Source: an uncultured Gemmatimonadota bacterium (lineage in GTDB: Bacteria; SM23-81). From it: a stretch of 60,371 nt of DNA. The notes beneath the pieces were generated by a model, which had not been told where the DNA came from, searched no databases, and saw only the letters and a list, made by a program, of their open reading frames with translations. The stretch lies in NCBI GenBank assembly GCA_964584035.1, contig CAZOYL010000001.1:1-60371 (forward strand), read 5' to 3'. Shown piece after piece: positions 1-60,371 of the stretch. Position 1 is the first letter of the stretch; each line of letters starts with the position of its first letter. The position numbers and the translations under genes are program-made.

Positions 1-1
1 C

Positions 2-985
2 CGAGGTATGGGCGTGGCCTCGATGTTCTACGGCGTCAGTCTGGGCGCCAAGGGATGGTCTCTGGATGCTGCCGCCGCCCATGCTCAGGTGCACCGGGAT
101 GGTTCGGTCAGCCTGGCCATCGGCTGCACCGAGATGGGCCAGGGCGCGCAGACCGTCATCTCTCAGATGGCGGCCGAGAAGCTGGGGCTGTCCCTCGATC
201 GGATCACCGTGCTGCCGACCGACACCGGTCTGGTGCCGGACAGCGGCCCCACGGTGGCCTCCCGGACGACCGTGTTCAGCGGGAATGCCGTCCTCAACGC
301 GCTGGAGCAGATCGGCGGGAACCTGGCGGAGGTCGCTGCCGGGATGCTCGGGTGCCGGAGGGATGCGATCTCCTTTAGGGACGGACAGGTTCACGGCGGC
401 AAGGCCTCCGTGCCGTTTGAGGAGGTCATCGAGCAGTGTTATCTGCGCAACGTCAACCTGGCGGCCGAGGGATGGTACGTATCGCCGCCCTGCAGTTTCG
501 ACGATCGCACCGGACAAGGGGATGCCTATTACGTATATGGATACGGCACGCAGGTGGCAGAGGTGGAGGTCGATCTGGAGACCGGCGCGGTCCGGGTCCT
601 GGAGATCACGGCGGCACATGATGTGGGCCGGGCCATTAATCCACAGGGTGTCCGCGGACAGATCGAGGGTGGGGTGGTGCAGGGCCTGGGATACGGCCTG
701 ATGGAGGATTTTGTGGTCACCGGCGGCCGGATCATGACCCCTGACCTGGCCACCTATATCATTCCCACCTCTCAGGATGTTCCCCACATCCACAGCATCA
801 TCGTCGAGGCGGCCTCTCAAGATGGCCCCTATGGCGCCAAGGGCCTCGGCGAGCAGCCGATCATTCCCACGGCTGCCGCCATCGCCAATGCCATCGCCCA
901 TGCCACCGGGATCCGCATGAGGACTTTGCCCATAGGCCCGGAAGCGCTGCACCGGGCCATGATCCGGGAGGATGAAAAGACGTGA
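2..985 (+). CDS. Xanthine dehydrogenase/aldehyde oxidase-family molybdopterin-binding large subunit, C-terminal part (5' end outside window)
   Basis: The ORF is open to the window edge. The C-terminal stretch GAKGLGEQPIIPTAAAIANAIAHATG is typical of Mo-hydroxylase large subunits. Its stop overlaps the next start (GTGA at 982). Confidence 0.85.
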   Translation, partial: RGMGVASMFYGVSLGAKGWSLDAAAAHAQVHRDGSVSLAIGCTEMGQGAQTVISQMAAEKLGLSLDRITVLPTDTGLVPDSGPTVASRTTVFSGNAVLNALEQIGGNLAEVAAGMLGCRRDAISFRDGQVHGGKASVPFEEVIEQCYLRNVNLAAEGWYVSPPCSFDDRTGQGDAYYVYGYGTQVAEVEVDLETGAVRVLEITAAHDVGRAINPQGVRGQIEGGVVQGLGYGLMEDFVVTGGRIMTPDLATYIIPTSQDVPHIHSIIVEAASQDGPYGAKGLGEQPIIPTAAAIANAIAHATGIRMRTLPIGPEALHRAMIREDEKT

Positions 986-2328
986 ACAAACAAACCGTTC
1001 AGCATTCACGATATCTCGAGGAGGTGGAGCCGGCCTATCGTCCCCACCAGGCCCGTCTGGAGGCGTCCCGTTGCCTGTTCTGCCACGACGCTCCCTGCGC
1101 CCGGGCCTGCCCGGCCGAAATCGATGTGGCCGGTTTCATCCGCAGGCTGAAGGAGGGGAACATCGCCGGCGCGGCCCAGCTGATCTATGAGGCAAACGTT
1201 CTGGGCGGCTCCTGCGGCCGGGTCTGCCCGGTGGAGATACTCTGTCAGGAGGCCTGCAGCCACACGGAACTCTCGGAACCGATCAAGATCGGCAGGCTGC
1301 AGGCGTATGCCTGGCAGCACGGTTACGAGCTCCTCGATGTTCACCTTCCGGGCGAAACATCCCTGGGGAAAGTGGCGGTGGTGGGGGCGGGACCATCGGG
1401 TCTGGCGGCGGCTGCAGAGCTGGCCAGGTTGGGTTATGAGGTCAAGATCTTCGAGAGCCGTGACCGGGCCGGAGGGGTGCTCAGTTCCGGCATACCGGCC
1501 TATCGGCTGCCCGATACGGTGCTGTCAGGAGAGGTTCGCCTGATCCGCCGTCTGGGCGTCGAGTTCGTCTGGGAGCGAAAGGCCGGTCAGGACCTCTCCC
1601 TGGCCGAACTCCGATCCGCCGGTTTCGAGGCCGTTTTTCTGGGGCCGGGACTGGGCCGGAGCGCCCGGGTGGGGCTTCCGGGAGAGGATCTGAAGGGTGT
1701 TTTCTGGGCTGCTGATCTGCTCGACAGGATCAGGAACTATCCCCGTGAGCGGGAGGCGCTGATCGGACAGCTGGGGTGCCGGACGGTCATCATCGGCGGG
1801 GGCAATGTGGCCATCGATGTGGCCTGCTCCCTGCTTCGCCTGGGAATGGAGAAGGTGTCTCTGATCTGTCTGGAGGGTCCCGGGGAAATGCCCGCCTTTC
1901 CCTCCGAGGTTCGCTTTGCCCTGGATGAGGGCGTCGAGCTGCATACCCGCTGCCGGCCCCTGCAGATTTTAGGCGACGACGCTGGCCGCGTCATTGGACT
2001 GGAAGGTGTCGGCATCGAATGGGAAAAGCCGGACTGTTACCTTCCCGATAATGCCATCTCCCTTCCGGGAACGGAATTCAGGCTCCAGGCCGACAGCGTC
2101 GTGGAAGCCATCGGCCGGCGGCCGGAGAAAGCCGTCCTGGAAGATCTGCAGTTAGAGCCTTCGTCGGAAGGCCTGATCGGCGTTGATCAAGCGACCGGGC
2201 AGACCTCCCAGCCGTGGATTTTTTCCGCCGGGGATGTGGTCAATGGCGGGGCCACTGTCGTCGAAGCGGTGGCCGGCGGCAAGAGGGCGGCACGCAGCAT
2301 TCATCGTTATCTTCATCAAGGAAAATAA
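982..2328 (+). CDS. preT: NAD-dependent dihydropyrimidine dehydrogenase subunit PreT-like (GltD-like FAD/NAD oxidoreductase with N-terminal Fe-S Cys motifs)
   Basis: EASRCLFCHDAPCARACP and GRVCPVEILCQEAC Cys clusters, then the GKVAVVGAGPSGLAAA dinucleotide fold. It is collinear with E. coli PreT as I recall it. GTG start overlaps the upstream stop. Confidence 0.8.
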   Translation: MNKQTVQHSRYLEEVEPAYRPHQARLEASRCLFCHDAPCARACPAEIDVAGFIRRLKEGNIAGAAQLIYEANVLGGSCGRVCPVEILCQEACSHTELSEPIKIGRLQAYAWQHGYELLDVHLPGETSLGKVAVVGAGPSGLAAAAELARLGYEVKIFESRDRAGGVLSSGIPAYRLPDTVLSGEVRLIRRLGVEFVWERKAGQDLSLAELRSAGFEAVFLGPGLGRSARVGLPGEDLKGVFWAADLLDRIRNYPREREALIGQLGCRTVIIGGGNVAIDVACSLLRLGMEKVSLICLEGPGEMPAFPSEVRFALDEGVELHTRCRPLQILGDDAGRVIGLEGVGIEWEKPDCYLPDNAISLPGTEFRLQADSVVEAIGRRPEKAVLEDLQLEPSSEGLIGVDQATGQTSQPWIFSAGDVVNGGATVVEAVAGGKRAARSIHRYLHQGK

Positions 2329-2365
2329 TCAACGCGTCATTTGGCGCCGGCAAAGGATGCCATCC

Positions 2366-3619
2366 ATGTCTCAAACCGTTGATCTCGGTGTGGATTTCTG
2401 TGGGGTTCATTTCGACAGTCCCTTTTTACTGGCTGCCTCTCCCTGTACCGACGACCAGGAGATGATCGCCAGAGCCTTCCAGGCTGGCTGGGCCGGAGCG
2501 GTCTTGAAAACCACCTCCGTGGAGGGGACCCCGGTGGATCTGGTCTATCCGATGATCGTCGGATTGGACCACGAGGAGAAAAGAGCCTTCGGCCTGGGGA
2601 ATATCGATCTCATCTCGCATCATCATATCGACCTGATCGAGGAGCGGATACAGTTCCTGAAGAATGAATATCCCCAAAAGGTGGTTGCCGCCAGTATGAT
2701 GGCTGCCACCAGGGAGGATTGGGTGGGGGTCGCCCGGCGCTTGAGCCAGGCCGGGGCCGATATCATCGAGTGCAGTTTTTCCTGTCCCCAGGGAACTCTG
2801 GGTTCCAAGCCGGGTTTCATGCTCGGTCAGGATCCGCGGTTGGCCGGCGAGGTGACCGCCTGGGTGAAAGAGGGTGCCGGTGACACGCCGGTGGTGATCA
2901 AGATCACCCCCCAGGTGGCCGATGTCGTGGAGATCGCTCGGGCGGTCAAAGAGGGCGGTGCCGACGGGGTCTGCGCCTCCAATACCATACCGTCCCTGAT
3001 GGGCATCGATCTGGAAAGCTTCGTGCCGTATCCTCAGGTGGATGGCCAAACCACTTACAGCGGTCTGTCCGGTCCGGCCATCAAACCGATCACGTTGCGG
3101 GTCATCGCCGAGATCGCCCGACACGTCGACATCCCCATCACTGGAACCGGCGGTGCCTCCGACTGGCGGGATGCGGCCGAATTCATGCTGGTCGGCGCCC
3201 GGACCGTACAGTTTTGCACGGCCCCGATGCATTACGGGTATCGCATCATCGAGCATCTCAAGGACGGTCTCGAGCGATATCTGCGATCCAAGGGAATGCA
3301 GGCGCCCGCTGAGCTGGTCGGCCGATCGCTGCCGCATATCGTCAGTCATGAAGACCTCTCCCGGGCCAGGAAGATGATCAGCCGAATCGATTCGCAATTG
3401 TGTATTAAGGACGATCTATGCTATCTGGCCTGCCGGGACGGCGGGCATCAGGCCATCGAGCTGGGCGAGGATCGGATTCCCATCATGGATGACGAAAAAT
3501 GCGTCGGCTGCGGGCTGTGCCTGGCCGTCTGTCCGGTGCCCGGCTGTCTGCATCTGGAGGAAGCTTCCGGCGAGAACAAACCGACGAAAGGAACGCCGGC
3601 GAAAGGAATATCGGCATGA
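2366..3619 (+). CDS. preA: Dihydropyrimidine dehydrogenase subunit PreA-like (DHOD-like TIM barrel plus C-terminal 2x[4Fe-4S] ferredoxin)
   Basis: The N-terminus MSQTVDLGVDFCGVHFDSPFLLAASP, IECSFSCPQ and the C-terminal CVGCGLCLAVCP match PreA. AAGGA lies 8 nt upstream of ATG 2366 (ATG 2357 is an alternative). The ORF-track start 2183 is only a 5' extension overlapping preT. Confidence 0.8.
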   Translation: MSQTVDLGVDFCGVHFDSPFLLAASPCTDDQEMIARAFQAGWAGAVLKTTSVEGTPVDLVYPMIVGLDHEEKRAFGLGNIDLISHHHIDLIEERIQFLKNEYPQKVVAASMMAATREDWVGVARRLSQAGADIIECSFSCPQGTLGSKPGFMLGQDPRLAGEVTAWVKEGAGDTPVVIKITPQVADVVEIARAVKEGGADGVCASNTIPSLMGIDLESFVPYPQVDGQTTYSGLSGPAIKPITLRVIAEIARHVDIPITGTGGASDWRDAAEFMLVGARTVQFCTAPMHYGYRIIEHLKDGLERYLRSKGMQAPAELVGRSLPHIVSHEDLSRARKMISRIDSQLCIKDDLCYLACRDGGHQAIELGEDRIPIMDDEKCVGCGLCLAVCPVPGCLHLEEASGENKPTKGTPAKGISA

Positions 3620-4971
3620 CTCTGAAAGATAACGATAGAGAGAAGGAACTGCTGATCAGCGGCGATTATGTGGTCACCCTCAATCCATCCGGAGAGATCA
3701 TTCCCCGGGGAGCCGTCCTCATCCGCGACGGTCTGATCGCCGATACGGGCCCGGCCGAGCGCCTTCGACAGTCTTACCCGCAGGCGCAGACGATGGACAC
3801 CGGGGGCCTGATCATGCCCGGCCTGATCTGTGCCCACATGCACCTCTACAGCACCATGGCCCGGGGAATGGCCCTGAAGGATGAGGCCCCGGCCAATTTC
3901 GTTCAGATTCTGGAACGTCTCTGGTGGCGGCTGGATCGAGCCCTGCTGGAGGAGGACATTCGCTACAGCGCTCTGGTCGCTCTGATCTCCTGTATTCGGC
4001 ATGGCACCACCACCGTCATCGATCATCACGCCAGCCCGGGGCACATCGCCGGCAGCCTGGACATCCTATCCGAGGCGGTCCGGCAGGCCGGCCTGCGGGC
4101 TTCGTTATGCTATGAGGTCTCGGACCGGGGCGGTGACCGGGAATCCGAATCGGGTATCGAGGAAAACGTTCGATTCTTACGTAGATGTCAGAGTGGGAGG
4201 GACCCTCTTCTGGCGGCCAGCTTTGGCCTGCATGCCTCTTTCACCCTGTCGGATGAGACCCTGAAACGATGCGTCCGAATGGGCCGGGAGCTCAATTCGG
4301 GATTTCATATCCACGTGGCCGAGGACGCCGCCGACGTGCGTGACGCCCGGGAGAAGTACGGAAAAAGCACGGTCCAACGTCTGGCCGATCTCGGCGTTCT
4401 GGGCCCCAGAACCCTGGCCATTCACTGCGTTCATGTCGACCAAGACGACATCGAGGTGCTTCGGGAGACCAAGACCAAGGTGGTGCACAATCCGCAGTCC
4501 AATTGTAACAACGGGGTGGGCGTGGCCCCGGTGCTGGAGATGATGGCCCGCGGTATTCCTGTGGGATTGGGGTCGGACGGGTTCACCACCAACATGTTCG
4601 ACGAGATCAGAATGGCCAACGTGCTGCATAAACTGGCCCGGCGGGATCCCCGGGTGGCCTATGCCGAGGTTCCCCGGATGGTCTTCGAGAACAATCGTCA
4701 CATCGCCGGCCTGTTTTTCGACCAGCCCCTGGGCATCATCGAGCCCGGCGCCGCCGCCGACATCATTGTCCTGGACTATGATCCGGCCACGCCGCTGAAT
4801 GCCGGCTCCTTCTGGGGGCATACGCTCTTCGGTCTGTCAGGAGCCCCGGTGAAGACCACCCTGGTTGGTGGAAAAGTTCTGATGCACGAGGGGCATCTGC
4901 TGGGCCTGGATGAGGAAAAGATTTACGCTCGCTCACGGCAGTTAGCTGAAAAATTATGGAACAGGTTTTAA
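3616..4971 (+). CDS. ssnA: SsnA-type putative aminohydrolase (amidohydrolase superfamily)
   Basis: ILERLWWRLDRAL...TTVIDHHASPGHIAGSL is near-identical in pattern to E. coli SsnA. There is an ATGA overlap with the preA stop. Confidence 0.85.
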   Translation: MTLKDNDREKELLISGDYVVTLNPSGEIIPRGAVLIRDGLIADTGPAERLRQSYPQAQTMDTGGLIMPGLICAHMHLYSTMARGMALKDEAPANFVQILERLWWRLDRALLEEDIRYSALVALISCIRHGTTTVIDHHASPGHIAGSLDILSEAVRQAGLRASLCYEVSDRGGDRESESGIEENVRFLRRCQSGRDPLLAASFGLHASFTLSDETLKRCVRMGRELNSGFHIHVAEDAADVRDAREKYGKSTVQRLADLGVLGPRTLAIHCVHVDQDDIEVLRETKTKVVHNPQSNCNNGVGVAPVLEMMARGIPVGLGSDGFTTNMFDEIRMANVLHKLARRDPRVAYAEVPRMVFENNRHIAGLFFDQPLGIIEPGAAADIIVLDYDPATPLNAGSFWGHTLFGLSGAPVKTTLVGGKVLMHEGHLLGLDEEKIYARSRQLAEKLWNRF

Positions 4972-4986
4972 GGAAAGGAGTGTTTC

Positions 4987-6033
4987 ATGGGTGTGAAGTG
5001 GGATGCCAACAACAAGATTGCCGGGAATATGTTCGAGGCCATCGGCCGGACGCCGCTGGTTCGTTTCAATTCCGTAAGCCGGGGATTGAAGCCCGAAATC
5101 CTGGGAAAGATCGAGTGGTTCAGCCCCACCGGAAGCCTCAAGGACCGCATTTTCTATGAGATGATCACTCAGGCCCTCGACAAGGGTGACCTGAAACCGG
5201 GCATGGAGATCATCGAGACCTCTACGGGCAATGCCGGCATCGCCTGCTCTTTTGTCGGCAAGATGCTGGGCTACAAGGTGACCATCGTCATGCCCGACGG
5301 CATGAGCGAGGAGCGGATGAAGATCATGCGGGCGTACGGGGCCGACATCATCTTCACTCCGGGAGCCGAGTCGGATGTGGATCTGTGCATCGCCAAGACC
5401 GCCGAGATCAAGGCGGCCAATCCGGGAAAATACTGGGAGCCCGACCAGTACGGCAATCCCAATAATATCGGGGCCCACTATAAGACCACCGGCCCGGAGA
5501 TCTGGGAGCAGACCGGTGGACGGGTGGATGCCTTCGTGGCCACCCAGGGGACCGGCGGAACCCTGACCGGCGTGGGCCGGTATCTGCGCGAACACAATCC
5601 GCAGGTCAGGCTGTACGCCATCGAGCCGACCGAGGCGCCGATGCTGTCGAAGCGGGAGTGGGGGTCTCATAAGATCGAGGGGATCGGGGACGGCTTCGTG
5701 CCCTTCAACCTGGATCTCAGTCTCCTCGACGGGATCATCACCACCACCTCCCAACAGGCCATCCAGATGGGGCGCCGGTTGGCTCTGGAAGAGGGTGCCT
5801 TCTGCGGCATCTCCTCGGGAAGCAATGTGGCAGCGGCCGTCAAACTGGCCGAGCGGCACCCCGAGCTGGGACACATCGTGACCATGATCAACGACACCGG
5901 ACAGCGCTATTTTTCCACCGAGCTCTGCGGTGAGCAAAAAGAAGTGGACATTCCGGAACGGGAACACCCCATGGATCAGTACACTATCGATCAGCTGAAC
6001 ACCTATCAGGGCGGCTGGGAAATCATCGAATAA
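4987..6033 (+). CDS. Cysteine synthase/CBS-family fold-type-II PLP enzyme
   Basis: IGRTPLVR...PTGSLKDR (PLP lysine motif) and ETSTGNAGIA are CysK/CysM-like. The substrate is not inferable. Confidence 0.75.
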   Translation: MGVKWDANNKIAGNMFEAIGRTPLVRFNSVSRGLKPEILGKIEWFSPTGSLKDRIFYEMITQALDKGDLKPGMEIIETSTGNAGIACSFVGKMLGYKVTIVMPDGMSEERMKIMRAYGADIIFTPGAESDVDLCIAKTAEIKAANPGKYWEPDQYGNPNNIGAHYKTTGPEIWEQTGGRVDAFVATQGTGGTLTGVGRYLREHNPQVRLYAIEPTEAPMLSKREWGSHKIEGIGDGFVPFNLDLSLLDGIITTTSQQAIQMGRRLALEEGAFCGISSGSNVAAAVKLAERHPELGHIVTMINDTGQRYFSTELCGEQKEVDIPEREHPMDQYTIDQLNTYQGGWEIIE

Positions 6034-6060
6034 TTCATATCAAACAGGAGGGACCAGCGG

Positions 6061-7104
6061 ATGAAAACCGATACCTTTCGCGGCAGGGATTACATTACCC
6101 TGTTGAATTATAGCCGGGAGGAGATCGAGACCCTTCTCGATATCGCCCTGAGCCTGAAGAGAAAATTCGCCACCGGGGAAGGCCATCACCTCCTGCCGGA
6201 CAAGACCCTGTTCATGATCTTCTATAATCAGTCACTGCGGACCCGGAACAGTTTCGAAGCCGGCATGACTCAATTGGGCGGCCACGCTCATTTTCTGGCC
6301 CCCGGAAAGATCTACACGCCCGCCCTGGAAGGCGATGAGCAGGCCTATTCCACCGAACGGGTTTCGGATGTCGCCCGCACCCTGGCACGGATGGGGCACG
6401 GCATCTCCATCCGGATGTATGGGGATCCGGTGGGCTGGGTCTACGGCAAGGCCAACACGATCGTCAACGAATTTGCCCGCTGGGCCGATGTGCCCATCAT
6501 CAATATGGAATGTGATAAATACCATCCCTGTCAGGCTCTGGCCGATCTGTTGACCATAAAGGAAAAGCTCGGCGGTTTCAAGGGCCGGCGGTTCGTGATG
6601 AGCTGGGCCTATTCCCCCAGCGCGGAGAAACCGCTCAGCGTTCCTCAGAGCGCCGTGATCGCCGCCACCAAGATGGGCATGGAGGTCGTTCTGGCCCACC
6701 CCAAAGGCTTGGATCTGGATCCCGAGGTGATCAAGGCCTGCCAGGTCAACGTTCAGAATCAGGGCGGTTCTTTTTCCATCAGCAACGATATAAAGGAGGC
6801 CTTTCGGGGGGCCGATGTGGTCTATCCCAAATCCTGGACCAGCCTGGAGAATATCCCGCCGATCACGGCCAGGCCGGAGATGGGAAAGACAGAAAAGCTG
6901 TTCAACGAGCATAAGGATTGGATCTGCGATCAGGCCAAAATGAAACTGTGTAAACCGGGGGCATTCTACATGCACTGCCTGCCCTGCGACCGGGGTTTTG
7001 AGGTCACCAACGAGGTCATCGACGGGCCCCGATCGGTCGTTTTTGATCAGGCGGAAAACCGCCTCCACGCTCAGAAGGCCGTCATGGCCCTGACCATGAG
7101 ATAG
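6061..7104 (+). CDS. YgeW-like (knotted) carbamoyltransferase
   Basis: SLRTR carbamoyl-phosphate motif, HPCQALAD and HCLP. The block KGRRFVMSWAYSPSAEKPLSVPQS...GGSFSISNDIKEAFRGADVVYPKSW closely parallels E. coli YgeW. Confidence 0.8.
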   Translation: MKTDTFRGRDYITLLNYSREEIETLLDIALSLKRKFATGEGHHLLPDKTLFMIFYNQSLRTRNSFEAGMTQLGGHAHFLAPGKIYTPALEGDEQAYSTERVSDVARTLARMGHGISIRMYGDPVGWVYGKANTIVNEFARWADVPIINMECDKYHPCQALADLLTIKEKLGGFKGRRFVMSWAYSPSAEKPLSVPQSAVIAATKMGMEVVLAHPKGLDLDPEVIKACQVNVQNQGGSFSISNDIKEAFRGADVVYPKSWTSLENIPPITARPEMGKTEKLFNEHKDWICDQAKMKLCKPGAFYMHCLPCDRGFEVTNEVIDGPRSVVFDQAENRLHAQKAVMALTMR

Positions 7105-7113
7105 AGGAGAGAG

Positions 7114-8133
7114 ATGGCTGCAACGGAACTTTTCGGCAAAGACCTCATCTGCACGCAGGATTGGAGCACCGCAGAGCTGGAGCAGGTTCTCCGGCTGGCG
7201 GTGGAGATGAAGGCGAACCGCTTCTCGGAAAAGTACACTTCTCTGCTTCAGCATAAGACCTTCATGATGTTCTTCTACAACCCGTCCGTGCGTACCCGCC
7301 AGTCTTTCGAGGCTGCGGCCACGGAGCTGGGCGCACACGCGCAGTTCCTGGAACCCTCGTCCATGCGGTTGAAGACCAAAAGCGGCGCCGGGGAAACGAT
7401 CGAGGATGCCGCCCGGGTGATGAGCCGATACGCCTGCGGGCTGGGGATTCGCATTCTGGAGAATAAGATAGAGGCCTATGGCGACGGAGATGAGTTGCTC
7501 CGGGAGTATGCCCGGCACGCTTCCATCCCGGTGATCAACATGGCCGATGACAAGTATCACCCCTGTCAGGGGCTGGCCGACGTGATGGGATTGCGGCAGG
7601 CCTTCGGCAGCGATGACCTGCGGGGAAAGAAACTGCTCCAGATTTGGGGTCACGGTGCCCTGGCTCGCTCCTGGTGCTCGGTGCAGGAGAGCCTGTTGAT
7701 CAACTCCCGTTTTGGGATGGACGTCACTCTGGCCTACCCCCGGGGGTATGATCTCGATCCGGAGGTGATCGAGCAGGTCCGGGCCAACTGTGCCGAGGCC
7801 GGATCCGCCTTCGAGATCCTCCATGACCCCACCGCCGGCTATGCCGGCGCTCACGTTGTCTATTCTCGCAACTGGATGAGTCCTAAGGCGTACGACAGAG
7901 GATTTCAGAAAGAGAATGAAGTGCGAAAAGCCATGGAACAGACCGATTGGATCTGCGACCGGAAGCGCATGGCCATGACCGATAAGGGCTTCTTTATCCA
8001 TCCCATGCCGGTGGATCGTGGTCACGAGGTCACCGATGAGGTGGCCAGCGGCGAGCGATCCATCATCTATGATGTGGCCGAGAATCGCCTTCACGTCCAA
8101 AAAGCCGTCATGGCGCTGACCATGGGAGCGTGA
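7114..8133 (+). CDS. Second aspartate/ornithine carbamoyltransferase-family enzyme (paralog of the upstream gene)
   Basis: SVRTR, HPCQGLAD and HPMP motifs. It shares the C-terminal DWICD...AENRLHVQKAVMALTM with the upstream paralog. Confidence 0.75.
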   Translation: MAATELFGKDLICTQDWSTAELEQVLRLAVEMKANRFSEKYTSLLQHKTFMMFFYNPSVRTRQSFEAAATELGAHAQFLEPSSMRLKTKSGAGETIEDAARVMSRYACGLGIRILENKIEAYGDGDELLREYARHASIPVINMADDKYHPCQGLADVMGLRQAFGSDDLRGKKLLQIWGHGALARSWCSVQESLLINSRFGMDVTLAYPRGYDLDPEVIEQVRANCAEAGSAFEILHDPTAGYAGAHVVYSRNWMSPKAYDRGFQKENEVRKAMEQTDWICDRKRMAMTDKGFFIHPMPVDRGHEVTDEVASGERSIIYDVAENRLHVQKAVMALTMGA

Positions 8134-8136
8134 GCC

Positions 8137-9078
8137 ATGTCTCCTATCGCAGTGGTGGCTGTTGGCGGCAATTCGCTGATCAAGGACCGGGACCATCAAG
8201 CGGTTCCCGACCAGTATCAGGCCGTGGCCGAGACCTGCGTGCACATCGTCGGCCTGGTGGCCTCGGGATATGATGTCGTCATCACCCATGGCAATGGACC
8301 GCAGGTGGGCTATATCCTGCTGCGGGCGGAGATGGCTTCCCACGCTCTCCACTCCGTGCCGCTGGATTCCTGCGACGCCGATACCCAGGGGGCCATCGGA
8401 TATCACATTCAAAGGGCCCTGGGCAATGAGTTCGGTCGTCGCCATATGGACAAAAGCGCGGTGACCGTGGTCACGCAGGTGGTCGTGTCGGCCGATGATG
8501 CCGCCTTCGAGCAGCCCAGCAAACCGATCGGTCCCTTTTACGAAGCCGACCGGGCCAGGGCACTTGAGCAGGATCATGGCTGGCGAATGGTCGAGGATGC
8601 CGGACGGGGATACCGCCGGGTGGTGCCGTCTCCAAAACCGATCGAGATCGTCGAGATAGACAGCATCAAAACCCTGTTGAGCAACGGATTTGTTGTCATC
8701 GCCGTGGGCGGAGGGGGCATTCCGGTGGTGCGCGGTCAGGACGGCTGTCTGGTCGGGGCGGAGGCCGTCATCGACAAGGATCATGCCTCCGGGCTGCTGG
8801 CGGCCGAGATCGGAGCTCCCCTGCTGATCATCTCCACCTCGGTCGATTGTGTCTATCGCAACTATCGCTGCCAGGATCAGTGCTCGCTGGATCACCTGAC
8901 GGTCAAAGAAGCTCGTGAATACTTGCACCAGGGCCAGTTTGCCCCCGGAAGCATGGAGCCCAAGGTCCAAGCGGCCATAGACTATCTCGACCGGATCGAT
9001 GGCCAGGTGGTGATCACCTCGCCTCAGCAGATGGTGGCTGCGGCGGCCGGGAAAGCGGGAACCCGGATCACCCGGTGA
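8137..9078 (+). CDS. arcC: Carbamate kinase
   Basis: IAVVAVGGNSL...VVITHGNGPQVG and the C-terminal F.PGSM.PKV pattern are typical of ArcC/YqeA. Confidence 0.85.
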   Translation: MSPIAVVAVGGNSLIKDRDHQAVPDQYQAVAETCVHIVGLVASGYDVVITHGNGPQVGYILLRAEMASHALHSVPLDSCDADTQGAIGYHIQRALGNEFGRRHMDKSAVTVVTQVVVSADDAAFEQPSKPIGPFYEADRARALEQDHGWRMVEDAGRGYRRVVPSPKPIEIVEIDSIKTLLSNGFVVIAVGGGGIPVVRGQDGCLVGAEAVIDKDHASGLLAAEIGAPLLIISTSVDCVYRNYRCQDQCSLDHLTVKEAREYLHQGQFAPGSMEPKVQAAIDYLDRIDGQVVITSPQQMVAAAAGKAGTRITR

Positions 9079-9145
9079 TCCCGATCATCGAGTCCTCAGG
9101 AAAAATGTTTTCAGGCGAACTGTTTTCGGACGGAGTCAGCGCCCC

Positions 9146-10414
9146 ATGGATACTGGTCGAAAAGATCCTGATCGAACAGACCATATACGGGGTCTGCAGT
9201 GCATGATCTGCGGTCAGCTGTACGGGTCCCGGGAGGTGACCTATACCTGTCCCGGATGTGGTCCCGGGGGCATCCTGGATGTGATCTACGACTACGACTC
9301 CATCGCCGGCCGATTGACCCGGGAGCGGCTGGCCGGCCGCCGGGAACGCTCTATCTGGCGCTATACGGAGCTGCTGCCGGTCGATCCCGAAGGTCCTCGT
9401 CCGCCCCTGCAGGTGGGTTGGACGCCGCTGTATCATGCGGCCGAGTTGGGCCGGTCATTGGGCTGCCCGAACCTGTATATCAAGGACGATGGACGCAATG
9501 CCACCGCCTCCTTCAAGGACCGGGCCAGCGCGGTGGGGGTGGTCAAAGCCCTGGAACAGGGCAGCGGCACCATCGCCTGTGCCTCCACCGGCAATGCCGC
9601 CTCCTCTCTGGCCGGCCTCGCGGCCAGTGTGGGACTCGATGCCGTCATCTTCGTGCCCCGGACAGCACCCAGGGCCAAGGTGGCCCAGCTGCTGATCTAT
9701 GGAGCGCGTGTTTTTTTAATCAGGGGCAGTTACGATCAGGCCTTCGACCTCTGCCTGGAGGCCACCGGACGGTTCGGCTGGTACAGCCGCAACACCGCCT
9801 ATAATCCCTATCTCTCCGAAGGGAAAAAAACGGCTGCGATAGAGATCTGTGAACAGCTGGACTGGAAAGCCCCGGATGCGGTCTTCGTCTCGGTGGGAGA
9901 CGGCTGCATCATCGGCGGTCTGTGGAAGGGATTCTACGATCTCCTGCAGCTGGGTTTCATCGATCACATGCCCCGGCTGGTGGGCGTTCAAGCCAGGGGG
10001 TGTCAGCCGATCAAACGGGCCTGGGAGACGGATCGCCCGGTATCGCCGGTCAGCCCGGAGACCCTGGCCGACAGCATCGCGGTGGGCACTCCACGGGATG
10101 CCCTCAAGGCGCTTCGGGCCGTGCGCCAGTCCGGAGGCTTCATGCTGGCCGTCAGCGACGAGGACATCCTGGAAGCCATGAGGCGGCTGGCCCGAGGAAC
10201 CGGCATCTTCGGAGAGCCGGCCGGGGTGACGGGTTTTGCCGGATTGATGCAGGCTCTTTCGGAGAATCGGGTTCGCGGGGATGAGCGAGTGGTCGTGGTC
10301 ATGACGGGCAATGGTCTCAAGGATATCGAGGGAGCCCTGCGGGCCACACCGTCGCCGGTGGAGATCGATCCCACCCTGGATGCTGTGTCAGAGTGCCTGG
10401 AGGGAACAGGATGA
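9146..10414 (+). CDS. Threonine-synthase-family fold-type-II PLP enzyme with N-terminal CxxC...CxxC zinc ribbon
   Basis: CMICGQ...CPGCG ribbon, SFKDRAS PLP-lysine motif and ASTGNAA. Function in this context is unknown. Confidence 0.7.
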   Translation: MDTGRKDPDRTDHIRGLQCMICGQLYGSREVTYTCPGCGPGGILDVIYDYDSIAGRLTRERLAGRRERSIWRYTELLPVDPEGPRPPLQVGWTPLYHAAELGRSLGCPNLYIKDDGRNATASFKDRASAVGVVKALEQGSGTIACASTGNAASSLAGLAASVGLDAVIFVPRTAPRAKVAQLLIYGARVFLIRGSYDQAFDLCLEATGRFGWYSRNTAYNPYLSEGKKTAAIEICEQLDWKAPDAVFVSVGDGCIIGGLWKGFYDLLQLGFIDHMPRLVGVQARGCQPIKRAWETDRPVSPVSPETLADSIAVGTPRDALKALRAVRQSGGFMLAVSDEDILEAMRRLARGTGIFGEPAGVTGFAGLMQALSENRVRGDERVVVVMTGNGLKDIEGALRATPSPVEIDPTLDAVSECLEGTG

Positions 10415-10917
10415 AAGAATCGACCGGCCTGGTGGAGATACGGCTGACCATCAATGGGGCCAAACGGCGCCTGCAGGTGCCTCCGGAGACGACGCTTCTG
10501 GAATTGATCCGCGATCATCTGGGGCTGACCGGAACGAAGGAGGGCTGCGGTCAGGGCCAATGCGGAACCTGCACCGTCCTGCTGGAAGGCCGGCCGGTCA
10601 ACTCCTGCCTGGTGCTGGCAGCTCAGGCCGATGGGCAGCAGGTGACCACCATCGAGGGCCTGATTCGGAAGGGGCAGCTGGATGCCGTCCAGAGCGCCTT
10701 CATCGATGAGGGCGCCGTCCAGTGCGGATTCTGCACGCCGGGCCTGATCCTCACCGCCCGAGCTCTGCTGGATGAGAATCCGGATCCCAGCGAGGAGCAG
10801 ATCCGGGAGGCCATCTCCGGCCACCTGTGCCGCTGCACCGGGTATGCCGCCATCGTGCGAGCTATCCGCCGGGCGGCTTCAGAGACATCGGCCGGGAAAG
10901 AGAACCCTTCATCATAA
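10411..10917 (+). CDS. (2Fe-2S)-binding small subunit of a Mo-hydroxylase (CoxS/XdhC-type)
   Basis: GCGQGQCGTCTV and CGFCTPG...CRCTGY cluster motifs. There is an ATGA overlap with the upstream stop. Confidence 0.85.
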   Translation: MKESTGLVEIRLTINGAKRRLQVPPETTLLELIRDHLGLTGTKEGCGQGQCGTCTVLLEGRPVNSCLVLAAQADGQQVTTIEGLIRKGQLDAVQSAFIDEGAVQCGFCTPGLILTARALLDENPDPSEEQIREAISGHLCRCTGYAAIVRAIRRAASETSAGKENPSS

Positions 10918-10927
10918 GGAGGTGATC

Positions 10928-12232
10928 ATGTCCGATGGCCCCTTTCGATTGAAGCAGTATCACAGCACCGTGCGTCAGGAGATCCTGGGTGGCGTGACCA
11001 CCTTTATCACCATGGCCTATATCATCATCGTCAACCCGGCCATTCTGGAGGCGGCCGGCATTCCCCGGGGACCCTCCATGGTGGCGACTATTCTGGCCGC
11101 CGCCTTCGGAACGCTGATCATGGGGCTCTATGCCAACCGGCCGTTCGCCATCGCGCCCTACATGGGAGAGAATGCCTTCATCGCCTTCACCGTGGTGAAG
11201 GTCATGGGCTACAGCTGGCAGACCGCCCTGGGCGCTATCTTCATCGGGGGCATCCTGTTCACCGTGCTGACCGTGCTGCGACTGCGATCCTGGCTGGCCA
11301 ACTCCATTCCCCAGGGATTGAAGTTCAGCTTTGCCGCCGGCATCGGGCTGTTCCTGACCTTCATCGGTCTGAACGAGACCGGATTGGTGGTCCTGGGTTC
11401 CCCCGGGGCGCCGGTCAGACTGGGGCAGATGACCAGTCTGCCGGTGCTGCTGTCGGTGTTCTGTTTTCTTCTCATGGGGGTTCTGCTGATCTGGAAGGTT
11501 CGCGGAGCGCTGCTGTTGAGCATCCTGGTCGCCACCCTGCTGGCCATCATTCTGAAGATCGTGCCGGCTCCGGAGCGGATCGTCAGCCTGCCGCCCAGCC
11601 TGGGTCCTATCTTTCTGAAGCTGGATATTCTGGGAGCTCTCACCTGGGGATTCTTCGCCGTCATCCTGACCGTCTTCGTGATGGATTTCGTCGATACGAT
11701 GGGTACGCTGATCGGCGTCTCGGCCCGAGCCGGGCTGCTCGACGAGAACGGCAATCTACCCCAAATCGAGAAGCCCATGCTGGCCGACTCGCTGGCCACG
11801 GTCGTGGGCGCTCTGCTGGGCACTACCACCACCGGCACCTATATCGAGTCGGCCGCCGGCATTGAGGCTGGTGCCCGCACCGGCCTGTCGGCGGTGGTCA
11901 CCGCCATCATGTTCCTGCTGGCTCTGTTCCTGGCCCCCGTGGTCACCGCCGTGCCGCCTCTGGCCTATGGTCCGGCCCTCATCGTGGTGGGCCTGTTCAT
12001 GCTCAGCCCCATTGCCCGCATTAAATTCGATGATTACACCGAGTTGATCCCGGCCTTCATGACGGTCGTGCTGATGAGCTTTACCTATAATATCGGCGTG
12101 GGCATGACGGCAGGATTTGTTCTCTATCCGTTCTTCAAACTTATGGCCGGCCGCTCCCGTGAGGTGCATCCCGGCATGTGGGTTCTGGGGGCGCTGTCGC
12201 TGTTGTTTTATATCTTCTACCCATATGGTTGA
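10928..12232 (+). CDS. AzgA/NCS2-family purine (adenine/guanine/hypoxanthine) permease
   Basis: The N-terminus FRLKQYHSTVRQEILGGVTTFITMAYIIIVNP and a polytopic hydrophobic profile. AAGGAGG lies upstream of ATG 10928. Confidence 0.8.
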   Translation: MSDGPFRLKQYHSTVRQEILGGVTTFITMAYIIIVNPAILEAAGIPRGPSMVATILAAAFGTLIMGLYANRPFAIAPYMGENAFIAFTVVKVMGYSWQTALGAIFIGGILFTVLTVLRLRSWLANSIPQGLKFSFAAGIGLFLTFIGLNETGLVVLGSPGAPVRLGQMTSLPVLLSVFCFLLMGVLLIWKVRGALLLSILVATLLAIILKIVPAPERIVSLPPSLGPIFLKLDILGALTWGFFAVILTVFVMDFVDTMGTLIGVSARAGLLDENGNLPQIEKPMLADSLATVVGALLGTTTTGTYIESAAGIEAGARTGLSAVVTAIMFLLALFLAPVVTAVPPLAYGPALIVVGLFMLSPIARIKFDDYTELIPAFMTVVLMSFTYNIGVGMTAGFVLYPFFKLMAGRSREVHPGMWVLGALSLLFYIFYPYG

Positions 12233-12803
12233 GAGAATCTCGGCGATCGTACTGGCGGCCGGGGCGTCGCGCCGGATGGGGCGGCCCAAGCCGCTGGTCT
12301 CTTTAGGCGGGAGGACCATCCTGCAGCGCACCCTGGATCATCTGCGGACCTCCCGGGTGGACGAGATCGTGGTGGTTTTAGGACACCGGGCCGAGGATAT
12401 CCTGCCCACCCTGCGGGGACTGGAATGCCGGGTGGTGATCAACCGCCGGCACGCCCTGGGGATGAGCAGTTCCATTCGCAGAGGTCTCCAGGCCGTTCAT
12501 CCGCGGTCGCGGGCCGTCCTGCTGACCCTGGGGGATCAGCCGTACATCGGCTCCCGAGTCATCGACCGGCTGGTGGAGGTTTCTCACCGTGACAAGCGTT
12601 CCATCGTCGTGCCCACCTTTCAGGGCCGCAGGGGCCACCCGGTTCTCTTCCGCCGGGAGATCTGGCCGCGGTTGCAGGCCCTCACGGGGGATGTCGGGGG
12701 GAAAGAGCTGCTGCGCCGGTATCCTGAAGATGTCTGTGAGGTCGAGGTCGATGACCGGGGCGTTCTGATGGACATCGATCGTCCCGAGGATACCGGCCGA
12801 TGA
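12225..12803 (+). CDS. mocA: Molybdenum cofactor cytidylyltransferase (MocA/YgfJ-like)
   Basis: AIVLAAGASRRMGRPKPL nucleotidyltransferase motif. It overlaps the permease stop by 8 nt. Confidence 0.75.
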   Translation: MVERISAIVLAAGASRRMGRPKPLVSLGGRTILQRTLDHLRTSRVDEIVVVLGHRAEDILPTLRGLECRVVINRRHALGMSSSIRRGLQAVHPRSRAVLLTLGDQPYIGSRVIDRLVEVSHRDKRSIVVPTFQGRRGHPVLFRREIWPRLQALTGDVGGKELLRRYPEDVCEVEVDDRGVLMDIDRPEDTGR

Positions 12804-12881
12804 CCATCATCCGGCCGTTGCGGACCGGAGCCGTTTATAACCGCTCCTGACTCCAGAGATGGTCTGGTGGGAGAAGTCGAC

Positions 12882-13757
12882 ATGCTGGATCGATTTAAAT
12901 ATCATCGGCCGGACAACCTGGAGGAAGCTCTCCGGATTTTACAGCAGGACGGGCAACGGGCCAAGATCATGGCCGGGGGGACCGATCTGCTGGTCCGCAT
13001 GAAGGAAGGGACCATCCGGCCGGAGATCGTCCTGGATATCTCAGGGCTGGCCGAGTTGCACGGCATCCAGCGCCGGGAGGAATGGATCTGGATCGGACCG
13101 CTGGCCACGCATCGGGAGGTTTCCGAGTCGAACCTGATTCGATCACATGGCCAGGCCCTGGCGCAGGGCTCCTCGCGCGTGGGATCTCCCCAGATCCGCC
13201 ATCGCGCCACCATCGGAGGAAATATGGCCAATGCCTCGCCGGCCGCTGACACCGTGCCGCCGCTGTTTGTTCTCCAGACCGAGGTGGCGATCTCATCGAT
13301 GAAGGGCAGCCGCTGGCTCCCGGTGGACGATTTCTTCACGGGCCCCGGTGAGACCGTTCTGAGGCCGGATGAGCTGGTCACGGGATTGAGGTTTCCGGTG
13401 CCGTCCGACGACAAGCGGAGCCTGTCCCGTTACGAAAAGTTCGGCACCCGCAACGCCCTGTCGGTGGCGGTGGCCTCTGCGGCCGTGGCGGCGGATATGG
13501 AGCCGGACGGAAAACTGACCCGGGTGCGAATCGCCCTGGGGTCGGTCAGCCCGGTGGTGCTGCGAGCCCGGGAGGCCGAGCAGCTGCTGACCGGACAGGT
13601 GCCCGGGGAGGAGCTTATCGCCCGGGCGGCGCGGGCGGCAGCGAAGCAGTGCTGCCCGATCGATGACGTCCGCGGCTCGGCCTGGTACCGCCGGCGACTG
13701 GTGCAGGCATTGTTGGCCCGTATCCTGAGGGCTTGGATGATAGGGAGTCGCTCGTGA
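12882..13757 (+). CDS. FAD-binding medium subunit of a Mo-hydroxylase (CoxM/XdhB/YgfM-type)
   Basis: F.YHRPDNLEEAL...IMAGGTDLL and ATIGGN motifs. Confidence 0.8.
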   Translation: MLDRFKYHRPDNLEEALRILQQDGQRAKIMAGGTDLLVRMKEGTIRPEIVLDISGLAELHGIQRREEWIWIGPLATHREVSESNLIRSHGQALAQGSSRVGSPQIRHRATIGGNMANASPAADTVPPLFVLQTEVAISSMKGSRWLPVDDFFTGPGETVLRPDELVTGLRFPVPSDDKRSLSRYEKFGTRNALSVAVASAAVAADMEPDGKLTRVRIALGSVSPVVLRAREAEQLLTGQVPGEELIARAARAAAKQCCPIDDVRGSAWYRRRLVQALLARILRAWMIGSRS

Positions 13758-14245
13758 GAACGAAAATTCAAGACGGCAACATTCAAGATGACGTTGTTCA
13801 AGGTGACGTCGGTAAAAATGACATTGGTAAAAATGGCGTTGTCAAAAAAGACGTCTGGAGAGATGACGGCATGTGTTTCGTCTGCGGGCCGAAAAATCCC
13901 ATCGGCCTCAAACTCCGTTTCACCCTGACGGCCGATCGAGCCCTGGAGACCATCTTCAACCCTCAAAAGGTTCACCAGGGATACGCCGATGTGGTTCACG
14001 GGGGCATCATGGCTACCATCCTGGACGAGGTCATGGTGAACCTGCCCAATCAACTGGGGCAGAAAGCCGTCACCGCCCGCATGACCGTATCTCTGAAGCG
14101 GCCGGCCATGGTGGGGCAGCCGTTGTCTTTCCGGGCCCGGATCATCGGTGAGACCCGCCGCACCATAGAGGCCGCGGCCACGGCCCGGCGGGCTGACGGT
14201 ACGCTGGTGGCCGAGGCCAGCGGAACGCTGATGAAAATCCCCTGA
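13754..14245 (+). CDS. PaaI-family hotdog thioesterase; the start is ambiguous (GTG 13754 including a repeat-encoded N-terminus, or ATG 13871)
   Basis: CFVCGPKNPIGLKL...HGGIMATILDE is typical of PaaI/YbgC-like proteins. GTGA overlaps the upstream stop and GGGAG lies upstream. Confidence 0.65.
   Translation: MRTKIQDGNIQDDVVQGDVGKNDIGKNGVVKKDVWRDDGMCFVCGPKNPIGLKLRFTLTADRALETIFNPQKVHQGYADVVHGGIMATILDEVMVNLPNQLGQKAVTARMTVSLKRPAMVGQPLSFRARIIGETRRTIEAAATARRADGTLVAEASGTLMKIP
13766..13870 (+). repeat. Seven tandem degenerate 15-bp units, low GC
   Basis: The units are attcaagacggcaac, attcaagatgacgtt, gttcaaggtgacgtc, ggtaaaaatgacatt, ggtaaaaatggcgtt, gtcaaaaaagacgtc and tggagagatgacggc. The array ends exactly at ATG 13871. 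Confidence 0.85.
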
Positions 14246-14293
14246 TGAAAGAGAGATGCCCGCGGACCGTCCATTCCATCAAGGAGCCCTTTT

Positions 14294-14644
14294 ATGGTTA
14301 CGGTGAAAAAGGTTGCAGAAGTGCCCGGCAGCGAGGTTCGCCTTTCGGGTGTGCAGGGCGTCCGCATCAGACGGCTCATCGGAGCTCCGGACCAGGCACC
14401 GACCTTTGCCATGCGGCTGTTCGAGGTGGAGCCGGGCGGTTTCACCCCCCTGCATACCCATGCTCACGAGCATGAGGTCTTCATTCTCAGCGGCCGAGGT
14501 GTCGTCAGGGGTCCCTGGGGGGAGAAGCCGCTGGTGCCCGAGACGGCCGTCTATGTTCCGCCTCAGGTGAAGCACCACTTCCTCAACGCGGGCGATGAGC
14601 CTTTCCGTTTCCTGTGCCTGGTCCCTCTGGCGGCCGACGGCTGA
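14294..14644 (+). CDS. Cupin-domain protein
   Basis: The GGFTPLHTHAHEHEVFILSG cupin motif 1 pattern. Confidence 0.7.
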   Translation: MVTVKKVAEVPGSEVRLSGVQGVRIRRLIGAPDQAPTFAMRLFEVEPGGFTPLHTHAHEHEVFILSGRGVVRGPWGEKPLVPETAVYVPPQVKHHFLNAGDEPFRFLCLVPLAADG

Positions 14645-14748
14645 GGATGAACGGACCGGAGAAAAGTGTTGATTTTTTCGAGTTGACACCATTACTTTGA
14701 TTAAATGGGTCGCGAAAGATACTCTTTCGCCCTGTGTGAGGAAGGCAG

Positions 14749-16026
14749 ATGAAGGTACTGCTGGTGGGTGGTGGGGGGCGTGAACATGCTCTGGCCTGGA
14801 AGATATCCCGGAGTCCGCTGAAACCGCAGCTGTACGCCGCCCCGGGCAACGCCGGTATCGAAGAGCTGGCCGAATGCCTGCCCATTCCGGCCACGGACAT
14901 CGATGCGTTGACCGCCTTCGCCCGGGAAAAGGGGATTGATTTCACCATCGTCGGACCGGAGGCTGCTCTGGAGCGCGGCCTGGTGGATCGGTTTCATGGC
15001 CATGGAATGAGCGTCTTCGGCCCCACCCGTGAGGCCGCTCGTCTGGAGACCAGCAAGGTTTTCGCCAAAGAGTTCATGGCCCGGCACCATATTCCCACGG
15101 CATCGGCCCTGGTTTATGATTCTCCGGACGCGGCCAAGCGAGTTGTTCGTGAAGGGGCGCTACCCCTGGTGATCAAGGCCGATGGACTGGCTGCCGGTAA
15201 AGGAGCCATCGTGGCCCGGACCACGGATGAGGCTCTGGCGGCCGTTGATCGAATCATGGTGGAGAGGGTTTTTGGTGAGGCCGGACGGCGTCTTATTATA
15301 GAAGAGTACCTGAGGGGAGAAGAAGCTTCCATTCTCGCCCTGGTCGACGGAGAACGATACCTGACCATGATTCCCTCTCAGGATCACAAGCCCATTTTCG
15401 ACGGAGACCGGGGGCCCAACACGGGTGGCATGGGTGCCTATGCTCCGGCCCCGGTGGTGGCCGAGGCCATCATGCGCCAGGTGGAGGAAAGGATCCTGTC
15501 GCCGGCCGTTTCGGGCATGGCCCGGGAGGGGTGTCCCTTTCAGGGCGTGCTGTATGCCGGTCTGATGATCACGAGCGACGGACCGCAGGTGATCGAGTTC
15601 AATTGCCGTTTCGGGGATCCGGAGATTCAGGCCGTCGTGCCCACCCTGCGGGACGATCTCCTGGAGTTGATGATGGCGACCGCCAGGGGTGACCTCAAGG
15701 GGGCGGGAGCCCTCAGGTTTGAGGGGGTGGCGGTCTGTGTGGTGATGGCCTCGGGAGGCTATCCCGGTTCCTATCGTAAGGGGTACCCGATCCATGGTCT
15801 TCAGGATCAGGTCCCGGGCGTTATCATTTTTCATGCCGGGACCCGGAGAGAGCATGCCCGCGTGCTCACCGATGGGGGCCGGGTGTTGGGTGTAACCGGC
15901 GTTGGATGCGATGTTGCCGAGGCGCGTCAGCTGGCTTACCGGGCGGTGGAATCGATATCCTTTCAGGACGCGCAATACCGCAGCGATATTGCTCATCGGG
16001 CCCTTCGTCAGCCGGCCATTTCCTGA
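14749..16026 (+). CDS. purD: Phosphoribosylamine--glycine ligase
   Basis: MKVLLVGGGGREHALAWK start and an ATP-grasp body. GAGGAAGG RBS. Confidence 0.9.
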   Translation: MKVLLVGGGGREHALAWKISRSPLKPQLYAAPGNAGIEELAECLPIPATDIDALTAFAREKGIDFTIVGPEAALERGLVDRFHGHGMSVFGPTREAARLETSKVFAKEFMARHHIPTASALVYDSPDAAKRVVREGALPLVIKADGLAAGKGAIVARTTDEALAAVDRIMVERVFGEAGRRLIIEEYLRGEEASILALVDGERYLTMIPSQDHKPIFDGDRGPNTGGMGAYAPAPVVAEAIMRQVEERILSPAVSGMAREGCPFQGVLYAGLMITSDGPQVIEFNCRFGDPEIQAVVPTLRDDLLELMMATARGDLKGAGALRFEGVAVCVVMASGGYPGSYRKGYPIHGLQDQVPGVIIFHAGTRREHARVLTDGGRVLGVTGVGCDVAEARQLAYRAVESISFQDAQYRSDIAHRALRQPAIS

Positions 16027-16132
16027 AGATCCCAGCGGTGTCCGGACCAACGGGAGGAGACCTGTCCGTGGGAGCCGGACGTTCAGAGACTTCCATGTCG
16101 TCAGGGGAGAACCCTGAAACAGGAACGATGCG

Positions 16133-17335
16133 ATGAAAGCTGTGCTGAACATACCGGCATCATCTTTCCACAAGGGCGGCCCTTTCCGCTTGCCCAAATG
16201 GTTGCCGACCTATCTGTTGCTGATTTGCCTGGCGTTGTTCTCCATCGGCAGCGCCGTGGTAGTGGATGTTCCCCGGGTGTCGAAGGTCGGCGCCATCTCC
16301 ACCATGCGGGCCGGCGCCGGAGGAGCGAATGCCGGCGGGGAGCTCAATTTCGTTCCTCTCGCAATGCAGCGGCACGATCCAGAGGAAGGCAATGTTCATA
16401 TCGTTGAAGATGGTGATGATCTGTGGACCCTGGCCAGTGATTACGGTACCAGTGTCGAGGCCATTGTACGGATGAACCGGTTTACCTATGCCCGCCGGCT
16501 GAAACCCGGTCAACAGCTGAGTATACCGGCTCATAGCGCCGAAGGCAGTGACCTGATGAATCTGTGCCAGCCGCACATCGACTGGTTTCCGGGTTTTGCA
16601 GAGCAGATGGATTGGCCGCCGTTGACCAAAACCACGCACACCGTTCAGCCGGGAGAGAATCTCTGGATCATTGCCCGGCAGCACGGTGTGGATGTCCCCA
16701 CACTGTTCGGCGCCAATGAGCAGCTGGATGGCGGTTACATCCATCCCGGCGATCAGTTGGTGGTTCCCTCCCAAAAGGGCGTGCTGGTTACGGTCAAGAA
16801 GGAAAAATCTCTTTCAGAGATTGCCGATCGATACCGTGTGCCCCTGGCCACGGTAGCCAGAGCCAATCATCTGGAACACAACGCCCGGCTCGAAGCAAAT
16901 CAGGAGATTTTCGTCCCCGGAGGACGTCCCCTGGATCGGGGCACCTTCATCTGGCCGCTGGTGAATTTCGGGCGCATCAGTTCCGGATTCGGCTATCGCA
17001 CACATCCCATCTATCATCGCCGGCTGTGGCATTCGGGAATCGATCTCACTGCCGGTTATGGCACGCCCATCCGGGCGGCCCGCAGCGGAAGAGTGATCAG
17101 CAGCGGGTGGAACGGCGGACTTGGCAAGACGGTCGTTATACGGCATGATAACGGTTTTCAAACGGTCTACGGTCACTGTTCCAAGGTTCATGTCAAGAGA
17201 AATCAGTATGTCAAAAAGGGACAGACCATTGCCTCGGTGGGAAGCACCGGGCTGGCCACCGGTCCCCATCTTCATTTCGAAGTGCGCAAGGGAGAACGAG
17301 CCGTCAATCCCATGAGGTATCTGCCTTACTGGTAA
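16133..17335 (+). CDS. LysM-repeat M23 metalloendopeptidase (murein hydrolase)
   Basis: Three LysM-like segments (e.g. HTVQPGENLWIIARQHG). The M23 motifs HSGIDL and GPHLHFEV are present. Confidence 0.8.
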   Translation: MKAVLNIPASSFHKGGPFRLPKWLPTYLLLICLALFSIGSAVVVDVPRVSKVGAISTMRAGAGGANAGGELNFVPLAMQRHDPEEGNVHIVEDGDDLWTLASDYGTSVEAIVRMNRFTYARRLKPGQQLSIPAHSAEGSDLMNLCQPHIDWFPGFAEQMDWPPLTKTTHTVQPGENLWIIARQHGVDVPTLFGANEQLDGGYIHPGDQLVVPSQKGVLVTVKKEKSLSEIADRYRVPLATVARANHLEHNARLEANQEIFVPGGRPLDRGTFIWPLVNFGRISSGFGYRTHPIYHRRLWHSGIDLTAGYGTPIRAARSGRVISSGWNGGLGKTVVIRHDNGFQTVYGHCSKVHVKRNQYVKKGQTIASVGSTGLATGPHLHFEVRKGERAVNPMRYLPYW

Positions 17336-17404
17336 GATGAGCGCGGGGTTGAACCGTTCATCCGGACTGTTCTGGATCGGCGCACCCCGAATGTGGAGGA
17401 AAGC

Positions 17405-18424
17405 ATGCCAGAATTGAGAAAAGATCCGGTCATCGGACGATGGGTCATCATCGCCACCGACCGAAGCAAGAGACCCGATGACTTCGGCTCGCTCGAGGAA
17501 GTGCCTCAGAGCGCCGAGAACTGTCCGTTCTGTCCGGGTAATGAGTCTATGACGCCTCCGGAGATTCTTGCCTATCGCGATTCCGACAGCAAACCGAACG
17601 AGCCCGGCTGGAGATTGCGAGTGGTCTCGAACAAATACCCGGCCCTGAGAATCGAGGGCCAGCTCAATCGGCGAGGCAATGGGATGTTCGATATGATGCA
17701 GGGTGTCGGGGCGCATGAGGTCATCATCGAGACGACCGATCATCGCAAAACGCTGGCCGATCTGGAAATCAGGAATATAGAAGAAATACTATGGGCCTAT
17801 TGTGAGCGGATCCTGGATCTCAAGAAGGATGACCGTTTCCGGTATGTCCTCATCTTTAAAAACCAGGGACAAGCCGCCGGAGCCTCTCTGTCTCACAGCC
17901 ACAGCCAGCTCATTGCCACCCCCATCGTTCCCAAGCGGGTCATGGAGGAGTTAAAGGGCGCCAGCGAATATTACGAATATAAGGAGCGCTGCGTCTTCTG
18001 TGATTTACTGACCCAGGAGTTGAGGGATAAAGTGCGGATCATCGAGGAAAATGAACATTTCGCGGCGATCGCGCCGTTCGCCTCGCGTTTTCCTTTCGAG
18101 ACCTGGATCATTCCCAAGATCCATGAGGCTCATTTCGAGGAGGCCACCAAGCCAGAATTGACCCAGCTGGCCGGACTATTGAAGAGCGTGACCGGAAAGC
18201 TGAAAAGGACCCTGAAGAAGCCGCCGTATAATTTCGTCTTACATACAGCTCCCTATATCGATGATTATTCCAAGGAATATCATTGGCATATCGAGCTCAT
18301 GCCCAAACTGACCCGTGTGGCGGGATTTGAATGGGGCACCGGCTTTTATATCAATCCCACGCCTCCCGAAGATGCGACCAAGTTTCTGAACAATGACACG
18401 GCATCATCCTCGCAAGGAAGTTAG
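17405..18424 (+). CDS. GalT-like HIT-superfamily hexose-1-phosphate nucleotidyltransferase/phosphorylase, paralog 1
   Basis: LRKDPVIGRWVII, CPFCPGNE zinc motif and SHSHSQL histidine motif. GGAGGA RBS before ATG 17405. Confidence 0.75.
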   Translation: MPELRKDPVIGRWVIIATDRSKRPDDFGSLEEVPQSAENCPFCPGNESMTPPEILAYRDSDSKPNEPGWRLRVVSNKYPALRIEGQLNRRGNGMFDMMQGVGAHEVIIETTDHRKTLADLEIRNIEEILWAYCERILDLKKDDRFRYVLIFKNQGQAAGASLSHSHSQLIATPIVPKRVMEELKGASEYYEYKERCVFCDLLTQELRDKVRIIEENEHFAAIAPFASRFPFETWIIPKIHEAHFEEATKPELTQLAGLLKSVTGKLKRTLKKPPYNFVLHTAPYIDDYSKEYHWHIELMPKLTRVAGFEWGTGFYINPTPPEDATKFLNNDTASSSQGS

Positions 18425-18432
18425 GGGGTTCC

Positions 18433-19911
18433 ATGTCAGGATCTTTCCGAGTTCTCTTCTCCGCCGCTGAAGTCGTTCCCTATGCAAAAGTGGGCGGTTT
18501 GGCCGATGTGGCCGGAGCTTTGCCCAAAGCCCTGGTCGAAAGCGATCTGGACGTGCGCATCATCATGCCCCTGTATGGATCTATTTCGAAGAAAAATTTT
18601 GGTATTCGCAAAATTGAAAAAATGCCGCCCCTGAGCGTTCCCCCCGACGGGGAGAAAGCCGTTTTCTGGCAGGCCACCCTGCCCGACAGCGCCGTGAAGA
18701 TCCTGTTCGTGGAGAATCGGACGTTTTTCGGACGAGCCGGCATCTACGCCCACCCCAGAACGGGACAGGGATATGATGATAACGCCCTGCGTTTCAGTTT
18801 TTACAACCGGGCGCTGGTGGAATACATCAGAGGAAACGATTGGGTCCCCGATATCCTTCACGGCAACGATTATCACTGCGGGTTGATCCCCGCCTACCTG
18901 AGAACGCGATATGCCGATGATCCCGTCCTGAGCGGCATCAAGACCGTTTTCAGCATCCATAATCTGGCCTATCAGGGACGCTTCCCGATGGACATCTTTC
19001 CCCGGCTGGATCTGCCGGATTATTTGGCTCAGCCCATGGGAGCCCTCGAGTTTTTCGGGGACATCAATTACATGAAGGCCGGCTTGATCTTTTCCGATGT
19101 GCTCAATACCGTCAGCGAGCAATATGCCCAGGAGATACAGTCAAGCGGCGAGTACGGTGCCGGCCTTGAGGGCGTCCTGCAAAGCCGGAGCAAAGATCTG
19201 TATGGGATCCTCAACGGCGTGGACTACTCCCAGTGGAATCCCGAAAGCGACGCTTTCATCGCCCATCGTTACCACCGGGACGATCTTTCCGGCAAGGAGA
19301 AGAATAAAACCGCCCTTCTGGAAACCTTTCAGCTTCCGCAGCCTTCCGGCCGGGTTCCCCTGGTGAGCATGATCTCCCGCCTGGCCGATCAAAAAGGTTT
19401 CGACCTGCTGCTGGAAAAAGCCGAACAGATCCTGCAGCTGGACCTGCAATTGGTCATCCTGGGAACGGGCCAGAAGGAATATCATCGCCGTCTACAGCGG
19501 GTGGCCGGGAAATACCCGGATAAACTCGGACTGGCTCTGACCTTCGATAATGCTCTGGCTCATCAGATCGAGGCCGGAGCCGATCTTTTCCTGATGCCCT
19601 CCCGTTATGAGCCCTGTGGGCTCAACCAGATGTACAGCCTGCGCTATGGAACCATCCCGGTGGTTCGATCTACGGGTGGATTGGCCGATACCGTGACCGA
19701 CCTGGATGCGTCGCCGGAACGGGGCAACGGATTCGTTTTCCGTGACTATGATGGCGGGAAGATGCTGGATGCCATCGTACGGGCCATCAACGCTTATGCT
19801 GATCAAAGCACATGGCATCGACTGGTGCAGCGGGCTATGGACTTCGATTTTTCCTGGGCCCGTTCCGCCGAGCGCTATCGGCAATTATACGAGAAAGCCC
19901 TCCACAAGTGA
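18433..19911 (+). CDS. glgA: Glycogen/starch synthase
   Basis: VLFSAAEVVPYAKVGGLADVAGALPKAL N-terminal motif and PSRYEPCGL. Confidence 0.9.
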   Translation: MSGSFRVLFSAAEVVPYAKVGGLADVAGALPKALVESDLDVRIIMPLYGSISKKNFGIRKIEKMPPLSVPPDGEKAVFWQATLPDSAVKILFVENRTFFGRAGIYAHPRTGQGYDDNALRFSFYNRALVEYIRGNDWVPDILHGNDYHCGLIPAYLRTRYADDPVLSGIKTVFSIHNLAYQGRFPMDIFPRLDLPDYLAQPMGALEFFGDINYMKAGLIFSDVLNTVSEQYAQEIQSSGEYGAGLEGVLQSRSKDLYGILNGVDYSQWNPESDAFIAHRYHRDDLSGKEKNKTALLETFQLPQPSGRVPLVSMISRLADQKGFDLLLEKAEQILQLDLQLVILGTGQKEYHRRLQRVAGKYPDKLGLALTFDNALAHQIEAGADLFLMPSRYEPCGLNQMYSLRYGTIPVVRSTGGLADTVTDLDASPERGNGFVFRDYDGGKMLDAIVRAINAYADQSTWHRLVQRAMDFDFSWARSAERYRQLYEKALHK

Positions 19912-19991
19912 GGCGCCAGAGGGACGTATGACCGAGACGGGGTGGCCGGAGAGCTCCCCGTTTCTTTTTTCCTGCATCCCCAGGGGAAACC

Positions 19992-20936
19992 ATGAAACCG
20001 CCCAGGCTGCGATCGGGTTCCATCATCGGACTGGTGGCTCCAGCCAGCCCGGTTCCACAGGACCGGACGCTGGAGCGTGGTCAGGAGGTGTTGCAGGAAC
20101 TGGGCTTCCGTGTACGTCTGGGGCGGAATGTGCGTCACCGTGAGAGCTACCTGGCCGGGACGGATCAGGCCAGAGCCGAGGATCTCAACCGGATGTTCGC
20201 TGATCCTGAGGTGGAGGCCGTCTTCTGCGTCCGGGGCGGATACGGTGCCGCCCGTCTGCTGGACCGGCTTGATTTCCGTGCTCTCATGTCTCAACCCAAG
20301 GTTCTTCTTGGCTACAGCGACATCACCGCGCTGGAGCTGGCCATTTATCGTCACATCGGCCTGGTCACCTTTTATGGGCCCATGGTCACCACCGAGATGG
20401 CCAAAGACTTTCATGCGGATAATCGCGAACGATTGCTGGAGGCTGTCATGCACACCGAGCCCCCCAGGCCGGTGGCCGGCATCTCCGGCGCATCCTCAGC
20501 AATAGTGATTCGCTCCGGCGTCGCCGAAGGCCGGCTGATCGGAGGGTGTCTGTCCGTTCTGGTCTCCCTGCTGGGGACCGACTGTATGCCCTCTCTGAAA
20601 GGAGCCGTCCTGTTCATCGAAGATCTGGACGAGGAACCCTACCGTCTGGATCGTTATCTGACACAGCTGCGGCTGTCCGGAGAACTTCGTCGGGTGGCCG
20701 GCGTGGCCGTAGGCCAGCTGATCAACTGCGAGCCCCGGGAAGATCGGGCATCCTATATACGATCTCGCGGCTCCATCGATGTCCTTCGGGATCGGGTGGG
20801 CGATCTGGGCGTTCCGGTGCTGGCCGGCCTGGGATTCGGCCATGGACGATATCAAGCCACGCTTCCTCAGGGAGTGACCGTTCGTCTGGATGCCGCTGGC
20901 GGACAGCTGCACTTTCTGGAATCCGGCGTACAGTAG
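19992..20936 (+). CDS. LD-carboxypeptidase (peptidase S66, LdcA/MccF-like)
   Basis: GSIIGLVAPASPV, GYSDITAL (catalytic Ser) and GFGHG motifs. Confidence 0.8.
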   Translation: MKPPRLRSGSIIGLVAPASPVPQDRTLERGQEVLQELGFRVRLGRNVRHRESYLAGTDQARAEDLNRMFADPEVEAVFCVRGGYGAARLLDRLDFRALMSQPKVLLGYSDITALELAIYRHIGLVTFYGPMVTTEMAKDFHADNRERLLEAVMHTEPPRPVAGISGASSAIVIRSGVAEGRLIGGCLSVLVSLLGTDCMPSLKGAVLFIEDLDEEPYRLDRYLTQLRLSGELRRVAGVAVGQLINCEPREDRASYIRSRGSIDVLRDRVGDLGVPVLAGLGFGHGRYQATLPQGVTVRLDAAGGQLHFLESGVQ

Positions 20937-20992
20937 CCGCTGGCCCGCGGGTTCCGCGTTGTTTCTCCCATCTCGCCGGATCTGTTTTCCTC

Positions 20993-23900
20993 ATGATACC
21001 CTCGATGAAAAAAACTCTCGGCGGAATCGTTCTCCTGTCCCTGCTCCTGTGCCTGGCCTTGGTGGCGGCCATGCGGTGGACCCAGCTGCCCACCTGGCTG
21101 ACCAACCGGATTGCCGATCGTTTTCTAGAACCGGCCCTGGCGATAGAGATCGATATCGAGGACGTCGGCGGGGATCTTTTTCACTCCTTCGCCCTCGAGG
21201 GAGTTCAGCTGCGATCCCGGGACGGGAAAATGCTCGCCCGGGTGGCGCTGATCTCTTTGGAATATAATTGGAGAGATCTGGTCCACCGGCAGTGGCGGCT
21301 GGAGAAGTTGATCCTGGGACGTCCGGTTTTCTATCTGACCTCAACGGACCGGCGGGAGCCGGCAGGCCAGTCGGAGAAGAAAGCCATCAGCCTGCCTCTC
21401 GATGCTGTGCCGGATCTCCACTTTCGGGAAATCAAGATCATCAGGGGCCGAATCATCGATGAGAACGGCATACTGGCCGACAGTCTCACCATGAGATGGT
21501 CGCTCGAGGTCGTAGATGCGCGGGCCAGTGTGGAGATCCCCCGGTGCTCCTTCGTTTGGCCCCGGAGGGATCTGTTCCTGCAGACGTGGTCGAGCGATAT
21601 CGTTATTTCCTCTGAGGATATCCGTATCGGCCAGCTGCAGGTCCGTACCCCGCAGTCGGAACTCAGCCTGTCCGGACAGTTGCATCTGTCGCCCAGCCTT
21701 TCCTGTTCGCTTCAGGTGCGGTCCGATTCCCTGCGCCTGGAAGAAGCGGGCCGGATCCTGGCCCAGAGCCGGGTGCCCCCCGGCCGCATCCGGTTGAGCG
21801 GGCAGGTTCGCTCAAACCATGAATTCTGGGATGGGTGGGTCCAGGTGCAGGGTCGAGTGGAGCGATATCACATCGACCGCTTGAGCGGCCGTTTTCTCTG
21901 GAAGGAAGATCGATTGGCGCTCCGCGATCTGATCCTACAGAGTCCCGGGGTCGACCTCAGAGGAGGGGGCCAGCTGCAGTTTGGCGGTCAGGAAGCGGTC
22001 TTCGACGCGGACGTGGTTCTGCGGGACGTGAATCTCCATGCTGTTCTTCCGCAGGTCCCAGCAACGCGGTTGAACGGACGGCTGATGGCAGCCGGGACGG
22101 GGTTGGATCTCGAGTCCCTGAACGTCAGCGCCCAGCTAGATCTCGATTCCTCGGCAGCCGCCGGATATAGCATTCACTCGGCCCGAGGACAATTTAAGTA
22201 TCACCAGGGCATCCTGAGTATTTCCCGGGGCCTGGAGATCGAGAGTCAGGGAGCCCGGCTGCTCATGGTCGGTTCTCTGGACCAGGAACAGCGGCTCAAT
22301 GCCTGGGCCCAGGCGGATATTCCGGATGTGGGGCGGCTGATGCCGGACCGGTCCCTCTCCGGTGCCCTTCAAGCCAGGTTCCAGGCCCAGGGTCTCCTGA
22401 GGGATCCCCAGGTGGCCGGTCAGTTGCAGCTGACCGGTTTCAAACACGGCCAGCACGGAGTGGATCGGGTCCGGGGGAGTTTCGGCCTGTCCGGGGCCGT
22501 CACGCGGGAGGAAGGCTTCTTCGCCTTTCGATTCTTCGACGGTCAGCTGGGCCGGTTGACCATGAATGAAGGGCGGGCCCGGGGCCGGTTACAGGGTCGC
22601 CGTGTGTTTGTGGATTCGCTCTCCGTGACGGGGCCGCAAGCCGCGGTGACGGCCGCGGCCCGGCTGGATGTGACCGAAGATAGCCTGCAGGTTCTGGTGG
22701 AACAACTGCATGGCCGGATACTGGAGACCGAATTTCACGCGGCAAAGCCGCTGGAGATGACCTACCGTGACGGGCAGCTGCGTCTGTCCGATGTCCAGCT
22801 TTTCGCCGGAGACGGTACTCTGTCTGCTGAGGCCGTCATCGGGCCGGGATCTTTAATCGAGGGCCAGCTCCATGTAGAGCAGTACTCGGTGGAAGGATTA
22901 TCCGTCCTGTTCCCCGAAGGCCGACATATCTCCGGGCTGGTTTCCCTCGATGTCGTCGCCGGAGGATCGTTCGATGCCCCGAGGATAGAGGCCGGCCTGG
23001 TCTGGAATGGGGGTCGTTTCGACCGGGTGGATTTCGAACAGTTTCAGGCACAGCTGGATTTCCGTGAAGATCGTCTGACCATCGAAGGGATGGAGGCCAG
23101 AAGAGGCGACACCATCCTGCGCGGACAGGGGCATATCGGTCTGGATATCGCCGCCGGCCGGTTGTCGGCCGACCAAAGCTGGGATGTAATACTCTCCGGC
23201 GAGGGCAGCCGCCTTGATCTGTTGTCCCTGTTGATTGAGGATGTGCAGCGCTTCGAGGGCCCATTCGTCATGGAATTCCGGGCCTCTGGAACGCCCCGGC
23301 AGCCTTCCTACACGGGATTTTTCCGACTCCGGGAGGGAACCCTCAAGCTGACTCCGCTGGGAAATGAAATTCAAAAGGTGGCTCTGAGCGCTCATCTGGA
23401 CGGACAGTATTTGATCATCGACCAGATCAGAGCGGAAACACCCATCCGGGAGCGCAATCTGCTCAAACGTCTGATCGCAAAAATATTCAGGACGAAAAAA
23501 CGCGGGCATCTGGAAGCCCACGGGCGCATCAATCTGGCCGGACCGGCTTTCGATCTGTCGGTAACAGGCAGGAACTTCTACGTCGAATATATCCAGGAGG
23601 AAGCGGAGGCCGAGGCGGACCTGAATCTCCGGGTGACCGGCCAGGGGCGGCCGACCATTGCCGGAGAGATCACCGTGCGTCGGGCCCTGATCAGCCGTTC
23701 GATGGAATCGGCCCCGGAGGGCGCGACGCCCGGGGGACCGCCGCCTTTCGATCTCGATCTGACGGTACAGATCCCGAAGAACGGCTGGCTGCGCAACGAG
23801 GCGGCCGAGATCGAGCTGCGCGGCGAGATCCGGATCACGCAGAAGATGGAAACGCTGAGCCTGCTGGGCGCCTTGAGTACCATCCAGGGAAGTTATTACT

Positions 23901-24472
23901 TCTATGGCCGCAGCTTTCAGATCGATCGGGGCGATGTGATCTTCGATCTTCCCGAAGAGATCAATCCGCAGCTGGACATCAGCGCTTCGACCCGGGTGGG
24001 CGGAGAACGAATCGATCTGGTCATCGGAGGCCGGCTGCGATCGCCCACCGTGACCCTGACTTCCACCTCGGGCTATGGCGAAGGCGACATCATCTCCCTG
24101 CTGACGTTGCATCATACGGGTGCCGGTCTGGACACATTGGGCGCTCAGGAGGTGGTCACCCGGCAGGCTGAAAACTTTTTCGGCGGGTACCTGCAGCAGG
24201 CCTTCAGTCGCAAAACCAGCCGATTTCTGGGAGTGGAGACCTTCAAGATCCAGGCGGATCCGGAGCGCCAGCTGGATCTCCGGGGAGCCGAACTGACCGT
24301 GGGCACCTACCTGTCATCGCAGTTCTACGTCGAATATTCACGTCACCTTTCCCAAGAGAGCGGCGAACAGGTGGGCATCGAATACAGCCTCAGCCGGAAT
24401 CTGTCGCTGCAGGGCCGTCGGGATGAGAACGGGCTCTATCGTCTGGGTCTGAGCGCCCGATGGCAGTACTGA
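20993..24472 (+). CDS. tamB: TamB-like translocation and assembly module protein (DUF490 C-terminus)
   Basis: N-terminal membrane anchor MKKTLGGIVLLSLLLCLALVAA, a long beta-rich body, and the C-terminus GDIISLLTL...VEYS...LSLQGRRDENG...RWQY. ORF-track start 20546 is a 5' extension overlapping the previous gene. Confidence 0.75.
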   Translation: MIPSMKKTLGGIVLLSLLLCLALVAAMRWTQLPTWLTNRIADRFLEPALAIEIDIEDVGGDLFHSFALEGVQLRSRDGKMLARVALISLEYNWRDLVHRQWRLEKLILGRPVFYLTSTDRREPAGQSEKKAISLPLDAVPDLHFREIKIIRGRIIDENGILADSLTMRWSLEVVDARASVEIPRCSFVWPRRDLFLQTWSSDIVISSEDIRIGQLQVRTPQSELSLSGQLHLSPSLSCSLQVRSDSLRLEEAGRILAQSRVPPGRIRLSGQVRSNHEFWDGWVQVQGRVERYHIDRLSGRFLWKEDRLALRDLILQSPGVDLRGGGQLQFGGQEAVFDADVVLRDVNLHAVLPQVPATRLNGRLMAAGTGLDLESLNVSAQLDLDSSAAAGYSIHSARGQFKYHQGILSISRGLEIESQGARLLMVGSLDQEQRLNAWAQADIPDVGRLMPDRSLSGALQARFQAQGLLRDPQVAGQLQLTGFKHGQHGVDRVRGSFGLSGAVTREEGFFAFRFFDGQLGRLTMNEGRARGRLQGRRVFVDSLSVTGPQAAVTAAARLDVTEDSLQVLVEQLHGRILETEFHAAKPLEMTYRDGQLRLSDVQLFAGDGTLSAEAVIGPGSLIEGQLHVEQYSVEGLSVLFPEGRHISGLVSLDVVAGGSFDAPRIEAGLVWNGGRFDRVDFEQFQAQLDFREDRLTIEGMEARRGDTILRGQGHIGLDIAAGRLSADQSWDVILSGEGSRLDLLSLLIEDVQRFEGPFVMEFRASGTPRQPSYTGFFRLREGTLKLTPLGNEIQKVALSAHLDGQYLIIDQIRAETPIRERNLLKRLIAKIFRTKKRGHLEAHGRINLAGPAFDLSVTGRNFYVEYIQEEAEAEADLNLRVTGQGRPTIAGEITVRRALISRSMESAPEGATPGGPPPFDLDLTVQIPKNGWLRNEAAEIELRGEIRITQKMETLSLLGALSTIQGSYYFYGRSFQIDRGDVIFDLPEEINPQLDISASTRVGGERIDLVIGGRLRSPTVTLTSTSGYGEGDIISLLTLHHTGAGLDTLGAQEVVTRQAENFFGGYLQQAFSRKTSRFLGVETFKIQADPERQLDLRGAELTVGTYLSSQFYVEYSRHLSQESGEQVGIEYSLSRNLSLQGRRDENGLYRLGLSARWQY

Positions 24473-24509
24473 GCGGCCGGAGAGGGAATATGACCGCCGG
24501 AGATCCGAC

Positions 24510-26348
24510 ATGATTACACCGATTCCTATAGAGCGTTCCTTAATGGCCGTATTATTGGCCGCCATCCTTCTGGCGCTGAGCGCGACCATGAGCTGGGCCA
24601 TGGCCGTGGATGAGGTCGTTATCGAGGGCAACCAGGCCTTCTCCGATAGACGCATCAGGGGTCTGATGAAGACCAGAGGGAGCAGCTGGTATAAGAGCCG
24701 CCCGCTCGTGCAGAGGAATCTGGAGATCGATCTGGCCGGCATCGAGGCCTTCTATCATAAGAACGGGTTTCTGGATTGTGTCATCGACTGGGAAAAGGTG
24801 GCGGTCGGGGATGAGGACCGGGTCACCCTTCGAATTCTCATTCAGGAGGGTCGCAGGACCTTTGTCCGGGATCTGTTTTTCAGCGGCAACCAGAGGTTGA
24901 GCGACGACGATCTCCTTAACAAACTCCAGACGCGTCTGGGCCAGCCGCTGGACGTCTACCTGTTACGGACCGATATCGGCATCATCGCCAACCTCTATGG
25001 CAACGAGGGTTATCCCTATGCCCGAGCCGCGGCCGATGTCCAACGTGACAGCACCGCCGCCCGGGTGACCTTCCAGATCGTCGAGGGCCAGCCGGTGTAT
25101 ATCCGCCGGTTCGACGTCCGTGGATTACGTCAGGTGAAGACGTCCGTCGTGCGGCGGGAGATGACCATCGGGCCCGGGGATCTCTATGACCGCGAGGATA
25201 TCCTGGACAGCCGCGGGCGGATATACAGCACCGGGCTGTTCAGCTTCGTCGATCTGCGGCTGAAGACCGAATCGGGCGACTCTCTGTCTCCCGACCTGGT
25301 GGCGGTCGTCCAGGAAAGACCCATGCGCTGGTTCGGACTGCGCACCGATGCGGGTCAGGACGAAGAGTATGATATGACCGGCGATCTGAGCGCCGAGTGG
25401 GGCCACAAGAACCTCTTTTCCTCGGGCCGAAAACTTTCCCTGAAGGCGACGGCCACCTTCCGGGTGCTGACCGAATGGGAAAACCTGAAGAACCGGTTGG
25501 ATGTGACCTACACGGAGCCCTGGTTTCTGGGACTCCGTATGCCCGCCTGGGTGAACGTCTATTTTCAGCCGGGCTTAAAATCGAAGGGACGCAGCTACCG
25601 GGTCCAGCGTTTCGGCGGCGAATTCAACCTCAGCCGTGAGCTGGGCCGTTCCTCCCGGATCTGGTCGACCTTTCGTTATGAGAAGGTGGATATCTTCGGC
25701 CTGGATCCGGAGGTGGCCGAACAGTTTCGAAAGCTTTCCGGAGAGCGCATCCGCCGCTATGTCTCCCTCTCGGGGGAGCGGGATACCCGGGACGATGTCT
25801 TTCAGCCCGCTTGCGGTTCGCTGTCCCGCTTTACCACCCAGTTTGTCGGCGGCCCCCTGGGTGGGGACGATCATTATATCAAGGCTCAGATTTCCTGGAA
25901 CAACTATCAGCGTTTCCTTTCTCCAGCCGTTCTGGCCTCTCGGATCAAGCTGGGCTGGGCCGAGAAATACGGCGCCGGCGAGGAGGTGCCCCTGGATGAA
26001 CGTTTCTTCGCCGGGGGCGCCAGTACCGTCCGGGGACTGGCCGAGCGCAGCCTGGGACCCGAGGATTCCGCCGGCAACCCTCTGGGGGGGAAGGCCCTGT
26101 TGCTTTTCAATATCGAGCTGAGACGAAAGATCTGGGGCCGCCTGGGAAGCAGCTTGTTTTTCGATGTGGGCGGAGTCTGGGAAGATCCCCTGGAGGCCAG
26201 ATTCGATCAGCTGTGGTCGTCCACCGGATTGGAGCTGTGGTTTTCCACGCCGGTGGGACCGGTGCGGGTAGCCTACGGGATTCCTCTGGCGAAAGATCTC
26301 CACCCGGTAAAGGGACGTTGGCACCTGGCCATCCTGTTTGCTTTTTGA
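24510..26348 (+). CDS. Omp85-family outer-membrane assembly protein (TamA/BamA-like, POTRA plus beta-barrel)
   Basis: Signal peptide, POTRA-like repeats, the FFAGGASTVRG barrel motif and a C-terminal aromatic residue (F). Confidence 0.8.
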   Translation: MITPIPIERSLMAVLLAAILLALSATMSWAMAVDEVVIEGNQAFSDRRIRGLMKTRGSSWYKSRPLVQRNLEIDLAGIEAFYHKNGFLDCVIDWEKVAVGDEDRVTLRILIQEGRRTFVRDLFFSGNQRLSDDDLLNKLQTRLGQPLDVYLLRTDIGIIANLYGNEGYPYARAAADVQRDSTAARVTFQIVEGQPVYIRRFDVRGLRQVKTSVVRREMTIGPGDLYDREDILDSRGRIYSTGLFSFVDLRLKTESGDSLSPDLVAVVQERPMRWFGLRTDAGQDEEYDMTGDLSAEWGHKNLFSSGRKLSLKATATFRVLTEWENLKNRLDVTYTEPWFLGLRMPAWVNVYFQPGLKSKGRSYRVQRFGGEFNLSRELGRSSRIWSTFRYEKVDIFGLDPEVAEQFRKLSGERIRRYVSLSGERDTRDDVFQPACGSLSRFTTQFVGGPLGGDDHYIKAQISWNNYQRFLSPAVLASRIKLGWAEKYGAGEEVPLDERFFAGGASTVRGLAERSLGPEDSAGNPLGGKALLLFNIELRRKIWGRLGSSLFFDVGGVWEDPLEARFDQLWSSTGLELWFSTPVGPVRVAYGIPLAKDLHPVKGRWHLAILFAF

Positions 26349-26388
26349 TGCTGCGTCTTTCATTTGTTTTTCCAAGCAGGAGGACGTC

Positions 26389-27594
26389 ATGAGCGATGCC
26401 ATGGATATCAGGCCGGCCGCCCGGACTGGGAACATCACCTATGCCGTGCGCGACATTGTGGTGCTGGCCCAGGAGGTGGCTGCCGGCGGCAGGCAAATGC
26501 TCTACCTCAATATCGGAGATCCCAATCAGTTCGATTTTCGGACGCCCGATCATATCATCGAGGCGACCTATCGGGCCATGAGGGATAACCATAATGGCTA
26601 TTCGCCTTCCTCAGGCATCCCGGGAGCTCTTCAGGCCATCGAGGCTCAGGCGGAACGAAAAGGTATCGAAAACATCCTGGACATCTTTATCACCAGCGGG
26701 GTCAGTGAGGCCATCGATGTATGCTTCACGGCCTTGGTCGATGACGGAGAGAACATCCTGATCCCCACGCCCGTCTATCCGCTCTATTCGGCCGTGCTGA
26801 ACAAGCTGGGGGCGCGCCCGAATTTCTATTTTCTCGATGAGGACAACGGCTGGCAACCGGATGTGGACGATATCAGAGAAAAGATCGACAACCAAACGCG
26901 GGGCCTCGTTCTGATCAATCCGAATAATCCGACCGGCTCGGTGTGCAGCGAGGAAACTCTCCGGGAGATCGTCGAACTGGCCCGTCAGCATAGCCTGGTC
27001 ATCTTTGCCGACGAGATCTACGATCAACTGATCTTGGAGGACAGGCAGCACCACTCCGTGGCGGCCTTGGATGCCGATGTGCCGGTGATCACCTTCAACG
27101 GTTTATCCAAGGCCTACTTGGTGCCGGGCTTCCGCATCGGCTGGGGGGTGGCCAGCGGAAACCAAAAGAATATGGCCTCTTACCTGGAAGCTGTGAACAA
27201 ACTTCTCAGGGCTCGTCTGTGCGCCAATCATCCGGAACAATACGCCATCGCACCGGCCCTGCAGGGCGATCAGAGACATCTCCAGGAGATGAAAGCCAAG
27301 CTGATCCGCCGCCGGGACCTGACCGTCAGGATGCTCAACGCCATACCGGGTATTTCCTGTGTCAAACCGGAGGGCGCTTTCTATGCCTTTCCGCGATTGG
27401 AGATCGATGGATCCGACTGGGATTTCGTCCGGGCCCTGATCCGCGAGACCGGGGTGGTGGTGGTTCCCGGCGGAGGTTTCGGACAGAGGCCGGGCAGCCA
27501 GCATTTCCGGGTCGTTTTTCTGCCCCCGGAGGAGGTGCTGGAACAGGCCTACGATCACATCGGCCGTTTCCTGCAGACCTATGCGGCCTCCTGA
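26389..27594 (+). CDS. Class I/II PLP aminotransferase (AlaA/AspC-like)
   Basis: NPNNPTG and NGLSKAYLVPGFRIGW (PLP lysine) motifs. AGGAGGA RBS. Confidence 0.8.
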   Translation: MSDAMDIRPAARTGNITYAVRDIVVLAQEVAAGGRQMLYLNIGDPNQFDFRTPDHIIEATYRAMRDNHNGYSPSSGIPGALQAIEAQAERKGIENILDIFITSGVSEAIDVCFTALVDDGENILIPTPVYPLYSAVLNKLGARPNFYFLDEDNGWQPDVDDIREKIDNQTRGLVLINPNNPTGSVCSEETLREIVELARQHSLVIFADEIYDQLILEDRQHHSVAALDADVPVITFNGLSKAYLVPGFRIGWGVASGNQKNMASYLEAVNKLLRARLCANHPEQYAIAPALQGDQRHLQEMKAKLIRRRDLTVRMLNAIPGISCVKPEGAFYAFPRLEIDGSDWDFVRALIRETGVVVVPGGGFGQRPGSQHFRVVFLPPEEVLEQAYDHIGRFLQTYAAS

Positions 27595-27668
27595 TGACCA
27601 CGGCCAGAGCCGGGCTGGTATGATCCCGGGAAGATGATCCCTAAAAACCGGTGCGGGTAAGAACGACT

Positions 27669-29237
27669 ATGCCCAGACAGCTGCTCTTAAAAAAAGCCGA
27701 TCTCTTTCCCCTGGGGGAGTTTCCTCCGGGAGCCGATGCTCTGTTGATCCAGGACGGCCGGATCATCTCTTTAGGAAGAACCCGTGAGTTGGCCAAAGCC
27801 CTGGGCCCGGCGGCCCGGGTGATCGATCTCAAGGGCCGGACGGTACTGCCGGGATTCATCGACAGCCATGTTCATCTGGCCGAAACGGGTCTCTTGCGGC
27901 AGGGAGTGGATCTCAGCACGGCCGAGCATATCGATCAGGTGCTGGAGATGATCTCCGGCGCGTTTCCCGGTCGCATCCATCAGGGGTTCTTCCGGGCTCA
28001 CAGTTTCGATCCTGATCTGATGCCATCAGGTCGGTACCCCACCCGGCAGGAGCTGGATGCCATCTCGTCCCGCGTGCCCATCTTCGTCCTCAGACGGGAT
28101 GGGCACTCCTGTGTGGTGAACACCGCTTTTTTACAGCACTGTGAATTGACTCCGAGGACCTCCGGGCTGGAGATCGATTCCCGAACCGGACGACCCACCG
28201 GAACCCTGAGAGCTCAGGCCCTGGAGCGAGCCCGGGCGTGCCGTAACCGTCTGCTGGGGGAGGAAGATCGCCGGGAGGCCATACGGGATGCCTGCCGGCA
28301 GGCGGTCCGGCGAGGCGTGACCACCCTGCACGCCGTCTGCGGCCGCATCGAGGACGTCGATTTGCTGGATCGCATGGCCGGAGAGCTTCCCGTAGAGGTA
28401 GTGCCATATCCCAATACCACCGATGTAGAGACCGTCACCGCTCGGGGATGGCCCCGAATCGGCGGCGATATCCTGGTGGACGGATCTCTGGGATCGCACA
28501 CGGCGGCTCTTCTGGAGCCCTACGCCGATCGGCCGGGGGAACGAGGCCGGCTGTATCTCACTCGGCGGCAGCTGGCCGATCTCATCGGACCGGCGCATGC
28601 CGCCGGCCTGCAGGCGTCCCTGCATGCCATCGGGGACCGGGCCGTGGCGGAGCTTCTGGCGGCTTTGGAAAAGGTTCTGGAAGCCTATCCCCGAGGGAAT
28701 CACCGTCATCGTATCGAGCACGCCGAGCTGTTGCATGACGATCAGATCGAGCGCATCGCCAGGCTGGGTGTCGTCCTGGCCGTACAGCCGGCCTTCGAGA
28801 CCTTCTGGGGAGGGCCCGGGGGCATGTACGCCAGCCGTCTGGGACCGGAACGGATTCGGAGAACCAATCCTTTTCGAGAGCTGCTCGATGCCGGGATCGT
28901 TCTTGCCGGAGGCTCCGATTCCCCGATCACGCCCATCGATCCCCTGGCCGGCATGGCCGCCGCGGTCGGACACTCCAATCGGCGGCATCGTCTCTCGGTT
29001 ATGGAGGCGGCGCATCTGTTTACCGCCGGCGGCGCGATGGCATCCTTCCAGGAGGATGACAGGGGCCTTCTCCAAGAAGGCTGGCGGGCCGATCTGGTGG
29101 TCCTGTCCCGGGATCCCAGACGAGTGCCTGTGGAGGAAATGGGGCGTATTCCCATCCATATGGTCATCTGCGGCGGCCGGATCGTGGTCGCCGAGCACGA
29201 CCAGAAGGATCCCTCAGGATCGGCGAAGAAAAAGTAA
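27669..29237 (+). CDS. Amidohydrolase-3 family metal-dependent hydrolase (YtcJ-like)
   Basis: VLPGFIDSHVHL metal motif, with HAIGD and GSDSP motifs. Confidence 0.7.
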   Translation: MPRQLLLKKADLFPLGEFPPGADALLIQDGRIISLGRTRELAKALGPAARVIDLKGRTVLPGFIDSHVHLAETGLLRQGVDLSTAEHIDQVLEMISGAFPGRIHQGFFRAHSFDPDLMPSGRYPTRQELDAISSRVPIFVLRRDGHSCVVNTAFLQHCELTPRTSGLEIDSRTGRPTGTLRAQALERARACRNRLLGEEDRREAIRDACRQAVRRGVTTLHAVCGRIEDVDLLDRMAGELPVEVVPYPNTTDVETVTARGWPRIGGDILVDGSLGSHTAALLEPYADRPGERGRLYLTRRQLADLIGPAHAAGLQASLHAIGDRAVAELLAALEKVLEAYPRGNHRHRIEHAELLHDDQIERIARLGVVLAVQPAFETFWGGPGGMYASRLGPERIRRTNPFRELLDAGIVLAGGSDSPITPIDPLAGMAAAVGHSNRRHRLSVMEAAHLFTAGGAMASFQEDDRGLLQEGWRADLVVLSRDPRRVPVEEMGRIPIHMVICGGRIVVAEHDQKDPSGSAKKK

Positions 29238-29297
29238 TTGCATTACCTTGGGAGAATGGATATTTTAAGTTTTCCACTCAACCTGGGGAAGAGCAGC

Positions 29298-30902
29298 ATG
29301 AAAGGTAGCGTCATCGATTGGTATTGGCGGCGCCTGGCCCCGTTGTTTTCTGCCGTGCTCCTGTCGATCATTCTGATGGGCTGCGGCGGCCGTCAGGGAT
29401 CCGACGGAAAGGTCTACCGGACCTATCTCAGTGCCGATCCCACAGCACTGGACCCGGCTCTGTCCAACGATGCCGGCAGCGGAGAGCTGTGCGCTTTGCT
29501 CTATGATGGTCTGGTGCGTTTCGACCACCACACGGAGATCCTGCCGGATATCGCTGAGAGCTGGGAGATCGGCCCGGACAGCCGCACTTATACCTTTCAT
29601 CTGCGTTCCGGGGTTCGGTTCACCAACGGGCGGGAGGTGACCGCCGAGGATGTCAGATATTCCTTTCAGCGGGTGCTGGACCCGGCGACGCGATCGTCGC
29701 GGGGTTGGGTTTTCGAGCCCATCGCCGGTGCCCGGGCCTTCGCCGCCGGAGCGGCCGACGATGTATCCGGCATCCGGGTGATCGATCGACTCACCGTGGA
29801 AATTACCCTGGAGGAGCCCTTTGCCCCCTTTTTGGGATTTCTGGCCATGCCGGCCGCCCTGGTGGTCCCCAGGGAGGAGATCGAGCGCTGGGGCCAGGAT
29901 TTCTCCGAGCATCCCACCGGAACAGGCCCCTGGATATTGGATCAGTGGGTCCACGACGATCACCTGCTGCTGCGGGTCAATAAGGATTATTTCGGCGCCC
30001 GCCCAAAGCTCTCGCGGGTCAGCTACCGCATCATTCCGGAAACCATGACGGTCACGGCCGAGTTCGAGTCCGGCAATCTGGATTGGATGAGCATTCCCTC
30101 GGCGGAGTTCGAGCGCTGGACAGAAGATCCCCGGTGGCAGCCCGCCATCCTCTCCCAGTTGAAGCTGCAGGACACCTATATCGGGATCAACAATCAGAAA
30201 CCGCCCTTCGACGACGTCCGTGTGCGGCAAGCTCTTAATTACGCCGTCGACGTCGCCACCATCATGGAAACCATTCGGCCGGGCCGGGGCGTCCGGGCCA
30301 ACGGGGCCATTCCTCCGGGGCTGCCGGGATCCGATCCCGACCGGCCGCCCTATCCCTATGATCCTGACCGGGCCCGCCGGCTGCTGGCGGAGGCCGGATT
30401 CCCGGACGGTTTCCGGATGGAGATCTGGAAGATGCAAAGTCCCGAGGTGGCCCGCATCCTGGAGGCCGTCCAGGCCTATTTGGCCGATGTCGGCATTCGG
30501 GCCGAGATCGTCAGCCGGGATTGGGGCATGCTCAAACAGGCCATAAACATGGGAGAGCCGGACGCCTATTATATGACCTGGCTGGCCGATTATCCCGATG
30601 GCGAGAACTTTCTCTATCCAACGTTCCACTCCTCCAACTGGGGTGGCGGCGGAAACCGAGCACGATACAGAAACCAGCAGGTCGATGAACTCATCGATCG
30701 GTCCCGCTCCGTTCTGGACGATGAGGAAAGGACGCAACTGTATCGTACTATCGATGGGATCGTCCACCGTGAGGCCGCCTGGCTCTATCTGTGGTATCCC
30801 AAGATCTTCGTGGTCCACCAGCCATGGGTCAAGAATTTCCGTCAGCATCTCATGTTCAACGCCGACAAGCTTCTGGACGTGGACATCGGTGAGGGCTCCT
30901 GA
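29298..30902 (+). CDS. ABC transporter family-5 substrate-binding lipoprotein (peptide/nickel, DppA/OppA-like)
   Basis: Lipobox LMGCGG after a signal peptide, and the family-5 pattern (YTFHLRSGVRFTNG). Confidence 0.8.
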   Translation: MKGSVIDWYWRRLAPLFSAVLLSIILMGCGGRQGSDGKVYRTYLSADPTALDPALSNDAGSGELCALLYDGLVRFDHHTEILPDIAESWEIGPDSRTYTFHLRSGVRFTNGREVTAEDVRYSFQRVLDPATRSSRGWVFEPIAGARAFAAGAADDVSGIRVIDRLTVEITLEEPFAPFLGFLAMPAALVVPREEIERWGQDFSEHPTGTGPWILDQWVHDDHLLLRVNKDYFGARPKLSRVSYRIIPETMTVTAEFESGNLDWMSIPSAEFERWTEDPRWQPAILSQLKLQDTYIGINNQKPPFDDVRVRQALNYAVDVATIMETIRPGRGVRANGAIPPGLPGSDPDRPPYPYDPDRARRLLAEAGFPDGFRMEIWKMQSPEVARILEAVQAYLADVGIRAEIVSRDWGMLKQAINMGEPDAYYMTWLADYPDGENFLYPTFHSSNWGGGGNRARYRNQQVDELIDRSRSVLDDEERTQLYRTIDGIVHREAAWLYLWYPKIFVVHQPWVKNFRQHLMFNADKLLDVDIGEGS

Positions 30903-30932
30903 GGTTTTTTAGGCGCCGGAAGGAAAGGTCTC

Positions 30933-31859
30933 ATGACTGAATACCTCATCCGGAGGATTCTCCTGGTCATACCGGTCCTGTTCGGCGTCACCCTGGTCAC
31001 CTTCGTCCTGATGTACGTAGTGCCGGGCGATCCGGTGCTCAGTATGGTCGGCGAACGGTACGATACGGAGACCCTGGAGAGCCTCCGAGCCGAGCTGCAT
31101 CTCGACGATCCCCTGCCGGTCCAGTATCTCCGCTATATCGGGGGAGTCCTCCGGGGTGATCTGGGCCGGTCATTTATCACCAAGCGTCCGGTGTTGGAGT
31201 CGATCGCCGAAAAATTCCCCAATACTCTGCGGCTGGCCTTTTCCGCCATGCTGGTGGCCACCGTTATCGGACTGGTGGTCGGCATCATCTCAGCAGTGAG
31301 ACCCTATTCCGTATGGGACCGTCTCAGCATGACGTTCGCCCTGGCGGGCATCTCGGTGCCGGTTTTTTGGGTCGGGCTGATCCTCATCCTGGTGGTGGCC
31401 GTTCAATTCAAGTTGCTGCCGCCGTCTGGTTTCGGCGGCGGGAATATCAAGTATCTGATTCTCCCGGCGATCACGCTGGGAACCCGGTCGGCCGCCTTCA
31501 TCGCCCGCATGACCCGAGCCAATATGCTGGAGGTGATTCATGAGGACTATATCCGCACGGCGCGGGCCAAGGGCCTCAGGGAGTTCTGGGTGATCAACAA
31601 GCATGCCCTGCGAAATGTCCTCATCCCCATCATCACCGTTCTGGGCATGGATTTCGGCAGCTATCTGTCCGGTTCGGTCCTGACCGAGTCGATCTTCGGC
31701 TGGCCGGGACTGGGCCGATTTACCCTGCAGGCCATTCTCAAGCGGGATTTCCCCGTCATTCAGGGTGCCGTGCTGTTCATGGCGGTGATCTTCGTCACCG
31801 TCAATCTGGCCGTGGACCTGCTCTATAGTGTCCTGGATCCGCGCATTCGCTATCGTTAG
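30933..31859 (+). CDS. Peptide ABC transporter permease (DppB/OppB-like)
   Basis: The start MTEYLIRRILLVIPVLFGVTLVTFVLM and the EDYIRTARAKG EAA-loop motif. Confidence 0.85.
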   Translation: MTEYLIRRILLVIPVLFGVTLVTFVLMYVVPGDPVLSMVGERYDTETLESLRAELHLDDPLPVQYLRYIGGVLRGDLGRSFITKRPVLESIAEKFPNTLRLAFSAMLVATVIGLVVGIISAVRPYSVWDRLSMTFALAGISVPVFWVGLILILVVAVQFKLLPPSGFGGGNIKYLILPAITLGTRSAAFIARMTRANMLEVIHEDYIRTARAKGLREFWVINKHALRNVLIPIITVLGMDFGSYLSGSVLTESIFGWPGLGRFTLQAILKRDFPVIQGAVLFMAVIFVTVNLAVDLLYSVLDPRIRYR

Positions 31860-31882
31860 AGCTAGAGCTGGACAGGGGCTCT

Positions 31883-32767
31883 ATGAGTGCCGATACAGAA
31901 AAGAAAGCTGTCCGGGATCGCCTCGGCGGCGGACCCTGGACCGAGGCCTGGCGGCGCCTGCGGCGTAACCGCATGGCCATGTTCGGCATGGGGATCGTGG
32001 TCAGCCTCATTCTGGTGGGTCTGCTGGCCAGCCTCCTGGCTCCTCATGATCCCTATCGCATCGATCTGCAGAACCGGCTGCAGCCGCCCTCCCGGGCCCA
32101 CCTGTTCGGAACCGATGATTTCGGCCGGGACATCTTCAGCCGGACCCTGTATGGCGCCCGTATCTCTCTCGAGGTGGGCATTCTGTCGCGCTCGGTGGCC
32201 CTCAGCCTGGGGATCTTGCTGGGCGTGCTGGCCGGTTATTTCGGCGGCAGGCTGGACCAGACCATCATGCGGATGACCGATGTGATGTTTGCCTTTCCGG
32301 CGCTGCTGTTTCTGATCGGCATCACCGCTGCGCTCAAGCCCGGTTTGACCACCCTGTTCATCGCCATCGGCCTGGTCGGCTGGGCTCCCATGGCACGGCT
32401 GATGCGGGCTCAGGTTCTGACCACAAAGGAAAACGACTACATCCTTGCCGCCCGGGCTATCGGTCTGAACGCCGGCCGGATCGTCAGCCGGCATCTGTTT
32501 CCCAATTGCCTGGCGCCGGTGATTATCTCCTTCTCCATGGGTATGGCCGCAGCCATCATGGCCGAGGCCTCACTGTCCTTTATCGGCCTGGGGGCGCAGC
32601 CGCCCACGCCCAGCTGGGGCTCGATGATCAGCCTGGGCCGGGACTACCTGCGCACCGCCCCCTGGTTGACCGTCTACCCGGGAATCGCCATCGGGATGAC
32701 GGTGCTTGGATTCAATTTGCTGGGGGATGGGTTGAGAGATGCGCTGGATCCCAAGATGAAGGTGTGA
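31883..32767 (+). CDS. Peptide ABC transporter permease (DppC/OppC-like)
   Basis: LLGTDDFGRDIFSR and YILAARAIG motifs. Confidence 0.85.
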   Translation: MSADTEKKAVRDRLGGGPWTEAWRRLRRNRMAMFGMGIVVSLILVGLLASLLAPHDPYRIDLQNRLQPPSRAHLFGTDDFGRDIFSRTLYGARISLEVGILSRSVALSLGILLGVLAGYFGGRLDQTIMRMTDVMFAFPALLFLIGITAALKPGLTTLFIAIGLVGWAPMARLMRAQVLTTKENDYILAARAIGLNAGRIVSRHLFPNCLAPVIISFSMGMAAAIMAEASLSFIGLGAQPPTPSWGSMISLGRDYLRTAPWLTVYPGIAIGMTVLGFNLLGDGLRDALDPKMKV

Positions 32768-32838
32768 GAAAACCGTCGATCGTTCGGCAGGAATCATATT
32801 TCAGGGAATAACGTTAACAGCAATACATAACAAAATAC

Positions 32839-33906
32839 ATGAAGGGTAAACAGGAGCACAAAAGCATCGACCCCGGATCATTACCGCCAGAGGTGATCTC
32901 AAGAATGGCATCTCCATCGGCCGCATCTCCTATCCTGGGCATCGACCTGGGCGGCACCAAGATCGAAATCTCCTGCGTCCGGCTGAACGGCCGGGAGCTG
33001 GCCCGGAAGCGGATCCCCACCCGGCCGGAGGATGGGCCGGAGAAGGGCCTGGAGCGCATCCTGAACACGGCCGGGGAGGTCCTGAACACGGCCCGGGTGG
33101 CTACGGTCGAGCTGGCCGCCGTGGGATTGAGCATCCCCGGGCCCTGGGATCATCAGGCGGGGACGTTTCTCAAACTGCCGAATCTCTCCAGCTGGTCGGG
33201 ATTTCCCGTTCGCCACTATCTTGAGGATCGTTTCTCGATTCCTATTTATATGGACAACGATGCCAACGCCGCTGCCCTGGCCGAATGGAAGTTCGGAGCC
33301 GGCCGGGGCTGCAGCGATCTGATCTATCTGACCATGAGCACCGGCATCGGCGGCGGGCTGATCCTGGATGGACGACTGTACCGGGGCAGGAACTTCAACG
33401 CCGGTGAGGTGGGCCATCAGGTCATCGTGCCGGGGGGGGCGATGTGCGGGTGCGGTTTACCGGGGCACCTGGAGGGGTTGTGCAGCGGTTCGGGATTGGC
33501 CCGCCGCCTGCGCCAGACGGTCACCGCCGAGAACTCGGCCATGTGGCAGATGGCCGGGGGCGATCCGGCCAACCTTTCAGCCGAGATTCTGATAGCGGCC
33601 GTCCGCCGGGGGGACGCCCTGGCCAACGAGTTTTTCCAGCAGACCCTGGACGAGCTGTCCACCGGGCTGGCCAATATCATCTTCATCCTCAACCCGGAGA
33701 TGATCATCCTGGGCACCATCGTGGCCAAGAATCCGGATCTCTATCTCGAGCCGCTGAACCGTCTGGTACGCCGGAAGGTCTGGGATGTCTTCACCTCGGA
33801 TCTGCGCATCGTCGCCGCTCAGCTGGTCGACCGGATCGGCCTGTTCGCGCCGCTGGCATTGGTCCTGGATGCCCTGGATCTCGAACCAGAGGAGGTGAAT
33901 ACGTGA
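32839..33906 (+). CDS. ROK-family sugar kinase (glucokinase/GlcNAc-kinase-like)
   Basis: GIDLGGTKI and the zinc motif CGCGLPGHLE. The start could be ATG 32905 instead. Confidence 0.75.
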   Translation: MKGKQEHKSIDPGSLPPEVISRMASPSAASPILGIDLGGTKIEISCVRLNGRELARKRIPTRPEDGPEKGLERILNTAGEVLNTARVATVELAAVGLSIPGPWDHQAGTFLKLPNLSSWSGFPVRHYLEDRFSIPIYMDNDANAAALAEWKFGAGRGCSDLIYLTMSTGIGGGLILDGRLYRGRNFNAGEVGHQVIVPGGAMCGCGLPGHLEGLCSGSGLARRLRQTVTAENSAMWQMAGGDPANLSAEILIAAVRRGDALANEFFQQTLDELSTGLANIIFILNPEMIILGTIVAKNPDLYLEPLNRLVRRKVWDVFTSDLRIVAAQLVDRIGLFAPLALVLDALDLEPEEVNT

Positions 33907-34706
33907 GAGTTTTCATTTCTGTCGACATGGAGGGACTGGCCGGTGTGGTGGGGGACGAACAGCGCAGCCGCAAAGGCCAGGATTATCAGGCGGCCCGGCG
34001 ATGGATGGCCCAGGAGGTCAATGCCGTCATCGAGGGGGCTCTGGAAGCCGGCGCCACCGAGTTCGTGGTCAACGACGCTCATGCCGCAGGCATCAACCTG
34101 GCCCTGCCGGACCTGCACGAGCGGGCGGACCTGATCGGCGGAGCCAACCGGCCTTTGAGCATGATGGAGGGCATCCAGGAGGGTTTCGATGCCGCCATCT
34201 TCGTCGGGTATCATGCCATGCGCGGTACCCGGGACGCCTGCATGGATCACACCTACTCCGAGGCCAAGGTGGCCGAGCTGCGCTTCAACGGGACTCCTTA
34301 CGGTGAGATCGGGATCAATGCACGAGTGGCCGGCCACTTCGGGATACCGGTGGTGCTGGTCAGCGGGGATGATAAGACGGCCGCTGAGACAGCGGCTTTC
34401 CTGGGCGATGCGGAAACCGTCGTGGTGAAGAAGGCCATCGGACGGCATGCCGCCCGAAGCATCGGCCAGGAGCGTGTCCATCGGCTCCTGCGGGAGGGAG
34501 CCCGGAAGGCCCTCACGGATCTCTCCCGGTTCAAGCCCCTGGTCCTGCCACCGCCCATCGAGATGGAGCTGGAATTTGTCGGCACGGAGCAGGCCGACCG
34601 GGCTCAGCTGCTGCCCGGCACCGAACGAACCGGACCCAGAACGATCGCCGCCCGGGGATCAAATTACCTGGAGCTTTTTCGGCTGTTTCTATTCATGCTG
34701 CGCTAG
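33903..34706 (+). CDS. M55 D-aminopeptidase (B. subtilis DppA-type)
   Basis: VFISVDMEGLAGV...VNDAHA...VGYHA...VSGDD is collinear with B. subtilis DppA. The GTG start overlaps the ROK stop (GTGA). ORF-track start 33444 is an out-of-context extension. Confidence 0.8.
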   Translation: MRVFISVDMEGLAGVVGDEQRSRKGQDYQAARRWMAQEVNAVIEGALEAGATEFVVNDAHAAGINLALPDLHERADLIGGANRPLSMMEGIQEGFDAAIFVGYHAMRGTRDACMDHTYSEAKVAELRFNGTPYGEIGINARVAGHFGIPVVLVSGDDKTAAETAAFLGDAETVVVKKAIGRHAARSIGQERVHRLLREGARKALTDLSRFKPLVLPPPIEMELEFVGTEQADRAQLLPGTERTGPRTIAARGSNYLELFRLFLFMLR

Positions 34707-34714
34707 GGGCCGTC

Positions 34715-35341
34715 ATGCTGCGATTGGCCGTGCTGGCCTCTGGAGGGGGCACCAACCTGCAGGCCATCATCGACGCTTCCGAGAGCGGAGAGATCGATGC
34801 CCGGGTGGTGGTGGTGATCAGCAACAACAGCGCCGCCGGGGCGCTGGAGCGGGCCCGGCGGCATCATATCGAGGCTCTCCATCTGTCCGCGCGGCAGTTC
34901 GCCAGCGGGGAGAAATTCGACCGCGCCCTGCTGGAGATTCTGAAAGAGCGGCGGGTGGATCTGATCATTCTGGCTGGCTATACGAAGCTGCTCAGCCCGA
35001 CCGTGGTTCGAGCCCACCGCCACCGCATTTTGAACATCCATCCCGCTCTGCTGCCGGCTTTCGGCGGCCCGGGAATGTACGGCATCCGGGTCCACCAGGC
35101 CGTCATCGCATCCGGGGCTCGCTATAGCGGGGTGACCGTTCATCTGGTCGATGAGCAGTACGATCACGGTCCCATTGTGGCTCAGCGGGTCGTGCCCGTG
35201 GGAAACGATGATACACCTGAGAGGCTGGCCGAGAGGGTCCTGGTGCAGGAGCACCAGATCTATAAGGAGGTCGTGCAGCTGTTCGCCCAGGGCCGGGTCC
35301 GGGTGGAGGGTCGGTGCGTGCGTCTGCTGCCGGCATCTTAA
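34715..35341 (+). CDS. purN: Phosphoribosylglycinamide formyltransferase
   Basis: LAVLASGGGTNLQAII and NIHPALLPAFGG motifs. Confidence 0.9.
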   Translation: MLRLAVLASGGGTNLQAIIDASESGEIDARVVVVISNNSAAGALERARRHHIEALHLSARQFASGEKFDRALLEILKERRVDLIILAGYTKLLSPTVVRAHRHRILNIHPALLPAFGGPGMYGIRVHQAVIASGARYSGVTVHLVDEQYDHGPIVAQRVVPVGNDDTPERLAERVLVQEHQIYKEVVQLFAQGRVRVEGRCVRLLPAS

Positions 35342-35443
35342 AACCCGGGGAACAGGACAGAATGTGCGGCCAAGGCCGGGGAAGGCCGCCCAGGGTGGGG
35401 AAGGGCTGGAATAGAGGGTTGCTACAGAAAGAAGGGAGGATGC

Positions 35444-37171
35444 ATGGCCAGAGCCCTGCTGTCGGGCAATGAGGCGGTGGCCCGGGGGGCCTATGAGGCC
35501 GGATGTCGATTTGCCGCCGCCTATCCGGGTACTCCCAGCACCGAGATACTGGAGAACATCGCCGGCTATCGGCCCATCGACGCCCAGTGGTCGCCCAATG
35601 AGAAAGTCGCCTTCGAGGTGGCCATGGGCGCCTCGTTCGGCGGCGTCCGGACTCTGGTAGCGATGAAACACGTCGGACTGAATGTGGCCGCCGATCCCCT
35701 GTTCACCTCGTCATATGTGGGCGTCAATGGCGGGTTCGTCATCGTTACGGCGGACGATCCCGGGATGCACAGTTCTCAGAATGAACAGGATAACCGGCGG
35801 TATGCCAAGTTCGCCAAACTGCCCTGTCTGGAGCCGTCCGACAGCCAGGAGGCCAAGGAGTTCACGGTCCGGGCTTTTGAGATCAGCGAACAGTTCGACA
35901 CTCCCGTTCTGCTGCATCTCACCACCCGGATCTGTCATTCCAAAGGCGTGGTCACCCTGGGCCGGCGTCAGCGCATCCGGACCAAACGGTATCAAAAGGA
36001 TGCGCGTAAGCGGCTGATTATCCCGGCCCACGCCCGGGTGCGGCACTCGGTGGTGGAGAGAAGATTGAAGGACCTGGAACGGTTTTCCAGCCGAACGACC
36101 CTTAACCGCCTGGAGCGGGGATCCTCCGGTCTCGGGGTGGTGACCAGCGGGGTGGCCTATCAATATGCCAGAGAGGTTTTCCCGGAGGCCAGTTTTTTGA
36201 AGATCGGCCTGTCCTTCCCCTTTCCCCGGCAGCGGGCCAGGCGGTTCGCCCGCGGCGTCGAGAAGATTTTCGTAATAGAGGAAATGGAGCCGGTCCTGGA
36301 AGAGGAGCTGCGTCTGACCGGCATCTCGGTTACCGGCAAGGAACGCATCCCGCTGGAGGGCGAGCTGAATCCCGAGATCGTCCGCCGGGCCTTCTTCGGG
36401 AAGCGCCGCGGCCGTGCGGTTACAGCGGCGAAGGTGGCCCGGCCGCCCGTGCTCTGCCCGGGTTGCCCTCATACCGGTTTATTTTATACCCTGAAACGTC
36501 TCAAGATCGGATCCACCGGGGACATCGGCTGCTACACCCTGGGCGCCCTGGCGCCGCTCAACGCCATGGATACCTGTATCTGCATGGGGGCCAGCATCGG
36601 GAACGCTCTGGGCATGGAGAAGGCCATGGGCCCGGAGGGAGCTCAAAAGATGGTGGCCGTGATCGGTGATTCCACCTTTCTCCATTCGGGCATGACCGGC
36701 CTGCTGGATGTGGTATACAACGGCGGCACAACGACGGTGATCATTCTGGATAACCGTACCACGGCCATGACCGGTCATCAGGAGCATCCCGGCACCGGCC
36801 GCACCCTGAAAGGGAATCCGGCCTCGATGGTGAATCTCAAGGATCTGTGCCTGGCTCTCGGTGTTCATCATGTGGTCGAGGTGGATCCTCACGATCTGAA
36901 AGCGACCCGTCAGGCCGTCAAAGAGGCGGTCGGGAAACGTCAGCCTGCGGTGGTCATCGCGCGCCGTCCCTGTATTTTTTCCCGGGAGGCGGACCGTGCC
37001 GCCGCACCCCTGCAGGTCAATCAGGAGGTCTGCACGGCCTGCGGGATGTGTCTGGAACTGGGTTGTCCCGCCATTCTACGCCAGCCCGACGGGAAAGCTC
37101 AGATTCAGCAATACCTCTGCGTCGGTTGCGGGCTCTGCCGTCAGGTGTGTCCCAGAGGAGCGATCGGCTGA
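35444..37171 (+). CDS. iorA: Indolepyruvate:ferredoxin oxidoreductase alpha subunit
   Basis: LLSGNEAVARGAYEAG...AYPGTPSTEI, a TPP-binding region, and the C-terminal CTACGMC...CVGCGLCRQVCP. Confidence 0.8.
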   Translation: MARALLSGNEAVARGAYEAGCRFAAAYPGTPSTEILENIAGYRPIDAQWSPNEKVAFEVAMGASFGGVRTLVAMKHVGLNVAADPLFTSSYVGVNGGFVIVTADDPGMHSSQNEQDNRRYAKFAKLPCLEPSDSQEAKEFTVRAFEISEQFDTPVLLHLTTRICHSKGVVTLGRRQRIRTKRYQKDARKRLIIPAHARVRHSVVERRLKDLERFSSRTTLNRLERGSSGLGVVTSGVAYQYAREVFPEASFLKIGLSFPFPRQRARRFARGVEKIFVIEEMEPVLEEELRLTGISVTGKERIPLEGELNPEIVRRAFFGKRRGRAVTAAKVARPPVLCPGCPHTGLFYTLKRLKIGSTGDIGCYTLGALAPLNAMDTCICMGASIGNALGMEKAMGPEGAQKMVAVIGDSTFLHSGMTGLLDVVYNGGTTTVIILDNRTTAMTGHQEHPGTGRTLKGNPASMVNLKDLCLALGVHHVVEVDPHDLKATRQAVKEAVGKRQPAVVIARRPCIFSREADRAAAPLQVNQEVCTACGMCLELGCPAILRQPDGKAQIQQYLCVGCGLCRQVCPRGAIG

Positions 37172-37212
37172 TCACCGCGCCCCGCCGAGGAGGCGCAAGA
37201 TGGAGGGAAACT

Positions 37213-38295
37213 GTGGTGCTCTACGCCGCGATTCTTGCCGGGGGCCGGGGAGAGCGATTCTGGCCCTGGAGCCGTAAAGATCGACCTAAGCAGTTGCTGC
37301 CCATTACGGGCGCCGGGACGATGCTCGAGGAGACGGTGGAACGGATCCTTCCTCTGATTCCGGCGGAGCGTATTCTGATGATCACCGGGAGGGAATTGGC
37401 CGAGGTGATTACCCGGCGGTGTCCCCAGTTGAGCAAGAGTCGCATCGTCGCCGAGCCCAGGAGTCGGAATACGGCCGCGGCGATCGGGCTGGCCGCTGTC
37501 ACGTTACGCCAAGAGGATCCGCAGGCGATCATGGCGGTTTTATCGGCCGACCACCAGATCACACCCCAAAAGAAATTCCTGAACGCCCTGTCTGCAGCCG
37601 CGAAATATGCCCAGAAGGAGAATTGTCTGGTTACCTTCGGCATTCCGCCCACTCGGCCGGAGACCGGATACGGTTACATCGAACTGGGCCCTGAGCTCGG
37701 CTCTGAGCAGGGCGGGACCATCTTTAAAGTCAAGGAATTCAAAGAAAAGCCCAATCGTATGATGGCCCAGCAGTTCTATCTGGACCGGGGGCATCTGTGG
37801 AACAGCGGGATGTTTGTCTGGCAGGTCAACACCATCCTGGAAGCAATAGCCACGCATATGCCGCAGCTTAGCGAGGGATTGGAAGAATTGGCCCGAGTGC
37901 CGCATGGATCTGAGAGAGAAAAGGCCATCGAGGAGTTCTTTGACCGGATCGATGCGGTCTCCATCGATTACGGCGTCATGGAGAAGGCTGATAACGTCGT
38001 CGTGGTGCAGGGCGATTTCCGCTGGGATGATGTCGGGACCTGGTCCTCACTGCGGCGTATCCATAAACCGGATACAAACGGAAATGTCATTCTTGGCGCA
38101 GGACTGACGGTCGAAAGTTTCGATTGCATACTGGCCGGGGAAGGTGAGGGGCTGATCACCACCCTGGGCGTCTCGGACCTGATCATCGTTCGCAGCGGCG
38201 ATTGCGTCCTGGTGGCCCATGCCAGCCGGGCTCAGGATGTGCGTCAGGTGGTGGAAAAACTGGTCCGACAGCCGGAGCTGGGGAAGTACCTGTGA
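37213..38295 (+). CDS. Mannose-1-phosphate guanylyltransferase (nucleotidyltransferase only, no PMI domain)
   Basis: AILAGGRGERFWPWSR...PKQLL. GTG start with GGAGGG 5 nt upstream. The ORF-track start overlaps iorA. Confidence 0.75.
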   Translation: MVLYAAILAGGRGERFWPWSRKDRPKQLLPITGAGTMLEETVERILPLIPAERILMITGRELAEVITRRCPQLSKSRIVAEPRSRNTAAAIGLAAVTLRQEDPQAIMAVLSADHQITPQKKFLNALSAAAKYAQKENCLVTFGIPPTRPETGYGYIELGPELGSEQGGTIFKVKEFKEKPNRMMAQQFYLDRGHLWNSGMFVWQVNTILEAIATHMPQLSEGLEELARVPHGSEREKAIEEFFDRIDAVSIDYGVMEKADNVVVVQGDFRWDDVGTWSSLRRIHKPDTNGNVILGAGLTVESFDCILAGEGEGLITTLGVSDLIIVRSGDCVLVAHASRAQDVRQVVEKLVRQPELGKYL

Positions 38296-38313
38296 GCAGA
38301 GGAGTGAGATGAT

Positions 38314-38910
38314 ATGGTGTCCGATGTCCAATTCGAAATGGCCGGTCTGAAAGGTCTTCACCAATCATGGAGTCCCGCTGTGAAAGGAATTTTATTCGCC
38401 CTGATCGGTATTTGCCTCCTGATGTCGTTCTCCTGCACGCCCGTTCCCCCCGGCCGGGTTGAGCCCTCTGCCGGCCGGAGCGAGTCGGAGAAAGACTTCG
38501 ATCCCCTGGCCCAGGATGACGATCGGGCCATCGTCATCACCTCGGAGCAGGACGAATCAGGCGCGGCTATGGCACCGGCGGACCAGGGCGGACAGGATTC
38601 TGTGACCGGGGATTTCACCGGGCCGGAACGTCCCGGTATTGTACGCGGGTACCGCGTGCAGGTATCTCTTTCGGATGATCTCCGAGAAGCCTCCCGCGTG
38701 ATGGCCGAAGCCCGGGAACGGTTCGAGCAGGAGGTGTATCTGGAATACGACGCGCCTTATTACAAGGTCCGGGTGGGTGATTGTTCCACGGAAAGGCAGG
38801 GAGAAGAACTCCTTCAGATCGCCCGTCGGATCGGCTATCCGGACGCCTGGCTGGTGCGTACCATCATCAGCCTGAATGATGAACAGGAACCTGCCGCTGA
38901 GGACCGCTGA
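38314..38910 (+). CDS. SPOR-domain protein (membrane-anchored, peptidoglycan-binding)
   Basis: One TM segment. The C-terminus GYRVQVSL...YYKVRVGDCSTERQGEELL is SPOR-like. Confidence 0.6.
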   Translation: MVSDVQFEMAGLKGLHQSWSPAVKGILFALIGICLLMSFSCTPVPPGRVEPSAGRSESEKDFDPLAQDDDRAIVITSEQDESGAAMAPADQGGQDSVTGDFTGPERPGIVRGYRVQVSLSDDLREASRVMAEARERFEQEVYLEYDAPYYKVRVGDCSTERQGEELLQIARRIGYPDAWLVRTIISLNDEQEPAAEDR

Positions 38911-38938
38911 GGTTGCGGCTGCGAAAGCTACTGAGGCT

Positions 38939-40162
38939 ATGGGAACTTCAAACGGAAATCATACAGATGGAAGCCACTCAGACGGAGGTCGTTCAAACGG
39001 AGACCAGGCGGATATCATCCGTGTCGATCCCCGCCGGATTTCAAAGGAGGCCATGAGCTCCGCCGGCAGCATTCTCAGGCGAGGTGGATTGGTGGTCTAT
39101 CCCACGGAGACGGTCTACGGGCTGGGAGCGAATGCTCTGGACGGGGAGGCTGTCAGCCGGGTATTCCGGGCCAAGGGTCGGGCGGCCGATAAACCGCTCA
39201 TCGTCCTGGCGCGCGATTTCGATCAGCTGAAGAGATTGGTCAATGAAATCCCGCCGTGGGCCAGAACCCTGATGGGTCTCTTCTGGCCGGACGGCCTGAC
39301 TCTGATCATGTCGGCCGCGACATCCCTGCCTCCGGAACTTCTCGCCGGGGGCACCTCGGTCGCCGTTCGCATTTCGGGCCATCCGGTCACACAGGCTTTG
39401 CTGGAAGCTGCCCGGGTGCCGCTGACCTCCTCCAGCGCCAACCGGTCGGGTCGCCCCGCTCCGACTACGGCTGCGGCCGCTCGACGAGAGATGGGGGGAC
39501 GGGTGGATCTTGTCGTCGACGGGGGTTCATCTCTCGGAGATAAGCCCTCCACCATTCTGGATGTCCGCACCGAGTCGGTCCGTTTGGTTCGACCCGGGAG
39601 GATTTCTGCGGATGACATCAGAAGAGTGGTTCCTCTCGATAGCGGCGATTTTGACCGAACGTCAGCGACCCGAACGGTGCTTTTTGTCTGTTCCGGCAAT
39701 ACATGCCGAAGCGCGATGGCCCAGGGATTGTTCGAGAAGATGTTGTCAACTCGAGGTGTCGAGGGGGTCGAGATCTGTTCCGCCGGAACGGGAGCTGCTC
39801 TGAAGGTTCCCGCGACTCCGTTGGCGCGAGAGGTGGCACTGGGCCGGGACGAGATCGACATCTCGCAGCATCGCGCTCAGCCGCTCACCCTCGAGCTCCT
39901 GGAGACGGCCGATATCGTCCTGGCCATGGCGCTATCCCATGCCCGCCGGATCGAGTCCATGGGACGGCGATTTGCACACAAAACCTACCTGCTGACCTCC
40001 TATCCGGCGTGTCAACACCCCGATCCGGACGATATAGAAGACCCCATCGGGGGGACTCGCGGGGATTATGAGCGAGTCTATGATCGTATCCGGGAACAAT
40101 TGGAGAGGATTTTCCCGGCGGTGATGAAGGAGTTGGGCAAAGAGATATCAGCTGGGAAGTAA
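38939..40162 (+). CDS. Fusion: L-threonylcarbamoyladenylate synthase (TsaC/YwlC, YrdC domain) plus low-molecular-weight protein phosphatase (YwlE-like)
   Basis: VVYPTETVYGLGANA (YrdC domain), then VLFVCSGNTCRSAMAQ (CX5R P-loop). The start is uncertain (38876, 38939 or later). Confidence 0.75.
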   Translation: MGTSNGNHTDGSHSDGGRSNGDQADIIRVDPRRISKEAMSSAGSILRRGGLVVYPTETVYGLGANALDGEAVSRVFRAKGRAADKPLIVLARDFDQLKRLVNEIPPWARTLMGLFWPDGLTLIMSAATSLPPELLAGGTSVAVRISGHPVTQALLEAARVPLTSSSANRSGRPAPTTAAAARREMGGRVDLVVDGGSSLGDKPSTILDVRTESVRLVRPGRISADDIRRVVPLDSGDFDRTSATRTVLFVCSGNTCRSAMAQGLFEKMLSTRGVEGVEICSAGTGAALKVPATPLAREVALGRDEIDISQHRAQPLTLELLETADIVLAMALSHARRIESMGRRFAHKTYLLTSYPACQHPDPDDIEDPIGGTRGDYERVYDRIREQLERIFPAVMKELGKEISAGK

Positions 40163-40192
40163 ACCTTGTATTCCGGAACGACAAGGGGATTC

Positions 40193-41224
40193 ATGATGAC
40201 TGTGCCGAGAAGGTTATTGATCCTGGCCTGCCTGCCGATATCGATCGGTCTGCTGCTGCTGATCATTGGTGCCCACGGCCCGGATGCGTCAGGCGATGAT
40301 TCCCTGACTGTCGTCCTCGATACCGGCGATTCCCTTTCGACCGATGCGGCCGCCACCGATTCGGCGATCATGATCGCTCCGGCCGCCGCTGGTCTGACCT
40401 CCTCTTTGGATACATCCGCTCATGACTCCAGCGGAATTTACCCCGACAGCGATGTTTCTCCTGATACCGTGTCCGCAGGAGCAGAATCGGATTCGACCGG
40501 TTCAGAGCAGATGAAGCTGCTGCCCACAGCCATCGATGAGCTCCGCACAGTGGAGAACAAGGCCTTCGGCGTTGGGGAGCATCTGGAATTCGAGATCTCC
40601 TATGGCCCTATTAAGGCCGGTTCAGCCGTTATGGAAATCAAAGAGATCGTCGAGCTGGATGGACGGAACAGCTACCGGGTGATCTCCACGGCCAAATCCA
40701 GCAAGTTTTTCTCAGCTGTGTATCGAGTGGAAGATCGGGTCGAATCGTTCATCGATGTGGCAGGTCTTTTCCCCTGGAAATTTCACCAGAAACTCCAAGA
40801 GGGCAAGCACCACGCCGATAGATGGGCCGTCTACGATCAGGTTAACCACACTGTCACCACCAACCGTGAAACCCTGGAAATACCCCCGTACGTCCAGGAT
40901 GTGCTGTCCATCATGTATTACGCCCGCACTCGGGAGATGACGGTGGGAGACACACTCTATATCGATAACCACTCCGGTCGGAAAGTTTACCCCCTGGCCG
41001 TGAAAGTCATGCGCCGGGAGAGGGTTAAGGTTCCGGCAGGAACCTTCGACTGCCTGGTAGTGGAGCCCATGCTCAAGGCCGGGGGACTGTTCAAACATGA
41101 GGGCCGCATCTGGGTGTGGTTGACCGACGATCGCATGAAGCTTCCCGTTCTGATGAAGACCAAGGTCATCATCGGTACGGTCGATGCCAAACTCAAGAAC
41201 TATCGATTGGGGAAGATCCTATGA
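40193..41224 (+). CDS. DUF3108-like secreted/envelope protein with an S/T/D-rich linker
   Basis: Signal/anchor segment LLILACLPISIGLLLLIIGA. The body FGVGEHLEFEISYGPIKAGSAVMEI... resembles DUF3108 (from memory). Confidence 0.5.
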   Translation: MMTVPRRLLILACLPISIGLLLLIIGAHGPDASGDDSLTVVLDTGDSLSTDAAATDSAIMIAPAAAGLTSSLDTSAHDSSGIYPDSDVSPDTVSAGAESDSTGSEQMKLLPTAIDELRTVENKAFGVGEHLEFEISYGPIKAGSAVMEIKEIVELDGRNSYRVISTAKSSKFFSAVYRVEDRVESFIDVAGLFPWKFHQKLQEGKHHADRWAVYDQVNHTVTTNRETLEIPPYVQDVLSIMYYARTREMTVGDTLYIDNHSGRKVYPLAVKVMRRERVKVPAGTFDCLVVEPMLKAGGLFKHEGRIWVWLTDDRMKLPVLMKTKVIIGTVDAKLKNYRLGKIL

Positions 41225-42210
41225 AAAGCGGCAGAAAGCCATCCCGAGAAGAGCTGGATCTGAAACAGGTGCGCCCCGAGTCGATCGGGAACAGGTCCAG
41301 TAAGGTTCGTGTGGAGGATTTCGCCCGAGTCGTGCCGTCCCATGAGTGGTTCGACCGGCTGGAGGAGGCCTTGCCCCGTATCCTGGCCGGGGAAGTCTTC
41401 CCCCGTGTGGTGAATCATATCCTGACGGCGGTGAGAAGGAAACGGCCGGTCATCTTCATGCTCGGGGCCCATGTCATTAAATGTGGACTGTCGGCCCTCA
41501 TTGTGGATCTGATACGCCGCGGGGTGCTCTCCGGAGTGGCTCTTAACGGCGCCGGTGTGATTCACGATGTCGAGATCGCCCGGTGGGGACGGACCTCCGA
41601 GGATGTCGAGGCTGCGCTGGCCGGCGGCCGCTTCGGGATGACGGCCGAAACCGCTGATTTTATCAACGACGCCTTGGCCCAGGCCGAGGAGGGGGAGGGT
41701 TACGGCCAGTGCCTGGGAAGGTTCCTGGCCCGGGACGATCCCCCCCACGGAGATCTCAGCCTGCTTGTGGCGGGACATCGTCACGAGGTGCCGGTGACCG
41801 TGCATGTGGCGCTGGGAACCGATGTCGTCCACCAGCACCCTTCCACCGATGGAGCCCGTGTGGGAGAGCTGAGCTACCGCGATTTCAAGCTGCTGGCAGG
41901 ATTGATTTCCCGGATCGGAGATGGCGGCGTGGTTCTCAACGCCGGTTCCGCCGTGATTCTGCCGGAAGTATTTCTCAAATGCCTCTCTTTGGCCATCAAT
42001 CTCCATGGAGAGATCGGTGATTTTGTTACCGTGAATTTCGATATGATTCGACACTACCGGCCCAGGATGAACCTGGTCGAGCGGCCCGCCCGGTTGGGTG
42101 CACAGGGCTATGAACTGACGGGCCAACACGAGATCATGATCCCGCTTCTTTACGCTGCGATCCGGCATGGACTGGCACAAGAGGGATCGGGGGAGGAGAT
42201 ATCGGCATGA
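41221..42210 (+). CDS. Deoxyhypusine-synthase-like (DS-fold) protein, function unknown
   Basis: Segments align by eye with DHS: LGAHVIKCGLSALIVDLIRRGVLSGVALNGAGVIHD, HEVPVTVHVALGTD and GGVVLNAGSAV. There are ATGA overlaps at both ends. Confidence 0.4.
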   Translation: MKSGRKPSREELDLKQVRPESIGNRSSKVRVEDFARVVPSHEWFDRLEEALPRILAGEVFPRVVNHILTAVRRKRPVIFMLGAHVIKCGLSALIVDLIRRGVLSGVALNGAGVIHDVEIARWGRTSEDVEAALAGGRFGMTAETADFINDALAQAEEGEGYGQCLGRFLARDDPPHGDLSLLVAGHRHEVPVTVHVALGTDVVHQHPSTDGARVGELSYRDFKLLAGLISRIGDGGVVLNAGSAVILPEVFLKCLSLAINLHGEIGDFVTVNFDMIRHYRPRMNLVERPARLGAQGYELTGQHEIMIPLLYAAIRHGLAQEGSGEEISA

Positions 42211-43235
42211 CGGAATTACGGAAAGATCCCATTACCGGACGATGGGTCATCATCAAAGCTCAGCAGCAGGAGCTTGGATTAAACCTGAATGCTGTCGACC
42301 ATGCTGTCGATGAGAAGGACTGCCCTTTCTGTGAGGGTCATGAGGACCGCACTTCGGGAGAGATCTATGCGATACGACAGGAAGGCTCGCCGCCGGATAC
42401 TCCCGGTTGGTACGTGCGCTGCATCCCCAATATCAATCCTGTTCTGACCGGCAACCACGATCTGGGCCGCCGGGGGGTGGGTCTCTTCGATATGATGAAC
42501 AACGTCGGCGTTCACGAGGTGATCATCGAGAATCCGAATCACCGGAGTGATTTTCACAACTATGAGCCCATCCAGATGAAGCGGGTTCTGATGGTTTATC
42601 GGCAGCGGATCGTGGAATTGAAGAAGAACGAGCATCATAAGTACGTTCTGGTGTTCAAGAATCACGGCAAGCGGGCCGGATCTCTCCACATCTCCCATGC
42701 GCACTCGCAGGTGATCGCCACACCGGTGGTGCCCATCCGTCTGAAAATGGAGCTCAACGGCACGCGGAAGTATTTTCAGATGAAGGAGCGGTGCATCTTC
42801 TGCGATGTGATCCGGCAGGAGCTGAAGGACGATGTCCGGGTCATCGAAAAGAATGAGAGCTTTCTCTCCCTGATCCCGTTTGCCTCCCGGTTTCCATACG
42901 AATGTGCTATTTTGCCGAAACGTCACATGGCGCATTACGAACATATCCAGGAGCAAGAGCTGGATGATCTGGCAGATATTTTTCAGAGAACCTTCCGGCG
43001 TCTTCATCTCGTGCTCAACGACCCGCCCTATAACTGCGTCCTCCATGACACACCCAACCTGGTGCCCAAGAAGGGCGCCTGGAAGACCATCCAGAGGGAT
43101 TACCACTGGCATTTTGAGATCATTCCCCGAACCATGCGCACGGCCGGTTTCGAATGGGGGACCGGCTTTCATATCAATCCGGTGGCTCCCGAGAAGGCGG
43201 CCCAGGATCTCAAATCGGTCGATCTATCAGGATGA
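42207..43235 (+). CDS. GalT-like HIT-superfamily nucleotidyltransferase/phosphorylase, paralog 2
   Basis: LRKDPITGRWVII, CPFCEGHE and SHAHSQV motifs. By eye roughly half its residues are identical to the 17405 gene. Confidence 0.75.
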   Translation: MTELRKDPITGRWVIIKAQQQELGLNLNAVDHAVDEKDCPFCEGHEDRTSGEIYAIRQEGSPPDTPGWYVRCIPNINPVLTGNHDLGRRGVGLFDMMNNVGVHEVIIENPNHRSDFHNYEPIQMKRVLMVYRQRIVELKKNEHHKYVLVFKNHGKRAGSLHISHAHSQVIATPVVPIRLKMELNGTRKYFQMKERCIFCDVIRQELKDDVRVIEKNESFLSLIPFASRFPYECAILPKRHMAHYEHIQEQELDDLADIFQRTFRRLHLVLNDPPYNCVLHDTPNLVPKKGAWKTIQRDYHWHFEIIPRTMRTAGFEWGTGFHINPVAPEKAAQDLKSVDLSG

Positions 43236-43265
43236 TGCATCACCCGGCAGCCGGAAGGAGGCAGC

Positions 43266-44309
43266 ATGGATAAGATCGTCGAATGTGTCCCTAACTTTAG
43301 CGAAGGCAGGGACCTGGATATCATCACCGCTATTACCGGCCGGATATCGGCCGTTAAAGGGGTGAAGCTTCTGGGGGCCGATTCCGATAAGGATTATCAT
43401 CGAACGGTGGTGACCTTCGTGGGTCAGCCGGATGCTGTGGTCGAGGCCGCTTTTGCCGCCACCCAAAAGGCCGCCGAGCTCATCGATATGACCAAACATC
43501 AGGGCGAGCATCCCCGCATGGGAGCCACCGATGTGGTGCCCTTCGTGCCGGTATCCGGCGTGACCATGGAAGAATGTGTCCAGCTGGCCCAGCGCTACGG
43601 CCGGCGGGTGGGAGAGGAGCTGGGCATACCGGTGTATCTCTACGAATCAGCGGCCACCCGGCCGGAGCGCCGTAACCTGGCCACGGTGCGCAAGGGGCAG
43701 TACGAGGGACTGGCCGACAAACTCAGGGATCCGGAGTGGCAGCCCGATTACGGTCCCGCCGAGATGAATGAGCATTCCGGCGCCGTCATTGCCGGCGCCC
43801 GGGTTTTTCTCATCGCCTACAACGTCAACCTGGATACCGAGGATGTCGAGCTGGCCAACACCATCGCTCAGAAGGTTCGCCAGAGCGGCCGCGTGCTCAA
43901 GGATGACCATGGGCAGACCGTTCGGGACGAGACGGGCAAGGCCAAACGGGTCCCGGGAACCCTGAAAGCCGTCAAGGCGATGGGCGTCCTGCTGGAGGAG
44001 CATCACATCTCTCAGGTATCGATGAATCTGGTCAACTACCAGATTACCCCGCCGCATGTGGCCTTCGAGGAATGCCGCCAGCAGGCCGCCCGGCTGGGGA
44101 CCGCGGTCACCGGCAGTGAGATCGTCGGGCTGACGCCTCTGGAGGCACTGATGATGGCGGCCCGCCATCATCTCGAATCACAGGGGAAATCCGTCGATCT
44201 GTCTCCCCGCGATCTGGTCCGGGCGGCCGTCGATTATCTCGGCCTGAGCCAGTTGCAGCCCTTCGAGCCCGATGATAAGGTGATCGAATTTCAAATAGGA
44301 GCGGCGTGA
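43266..44309 (+). CDS. Glutamate (or glycine) formimidoyltransferase
   Basis: IVECVPNFSEGRD N-terminal hallmark. GGAGG RBS. Confidence 0.85.
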   Translation: MDKIVECVPNFSEGRDLDIITAITGRISAVKGVKLLGADSDKDYHRTVVTFVGQPDAVVEAAFAATQKAAELIDMTKHQGEHPRMGATDVVPFVPVSGVTMEECVQLAQRYGRRVGEELGIPVYLYESAATRPERRNLATVRKGQYEGLADKLRDPEWQPDYGPAEMNEHSGAVIAGARVFLIAYNVNLDTEDVELANTIAQKVRQSGRVLKDDHGQTVRDETGKAKRVPGTLKAVKAMGVLLEEHHISQVSMNLVNYQITPPHVAFEECRQQAARLGTAVTGSEIVGLTPLEALMMAARHHLESQGKSVDLSPRDLVRAAVDYLGLSQLQPFEPDDKVIEFQIGAA

Positions 44310-44935
44310 TGATGTTGGAAAAAAGAACAGAGGAATTCCTGGAAGAGCTGGCTTCAGATTCTCCCGCCCCCGGAGGGGGCAGCGTGGCCGCACTGTGCGG
44401 CGCTCTGGGCGCGGCGTTGGTGGCCATGGTCTGCCGGCTGACGGTGGACAAGCCCAAGTATGCCGATGTCAGCGATGAGCTGCGCCAGGTCATGGATCGG
44501 GCGGACGGCCTGCGGCGGACCTTTGCCCAATTAGTGGAGCGGGATACCGAGGCCTTTCAGGCCGTCATGTCCGCCTTTCGCCTGCCCAAGGCGTCCGACG
44601 ATGAAAAAGCGGCTCGGTCGGCCGCCATTCAGGAAGCCACCCGGGGAGCCACCGAGGTGCCCCTGGAGGTCCACAACCTGACGGTTGAGCTGATGAATCT
44701 GGCTTCCCGGGCGGCTCACCAGGGGAATGTCAATTCCATCAGTGACGCCGGCGTGGCCGCCGAGATGGCTCGGGCGGCTGCCAGGTCCGCCGCGATGAAT
44801 GTCCAGATCAATCTGGGCAGTCTGAAGGACCTCGAATATGTCGCCGGAGCGCAAGAAAGGCTAAATTCTAACACAAAATCATTGAATGCGATGTATAAGT
44901 TACTTAGGAAAATAGTTGACGAAAAGATCGCCTGA
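44306..44935 (+). CDS. Formimidoyltetrahydrofolate cyclodeaminase-family protein
   Basis: FLEELASDSPAPGGGSVAALCGALGAAL hallmark. Its start overlaps the upstream stop. Confidence 0.8.
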   Translation: MMMLEKRTEEFLEELASDSPAPGGGSVAALCGALGAALVAMVCRLTVDKPKYADVSDELRQVMDRADGLRRTFAQLVERDTEAFQAVMSAFRLPKASDDEKAARSAAIQEATRGATEVPLEVHNLTVELMNLASRAAHQGNVNSISDAGVAAEMARAAARSAAMNVQINLGSLKDLEYVAGAQERLNSNTKSLNAMYKLLRKIVDEKIA

Positions 44936-44969
44936 TCGACAGTGGGGCGGGGCTGTGTCTGTCTATATG

Positions 44970-45008
44970 GAGGGCCGGAGCATGAATTGCTCCGGCCCTC
45001 TGTTTTTC
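44970..45008 (+). terminator. Rho-independent terminator
   Basis: A perfect 12-bp stem (gagggccggagc / gctccggccctc) with a 7-nt loop, followed by tgtttttct. Confidence 0.75.
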
Positions 45009-45035
45009 TGGAGGCTCGGCCGTGAGTGGGTAAAA

Positions 45036-45054
45036 TGCAAAGCGGTCTTGCAAA
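45036..45054 (+). promoter_or_regulatory. TGCAAA-N7-TGCAAA repeat (also TGCAA/TTGCA inverted), candidate upstream activator site
   Basis: It lies ~105-125 bp upstream of the -24 element at 45158. Confidence 0.3.
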
Positions 45055-45157
45055 CTGACCCCGTCCACGGTGAAGGATTCGCATAACGAGGACGGCGATA
45101 AAATACTAATGCAATGTGAAAAAATAAGTTAAAACATCTGGGCCATTTGGCATACCT

Positions 45158-45172
45158 TGGCACAGCCTTTGC
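45158..45172 (+). promoter_or_regulatory. Sigma-54 (-24/-12) promoter
   Basis: TGGCAC-agcct-TTGC has exact GG-N10-GC spacing and lies 75 nt upstream of the TTG start at 45247. Confidence 0.65.
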
Positions 45173-45246
45173 GTAATGAATCCATCGATATATCTTTGGT
45201 ATCGCGCTATCCGTCGTAAAAACCAAGAGATGAACGGGAGAGCGCT

Positions 45247-46371
45247 TTGGAAAAAGCGGTCATGGAACGGCAGAGGGTCAGCTCGAAACCGATATGGAAC
45301 GGATTGGTCGGCCAGCATCCGTCCTTTCTGAGAATTATCTCCGAAATCGAAAAGGTGTCCCGCATTCCGGGTATCACGGTGTTGATCACGGGGGAGAGTG
45401 GAACGGGCAAGGAACTGGTGGCGAAAGCCTTGCACCATTTGAGCTTCGGCTCGGAAAGGCCTTTCGTGGAGGTCAATGCCTCGGCCATTCCGGAGACGCT
45501 CCTGGAGGCCGAGCTGTTCGGCCATGAGCGCGGGGCCTTCACCGATGCCAAGACGCAGAAGAAGGGTTTGTTGGAGGCGGCTTACGGGGGAACGCTGTTT
45601 CTGGACGAGATCGGCCATATGAGCCCGAATCTCCAGGTCAAACTGCTCAAGGTCATCGAGGAGAAGTCGTTTCGAGCCCTGGGGAGCACCCAGGAGAAGA
45701 CCGTGACCGCCAGGATCGTGGCCGCCACCAATATCGACCTGGAACAGGCGGTTCGGGACGAACGGTTCCGTCACGATCTCTACTACCGGCTGAGCGTCTT
45801 TTCCATCCACATTCCACCGCTGCGGGAGCGAGAAGGCGATATTCTGCTGCTGGCCGAATATTTCCTGAAACAGCTCAGCCGACAGCATCGGGCTCCGGCC
45901 AAGAAGTTCTCTCCTGAAGCCCGGCAAATGCTGTTGGATTATTCCTGGCCCGGCAACGTTCGGGAATTGAAGAATACCATCGAACGGGCGATTCTCATCA
46001 ATGGGCACCAGACATTGTACCCCAAAGATCTATTGACCGATCGCCGAGTGAGCGAACGTCGCCGATCCGAAGAGGAGACGGTAATCTGCCTTTACGATGG
46101 CCAGAAGCTTCGGGTGAAACTGCCGGTCCAGGGGATCAACCTGGAGGGGCTGGAGAGGGAGATCCTGCGCGAAGCCCTTTTCCAGACCGAAGGAAATCTC
46201 AGCCGGGCCGCACGACTGATCGGACTCAGCCGGGACACTTTGAGATACCGGGTGAGGAAATACGGTTTGAACGGCAAGGGACATCGGCCCTTGTCCGATG
46301 GGCATCCGTTAAAATCCAGCGATAGTATCAAGCGTTTCATCGGGGGGCTCCCTCCCAACTCTTCGGAGTGA
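45247..46371 (+). CDS. Sigma-54-dependent transcriptional activator (AAA+ plus Fis-type HTH) lacking an N-terminal sensory domain
   Basis: GESGTGKELVAKALH Walker A, the GAFTDA loop, the C-terminal HTH NLSRAARLIGLSRDTLRYRVRKYGL. The AAA+ core starts ~20 aa from the start codon. GGGAG lies 6 nt before TTG 45247 (ATG 45262 is an alternative). Confidence 0.8.
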   Translation: MEKAVMERQRVSSKPIWNGLVGQHPSFLRIISEIEKVSRIPGITVLITGESGTGKELVAKALHHLSFGSERPFVEVNASAIPETLLEAELFGHERGAFTDAKTQKKGLLEAAYGGTLFLDEIGHMSPNLQVKLLKVIEEKSFRALGSTQEKTVTARIVAATNIDLEQAVRDERFRHDLYYRLSVFSIHIPPLREREGDILLLAEYFLKQLSRQHRAPAKKFSPEARQMLLDYSWPGNVRELKNTIERAILINGHQTLYPKDLLTDRRVSERRRSEEETVICLYDGQKLRVKLPVQGINLEGLEREILREALFQTEGNLSRAARLIGLSRDTLRYRVRKYGLNGKGHRPLSDGHPLKSSDSIKRFIGGLPPNSSE

Positions 46372-46406
46372 GGTCCGCTCAGCCTCTTGGTGTACGCTTG
46401 ATCTGA

Positions 46407-46458
46407 AGCCGGGTCGTCGACTCTCCGCCAAGGGAGCTCGACGCCCGGCTTTTCTTTA
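46407..46458 (+). terminator. Rho-independent terminator
   Basis: A long imperfect stem (agccggg.cgtcga...tcgacgcccggct) followed by ttttcttt. Confidence 0.6.
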
Positions 46459-46495
46459 TCCGCCGGGGCCGGGAAGCCTGTTGTCAAGAAATCGG

Positions 46496-46524
46496 TTGAC
46501 CGCCCCGGGCGCATAACGTATATT
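46496..46524 (+). promoter_or_regulatory. Sigma-70-type promoter TTGACC-N17-TATATT
   Basis: Near-consensus hexamers with 17-nt spacing, ~120 nt upstream of the PHP gene. Confidence 0.5.
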
Positions 46525-46646
46525 CTTCTGGATATATATAAATCTCTGACGCAATTTCTGCCAGGCTGCCTGACGCAATCCTGCTCTGCCAATCCGTAAG
46601 AAACGATACCATTTATTGCTCATCCGGTGGATTCCCGCGATACCCT

Positions 46647-47504
46647 ATGACGCAAACGAATCGAGTTGACCTGCATATTCATACCACCGCTTCCGACGGG
46701 CAGATGACGCCCCTCGAGGTGGTCCAGTCTGCCCTGGAACGTCATCTCCGGGCCATCGCCATCACCGATCACGACAGTGTGGCGGCCATCGATGAGGCCC
46801 GCGAGTATACTGGAGACACCGGGCTGGAAATCATCACGGGGCTTGAACTGGGCGTCGCCCACCAGGGAGCCGATGTGCATCTGCTGGGCTATTTCATCGA
46901 TCATCGGTCAGCCGGTCTGCTTCAGGCTCTGGAGCGTTTCCGCCGGTTTCGATACCGGCGCGGGGAGAAGATTATTGACAAGCTCAACCGGCTGGGCGTC
47001 GATCTGCGGATGGAGACGGTCGTGGCCATCGCTGGAGACTCTCCCCTGGGACGCCCTCATGTGGCTGACGCCATGGTCCGGGAGGAATATGTCAACAGTT
47101 ACCGCGAAGCCTTCGCCCGCTATCTGGGTTATCATGCTCCGGCCTATGTTCCTCGATCCGGTGTCTCCCTTGGGCAGGCGATTGATCTAATTCACTCCTG
47201 CAGGGGCGTGGCCGTATTGGCTCACCCCGGCATCTTGAACCGCGATGAGCTCATTCCGGAGATGGTCAAACTGGGTCTTGACGGTCTGGAGGCCTATCAT
47301 TATATCCATGATCAGGAAACCGCCCGGCGATATGTTCTCCTGGCCCATCAGCATGGGCTGGTGTTTACCGGCGGGTCCGACTGCCATGGCAGCCGGACCG
47401 GCAGTCGTCATCTGCTGGGCAAGGTTCCGGTTCCCTATCACTGTGTGACCGCTCTGAAGAAGCGTCAAAAGTGGTTGGATTTACGATCCGTTACCAGCTC
47501 ATGA
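46647..47504 (+). CDS. PHP-domain phosphoesterase (TrpH/YciV-like)
   Basis: VDLHIHTTASDG and ITDHD motifs. Confidence 0.8.
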   Translation: MTQTNRVDLHIHTTASDGQMTPLEVVQSALERHLRAIAITDHDSVAAIDEAREYTGDTGLEIITGLELGVAHQGADVHLLGYFIDHRSAGLLQALERFRRFRYRRGEKIIDKLNRLGVDLRMETVVAIAGDSPLGRPHVADAMVREEYVNSYREAFARYLGYHAPAYVPRSGVSLGQAIDLIHSCRGVAVLAHPGILNRDELIPEMVKLGLDGLEAYHYIHDQETARRYVLLAHQHGLVFTGGSDCHGSRTGSRHLLGKVPVPYHCVTALKKRQKWLDLRSVTSS

Positions 47505-49390
47505 AAATGACCTCAATAAGACACATGGCCGTGATCGGCATCGTCATGCTGATGCCGATCCTGCTGTGTCCGCCGACAGGCCGGTCCGAGGTCCCGAATG
47601 AAGGAGCGAATGTCAGCTCGGCCATCGATCTGGCTCTGACCGAAGGCCGGCTGGATGAGGAGACGGCCCTGATCTACCGGGTCTGGGCCGCTCTGGATCC
47701 GGAACGTCTGCCGCCGGACTTCGCCTGCTATCCGCGCCGCCTGCGCAAATCCTTGACCCCCCTGATGCTGGATGTACGATCCCGTTGGGCGGAACTCAGC
47801 CTGAGGACGCGCACGCTGTTGCTTCCCTATCTGCAGCGGCCCACCGAGCTGGGCCAGGAGCCCTTTTCCTACGGCCATTCCTACCTGACACCGGCCGTCT
47901 ATTACGACAGCCCCGGCGGTCATTTCCGCATCTGGTACGTCACTTCCACCAATGACGCCCCTGAGCTGGTGTATAGTCATGGCGACACCATTCCCGACTG
48001 GATCCATATCTGCGCCGAGGTGCTCGACCGGGTCTGGACGACCGAGATCGATACCCTGGGTTACCGTTCTCCGCCGGCCGATGGTCCCTGGTACGGAGGA
48101 GAGGACTACGGCGGCGATGAACGTTACGATGTCTATGTCGAGAATCTCAACCGGCACTTTATATACGGTTATACACAGAGCGAATTTTACATCGAAGGCG
48201 GAACACCGAGGGCCGCCACCAGTTATCTGGTCGTGGACAACGACTATGCCGGGATCTATCCCACCGCTGGAGCAGAGGGCCTGAAGGTCACCGCTGCGCA
48301 CGAGTTTTTCCATGCCATCCAGTTCGCTTATGACACCCTGGAGGAACGCTTCTTTATGGAAATTTCTTCCACCTGGATGGAGGATATGGTGTACGACGAT
48401 ATCAATGACTATTATTATTATCTTCAGAACTCCGGATCCATCTTTTATCATCCCGAAAGATCCCTGAGCACTTTCGACGGCATCCACGAATACAGCGCCT
48501 GTGTGTGGAACCATTACCTAACCGAACGGCACGGCGCGGATCTGATCCGCGAGATCTGGGAGGGTTGTGTCCTCGACGCTGTGCTGAACGCCACCGAAGA
48601 AGCTCTTCGGGTGCGCGGCAGCAGTCTATCTGAAGCCCTGCACGAATTCTCGATCTGGAATGCTTTCACCGGCCCTCTGGCCGACACCGTGTCATACTAT
48701 CCCGAGGGACACCGTTACCCCCAGGTCGGGATTCCAGCTGCCCAGATCCATTCCCAGATGCCGGTATCGGTGGACAGCGTGGCGGTGGCTCCGGAACCTC
48801 TGGGAGCCAGCTATGTGCGATTTTATCCCGAAGAGAGTGTCGCCGGTTTGGCCGTACAGGTGGCCGGGAATCCCGCCGCAGCCTGGAAGGCCAGCTTGCT
48901 GGGCGCCGGACCATCCCATCGGGTGCTGCCGATCACCATCGACGGTTTCGGCCGGGGAGAGGGTTTGCTGACCGACTGGGCCGCTGATGGATCGGCCCTG
49001 CTGGTCATGACGCCTTTCAGCTTCACCAATTCCCCGGTGCCCTACGGCTATCAGGCTCGGTCCGATTCGACCCTTCCGGAACCGCCGGTATACCTCACCA
49101 CCCTGGAGCAGAATTATCCTAATCCCGTCGAGGGCGATCTGACGGTGATACCTTTTTCACTGGCCCTCGAGGCAGATGTGACGCTGCATATCTTCACTCT
49201 GGACGGCCAGCTGGTGCGGACCTTCGAATGGGGCAGGATCGGGCCCGGGAACTTCTCCGGCCCGGATAAGGGCCTCGGCGGCTGGGATCTGACCAACGCT
49301 TCCGGCCGCCCGGTGGCCGCCGGTCTCTATCTCTATCAGCTCCAGGCAGGAGCCCACGTCGAGACCCGCAAGATGGCCATTTTAAGATAG
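47501..49390 (+). CDS. Secreted HExxH protein (putative metallopeptidase) with a T9SS-type C-terminal sorting domain
   Basis: Signal peptide, AAHEFFHAIQF, and the C-terminus LEQNYPNPVEG...VTLHIFTLDGQLV...AAGLYLYQL (Por_Secre_tail-like). ATGA overlap with the PHP stop. Confidence 0.65.
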   Translation: MKMTSIRHMAVIGIVMLMPILLCPPTGRSEVPNEGANVSSAIDLALTEGRLDEETALIYRVWAALDPERLPPDFACYPRRLRKSLTPLMLDVRSRWAELSLRTRTLLLPYLQRPTELGQEPFSYGHSYLTPAVYYDSPGGHFRIWYVTSTNDAPELVYSHGDTIPDWIHICAEVLDRVWTTEIDTLGYRSPPADGPWYGGEDYGGDERYDVYVENLNRHFIYGYTQSEFYIEGGTPRAATSYLVVDNDYAGIYPTAGAEGLKVTAAHEFFHAIQFAYDTLEERFFMEISSTWMEDMVYDDINDYYYYLQNSGSIFYHPERSLSTFDGIHEYSACVWNHYLTERHGADLIREIWEGCVLDAVLNATEEALRVRGSSLSEALHEFSIWNAFTGPLADTVSYYPEGHRYPQVGIPAAQIHSQMPVSVDSVAVAPEPLGASYVRFYPEESVAGLAVQVAGNPAAAWKASLLGAGPSHRVLPITIDGFGRGEGLLTDWAADGSALLVMTPFSFTNSPVPYGYQARSDSTLPEPPVYLTTLEQNYPNPVEGDLTVIPFSLALEADVTLHIFTLDGQLVRTFEWGRIGPGNFSGPDKGLGGWDLTNASGRPVAAGLYLYQLQAGAHVETRKMAILR

Positions 49391-49491
49391 AGACAGGGCC
49401 TGATCACGGGCGGTCAGGGATCAGCGCCTGCTGGCCGTTCAAACACGGCCTCGAGTCTTGGTTTTCCGCACATCCCTCTCCCTGAAAAATC

Positions 49492-49520
49492 TTGCCACCT
49501 CAATCAGCTTAACGTATATT
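49492..49520 (+). promoter_or_regulatory. Sigma-70-type promoter TTGCCA-N17-TATATT
   Basis: The -10 hexamer ends 7 nt before ATG 49528, and no SD lies in between. Confidence 0.5.
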
Positions 49521-49527
49521 CCCATTT

Positions 49528-50514
49528 ATGAACATCGCGAATCTGCTGATCGACCATCCCGTCCTTCTGGCACCTCTGGCCGGCATCACCGACTCGGTAT
49601 TCCGGCAGTTGGCCAGGGAATACGGCGCCGGTCTGGTGTTTACCGAGATGATCAGCGCCCAGGGGCTGATCCACGGTGGCCTCAAGACCTTCCAGATGAT
49701 GGAATTCACCCAGCAGGAGCGGCCCATCGGGGTACAGCTGTTCGGTTCCGATCCCGGAGCGATGGCCCGTGCCACAGAGATCGCGGCGAGGGGACAGCCC
49801 GATCTGATCGACATCAACTTCGGCTGTCCGGCCCGCAAGGTGGTCGGCCACCATGCCGGGTCGGCTTTACTGAAAGATCTGGACCTGCTGGAGCGAATTG
49901 TCAGCTCGGTCGTTGCGGCCGCCGGTCGGCCTGTCACGGTCAAAATCCGCAGCGGCTGGGACCGGCGTTCCATCGTGGCGGTCGAGGTGGCCCGGCTCTG
50001 CGCCTGCTGCGGCGCGGCCGCCATCACGGTGCATCCCCGCACCCGGCTGCAGGGTTTCTCCGGACAGGCAGAATGGAGCCTCATCGCTGAGGTGAAGAAG
50101 GCCGTGGACATTCCCGTGATCGGAAACGGAGATATCCGCCATCCGGAGGATGGACTCCGCATGGTCCGGGAAACCGGCTGCGATGCCGTCATGATCGGCC
50201 GCGGAGCCCTGGGCAATCCCTGGCTGCTGAGACGGACGGCCGATCTGCTGACGGGTACATCACCCGGTCCCGGTCCCACCATGGACGACCGCATCGAGCT
50301 GTGCCTGCGGCATGCCCGGAGGCAGGTGGCTGAAAGGGGTCACTCGGTCGGCATTCGACAGATGCGAAAGCATTTTGGCTGGTACACCAGAGGATTTCCG
50401 GGGGCGGCTCGATTGCGCGGCAAGCTGGTGACTCTGGAGCGCATGGAGGATGTGGAGGAGACCTTGAGTGAATATCGGCGCCATCAGGATGCCGGTGCCC
50501 CGGCCATGGCCTGA
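49528..50514 (+). CDS. dusB: tRNA-dihydrouridine synthase
   Basis: LAPLAGITDSVFR...TEMISA and NFGCPA motifs. Confidence 0.85.
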   Translation: MNIANLLIDHPVLLAPLAGITDSVFRQLAREYGAGLVFTEMISAQGLIHGGLKTFQMMEFTQQERPIGVQLFGSDPGAMARATEIAARGQPDLIDINFGCPARKVVGHHAGSALLKDLDLLERIVSSVVAAAGRPVTVKIRSGWDRRSIVAVEVARLCACCGAAAITVHPRTRLQGFSGQAEWSLIAEVKKAVDIPVIGNGDIRHPEDGLRMVRETGCDAVMIGRGALGNPWLLRRTADLLTGTSPGPGPTMDDRIELCLRHARRQVAERGHSVGIRQMRKHFGWYTRGFPGAARLRGKLVTLERMEDVEETLSEYRRHQDAGAPAMA

Positions 50515-50533
50515 TGGTGAGGGAGAGCAAAAG

Positions 50534-51301
50534 ATGGCGGAAAAAGACCGGTTGCGGGAGATCCTCAAGGCCCTTCATCAGGACCGCATAACCGTCGACG
50601 AGGCTCTCCAGGCGCTCGCCCGTTTTCCCGTTGAGGACATCACGTTCGCTCATATCGACCACCATCGGGCTCTGCGCCGCGGTTTTCCGGAGGTGGTCTT
50701 CTGCCAGGGCAAAAAGGCGGATCAGGTGGCCGCCATCCTGAACAGTATCGCCGCAGCCCACGGCACTTACCTGGCTACCAGGGTCGATCCGCGGATGGCC
50801 GAAGAGGTTCTCCGTCTGATTCCGGGAGCGCGATACCATCCTCTGGCCGGGATCATCTGTCCGGGGTCGATCAGATCCCCGAAAGGCGGACCGACAATCC
50901 TGATCATCTCGGCAGGCACCTCGGACATCTCCGTGGCCGAGGAGGCCGCCGTCACCGCCGAGGTGATCGGACACCGCGTCGAGCGGCTCTATGACGTCGG
51001 CGTGGCCGGTTTGCATCGTCTCCTGAGCCACTGGGATATCATCCGGCAGGCCGGCGTCATCGTGGTGGCGGCCGGCATGGAGGGTGCTTTGGCCTCGGTG
51101 GTCGGCGGTCTGGTGGACGTTCCCGTGATCGCCGTGCCCACCTCGGTGGGATACGGGGCCAGCTTCGGCGGGGTGACGGCCCTGCTGGCCATGCTCAACA
51201 GCTGTGCCGCCGGAGTGACCGTGGTCAACATCGATAACGGTTTTGGGGCCGGTTATGCCGCCGGACTGATCGTGTCGGCAGCGAAGGAAAGAGGCTCATG
51301 A
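50534..51301 (+). CDS. larB: Nickel-pincer cofactor biosynthesis protein LarB (PurE-like NaAD carboxylase/hydrolase)
   Basis: N-terminus LHQDRITVDEALQAL...DHHRALRRGFPEVVF plus the PurE-like AGMEGALASVVGG. Confidence 0.75.
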   Translation: MAEKDRLREILKALHQDRITVDEALQALARFPVEDITFAHIDHHRALRRGFPEVVFCQGKKADQVAAILNSIAAAHGTYLATRVDPRMAEEVLRLIPGARYHPLAGIICPGSIRSPKGGPTILIISAGTSDISVAEEAAVTAEVIGHRVERLYDVGVAGLHRLLSHWDIIRQAGVIVVAAGMEGALASVVGGLVDVPVIAVPTSVGYGASFGGVTALLAMLNSCAAGVTVVNIDNGFGAGYAAGLIVSAAKERGS

Positions 51302-52500
51302 GAACGGCCTATTTCGACTGCTTTTCGGGCATCAGCGGAGACATGATCCTGGCGGCCCTGATCGATGCCGGCCTTCCGGTTGACCATCTTCGCCAGGCGC
51401 TGGCCGGGCTTCCGGTGACCGGCTGGGAACTGAAGACCAGCCGGATCAAACGGGGCGGTATCGCGGCCAGCCGGGTGGAGGTGATCGTCAGGGAGGATCA
51501 GCCGCAGCGGCATCTTGACCACATCCTGGATATCCTGTCATCCGGCAGGCTGGACACGGACATCGTCAAGACGGCCGGCGAGGTGTTCACCCGCCTGGCC
51601 CGGGCCGAGGCTCGGGTCCACGGCGCGGAACTCTCGGAGGTTCACTTTCACGAGGTGGGCGCCGTCGATGCCATCGTGGACGTGGTCGGCGCGCTGGTGG
51701 GCTTGAAGCTGCTCAAGGTCGCACGAGTCTTCGCATCACCGCTGATGCTGGGCACCGGCTCGGTCACCTGCCGGCATGGCGTTCTGCCCGTTCCGGCGCC
51801 GGCCACTCTGGAGCTTCTGAAAGATGTTCCCGTGAGACGGTCGGAGATAGCGGCCGAGCTGGTCACGCCCACCGGAGCGGCCATCATCACGACCCTGGCG
51901 AAGGGATTCGGATCGTCCCCGCCGCTGCGCCTGGAGAAGGTGGGATATGGAGCCGGTCGGCGGGATCTGGAGGAGATGCCCAATCTGCTGCGGATCCTCA
52001 TCGGCACCACACCGGAGCGGATCGAGACCGATGTCACCACCGTCCTGGAATGCAGCCTGGACGACATGAGCCCGGAATTCTGCGGTCCCCTGGTGGAGAC
52101 TCTCTTGAGGGAGGGTGCCCGGGACGCTTTTCTGACCCCGGTGATCATGAAGAAGGGGAGGCCGGGAGTCCTGTTGACCGTTCTGTCGCCTCCGGAGCGG
52201 ATCGATACGCTCTCGCGGGTCATTTTCCAGCACACCACCACGCTGGGGATCCGTTCCTTCGAGACCATCCGGCAGAAGCTGCCGCGGCGTATCGAACAGG
52301 TGGAGACCCCCTGGGGATCGGTGCGGATCAAGGTGACCGAATTCGACGGCCGTCAGCGGGCCATGCCCGAATATGAGGACTGCCTGCGGGTATCCCAACA
52401 GCATTCTCTTTCCCTGACGGAGGTCTATCAGGGTGTCCTTCGGGCCTGGGAGGGATGTCCCGGCAGCTACGCTCAAGAAGGCCATGGGAGCCGCGGATGA
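51298..52500 (+). CDS. larC: Nickel insertion protein LarC (DUF111)
   Basis: AYFDCFSGISGDMILAALIDAG hallmark. ATGA overlap with larB. Confidence 0.8.
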   Translation: MRTAYFDCFSGISGDMILAALIDAGLPVDHLRQALAGLPVTGWELKTSRIKRGGIAASRVEVIVREDQPQRHLDHILDILSSGRLDTDIVKTAGEVFTRLARAEARVHGAELSEVHFHEVGAVDAIVDVVGALVGLKLLKVARVFASPLMLGTGSVTCRHGVLPVPAPATLELLKDVPVRRSEIAAELVTPTGAAIITTLAKGFGSSPPLRLEKVGYGAGRRDLEEMPNLLRILIGTTPERIETDVTTVLECSLDDMSPEFCGPLVETLLREGARDAFLTPVIMKKGRPGVLLTVLSPPERIDTLSRVIFQHTTTLGIRSFETIRQKLPRRIEQVETPWGSVRIKVTEFDGRQRAMPEYEDCLRVSQQHSLSLTEVYQGVLRAWEGCPGSYAQEGHGSRG

Positions 52501-53744
52501 ATTACACCTGCGAGCAACTGCAGCAGGATATCGACCAAAGCCGGCTCCGTCCGGTCTACTTTCTCTATGGCCCCGAGGAGTACCTCAAGGAGCAAGCCGT
52601 CCAGGGTATCCTCGGAAAGCTGGTGTCGCCGGATCTGAAGGACTTCAATCTGGACGTCCTCTATGGAGATGAAACAGATGCCGCGTCGATCGTCGACCGG
52701 GTCGCCTCGCTTCCCATGATGACCGAGCGCCGTGTCGTGCTGGTCAGAAATGTGGACCATCTGCCGATCGAGGAACGTAGAAAGATCCTGGAGTATTCGG
52801 CTCCATCCGAGAAAAGAAAGCTCCTGGAGGCCCTGGAAAAGGATATTCACAAAACGAAAAAGGATCTGCTGAAGGAAAAAGAAAGCCCCGGACCCGGCCG
52901 CAGGGAGGCCGCGGCCGAGCTGGACAGGATGCTCAGCCGGAAAGGTGACATCCTGCAGGGCCTGAGCTTTGCTTTTCCCCACGCCTGTTTGCTTCTCACG
53001 GCCGCCGATGGGGATATTCCCAGGATGTTCTATCGGAGCGTCAGGAAAAAAAAGACCTCCGGCCGGAAGTCCGCCGCCAATGGAGCCGTCGGACGCTCCG
53101 CTGTGAGACCGCGAGGATCTGACCGTTCCGATCCGGAGGCATCTCCGGATGGCTCATGGCTGAACCGGTTCGCCGACCGGGTGGTCGCCGGGGTTGAATT
53201 TTTATCGCCCCCCGACGTTGAGATTCCCCAACGGGTACGGGAGCTGTCCCGTAACCATGGGAAGTCGATTACCCCCGAGGCCATCGATCTTCTGGTCAAG
53301 GCCATCGGCGGCGATCTGATGGCCCTGGATAATGAGCTGGCCAAGCTGAGCATCTTCATCGCCGAGCGGCCGGAGATCGGTCCCCGGGATGTCGAGATGG
53401 TGGTCGGCGAAATGAAGGTCAGAAGCGTTTTCGATCTTTGCCGTGCCATTCCCTCAGGCGACCGGGCTCGATCCTTTTCTCTCCTGGGACATCTTCTGGA
53501 GTCCGGCATCGCCGTCCCCCAGCTGACCGGAGCGCTGCGCTGGAAGTTCACCCAGCTCGCCCGGGGCCGTCGCGGGCGCGGAGGGAGCCGAGTGCCGCAG
53601 ATCGATGACGATTGTCTGGCGGACATATTTGACCTGCTGTACCGAACGGAACTTTCTGTCAATACAGGCCGCCAGTCGCCGCGAATGGCCATGACCCTGC
53701 TGGTCGATCAGCTCTGCCGCCTGTTCGGGACCAGGGGGAAATAA
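52497..53744 (+). CDS. holA: DNA polymerase III delta subunit with two charged insertions
   Basis: VYFLYGPEEYL, GGDLMALDNELAKL and VFDL motifs. ATGA overlap with larC. Confidence 0.7.
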   Translation: MNYTCEQLQQDIDQSRLRPVYFLYGPEEYLKEQAVQGILGKLVSPDLKDFNLDVLYGDETDAASIVDRVASLPMMTERRVVLVRNVDHLPIEERRKILEYSAPSEKRKLLEALEKDIHKTKKDLLKEKESPGPGRREAAAELDRMLSRKGDILQGLSFAFPHACLLLTAADGDIPRMFYRSVRKKKTSGRKSAANGAVGRSAVRPRGSDRSDPEASPDGSWLNRFADRVVAGVEFLSPPDVEIPQRVRELSRNHGKSITPEAIDLLVKAIGGDLMALDNELAKLSIFIAERPEIGPRDVEMVVGEMKVRSVFDLCRAIPSGDRARSFSLLGHLLESGIAVPQLTGALRWKFTQLARGRRGRGGSRVPQIDDDCLADIFDLLYRTELSVNTGRQSPRMAMTLLVDQLCRLFGTRGK

Positions 53745-53766
53745 TCCATCGATATAAATGGAATGA

Positions 53767-54486
53767 ATGATGAACGGCGCATCGACGGGCAGAATCCGGA
53801 CGATATCCAGGACCCTGGAACGCAGCTATGGTCCGAAAGTATGGCGGCCGGAAGAGGACTTTCTCTCCCAACTGATCAAGACCATTCTCTCCCAGAATAC
53901 CTCCGATACTAATTCTCTGAGGGCTTTCCGGCAGCTGCGAAAGCGCTTTCCCGCCTGGTCCGACGTTCACCGGGCGCCGCGCCGCCAGGTGGCCGCCGCC
54001 ATCCGTTCAGGGGGGCTGGCCAATATAAAGGCCGGCCGGATCAAGGCGATTCTGCAGCAGGTTTTCTTAGAGCATCCCGATGGCGACCTCTCCTTTTTGG
54101 AGAGCTGGCCGACCGAACGGATACGGGAATACCTCGGCCGTTTCGTCGGGGTGGGGGAGAAGACGATCGCCTGTGTTCTGCTCTTTGCTCTGGGCCGCCC
54201 GGTGATGCCGGTGGACACACATGTCAGAAGGGTCAGCCTGCGGCTGGGGCTGATCCCGCCGCAGTCCGATGCGGTTCAAGCCCACCGTCTGCTGCAGGAT
54301 GCCGTTCCGGCCGCCTTGGTCTATGCCTTTCATCTGCATCTCATCGAGCATGGTCGAACGATCTGCCGGGCCCGGAAACCTCTCTGCGGCCGCTGTCCAT
54401 TGCAGGATCATTGTTCGGCCTGTCGGGAACGCTGGCCGGAGATCTTTTCAGGCCCCAGTTCCTGCCGCTCGACAGAGCCGTCGTGA
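53767..54486 (+). CDS. HhH-GPD base-excision glycosylase (endonuclease III-like) with a [4Fe-4S] loop
   Basis: GVGEKTIACVLLF, PVDTHV and CRARKPLCGRCPLQDHC. Confidence 0.75.
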   Translation: MMNGASTGRIRTISRTLERSYGPKVWRPEEDFLSQLIKTILSQNTSDTNSLRAFRQLRKRFPAWSDVHRAPRRQVAAAIRSGGLANIKAGRIKAILQQVFLEHPDGDLSFLESWPTERIREYLGRFVGVGEKTIACVLLFALGRPVMPVDTHVRRVSLRLGLIPPQSDAVQAHRLLQDAVPAALVYAFHLHLIEHGRTICRARKPLCGRCPLQDHCSACRERWPEIFSGPSSCRSTEPS

Positions 54487-54516
54487 AGTTGCTTTTCCAC
54501 CATCGGGAGCCTCCGC

Positions 54517-55374
54517 ATGTGGCTGGCCCTGGCTCTGATCTGTTCTCTGTTCAACGCCCTGCAGGGGGCCTACGGCAAGAAGATCCTGGACCGTATCGAT
54601 CCCTATATACTCACCTGGTCCATGTTCGTCTACGCTCTCCCGATCATGGGATTGGCTCTGGCCCTCGACGGAATCCCCGCCATTCAGCCGGGTTTCTGGC
54701 CGGCTCTGGCCATCACTCTGTCGGTCAATCTGATCGCCGTGACGCTGTATATCCAGGCCATCAAACGGTCTCCTCTGTCTCTGACCATTCCCCTGCTGGC
54801 CTTCACGCCCATCTTTCTGGTCTTAACGGCCTCTATATTCCTGGGTGAACGGCCCGGTTCACTGGGCCTGGCGGGCATTCTTCTGATCGTAGCGGGAGCC
54901 TATTTCCTCGGCATGTCAGAGGGCTCCCGGGGCCTCTTGGCTCCCCTGCGTCATATCGCCCGGGAACGCGGCAGCCTGCTGATGCTGGCGGCGGCTTTTC
55001 TATGGGGCATTTCGGCGGCGGCCGACAAAGCTGCCCTGATGAACTCGTCGCCGGTCTTCTTCGTGTTCGCTTTTCATCTGCTCTATTCTCTACTGTATCT
55101 CCCCATTTTACGCTGGCGAGCCGGTTCCAAGATGGTCCAGGCTTTTCACCGGGCGCCGGCCCTGTTCCTCTTCGCTTTCCTGGGCGGGATCATGATCATT
55201 GCACAGATGACGGCCGCCGGTCTGACCCTGGTCAGTTACGTGATCGCCGTAAAGAGAGGCGGCATGGTTTTCAGCATCCTTCTGGGATATCTGTTCTTCG
55301 GTGAACGTCGACTCGGCTGGCGCCTGGGCGCTGCCGTTATGATGGTGGCGGGCGTGTGCTGCCTGCTGCTGTGA
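54517..55374 (+). CDS. EamA/DMT-family transporter
   Basis: About ten hydrophobic segments forming a duplicated EamA-like pattern. Confidence 0.65.
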   Translation: MWLALALICSLFNALQGAYGKKILDRIDPYILTWSMFVYALPIMGLALALDGIPAIQPGFWPALAITLSVNLIAVTLYIQAIKRSPLSLTIPLLAFTPIFLVLTASIFLGERPGSLGLAGILLIVAGAYFLGMSEGSRGLLAPLRHIARERGSLLMLAAAFLWGISAAADKAALMNSSPVFFVFAFHLLYSLLYLPILRWRAGSKMVQAFHRAPALFLFAFLGGIMIIAQMTAAGLTLVSYVIAVKRGGMVFSILLGYLFFGERRLGWRLGAAVMMVAGVCCLLL

Positions 55375-55382
55375 CTTTCTCC

Positions 55383-55410
55383 TTGACAGGGCGGTTTTTC
55401 ATTATATTTT
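55383..55410 (+). promoter_or_regulatory. Sigma-70-type promoter TTGACA-N16-TATTTT
   Basis: A consensus -35 in an AT-rich gap upstream of the IMPase gene. Confidence 0.45.
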
Positions 55411-55454
55411 AATTTGGCCGGCCGTGTCGGCCGGATCCCGGAGGGAAAAGGGAT

Positions 55455-56282
55455 ATGGTTCAGCCATCAGTGGAAGAACTCCTGGCCTTCGCAGGGGAGA
55501 CGGCCAGAATGGCTGGAGGACTGCTGCGGAAACATGCGCCCCAGCGGCATCAGGTGGAGCACAAGGGCGCCGTGGATCTGGTCACAGAGGTGGACCGCCT
55601 TTCTGAACGGGCCATTGTGGCAGCCATTCACCGTGTCTACCCGGAACATCCCATTCAGGCCGAGGAAGGAACCAGTCAAGCGGCATCGGGCTCACTGCGC
55701 TGGATCGTCGACCCGCTCGACGGGACCACCAACTATGCTCACGGCTATCCCTGCTATTCGGTTTCCATCGCCCTGGAACAGCGCGGCCAAATCGTGCTGG
55801 GGGTGGTCTACGATCCGCTCAGAGACGAGCTGTTCGCGGCCCGCCGGGGCGGGGGCGCCCGGCTGAACGGACGGGATATCAGCGTGTCTCCGGTCGATCG
55901 GCTAACCGACAGCCTGCTGGCAACGGGATTTCCCTATGATATCCGCACCGATCCGGATAACAATCTGGACCACTTTGCCCGCTTCGCTTTAAGGACTCAG
56001 GGCATCCGCCGGGACGGGTCGGCAGCCCTGGATCTGTGCTCCGTGGCCGCGGGACGTTTCGACGGTTTCTGGGAGATGAAGCTGGCCCCTTGGGACGTGG
56101 CCGCCGGAGCGCTGATGGTCGCCGAGGCCGGCGGGCGGATCAGCGATTTCGCCGGAGGGCCGTTCCGCATCGATGGCCGCCAAATGATCGCATCGAACGG
56201 CCGGATCCACGATCTCATGATTGAGGTGTTGCAGGAACGGACAGCCTCGTCGATGAAAGGAGACTCCTCCCATGGTGGATAA
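55455..56282 (+). CDS. Inositol monophosphatase-family protein (SuhB-like)
   Basis: WIVDPLDGTTNY and WDVAAG motifs. Confidence 0.85.
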   Translation: MVQPSVEELLAFAGETARMAGGLLRKHAPQRHQVEHKGAVDLVTEVDRLSERAIVAAIHRVYPEHPIQAEEGTSQAASGSLRWIVDPLDGTTNYAHGYPCYSVSIALEQRGQIVLGVVYDPLRDELFAARRGGGARLNGRDISVSPVDRLTDSLLATGFPYDIRTDPDNNLDHFARFALRTQGIRRDGSAALDLCSVAAGRFDGFWEMKLAPWDVAAGALMVAEAGGRISDFAGGPFRIDGRQMIASNGRIHDLMIEVLQERTASSMKGDSSHGG

Positions 56283-56883
56283 TATCAAATGGCTGGGACA
56301 CGCCACGTTTCAGATCGCGGGCGACAGGATGATCTATATCGATCCCTGGAAGCTCAAGGGAAACGAGGAAAAGGCCGATATCATTCTTATCACCCATGAT
56401 CACTATGATCATTGTGAACCCCAGGATGTGGCCAGGATCCAGAAAGAGGATACCGTCATCGTCACCACCGCCGACTGCGCCGGGAAGCTCTCCGGCGACG
56501 TCCGCATCATTTCGCCCGGAGGTCGGCTGGATCTGGACGGAGTGATCGTCGAGGCCGTAGCGGCCTACAACATAGATAAGCAGTATCATCCGAAAGCCAA
56601 CGGCTGGGTCGGATTTATCATCACCGTGGCCGGTCAGAGGATCTATCATACCGGAGATTCCGATGTCACCGATGAGATGAAAGCGGTCCAGGCGGACATT
56701 CTCCTGCTGCCCGTTGGAGGCACCTATACGATGACGGCCGAGGGAGCGGCCGAGGCGGCCAATGCTATCCGTCCCCGGTGGGCTATTCCAATGCATTACG
56801 GCACCATCGTGGGATCGGATGATGATGCCGCCCGGTTCGAGGAGCTTTGCCAGGTTCCCGTTAAAAAACTCTCTGTCGAATAA
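56272..56883 (+). CDS. MBL-fold metal-dependent hydrolase (UPF0173-like)
   Basis: KWLGHATF and ITHDHYDH motifs. Confidence 0.75.
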   Translation: MVDNIKWLGHATFQIAGDRMIYIDPWKLKGNEEKADIILITHDHYDHCEPQDVARIQKEDTVIVTTADCAGKLSGDVRIISPGGRLDLDGVIVEAVAAYNIDKQYHPKANGWVGFIITVAGQRIYHTGDSDVTDEMKAVQADILLLPVGGTYTMTAEGAAEAANAIRPRWAIPMHYGTIVGSDDDAARFEELCQVPVKKLSVE

Positions 56884-56902
56884 ATCTTGAGGAGGTGACA
56901 CC

Positions 56903-57157
56903 ATGGAAGAAAAAGAGGTCGGAAGGGTGGTCGATTTTTTCGCCCAGGTGATGGTGGCCGGCATCCAGATGAGCGGCCCGCTGGCTGTGGGCGATACGAT
57001 TCACATCAAAGGACACACCACCGATTTTCAACAGCAGGTCGGATCCATGCAGATCGAGCACCAGGTTGTTCAGCAGGTCAATGCCGGGGACTCGGCGGGA
57101 ATCAAGATGACCGACCGCTGCCGGGCGCACGATATCGTCTACAAGGTGATGGAGTAA
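56903..57157 (+). CDS. Small EF-Tu domain-2-like beta-barrel protein
   Basis: 84 aa with a strong GAGGAGG RBS. The pattern GDTIHIKGHTT...VNAGDSAGIK resembles a translation-factor domain II. Confidence 0.45.
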   Translation: MEEKEVGRVVDFFAQVMVAGIQMSGPLAVGDTIHIKGHTTDFQQQVGSMQIEHQVVQQVNAGDSAGIKMTDRCRAHDIVYKVME

Positions 57158-57253
57158 TTCTGCATCTCACCGGACGTTCCGTTGGACAGCATGGGTTTGC
57201 CTGCCGTCGGAACCGTGCCGGGACGGGATGATGATGGGGGAGAGAGAACCGCT

Positions 57254-57682
57254 ATGACCGCACCATGGTCCGGTCGATACCGGGTTCCGGCTGTTACCGT
57301 GGACCTGATCATCGAGATGGAGGGGAGTGGGGTGGTGCTGGTTAAAAGAAAAAATCCCCCGCATGGCTGGGCCCTGCCGGGGGGATACGTGGATTACGGT
57401 GAGAGCCTGGAACAGGCGGCTGTTCGTGAGGCCCGTGAGGAAACGGGATTACGGATTGAACTGAAACGGCAGCTTCATACCTATTCGGATCCCAGCCGGG
57501 ATCCCCGGCGCCATACCGTGACCACCGTCTTCGTGGCCACGGCGCGGGGGCCGGCCTCTGCCGGAGACGATGCCGAAGCGGTCAGCGTTTTCCCCTGGGA
57601 AGAAATTCCCGATCAGATGGCTTTCGACCATGCCGAGATCCTTCAGCATTACCGCGCCGGCCGATGGGATCTGACCGGGTGA
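57254..57682 (+). CDS. NUDIX hydrolase
   Basis: Nudix box [36 protein letters not shown] before ATG 57254. Confidence 0.85.
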
Positions 57683-57716
57683 TACCGCATCGGGGGAGGG
57701 CCTGCAGCCGGAATCC

Positions 57717-58121
57717 TTAGCCGTGTGCTTTTATAATCCGTGAACCGTGACCGTTGCGCTCTTTGTCCTGCTGGCAGTTGAGACACAGCTTGGCATTGGG
57801 CACGGCCAACAGACGGCGGGGATTGATCGGCCGGGAACAGACCCCGCAGATGCCATAGCTGCCATCATGGATACGGTCCAGAGCTTGATCGATGGCCTTG
57901 AGCAGTTCCTGTTCGTAGAGGTAGAGCTCCAGGGAGTTCTCGCGCTCGAAATGCTCTGAGGCAAGATCGGCGATCTCTCCATCGGATCCGCCCAGATTAC
58001 CGTTGGCCACTCTGGGTGGGACCCGGATATTCTCCTGTTCCATTCGCAGAAGGTTTTCCAGCAGTCGCTGACGCATTCTTTGCAGGTTCCGTTCGATGGC
58101 GTGCATGTCCCGTTTTCGCAC
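57717..58121 (-). CDS. DksA/TraR-family C4 zinc-finger regulator
   Basis: CGVCSRPI...CLNCQ. GTG start with GGAGG 9 nt upstream. Confidence 0.75.
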   Translation of the reverse strand: MRKRDMHAIERNLQRMRQRLLENLLRMEQENIRVPPRVANGNLGGSDGEIADLASEHFERENSLELYLYEQELLKAIDQALDRIHDGSYGICGVCSRPINPRRLLAVPNAKLCLNCQQDKERNGHGSRIIKAHG

Positions 58122-58390
58122 CGGTCATCGCCTCCATTCGATCAGTTCGGTTCCGCTCGAATGTTCCTCGGGAAAGAGTGTGCCCATTTTATTCGCAAAA
58201 TGTATGCCATAGCGCGCATTTATTTCACCCCCGGCAACGCCCGGTGTCCGTTCGCGGATTACTTATAACAAATACAATAACAATAAGATATACTTTCAAG
58301 CGGACATCCGGGGGAAAGGCCCGACGGGATCACCCGGAAGGGCCTAAAGGGGCTGCTCGGTCGATCTTCGATGTCGGTGGAATATGCAGA

Positions 58391-58419
58391 GATTCGAATC
58401 AAATATGCAACATGTTGCA
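58391..58419. repeat. Two adjacent perfect palindromes, GATTCGAATC (58391-58400) and TGCAACATGTTGCA (58406-58419)
   Basis: Read directly from the sequence. They are flanked by an AATATGCA direct repeat (58381 and 58402). Confidence 0.8.
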
Positions 58420-58430
58420 CGTTTCGGTGT

Positions 58431-58470
58431 GATTCGGAGATGAGGAGCCTGGGCTCCTCATCTCCGAATC
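58431..58470 (-). terminator. 17-bp perfect hairpin 3' of the PEP-CTERM gene (no U-tract)
   Basis: gattcggagatgaggag / ctcctcatctccgaatc with a 6-nt loop, ~30 nt after the stop at 58502. Confidence 0.45.
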
Positions 58471-58501
58471 AAGACCTCATTTCAAGACATCACAACGGAT
58501 C

Positions 58502-59239
58502 TCAGCGGAGCGATCGTTTCCTCCGCCTCGTGTAACCCCACAGGGCTGCCAGACCGGGGGCCAGCAAGAGAACGCTGGACGGTTCGGGCGTCGGATGGAC
58601 CTGCAGATTGAGCATGTCATTGCCGCAGTCCATGGTCCAATGAAGCCCGAAGGAGCCGGTGGGGCTCTCCAGGCAGGACCAATCGAACTGCCCCTCGATC
58701 ACCCAGGTGGGATATCCGTTCTCGATGATTTCCAATTGGCGGTAAACCAGCGGCTGCATGTCCAGCAGTGTGCCCCCGACGATGCGGGATGGACTTGACA
58801 TCGGGAAATCGGAGCTGGTCGTCCAGGTGGGATTGGCGAACAGGCCGCCGGCATGCATGCCGGTGGTCTTCAGGCCGTATTCGTAAATACCATCCATGTT
58901 CACATCGATGCCGAAATCACCGGGCAGGGCCGAATAAATGCCCGTCGCGGGAAAGGAGGTGACCAGGGCAATGTAGACCATGCCGCCGGCGATATCGCCA
59001 TACATGGCCTCGGCATCATACTGCTCCCCGCCGCTGGGGAATCCCGCATGGGCGCTTCCCCAATTATCCTCCTCCACCCAGCAAACATGGCCTCCCGCCG
59101 GCGACCATTGGGCATGAGGCAGCACGCCCCAGTCGTCCAACAGTCCGTTGATCAGATAGGCTTGGGTGGGCGGAAGGGCCGTCAACAGGATCAGAGCCAG
59201 GGTTGCCGTGAAGATTTTTATAACCGGCCGAGTCCTCAT
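58502..59239 (-). CDS. PEP-CTERM sorting-domain secreted protein
   Basis: Signal peptide, then the C-terminus PTPEPSSVLLLAPGLAALWGYTRRRKR (PEP motif, TM, basic tail). AGGAGG lies 9 nt before ATG 59239. Confidence 0.75.
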   Translation of the reverse strand: MRTRPVIKIFTATLALILLTALPPTQAYLINGLLDDWGVLPHAQWSPAGGHVCWVEEDNWGSAHAGFPSGGEQYDAEAMYGDIAGGMVYIALVTSFPATGIYSALPGDFGIDVNMDGIYEYGLKTTGMHAGGLFANPTWTTSSDFPMSSPSRIVGGTLLDMQPLVYRQLEIIENGYPTWVIEGQFDWSCLESPTGSFGLHWTMDCGNDMLNLQVHPTPEPSSVLLLAPGLAALWGYTRRRKRSLR

Positions 59240-59463
59240 CGTTGACAACCTCCTTTCTTCAATCTGAACGGGTCCATCAGAGTATCCTCGATGGGATTTC
59301 GTTACTTAGAAATGCAAGCTTCATACCAATCCAAGGACATCGGATGAGATGTTGAAATATTTAAGTAACATGCGTTATGGTAATGAGATAAATATTTCCC
59401 TGTGGTGCCTGGCCGGTTCGATGCTAGGATCTGGGCGCGAAAATGTTGCAACACTTTGCATAT

Positions 59464-59500
59464 AAAGACAAAAAAGAGGGAGAAGAATGATCTTCCCCCT
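59464..59500 (-). terminator. Rho-independent terminator of mazG
   Basis: On the - strand: AGGGGGAAGA-tcat-TCTTCTCCCT followed by CTTTTTTGTCTTT. Confidence 0.7.
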
Positions 59501-59585
59501 TGATGATGTTTTCTGAAAAGTGCGCCAGCAGATCGTCTCCGACCGGTCGACCCTGTCGTTCGGGGCCATGCCGGAGGGTGACGGA

Positions 59586-60371
59586 TCACGGTTCAGGTCT
59601 GTGCCCTTGACCTGGGTGATGGCCGGCGGCGCCTTCCCGGTCTTTAGCCTCGTCCCACAGGCGATCCATTTCTTTCAGGCTGACATCCTGGGGCTCCAAT
59701 CCCCTGTTCCGCAGCTGGGACTCGATATATTTAAATCGGACGATGAATTTATCTATCGTCCGGCGGAGGGCATCTTCCGGATTGGTCTCCAGAAAACGGG
59801 ACACGTTGACCAGAGCGAAGAAGACGTCCCCAAGTTCCTCCTCGACCGCTGTCCGGTTCTGTTGCCGGCAGGCGGCTCGGAATTCGGCCAGCTCTTCTTC
59901 CACTTTGGCAAAGACCTGGTCGATATGATCCCAGTCGAATCCCACTCTGGATGCCTTCTCCTGTACCCGGTGGGCTTTCAGCAGGGCCGGCAGCTCCCGG
60001 GGAATGCCCGCTAAAATAGAGTGATCGGATATCTTTTTTCCGCGGGCCTCCTTCTGTTTGATTCGCTCCCAGCCCTCGACGACCTCCCGACTGTCGCTCA
60101 CCTTGTGGTCACCAAAGACGTGCGGATGCCGCCTTTTCAACTTCTCGATGATGCCGGCGATGACGTCCTCGACATCGAAACGGTCATTCTCGCGAGCTAT
60201 CTGGCTATGAAAGATGATCTGCAGGAGCAGATCGCCCAGCTCTTCACTGAGCAGATCCGGTTCACCGCTATCGATGGCTTCCAGAACCTCATAGGCCTCT
60301 TCGATGAGATAGGGGCGCAGGCTGAGATGGGTCTGTTCGCGGTCCCAGGGACAGCCATCGGGTCCTCGCAG
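59586..60371 (-). CDS. mazG: Nucleoside triphosphate pyrophosphohydrolase MazG (N-terminus outside window)
   Basis: The reverse frame stays open to the window edge. CPWDREQTH, EE.YE, RRHPHVFG and a second EELGD repeat are present. Confidence 0.85.
   Translation of the reverse strand: MRGPDGCPWDREQTHLSLRPYLIEEAYEVLEAIDSGEPDLLSEELGDLLLQIIFHSQIARENDRFDVEDVIAGIIEKLKRRHPHVFGDHKVSDSREVVEGWERIKQKEARGKKISDHSILAGIPRELPALLKAHRVQEKASRVGFDWDHIDQVFAKVEEELAEFRAACRQQNRTAVEEELGDVFFALVNVSRFLETNPEDALRRTIDKFIVRFKYIESQLRNRGLEPQDVSLKEMDRLWDEAKDREGAAGHHPGQGHRPEP

What the first reader, a model, noticed from the sequence alone, without database searches (positions are those of the whole stretch)
1..14644. Non-canonical ygeW/ssnA/xdhD-type purine (N-heterocycle) fermentation supercluster
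Fifteen co-directional, mostly overlapping or tightly spaced genes are present. They include recognisable counterparts of the E. coli ygeW, yqeA (carbamate kinase), mocA/ygfJ, ssnA, ygfM (FAD subunit), xdhD (Mo subunit) and ghxQ (purine permease) genes. That region has been linked to anaerobic purine/urate use in enterobacteria and gut anaerobes. Several expected partners are absent from this stretch: ygeX (diaminopropionate ammonia-lyase), ygeY (peptidase), hyuA (hydantoinase) and ygfK. In their place are PreT/PreA, a second carbamoyltransferase, a CysK-like and a ThrC-like PLP enzyme, a thioesterase and a cupin. The three Mo-hydroxylase subunit genes are dispersed (Mo at 2-985, 2Fe-2S at 10411, FAD at 12882) instead of contiguous. 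The enzyme logic fits an ATP-yielding reductive degradation of a purine-derived ring whose steps are not established: ring reduction, amidohydrolytic opening, phosphorolytic release of carbamoyl phosphate, carbamate kinase, and PLP handling of an amino-acid product.
Basis: partly seen in the sequence, partly recalled or inferred. Interest (0 to 1): 0.75.

Follow-up and report, generated by a model that had tools for sequence, protein, structure and literature searches.

The report
Variant anaerobic uric-acid breakdown operon
This is a 5'-cut operon for the recently solved oxygen-free (2,8-dioxopurine) route of uric-acid/purine breakdown, in an undescribed version that carries two carbamoyltransferases and a threonine-synthase-like enzyme where a peptidase and a lyase normally sit, so it may yield two ATP per purine ring instead of one.

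Summary
The 15 co-directional genes exist at the stated coordinates with the stated protein families. The cluster is syntenic in at least 6 related metagenome contigs (64-99% aa identity), and its core recurs in a Candidatus Eisenbacteria MAG.

It is a variant of the reductive urate pathway solved in 2025: urate -> 2,8-dioxopurine -> reduction -> SsnA -> HyuA -> 2,3-diureidopropionate -> YgeW/YqeA -> YgeY -> YgeX -> pyruvate.

- **hyuA:** its absence is a contig-end artefact. In every relative a D-hydantoinase gene sits directly upstream of the Mo-subunit gene, which is truncated here.
- **ygfK:** PreT/PreA replacing it is a known type of substitution.
- **ygeY and ygeX:** they are absent from the whole 60 kb contig. 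They are also absent from the clusters of relatives, whose 5' boundary I could see.
- **Replacements:** an ancient pair of AOTCase-like (not YgeW-type) carbamoyltransferases plus carbamate kinase, and a ThrC-like PLP enzyme. All 125 family members checked lack threonine synthase's conserved Arg160.

I infer that both ureido groups are cleaved phosphorolytically (up to 2 ATP) and that the ThrC-like enzyme replaces the diaminopropionate lyase.

The specificity of the Mo enzyme and the roles of the CysK-like, thioesterase and cupin genes remain open. Verdict: new variant of a known kind, moderate interest.

The parts
2..985 (+). C-terminal third (327 aa) of the molybdopterin subunit of an XDH-family Mo hydroxylase, truncated by the contig end
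   Evidence: PF20256 MoCoBD_2, 294 bits. Full-length orthologs of 761-766 aa occur in L013/L014. It is 82% identical to L009. Best PDB hit is nicotinate DH NdhM 3hrd_B at 228 bits, then 1rm6 and 1jro. The catalytic Glu in 'GLGEQP' is present.
982..2328 (+). PreT-like FAD/NAD(P)H plus 4Fe-4S electron-transfer subunit; homologous to the central part of YgfK
   Evidence: PF14691 Fer4_20 plus PF07992. It is 31% identical to YgfK residues 431-847 and 32% to YgfT. Its start overlaps the Mo gene stop by 4 nt.
2357..3619 (+). PreA-like FMN/4Fe-4S dihydropyrimidine-dehydrogenase-type reductase; proposed 2,8-dioxopurine reductase, a UacX analogue
   Evidence: NF006183 PreA, 449 bits against a cutoff of 335, plus PF01180 and Fer4_21. 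Start refined. It is 85-86% identical in relatives.
3616..4971 (+). SsnA amidohydrolase, the ring-opening marker enzyme of the reductive urate pathway
   Evidence: NF005540, 579 bits (cutoff 444), and TIGR03314, 554 bits (cutoff 455). It is 36% identical to E. coli SsnA. The ATG at 3616 overlaps the PreA stop.
4987..6033 (+). CysK-like fold-type II PLP enzyme, role unassigned
   Evidence: TIGR01136 cysKM, 353.9 bits (cutoff 344). The cysK equivalog scores 345.2, below its cutoff of 350.95. Best PDB hits are cysteine synthases at about 280 bits; the Asn loop reads STGNA rather than TSGNT. It is 87-94% identical in relatives and 74% in L002, but absent from the L037 cluster.
6061..7104 (+). Carbamoyltransferase CT1 (AOTCase-like)
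   Evidence: NF003384 AOTCase, 289.1 bits (cutoff 288); YgeW models score 168-176 against cutoffs of 453-500. PDB: AOTCase 3m5c at 209 bits, YgeW 3q98 at 152 bits. Motifs SLRTR, HPCQ and HCLP are present. Orthologs: 76% in L037, 73% in L002.
7114..8133 (+). Carbamoyltransferase CT2, a paralog 40% identical to CT1
   Evidence: AOTCase model, 255.5 bits (below cutoff); YgeW models, 109-118 bits. PDB: AOTCase at 211 bits, YgeW at 112 bits. Motifs SVRTR, HPCQ and HPMP are present. An ortholog is 76% identical in L037. Homologs of 69-75% identity occur across many phyla.
8137..9078 (+). Carbamate kinase (ATP from carbamoyl phosphate)
   Evidence: TIGR00746 arcC, 366 bits (cutoff 358), and NF009007, 384 bits. 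It is 49% identical to E. coli YqeA.
9146..10414 (+). ThrC-like fold-type II PLP enzyme with an N-terminal Zn-ribbon; proposed replacement for the YgeX diaminopropionate ammonia-lyase
   Evidence: PRK08197, 308.5 bits (cutoff 303). Closest PDB entries are threonine synthases, 2zsj at 238 bits. The Arg conserved in all five solved threonine synthases (T. thermophilus R160) is Leu here. It is Leu or Met in 124 of the 125 family members checked; the motif was not found in the other one. The gene lies next to SsnA or the carbamoyltransferases in L002, L006, L036 and L037.
10411..10917 (+). 2x[2Fe-2S] small subunit of the Mo hydroxylase
   Evidence: PF01799 plus PF00111. XdhC_XDHase scores 194 bits; 47% identical to E. 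coli XdhC. The ATG at 10411 has a GGAGGG ribosome-binding site.
10928..12232 (+). AzgA/GhxQ-type purine permease
   Evidence: PF00860, 139 bits. It is 36% identical to E. coli GhxQ over 436 aa, with no hit to UacT or XanQ. The start at 10928 has an AAGGAGG ribosome-binding site.
12225..12803 (+). MocA-type molybdenum cofactor cytidylyltransferase
   Evidence: TIGR03310, 180 bits (cutoff 186), and PF12804, 157 bits.
12882..13757 (+). FAD subunit of the Mo hydroxylase (XdhB-like rather than YgfM-like)
   Evidence: PF00941 plus PF03450. XdhB_XDHase scores 234 bits; the YgfM-type model TIGR03312 scores 67 bits. It is 29% identical to E. coli XdhB.
13754..14245 (+). Hotdog-fold thioesterase, role unassigned
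   Evidence: PF03061 4HBT; only weak PDB matches. Conserved in L013/L014 but not in L037.
14294..14644 (+). Small cupin, role unassigned
   Evidence: PF07883. Closest solved structure is the Mn-cupin TM1459, of unknown function, at 77 bits. Conserved in L013/L014.

Best explanation
The stretch is the 3' fifteen-sixteenths of a 16-gene catabolic operon from an uncultured diderm bacterium. The first gene, a D-hydantoinase (hyuA), lies just beyond the contig end. The operon encodes a variant of the reductive (2,8-dioxopurine / 'yanthine') uric-acid/purine degradation pathway.

Proposed flow. Step 8 rests on a curated family match, steps 4 and 5 on curated family matches plus published biochemistry, step 6 on a curated family match to the gene seen only in relatives, and steps 1-3, 7, 9 and 10 on inference.
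1. A purine base is imported by the AzgA/GhxQ-type permease.
2. The three-subunit Mo hydroxylase supplies 2,8-dioxopurine by 6-dehydroxylating urate, and/or oxidises hypoxanthine and xanthine to urate. It comprises the Mo, 2Fe-2S and FAD subunits, with the cytidylylated cofactor made by MocA.
3. I cannot fix this enzyme's specificity from sequence.
4. PreT/PreA, a split NAD(P)H-dependent analogue of YgfK/UacX, reduces the C5=C6-type double bond.
5. SsnA opens the pyrimidine ring to give ureidomethylhydantoin.
6. HyuA opens the hydantoin to give 2,3-diureidopropionate.
7. CT1 and CT2, an old paralog pair of AOTCase-like carbamoyltransferases, each phosphorolyse one of the two ureido groups. CT2 thereby takes the place of the hydrolytic peptidase YgeY.
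8. Carbamate kinase converts the carbamoyl phosphate into ATP, up to 2 ATP per ring.
9. The ThrC-like PLP enzyme lacks the conserved Arg160 of real threonine synthases. It deaminates 2,3-diaminopropionate to pyruvate plus 2 NH3 in place of YgeX.
10. The CysK-like enzyme, thioesterase and cupin are lineage-specific accessories without an assigned step.
For: **Family assignments.** SsnA, PreA and carbamate kinase pass curated NCBIfam cutoffs.

**Published pathway and known variants.** The pathway chemistry and the YgfK->PF01180 (UacX) and YgeW->UacY substitutions are described in 10.1101/2025.05.19.654654. YgeW plus YqeA ATP formation is shown in 10.1101/2025.04.24.650524.

**Conservation.**
- The order hyuA-Mo-PreT-PreA-SsnA-CysK-CT1-CT2-CK-ThrC-FeS-perm-MocA-FAD-thioesterase-cupin is assembled from two sets of relatives. 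L009, L015-L020 and L023 cover the hyuA end. L013 and L014 cover the 3' end.
- The hydantoinase passes TIGR02033 (483 bits, cutoff 393).
- Upstream of hyuA there are only divergent regulators and unrelated genes. None of these loci has a ygeX or ygeY hit.

**Independent recurrence.** The Candidatus Eisenbacteria locus L037 carries Mo-FAD-FeS-PreA-HyuA-SsnA-CT1-CT2-CK-ThrC-like. Its CT1 and CT2 orthologs are each 76% identical to the window's, while CT1 and CT2 are only 40% identical to each other.

**Substitution pattern.** L006 has YgeY plus a single carbamoyltransferase plus the ThrC-like gene, and no YgeX. This fits CT2 standing in for YgeY and the ThrC-like enzyme standing in for YgeX.

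**Catalytic motifs.** Both carbamoyltransferases keep SxRTR, HPxQ and HxxP.

**ThrC-like enzyme.** R160 is replaced by Leu or Met in 124 of the 125 family members checked (the motif was not found in the remaining one). All five solved threonine synthases have Arg there. Eleven contig lengths are shared between the top-120 ThrC-like and top-120 CT2 hit lists, which implies wide co-localisation.

**Mo subunit.** The ortholog keeps the purine-type residues equivalent to R. capsulatus E232, R310 and E730.
Against: - No biochemical data exist for any protein of this variant.
- Neither carbamoyltransferase is a YgeW ortholog, so their substrates are inferred from context only.
- CT-CT2-CK also occurs alone in an Elusimicrobiota MAG (L038). 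CT-CT-ThrC-like occurs without SsnA in a Chloroflexi MAG (L036). The module may therefore act on other ureido compounds.
- The Mo subunit lacks the EcXdhD-specific insertion carrying E606. It has the classical XDH Glu/Arg pair that EcXdhD lacks. At the two positions highlighted for DOPDH it has Tyr (F1009 position) and apparently Val (A1078 position, numbering from memory) rather than Val and Thr/Ser. It could therefore be an ordinary xanthine dehydrogenase, with the urate 6-reductase encoded elsewhere.
- ygeY, ygeX, yqeB, yqeC and selD could lie elsewhere in the genome. I saw only 60 kb here plus about 10 kb upstream in relatives.
- The CysK-like protein passes the cysteine-synthase subfamily cutoff and may simply be a cysteine synthase.
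- SsnA homologs of 45-51% identity also occur outside purine contexts (L001 and L003).
Confidence: 0.62

Rival explanations
1. The pathway is the same, but CT1 and CT2 are not two sequential enzymes. They form one hetero-oligomeric carbamoyltransferase, or one of them is regulatory. In that case only one ureido group is phosphorolysed (1 ATP), and the second is hydrolysed by an enzyme encoded elsewhere, such as a YgeY or a UacY/D-aminoacylase-type hydrolase.
For: CT1 and CT2 are always adjacent, 9-75 nt apart, wherever both occur (window, L013, L014, L016, L023, L037). OTCase-family active sites lie at subunit interfaces (established knowledge). The same contig carries an Amidohydro_3 protein at 27651-29237, the Pfam family of UacY.
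Against: Both paralogs keep all carbamoyl-phosphate motifs. Each is conserved at 76% across phyla. L006 manages with one carbamoyltransferase but then carries YgeY. The Amidohydro_3 gene sits in a D-peptide utilisation context (M55 D-aminopeptidase, peptide ABC transporter), 13 kb away from the cluster.
Confidence: 0.15
2. The cluster degrades pyrimidines, or another N-heterocycle, rather than urate. PreT/PreA reduce uracil or thymine, the dihydropyrimidinase (hyuA) opens the ring, and a carbamoyltransferase plus carbamate kinase replace beta-ureidopropionase. The Mo hydroxylase and SsnA serve a side branch or a different substrate.
For: PreA passes the NAD-dependent dihydropyrimidine dehydrogenase equivalog (449 bits, cutoff 335). 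The upstream gene in relatives passes the dihydropyrimidinase equivalog TIGR02033. HyuA-PreT-PreA triplets of the classical Pyd type exist in L021 and L026.
Against: SsnA passes its equivalog cutoffs. It is flanked by the PreA-like gene and by the carbamoyltransferase genes or genes adjoining them in three distant lineages (window, L037, L006). The operon includes a Mo hydroxylase with purine-type active-site residues and a purine permease. Two carbamoyltransferases and a C3-amino-acid-type PLP enzyme are unnecessary for uracil. C. difficile uses a PydA homolog (UacX) for exactly the purine step.
Confidence: 0.1
3. The thrC-like and cysK-like genes are ordinary amino-acid biosynthesis genes (threonine synthase, cysteine synthase). 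They are merely embedded in the operon, and diaminopropionate is handled by a YgeX encoded elsewhere.
For: Both are annotated that way by public sources. The ThrC-like protein just passes PRK08197 (308.5 bits, cutoff 303), and the CysK-like protein passes cysKM. The closest PDB relatives are true threonine and cysteine synthases.
Against: The ThrC-like family universally lacks R160 and has GDGCI in place of GNAGN. It sits beside SsnA or the carbamoyltransferases in five independent lineages, including a CT-CT-ThrC-like unit in Chloroflexi. For the CysK-like gene the rival is weaker but not excluded. That gene is missing from L037 and its Asn loop is altered.
Confidence: 0.1

Closest known systems
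E. coli ygeW-ygeX-ygeY-hyuA-yqeA / ygfK-ssnA-ygfM-xdhD reductive uric acid degradation cluster (Li et al. 2025, PMC12507026; Liu et al. 2025, 10.1101/2025.04.24.650524)
   Same: Both have SsnA (36% identical, equivalog cutoff passed), carbamate kinase (49% identical to YqeA), an XDH-family Mo hydroxylase with an FAD subunit, MocA, a GhxQ-type permease and a hydantoinase (seen in relatives). Both use carbamoyltransferase plus carbamate kinase logic for making ATP.
   Different: There is no YgfK; split PreT plus PreA take its place. There is no YgeY, YgeX, YqeB or YqeC. The carbamoyltransferases are AOTCase-like, come as a pair, and are not YgeW orthologs. The Mo and FAD subunits are XdhA/XdhB- and NDH-like, and lack the XdhD insertion with E606. 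Extra CysK-like, ThrC-like, thioesterase and cupin genes are present.
Clostridioides difficile / C. sporogenes uricolytic clusters (UacX, UacY, XdhAC = DOPDH)
   Same: A PF01180 (PydA/PreA-type) reductase is used instead of YgfK. The Mo subunit's C-terminal part is closest to nicotinate dehydrogenase, the family that DOPDH is reported to be nearest to.
   Different: The window has a PreT partner, which implies NAD(P)H rather than ferredoxin as reductant. It has an FAD subunit, which DOPDH lacks. It uses phosphorolytic carbamoyltransferases rather than the hydrolytic UacY, and it has no YgeY or YgeX.
Reductive pyrimidine catabolism (PreT/PreA or PydA, dihydropyrimidinase PydB, beta-ureidopropionase PydC)
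   Same: PreA and the upstream hydantoinase pass the corresponding NCBIfam equivalogs. The chemistry is the same: reduce the C5=C6 bond, then open the N3-C4 amide.
   Different: The cluster also has a Mo hydroxylase, SsnA, a purine permease, two carbamoyltransferases and carbamate kinase. It has no beta-ureidopropionase.
N-acetylornithine carbamoyltransferase (AOTCase, Xanthomonas; PDB 3KZC and related entries), and catabolic OTCase/PTCase plus carbamate kinase modules of the arginine and agmatine deiminase pathways
   Same: AOTCase is the closest solved relative of both CT1 and CT2 (about 210 bits). The motifs SxRTR, HPCQ, HC(L)P and K/R-S/N-W are shared. Pairing with carbamate kinase for substrate-level phosphorylation is also shared.
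   Different: The context is purine catabolism, not arginine metabolism. Two diverged paralogs sit in tandem. CT2 is below the AOTCase cutoff and has HPMP instead of HCLP.
Threonine synthase (ThrC; PDB 2ZSJ, 1UIM, 2D1F, 6CGQ, 1E5X)
   Same: Fold-type II PLP enzyme with the SFKDR lysine motif and an STGN loop. It scores 238 bits against A. aeolicus ThrC and is annotated as threonine synthase in public databases.
   Different: Arg160 is replaced by Leu or Met in 124 of the 125 family members checked. The GNAGN loop is replaced by GDGCI. An N-terminal Zn-ribbon is present. The gene lies next to carbamoyltransferases or SsnA rather than hom/thrB.

Membership tests
Reductive uric acid / 2,8-dioxopurine pathway gene cluster | SsnA-family amidohydrolase (the marker enzyme) | tested here: met
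   NF005540 scores 579 bits (cutoff 444) and TIGR03314 scores 554 bits (cutoff 455). It is 36% identical to EcSsnA.
Reductive uric acid / 2,8-dioxopurine pathway gene cluster | 2,8-dioxopurine reductase (YgfK, or the PF01180 UacX type) adjacent to ssnA | tested here: met
   A PF01180 plus Fer4_21 PreA-like gene lies directly upstream of ssnA with a 4-nt overlap. PreT is 31% identical to the central part of YgfK. Substrate specificity was not tested.
Reductive uric acid / 2,8-dioxopurine pathway gene cluster | Mo hydroxylase acting as urate 6-reductase (XdhD-YgfM / DOPDH) | tested here: inconclusive
   All three subunits of an XDH-family enzyme are present. The E606 insertion of EcXdhD is absent, and the classical XDH Glu/Arg residues are present. 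The F1009 position is Tyr, not the Val reported for DOPDH. Known DOPDHs are themselves only about 25% identical to each other, so no sequence criterion is available.
Reductive uric acid / 2,8-dioxopurine pathway gene cluster | HyuA hydantoinase | tested here: inconclusive
   It is not in the window, because the contig ends inside the Mo gene. It is present directly upstream of the Mo gene in L009, L015-L020 and L023, and passes TIGR02033 (483 bits, cutoff 393).
Reductive uric acid / 2,8-dioxopurine pathway gene cluster | YgeY peptidase and YgeX diaminopropionate ammonia-lyase | tested here: not met
   There is no YgeY hit in the 60 kb, and YgeX gives only a weak hit (E = 7e-7) on the ThrC-like gene. 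Neither appears in the clusters or the 10-kb upstream flanks of L016, L023 and L037. The rest of the genome was not visible.
Reductive uric acid / 2,8-dioxopurine pathway gene cluster | Se-cofactor trait genes yqeB/yqeC and selD, present in all gut strains that carry the cluster | tested here: inconclusive
   No yqeB or yqeC is found in the 60 kb. selD was not searched for specifically. The whole genome is not available.
YgeW knotted carbamoyltransferase (TIGR03316 / NF005538) | Score above the curated equivalog cutoff | tested here: not met
   CT1 scores 168 and 176 bits, CT2 109 and 118 bits, against cutoffs of 500 and 453. PDB entry 3q98 scores 152 and 112 bits, against about 210 bits for AOTCase.
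Aspartate/ornithine carbamoyltransferase superfamily (catalytically competent) | Carbamoyl-phosphate motifs SxRTR and HPxQ, and the HxLP-type motif | tested here: met
   CT1 has SLRTR, HPCQ and HCLP. CT2 has SVRTR, HPCQ and HPMP (alignments).
Threonine synthase | Conserved Arg (T. thermophilus R160) in NPxR[IL]EGQKT. Its phosphate-binding role is from memory of the Omi et al. 2003 structure paper. | tested here: not met
   The window has NPYLSEGKKT. All five solved ThrCs have Arg at this position. 124 of 125 homologs have Leu or Met; the motif was not found in the other one.
Cysteine synthase CysK | Equivalog score and the TSGNT substrate loop | tested here: inconclusive
   The cysKM subfamily cutoff is passed (353.9 bits, cutoff 344). 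The cysK equivalog is narrowly failed (345.2 bits, cutoff 350.95). The loop reads STGNA.
Purine-type xanthine dehydrogenase active site | Residues equivalent to R. capsulatus E232, R310 and E730 (bovine E802, R880, E1261) | tested here: met
   All three are conserved in the 82%-identical full-length ortholog L009. E730 is also visible in the window fragment as GLGEQP. E232 and R310 lie in the part missing from the window.

The most novel reading that the evidence does not exclude
A fully phosphorolytic branch of anaerobic purine degradation exists, independent of YgeY and YgeX. Two dedicated AOTCase-like carbamoyltransferases release both ureido groups of 2,3-diureidopropionate as carbamoyl phosphate. 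This doubles the substrate-level ATP yield to 2 per purine. A large family mis-annotated as 'threonine synthase', with signature NPY[LM]SEGKKT and a Zn-ribbon, is really a new 2,3-diaminopropionate (or ureido-alanine) lyase. The CT1-CT2-CK(-ThrC-like) unit is a portable module. It is spread through many uncultured anaerobic phyla (Eisenbacteria, Elusimicrobiota, Chloroflexota, Cloacimonadota, Caldiserica and others). There it also scavenges free ureido compounds.
Probability: 0.4. Interest if true: 0.65.

Novelty: new variant of a known kind. Interest (0 to 1): 0.52.

Why it matters
The reductive urate pathway was worked out only in 2025, and only for E. coli and clostridia. Which ureido group the carbamoyltransferase attacks is still disputed, and the pathway's energy yield matters for the ecology of purine-degrading anaerobes and for engineered uricolytic probiotics.

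A natural version with two specialised carbamoyltransferases would supply a separate enzyme for each ureido group. It would also suggest a way to double ATP conservation.

This version extends the pathway beyond gut Bacillota and Proteobacteria to uncultured sediment-type diderm phyla.

It also flags a family of at least about 125 close homologs in public data (125 sequences checked here), those that carry a source name being labelled 'threonine synthase', whose conserved active-site change and genomic context point to a different function. Published neighbourhood surveys counted any PF00185 protein as YgeW and any PF00291 protein as YgeX, so they would have overlooked this variant.

Tried and rejected
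- **Exact-sequence look-ups.** Look-ups of window proteins (PreT, CysK-like, CT2/P0241) to recover the source record or upstream DNA found nothing on record. The source assembly and taxon therefore remain unidentified.
- **Mo-subunit homologs at about 50% identity.** Their contexts (L010-L012) are unrelated to purine clusters and cost three look-ups.
- **SsnA scan of GTDB genomes.** The best hit is only 51% identical. L001 and L003/L004 carry solitary SsnA-like genes in unrelated contexts. L007 is a distant YgfK-linked SsnA.
- **Promoter and terminator scan of 1-16200.** No intergenic site defines sub-operons. It is uninformative for an organism of unknown promoter type.
- **Rfam scan.** The window, L016, L023 and L037 gave no riboswitch or other RNA family.
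- **A split NdhL/NdhM-type Mo subunit.** I rejected this. Close relatives have a single 761-766 aa gene. The apparent split in L009 is one in-frame TAG at a Tyr position.
- **The ThrC-like gene as the housekeeping thrC.** I considered this because homologs are 64-67% identical across phyla. I rejected it on the R160 substitution and the conserved neighbourhood.
- **PDB searches for the cupin and thioesterase.** They gave no functional lead.
- **Literature search for Arg160 of threonine synthase.** No open paper was found. The residue's role is from memory; its conservation was tested directly.

Full report
**1. What is in the sequence**

ORF listing and Pfam/NCBIfam scans confirm fifteen + strand genes between 2 and 14644.
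- Mo-hydroxylase molybdopterin subunit, C-terminal 327 aa only, 2-985.
- PreT-like Fer4_20/flavoprotein, 982-2328.
- PreA-like DHO_dh plus 2x[4Fe-4S] protein. NF006183 scores 449 bits (cutoff 335).
- SsnA. NF005540 scores 579 bits (cutoff 444).
- CysK-like PLP enzyme.
- Two OTCase-family carbamoyltransferases, which I call CT1 and CT2.
- Carbamate kinase. TIGR00746 scores 366 bits (cutoff 358).
- ThrC-like PLP enzyme.
- 2Fe-2S subunit.
- Xan_ur_permease-family transporter, 36% identical to E. coli GhxQ.
- MocA.
- FAD subunit.
- Hotdog thioesterase.
- Cupin.

I refined start codons by comparison with orthologs and ribosome-binding sites. With those starts, intergenic distances run from -8 to +78 nt. 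purD follows at +104 nt and starts a run of unrelated genes: an M23 peptidase, galT, glgA and ldcA.

Nearly every long ORF of the contig is on the + strand. Co-directionality is therefore not informative by itself.

The window is a whole NCBI contig of 60,371 bp. CT2 matches a database protein at 100% identity whose longest contig has exactly that length.

**2. Comparison with E. coli b2866-b2888**

I ran tblastn of all 22 E. coli proteins of that region against the whole window.

| E. coli protein | Identity to window gene | Note |
|---|---|---|
| SsnA | 36% | |
| YqeA | 49% | |
| GhxQ | 36% | |
| XdhC | 47% | |
| XdhB | 29% | YgfM gives no hit |
| XdhA / XdhD | 31% / 29% | to the Mo fragment |
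| MocA | 25% | |
| YgeW | 32% / 29% | to CT1 / CT2 |
| YgfK (centre), YgfT | 31%, 32% | to PreT |

There are no hits for HyuA, YgeY, YqeB or YqeC. YgeX gives only a weak hit, on the ThrC-like gene.

**3. What the literature now says**

1. Urate is reduced to 2,8-dioxopurine by XdhD-YgfM (E. coli) or XdhAC/DOPDH (C. sporogenes).
2. 2,8-dioxopurine is dearomatised by YgfK, or in C. difficile by the PydA homolog UacX (PF01180).
3. SsnA opens the ring to ureidomethylhydantoin.
4. HyuA gives 2,3-diureidopropionate.
5. YgeW plus phosphate releases carbamoyl phosphate, and YqeA makes ATP. In C. difficile UacY hydrolyses instead.
6. YgeY removes the other ureido group.
7. YgeX converts 2,3-diaminopropionate to pyruvate.

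Described variants concern the reductant (YgfK, UacX or an F420 enzyme) and YgeW versus UacY. The published neighbourhood survey scored YgeW as any PF00185 protein and YgeX as any PF00291 protein.

Neither paper, nor the Percudani commentary, mentions threonine-synthase-like or cysteine-synthase-like genes, or paired carbamoyltransferases. Which ureido group YgeW attacks is still disputed.

**4. Relatives and the missing 5' end**

The closest relative, L009, is 72-99% identical at the protein level. It shows a D-hydantoinase gene immediately upstream of a full-length Mo-subunit gene, followed by the same gene order. The hydantoinase passes TIGR02033 (483 bits, cutoff 393).

Two long contigs reproduce the whole order from the Mo gene to the cupin, and on into purD-M23-galT-glgA-ldcA. 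They are L013 (257 kb) and L014 (945 kb).

A metagenome scan with the L009 hydantoinase recovered L015-L020 and L023. In each of them hyuA directly precedes the Mo gene.

In L016 and L023 the 10 kb upstream of hyuA holds a divergently transcribed LuxR-type response regulator and an XRE-type HTH regulator. The L023 copy of the HTH regulator also has a weak cupin domain. Beyond them lie unrelated genes: EPSP synthase, Omp85/PD40 and T9SS-tail proteins.

The operon therefore begins with hyuA. ygeX, ygeY, yqeB and yqeC are truly not part of the cluster.

**5. The conserved non-canonical module**

| Locus | Source | Gene order around the module |
|---|---|---|
| L037 | Candidatus Eisenbacteria MAG | Mo-FAD-FeS-PreA-HyuA-SsnA-CT-CT-CK-ThrC-like |
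| L006 | MAG | Mo-FAD/FeS-PreT-PreA-SsnA-ThrC-like-YgeY-CT-HyuA; no YgeX |
| L002 | MAG | SsnA-ThrC-like-CysK-like-CT1 |
| L036 | Chloroflexi MAG | CT-CT-ThrC-like-PALP; no SsnA |
| L038 | Elusimicrobiota MAG | CT-CT2-CK alone |

- The two carbamoyltransferases of L037 are orthologs of CT1 and CT2 at 76% identity each. CT1 and CT2 are only 40% identical to each other. The pair is thus an old duplication with both copies under constraint.
- In L006 the YgeY passes NF009555 (484 bits, cutoff 321).
- CT2 homologs of 69-75% identity occur in Caldiserica, Cloacimonadota, Neomarinimicrobiota, Elusimicrobiota, Anaerolineae and others.
- Eleven exact contig lengths are shared between the top-120 ThrC-like and top-120 CT2 hit lists. 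This implies that the two genes lie on the same contigs far beyond the loci I could open.

The pattern across these loci fits two substitutions:
- Two carbamoyltransferases and no YgeY, or one carbamoyltransferase plus YgeY. This fits CT2 replacing YgeY.
- The ThrC-like gene wherever YgeX is missing. This fits the ThrC-like enzyme replacing YgeX.

**6. Nature of the individual enzymes**

*Carbamoyltransferases.* CT1 and CT2 are closest to Xanthomonas N-acetylornithine carbamoyltransferase (about 210 bits). They are more distant from YgeW 3Q98 (152 and 112 bits). Both are far below the YgeW NCBIfam cutoffs. Both keep SxRTR and HPCQ. CT1 has HCLP and CT2 has HPMP.

AOTCase acts on an omega-ureido / N-alpha-acylated amino acid. 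2,3-Diureidopropionate is a short-chain analogue of that substrate type. This last point is my inference.

*ThrC-like protein.* It is closest to true threonine synthases (2ZSJ, 238 bits) and keeps the PLP lysine motif. All five solved threonine synthases have NPxR[I/L]EGQKT; the Arg is R160 in T. thermophilus, and its phosphate-binding role is from my memory of the structural literature. The window protein has NPYLSEGKKT instead. So do its four locus homologs, with Leu at the R160 position in each, and 120 database homologs have Leu or Met there. In all, 124 of the 125 sequences carry Leu or Met, and the motif was not found in the remaining one. In the window protein the GNAGN loop is GDGCI. 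An N-terminal CxxC...CxxC Zn-ribbon is present. It is therefore very unlikely to be a threonine synthase.

*CysK-like protein.* It passes the cysKM subfamily cutoff but not the cysK equivalog. Its substrate loop is altered, STGNA instead of TSGNT. It is the most conserved protein of the operon among close relatives (87-94%). It is absent from L037. I cannot assign its role.

*Cupin and thioesterase.* The cupin resembles the Mn-cupin TM1459, of unknown function. The thioesterase is generic.

**7. The Mo hydroxylase**

I used the full-length L009 ortholog for this analysis.
- The best full-length PDB match is R. capsulatus XDH (368 bits).
- E. barkeri nicotinate dehydrogenase NdhL plus NdhM together score higher (342 + 224 bits).
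- NdhM is the best hit for the window fragment.
- CO dehydrogenases and aldehyde oxidoreductases score lower.

The residues equivalent to R. capsulatus E232, R310 and E730 are conserved. E. coli XdhA and XdhD have Gln and no Arg at the first two positions. The XdhD-specific insertion that carries E606, proposed to orient urate, is absent. The position of bovine F1009 is Tyr, as in NDH, rather than the Val reported for DOPDH.

The enzyme is clearly a purine/N-heterocycle hydroxylase. I cannot decide from sequence whether it is the urate 6-reductase, an ordinary xanthine dehydrogenase, or both. Known DOPDHs share only about 25% identity with each other.

In three lineages it is the only Mo enzyme seen in the sequence held, and it sits next to PreA/SsnA. 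This mildly favours a pathway-entry role. L006 may encode a second Mo enzyme: FAD subunit, MocA and XdhC genes lie on its minus strand.

The three subunit genes are indeed dispersed in the window lineage, at 2, 10411 and 12882. They are contiguous in L037 and L006.

**8. Conclusion**

The finding is real, and it is a purine/urate fermentation operon. Its broad logic is already known. What appears undescribed is the downstream half: CT1 plus CT2 plus carbamate kinase plus a ThrC-like lyase, instead of YgeW/YqeA plus YgeY plus YgeX.

My best mechanistic reading is sequential phosphorolysis of both ureido groups, followed by PLP-dependent deamination of diaminopropionate. This rests on genomic context and active-site signatures, not on activity data. 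I hold it at roughly 50-60%. The overall assignment to the reductive urate pathway I hold at about 80%.

Rivals are a hetero-oligomeric single carbamoyltransferase, a pyrimidine pathway, and embedded housekeeping thrC/cysK genes. They are listed with the tests that would separate them.

**9. Things that led nowhere**

These were the exact look-ups, the contexts of distant Mo homologs, the solitary SsnA loci, the promoter/terminator scan and the Rfam scan. They are listed under Tried and rejected.

Noticed in passing
L009:2771-2773: The Mo-subunit gene of the closest relative carries a single in-frame TAG at a position that is Tyr in homologs, so gene callers split it into 330-aa and 425-aa products. 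Other relatives have an intact 761-766 aa gene. It is probably a sequencing error or a recent pseudogenisation.
   Followed up: partly
window 1-60371: The window appears to be an entire NCBI contig. The 100%-identical CT2 protein P0241 is recorded on a contig of exactly 60,371 bp. Nearly all genes are on the + strand and cumulative GC skew rises steadily. TamB and Omp85/BamA-like genes (20546-26348) indicate a diderm organism.
   Followed up: partly
window 26338-34706: A D-amino-acid/peptide utilisation cluster. It contains an aminotransferase, an Amidohydro_3 protein (27651-29237; the same Pfam family as the D-aminoacylase-like UacY of C. difficile), an SBP_bac_5 peptide ABC transporter, a ROK protein and an M55 D-aminopeptidase. 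It might supply a hydrolytic ureido/acyl-D-amino-acid activity, but it is 13 kb from the purine operon.
   Followed up: no
window 43266-44309: A glutamate/glycine formiminotransferase gene (FTCD_N plus FTCD). This enzyme type is used in histidine degradation and in the classical clostridial purine fermentation. It stands alone here.
   Followed up: no
window 45247-46371: A sigma-54-dependent activator whose AAA+/HTH part is 38% identical to E. coli YgeV, the regulator next to ygeW. It is 30 kb from the cluster and lacks an obvious link to it.
   Followed up: no
L038:8925-12017: An Elusimicrobiota MAG carries a free-standing CT-CT2-carbamate kinase triplet, without SsnA, a Mo enzyme or the ThrC-like gene. 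It lies next to nrfH/nrfA-type cytochrome c nitrite reductase genes. This suggests the double-carbamoyltransferase module can work on externally supplied ureido compounds.
   Followed up: partly
L036:7819-12659: A Chloroflexi MAG has CT(distant)-CT1-like-ThrC-like followed by a 466-aa distant CysK-like PALP protein, with no SsnA within 10 kb. L006 also has a distant 490-aa CysK-like PALP gene near its cluster. A second PLP enzyme may be a recurrent partner of the ThrC-like one.
   Followed up: partly
L002:6068-9876: Two tandem TldD/PmbA-family metallopeptidase genes lie directly upstream of SsnA-ThrC-like-CysK-like-CT1, and a 461-aa protein without any Pfam or NCBIfam match lies downstream. 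This may be another way of handling the ring or ureido steps.
   Followed up: no
L021:10001-14233 and L026:10001-13943: Dihydropyrimidinase-PreT-PreA triplets, 33-39% identical to the window and L009 proteins, without SsnA or a Mo enzyme. These look like classical reductive pyrimidine clusters and show the likely evolutionary source of the hyuA/preTA part.
   Followed up: no
L001 and L003/L004, around 10001-11323: SsnA-family genes 45-51% identical to the window's occur singly. Their neighbours are unrelated genes such as a sodium:solute symporter, SHMT, a PilZ protein and methionine gamma-lyase. SsnA-family membership alone does not guarantee a uricolytic cluster.
   Followed up: partly
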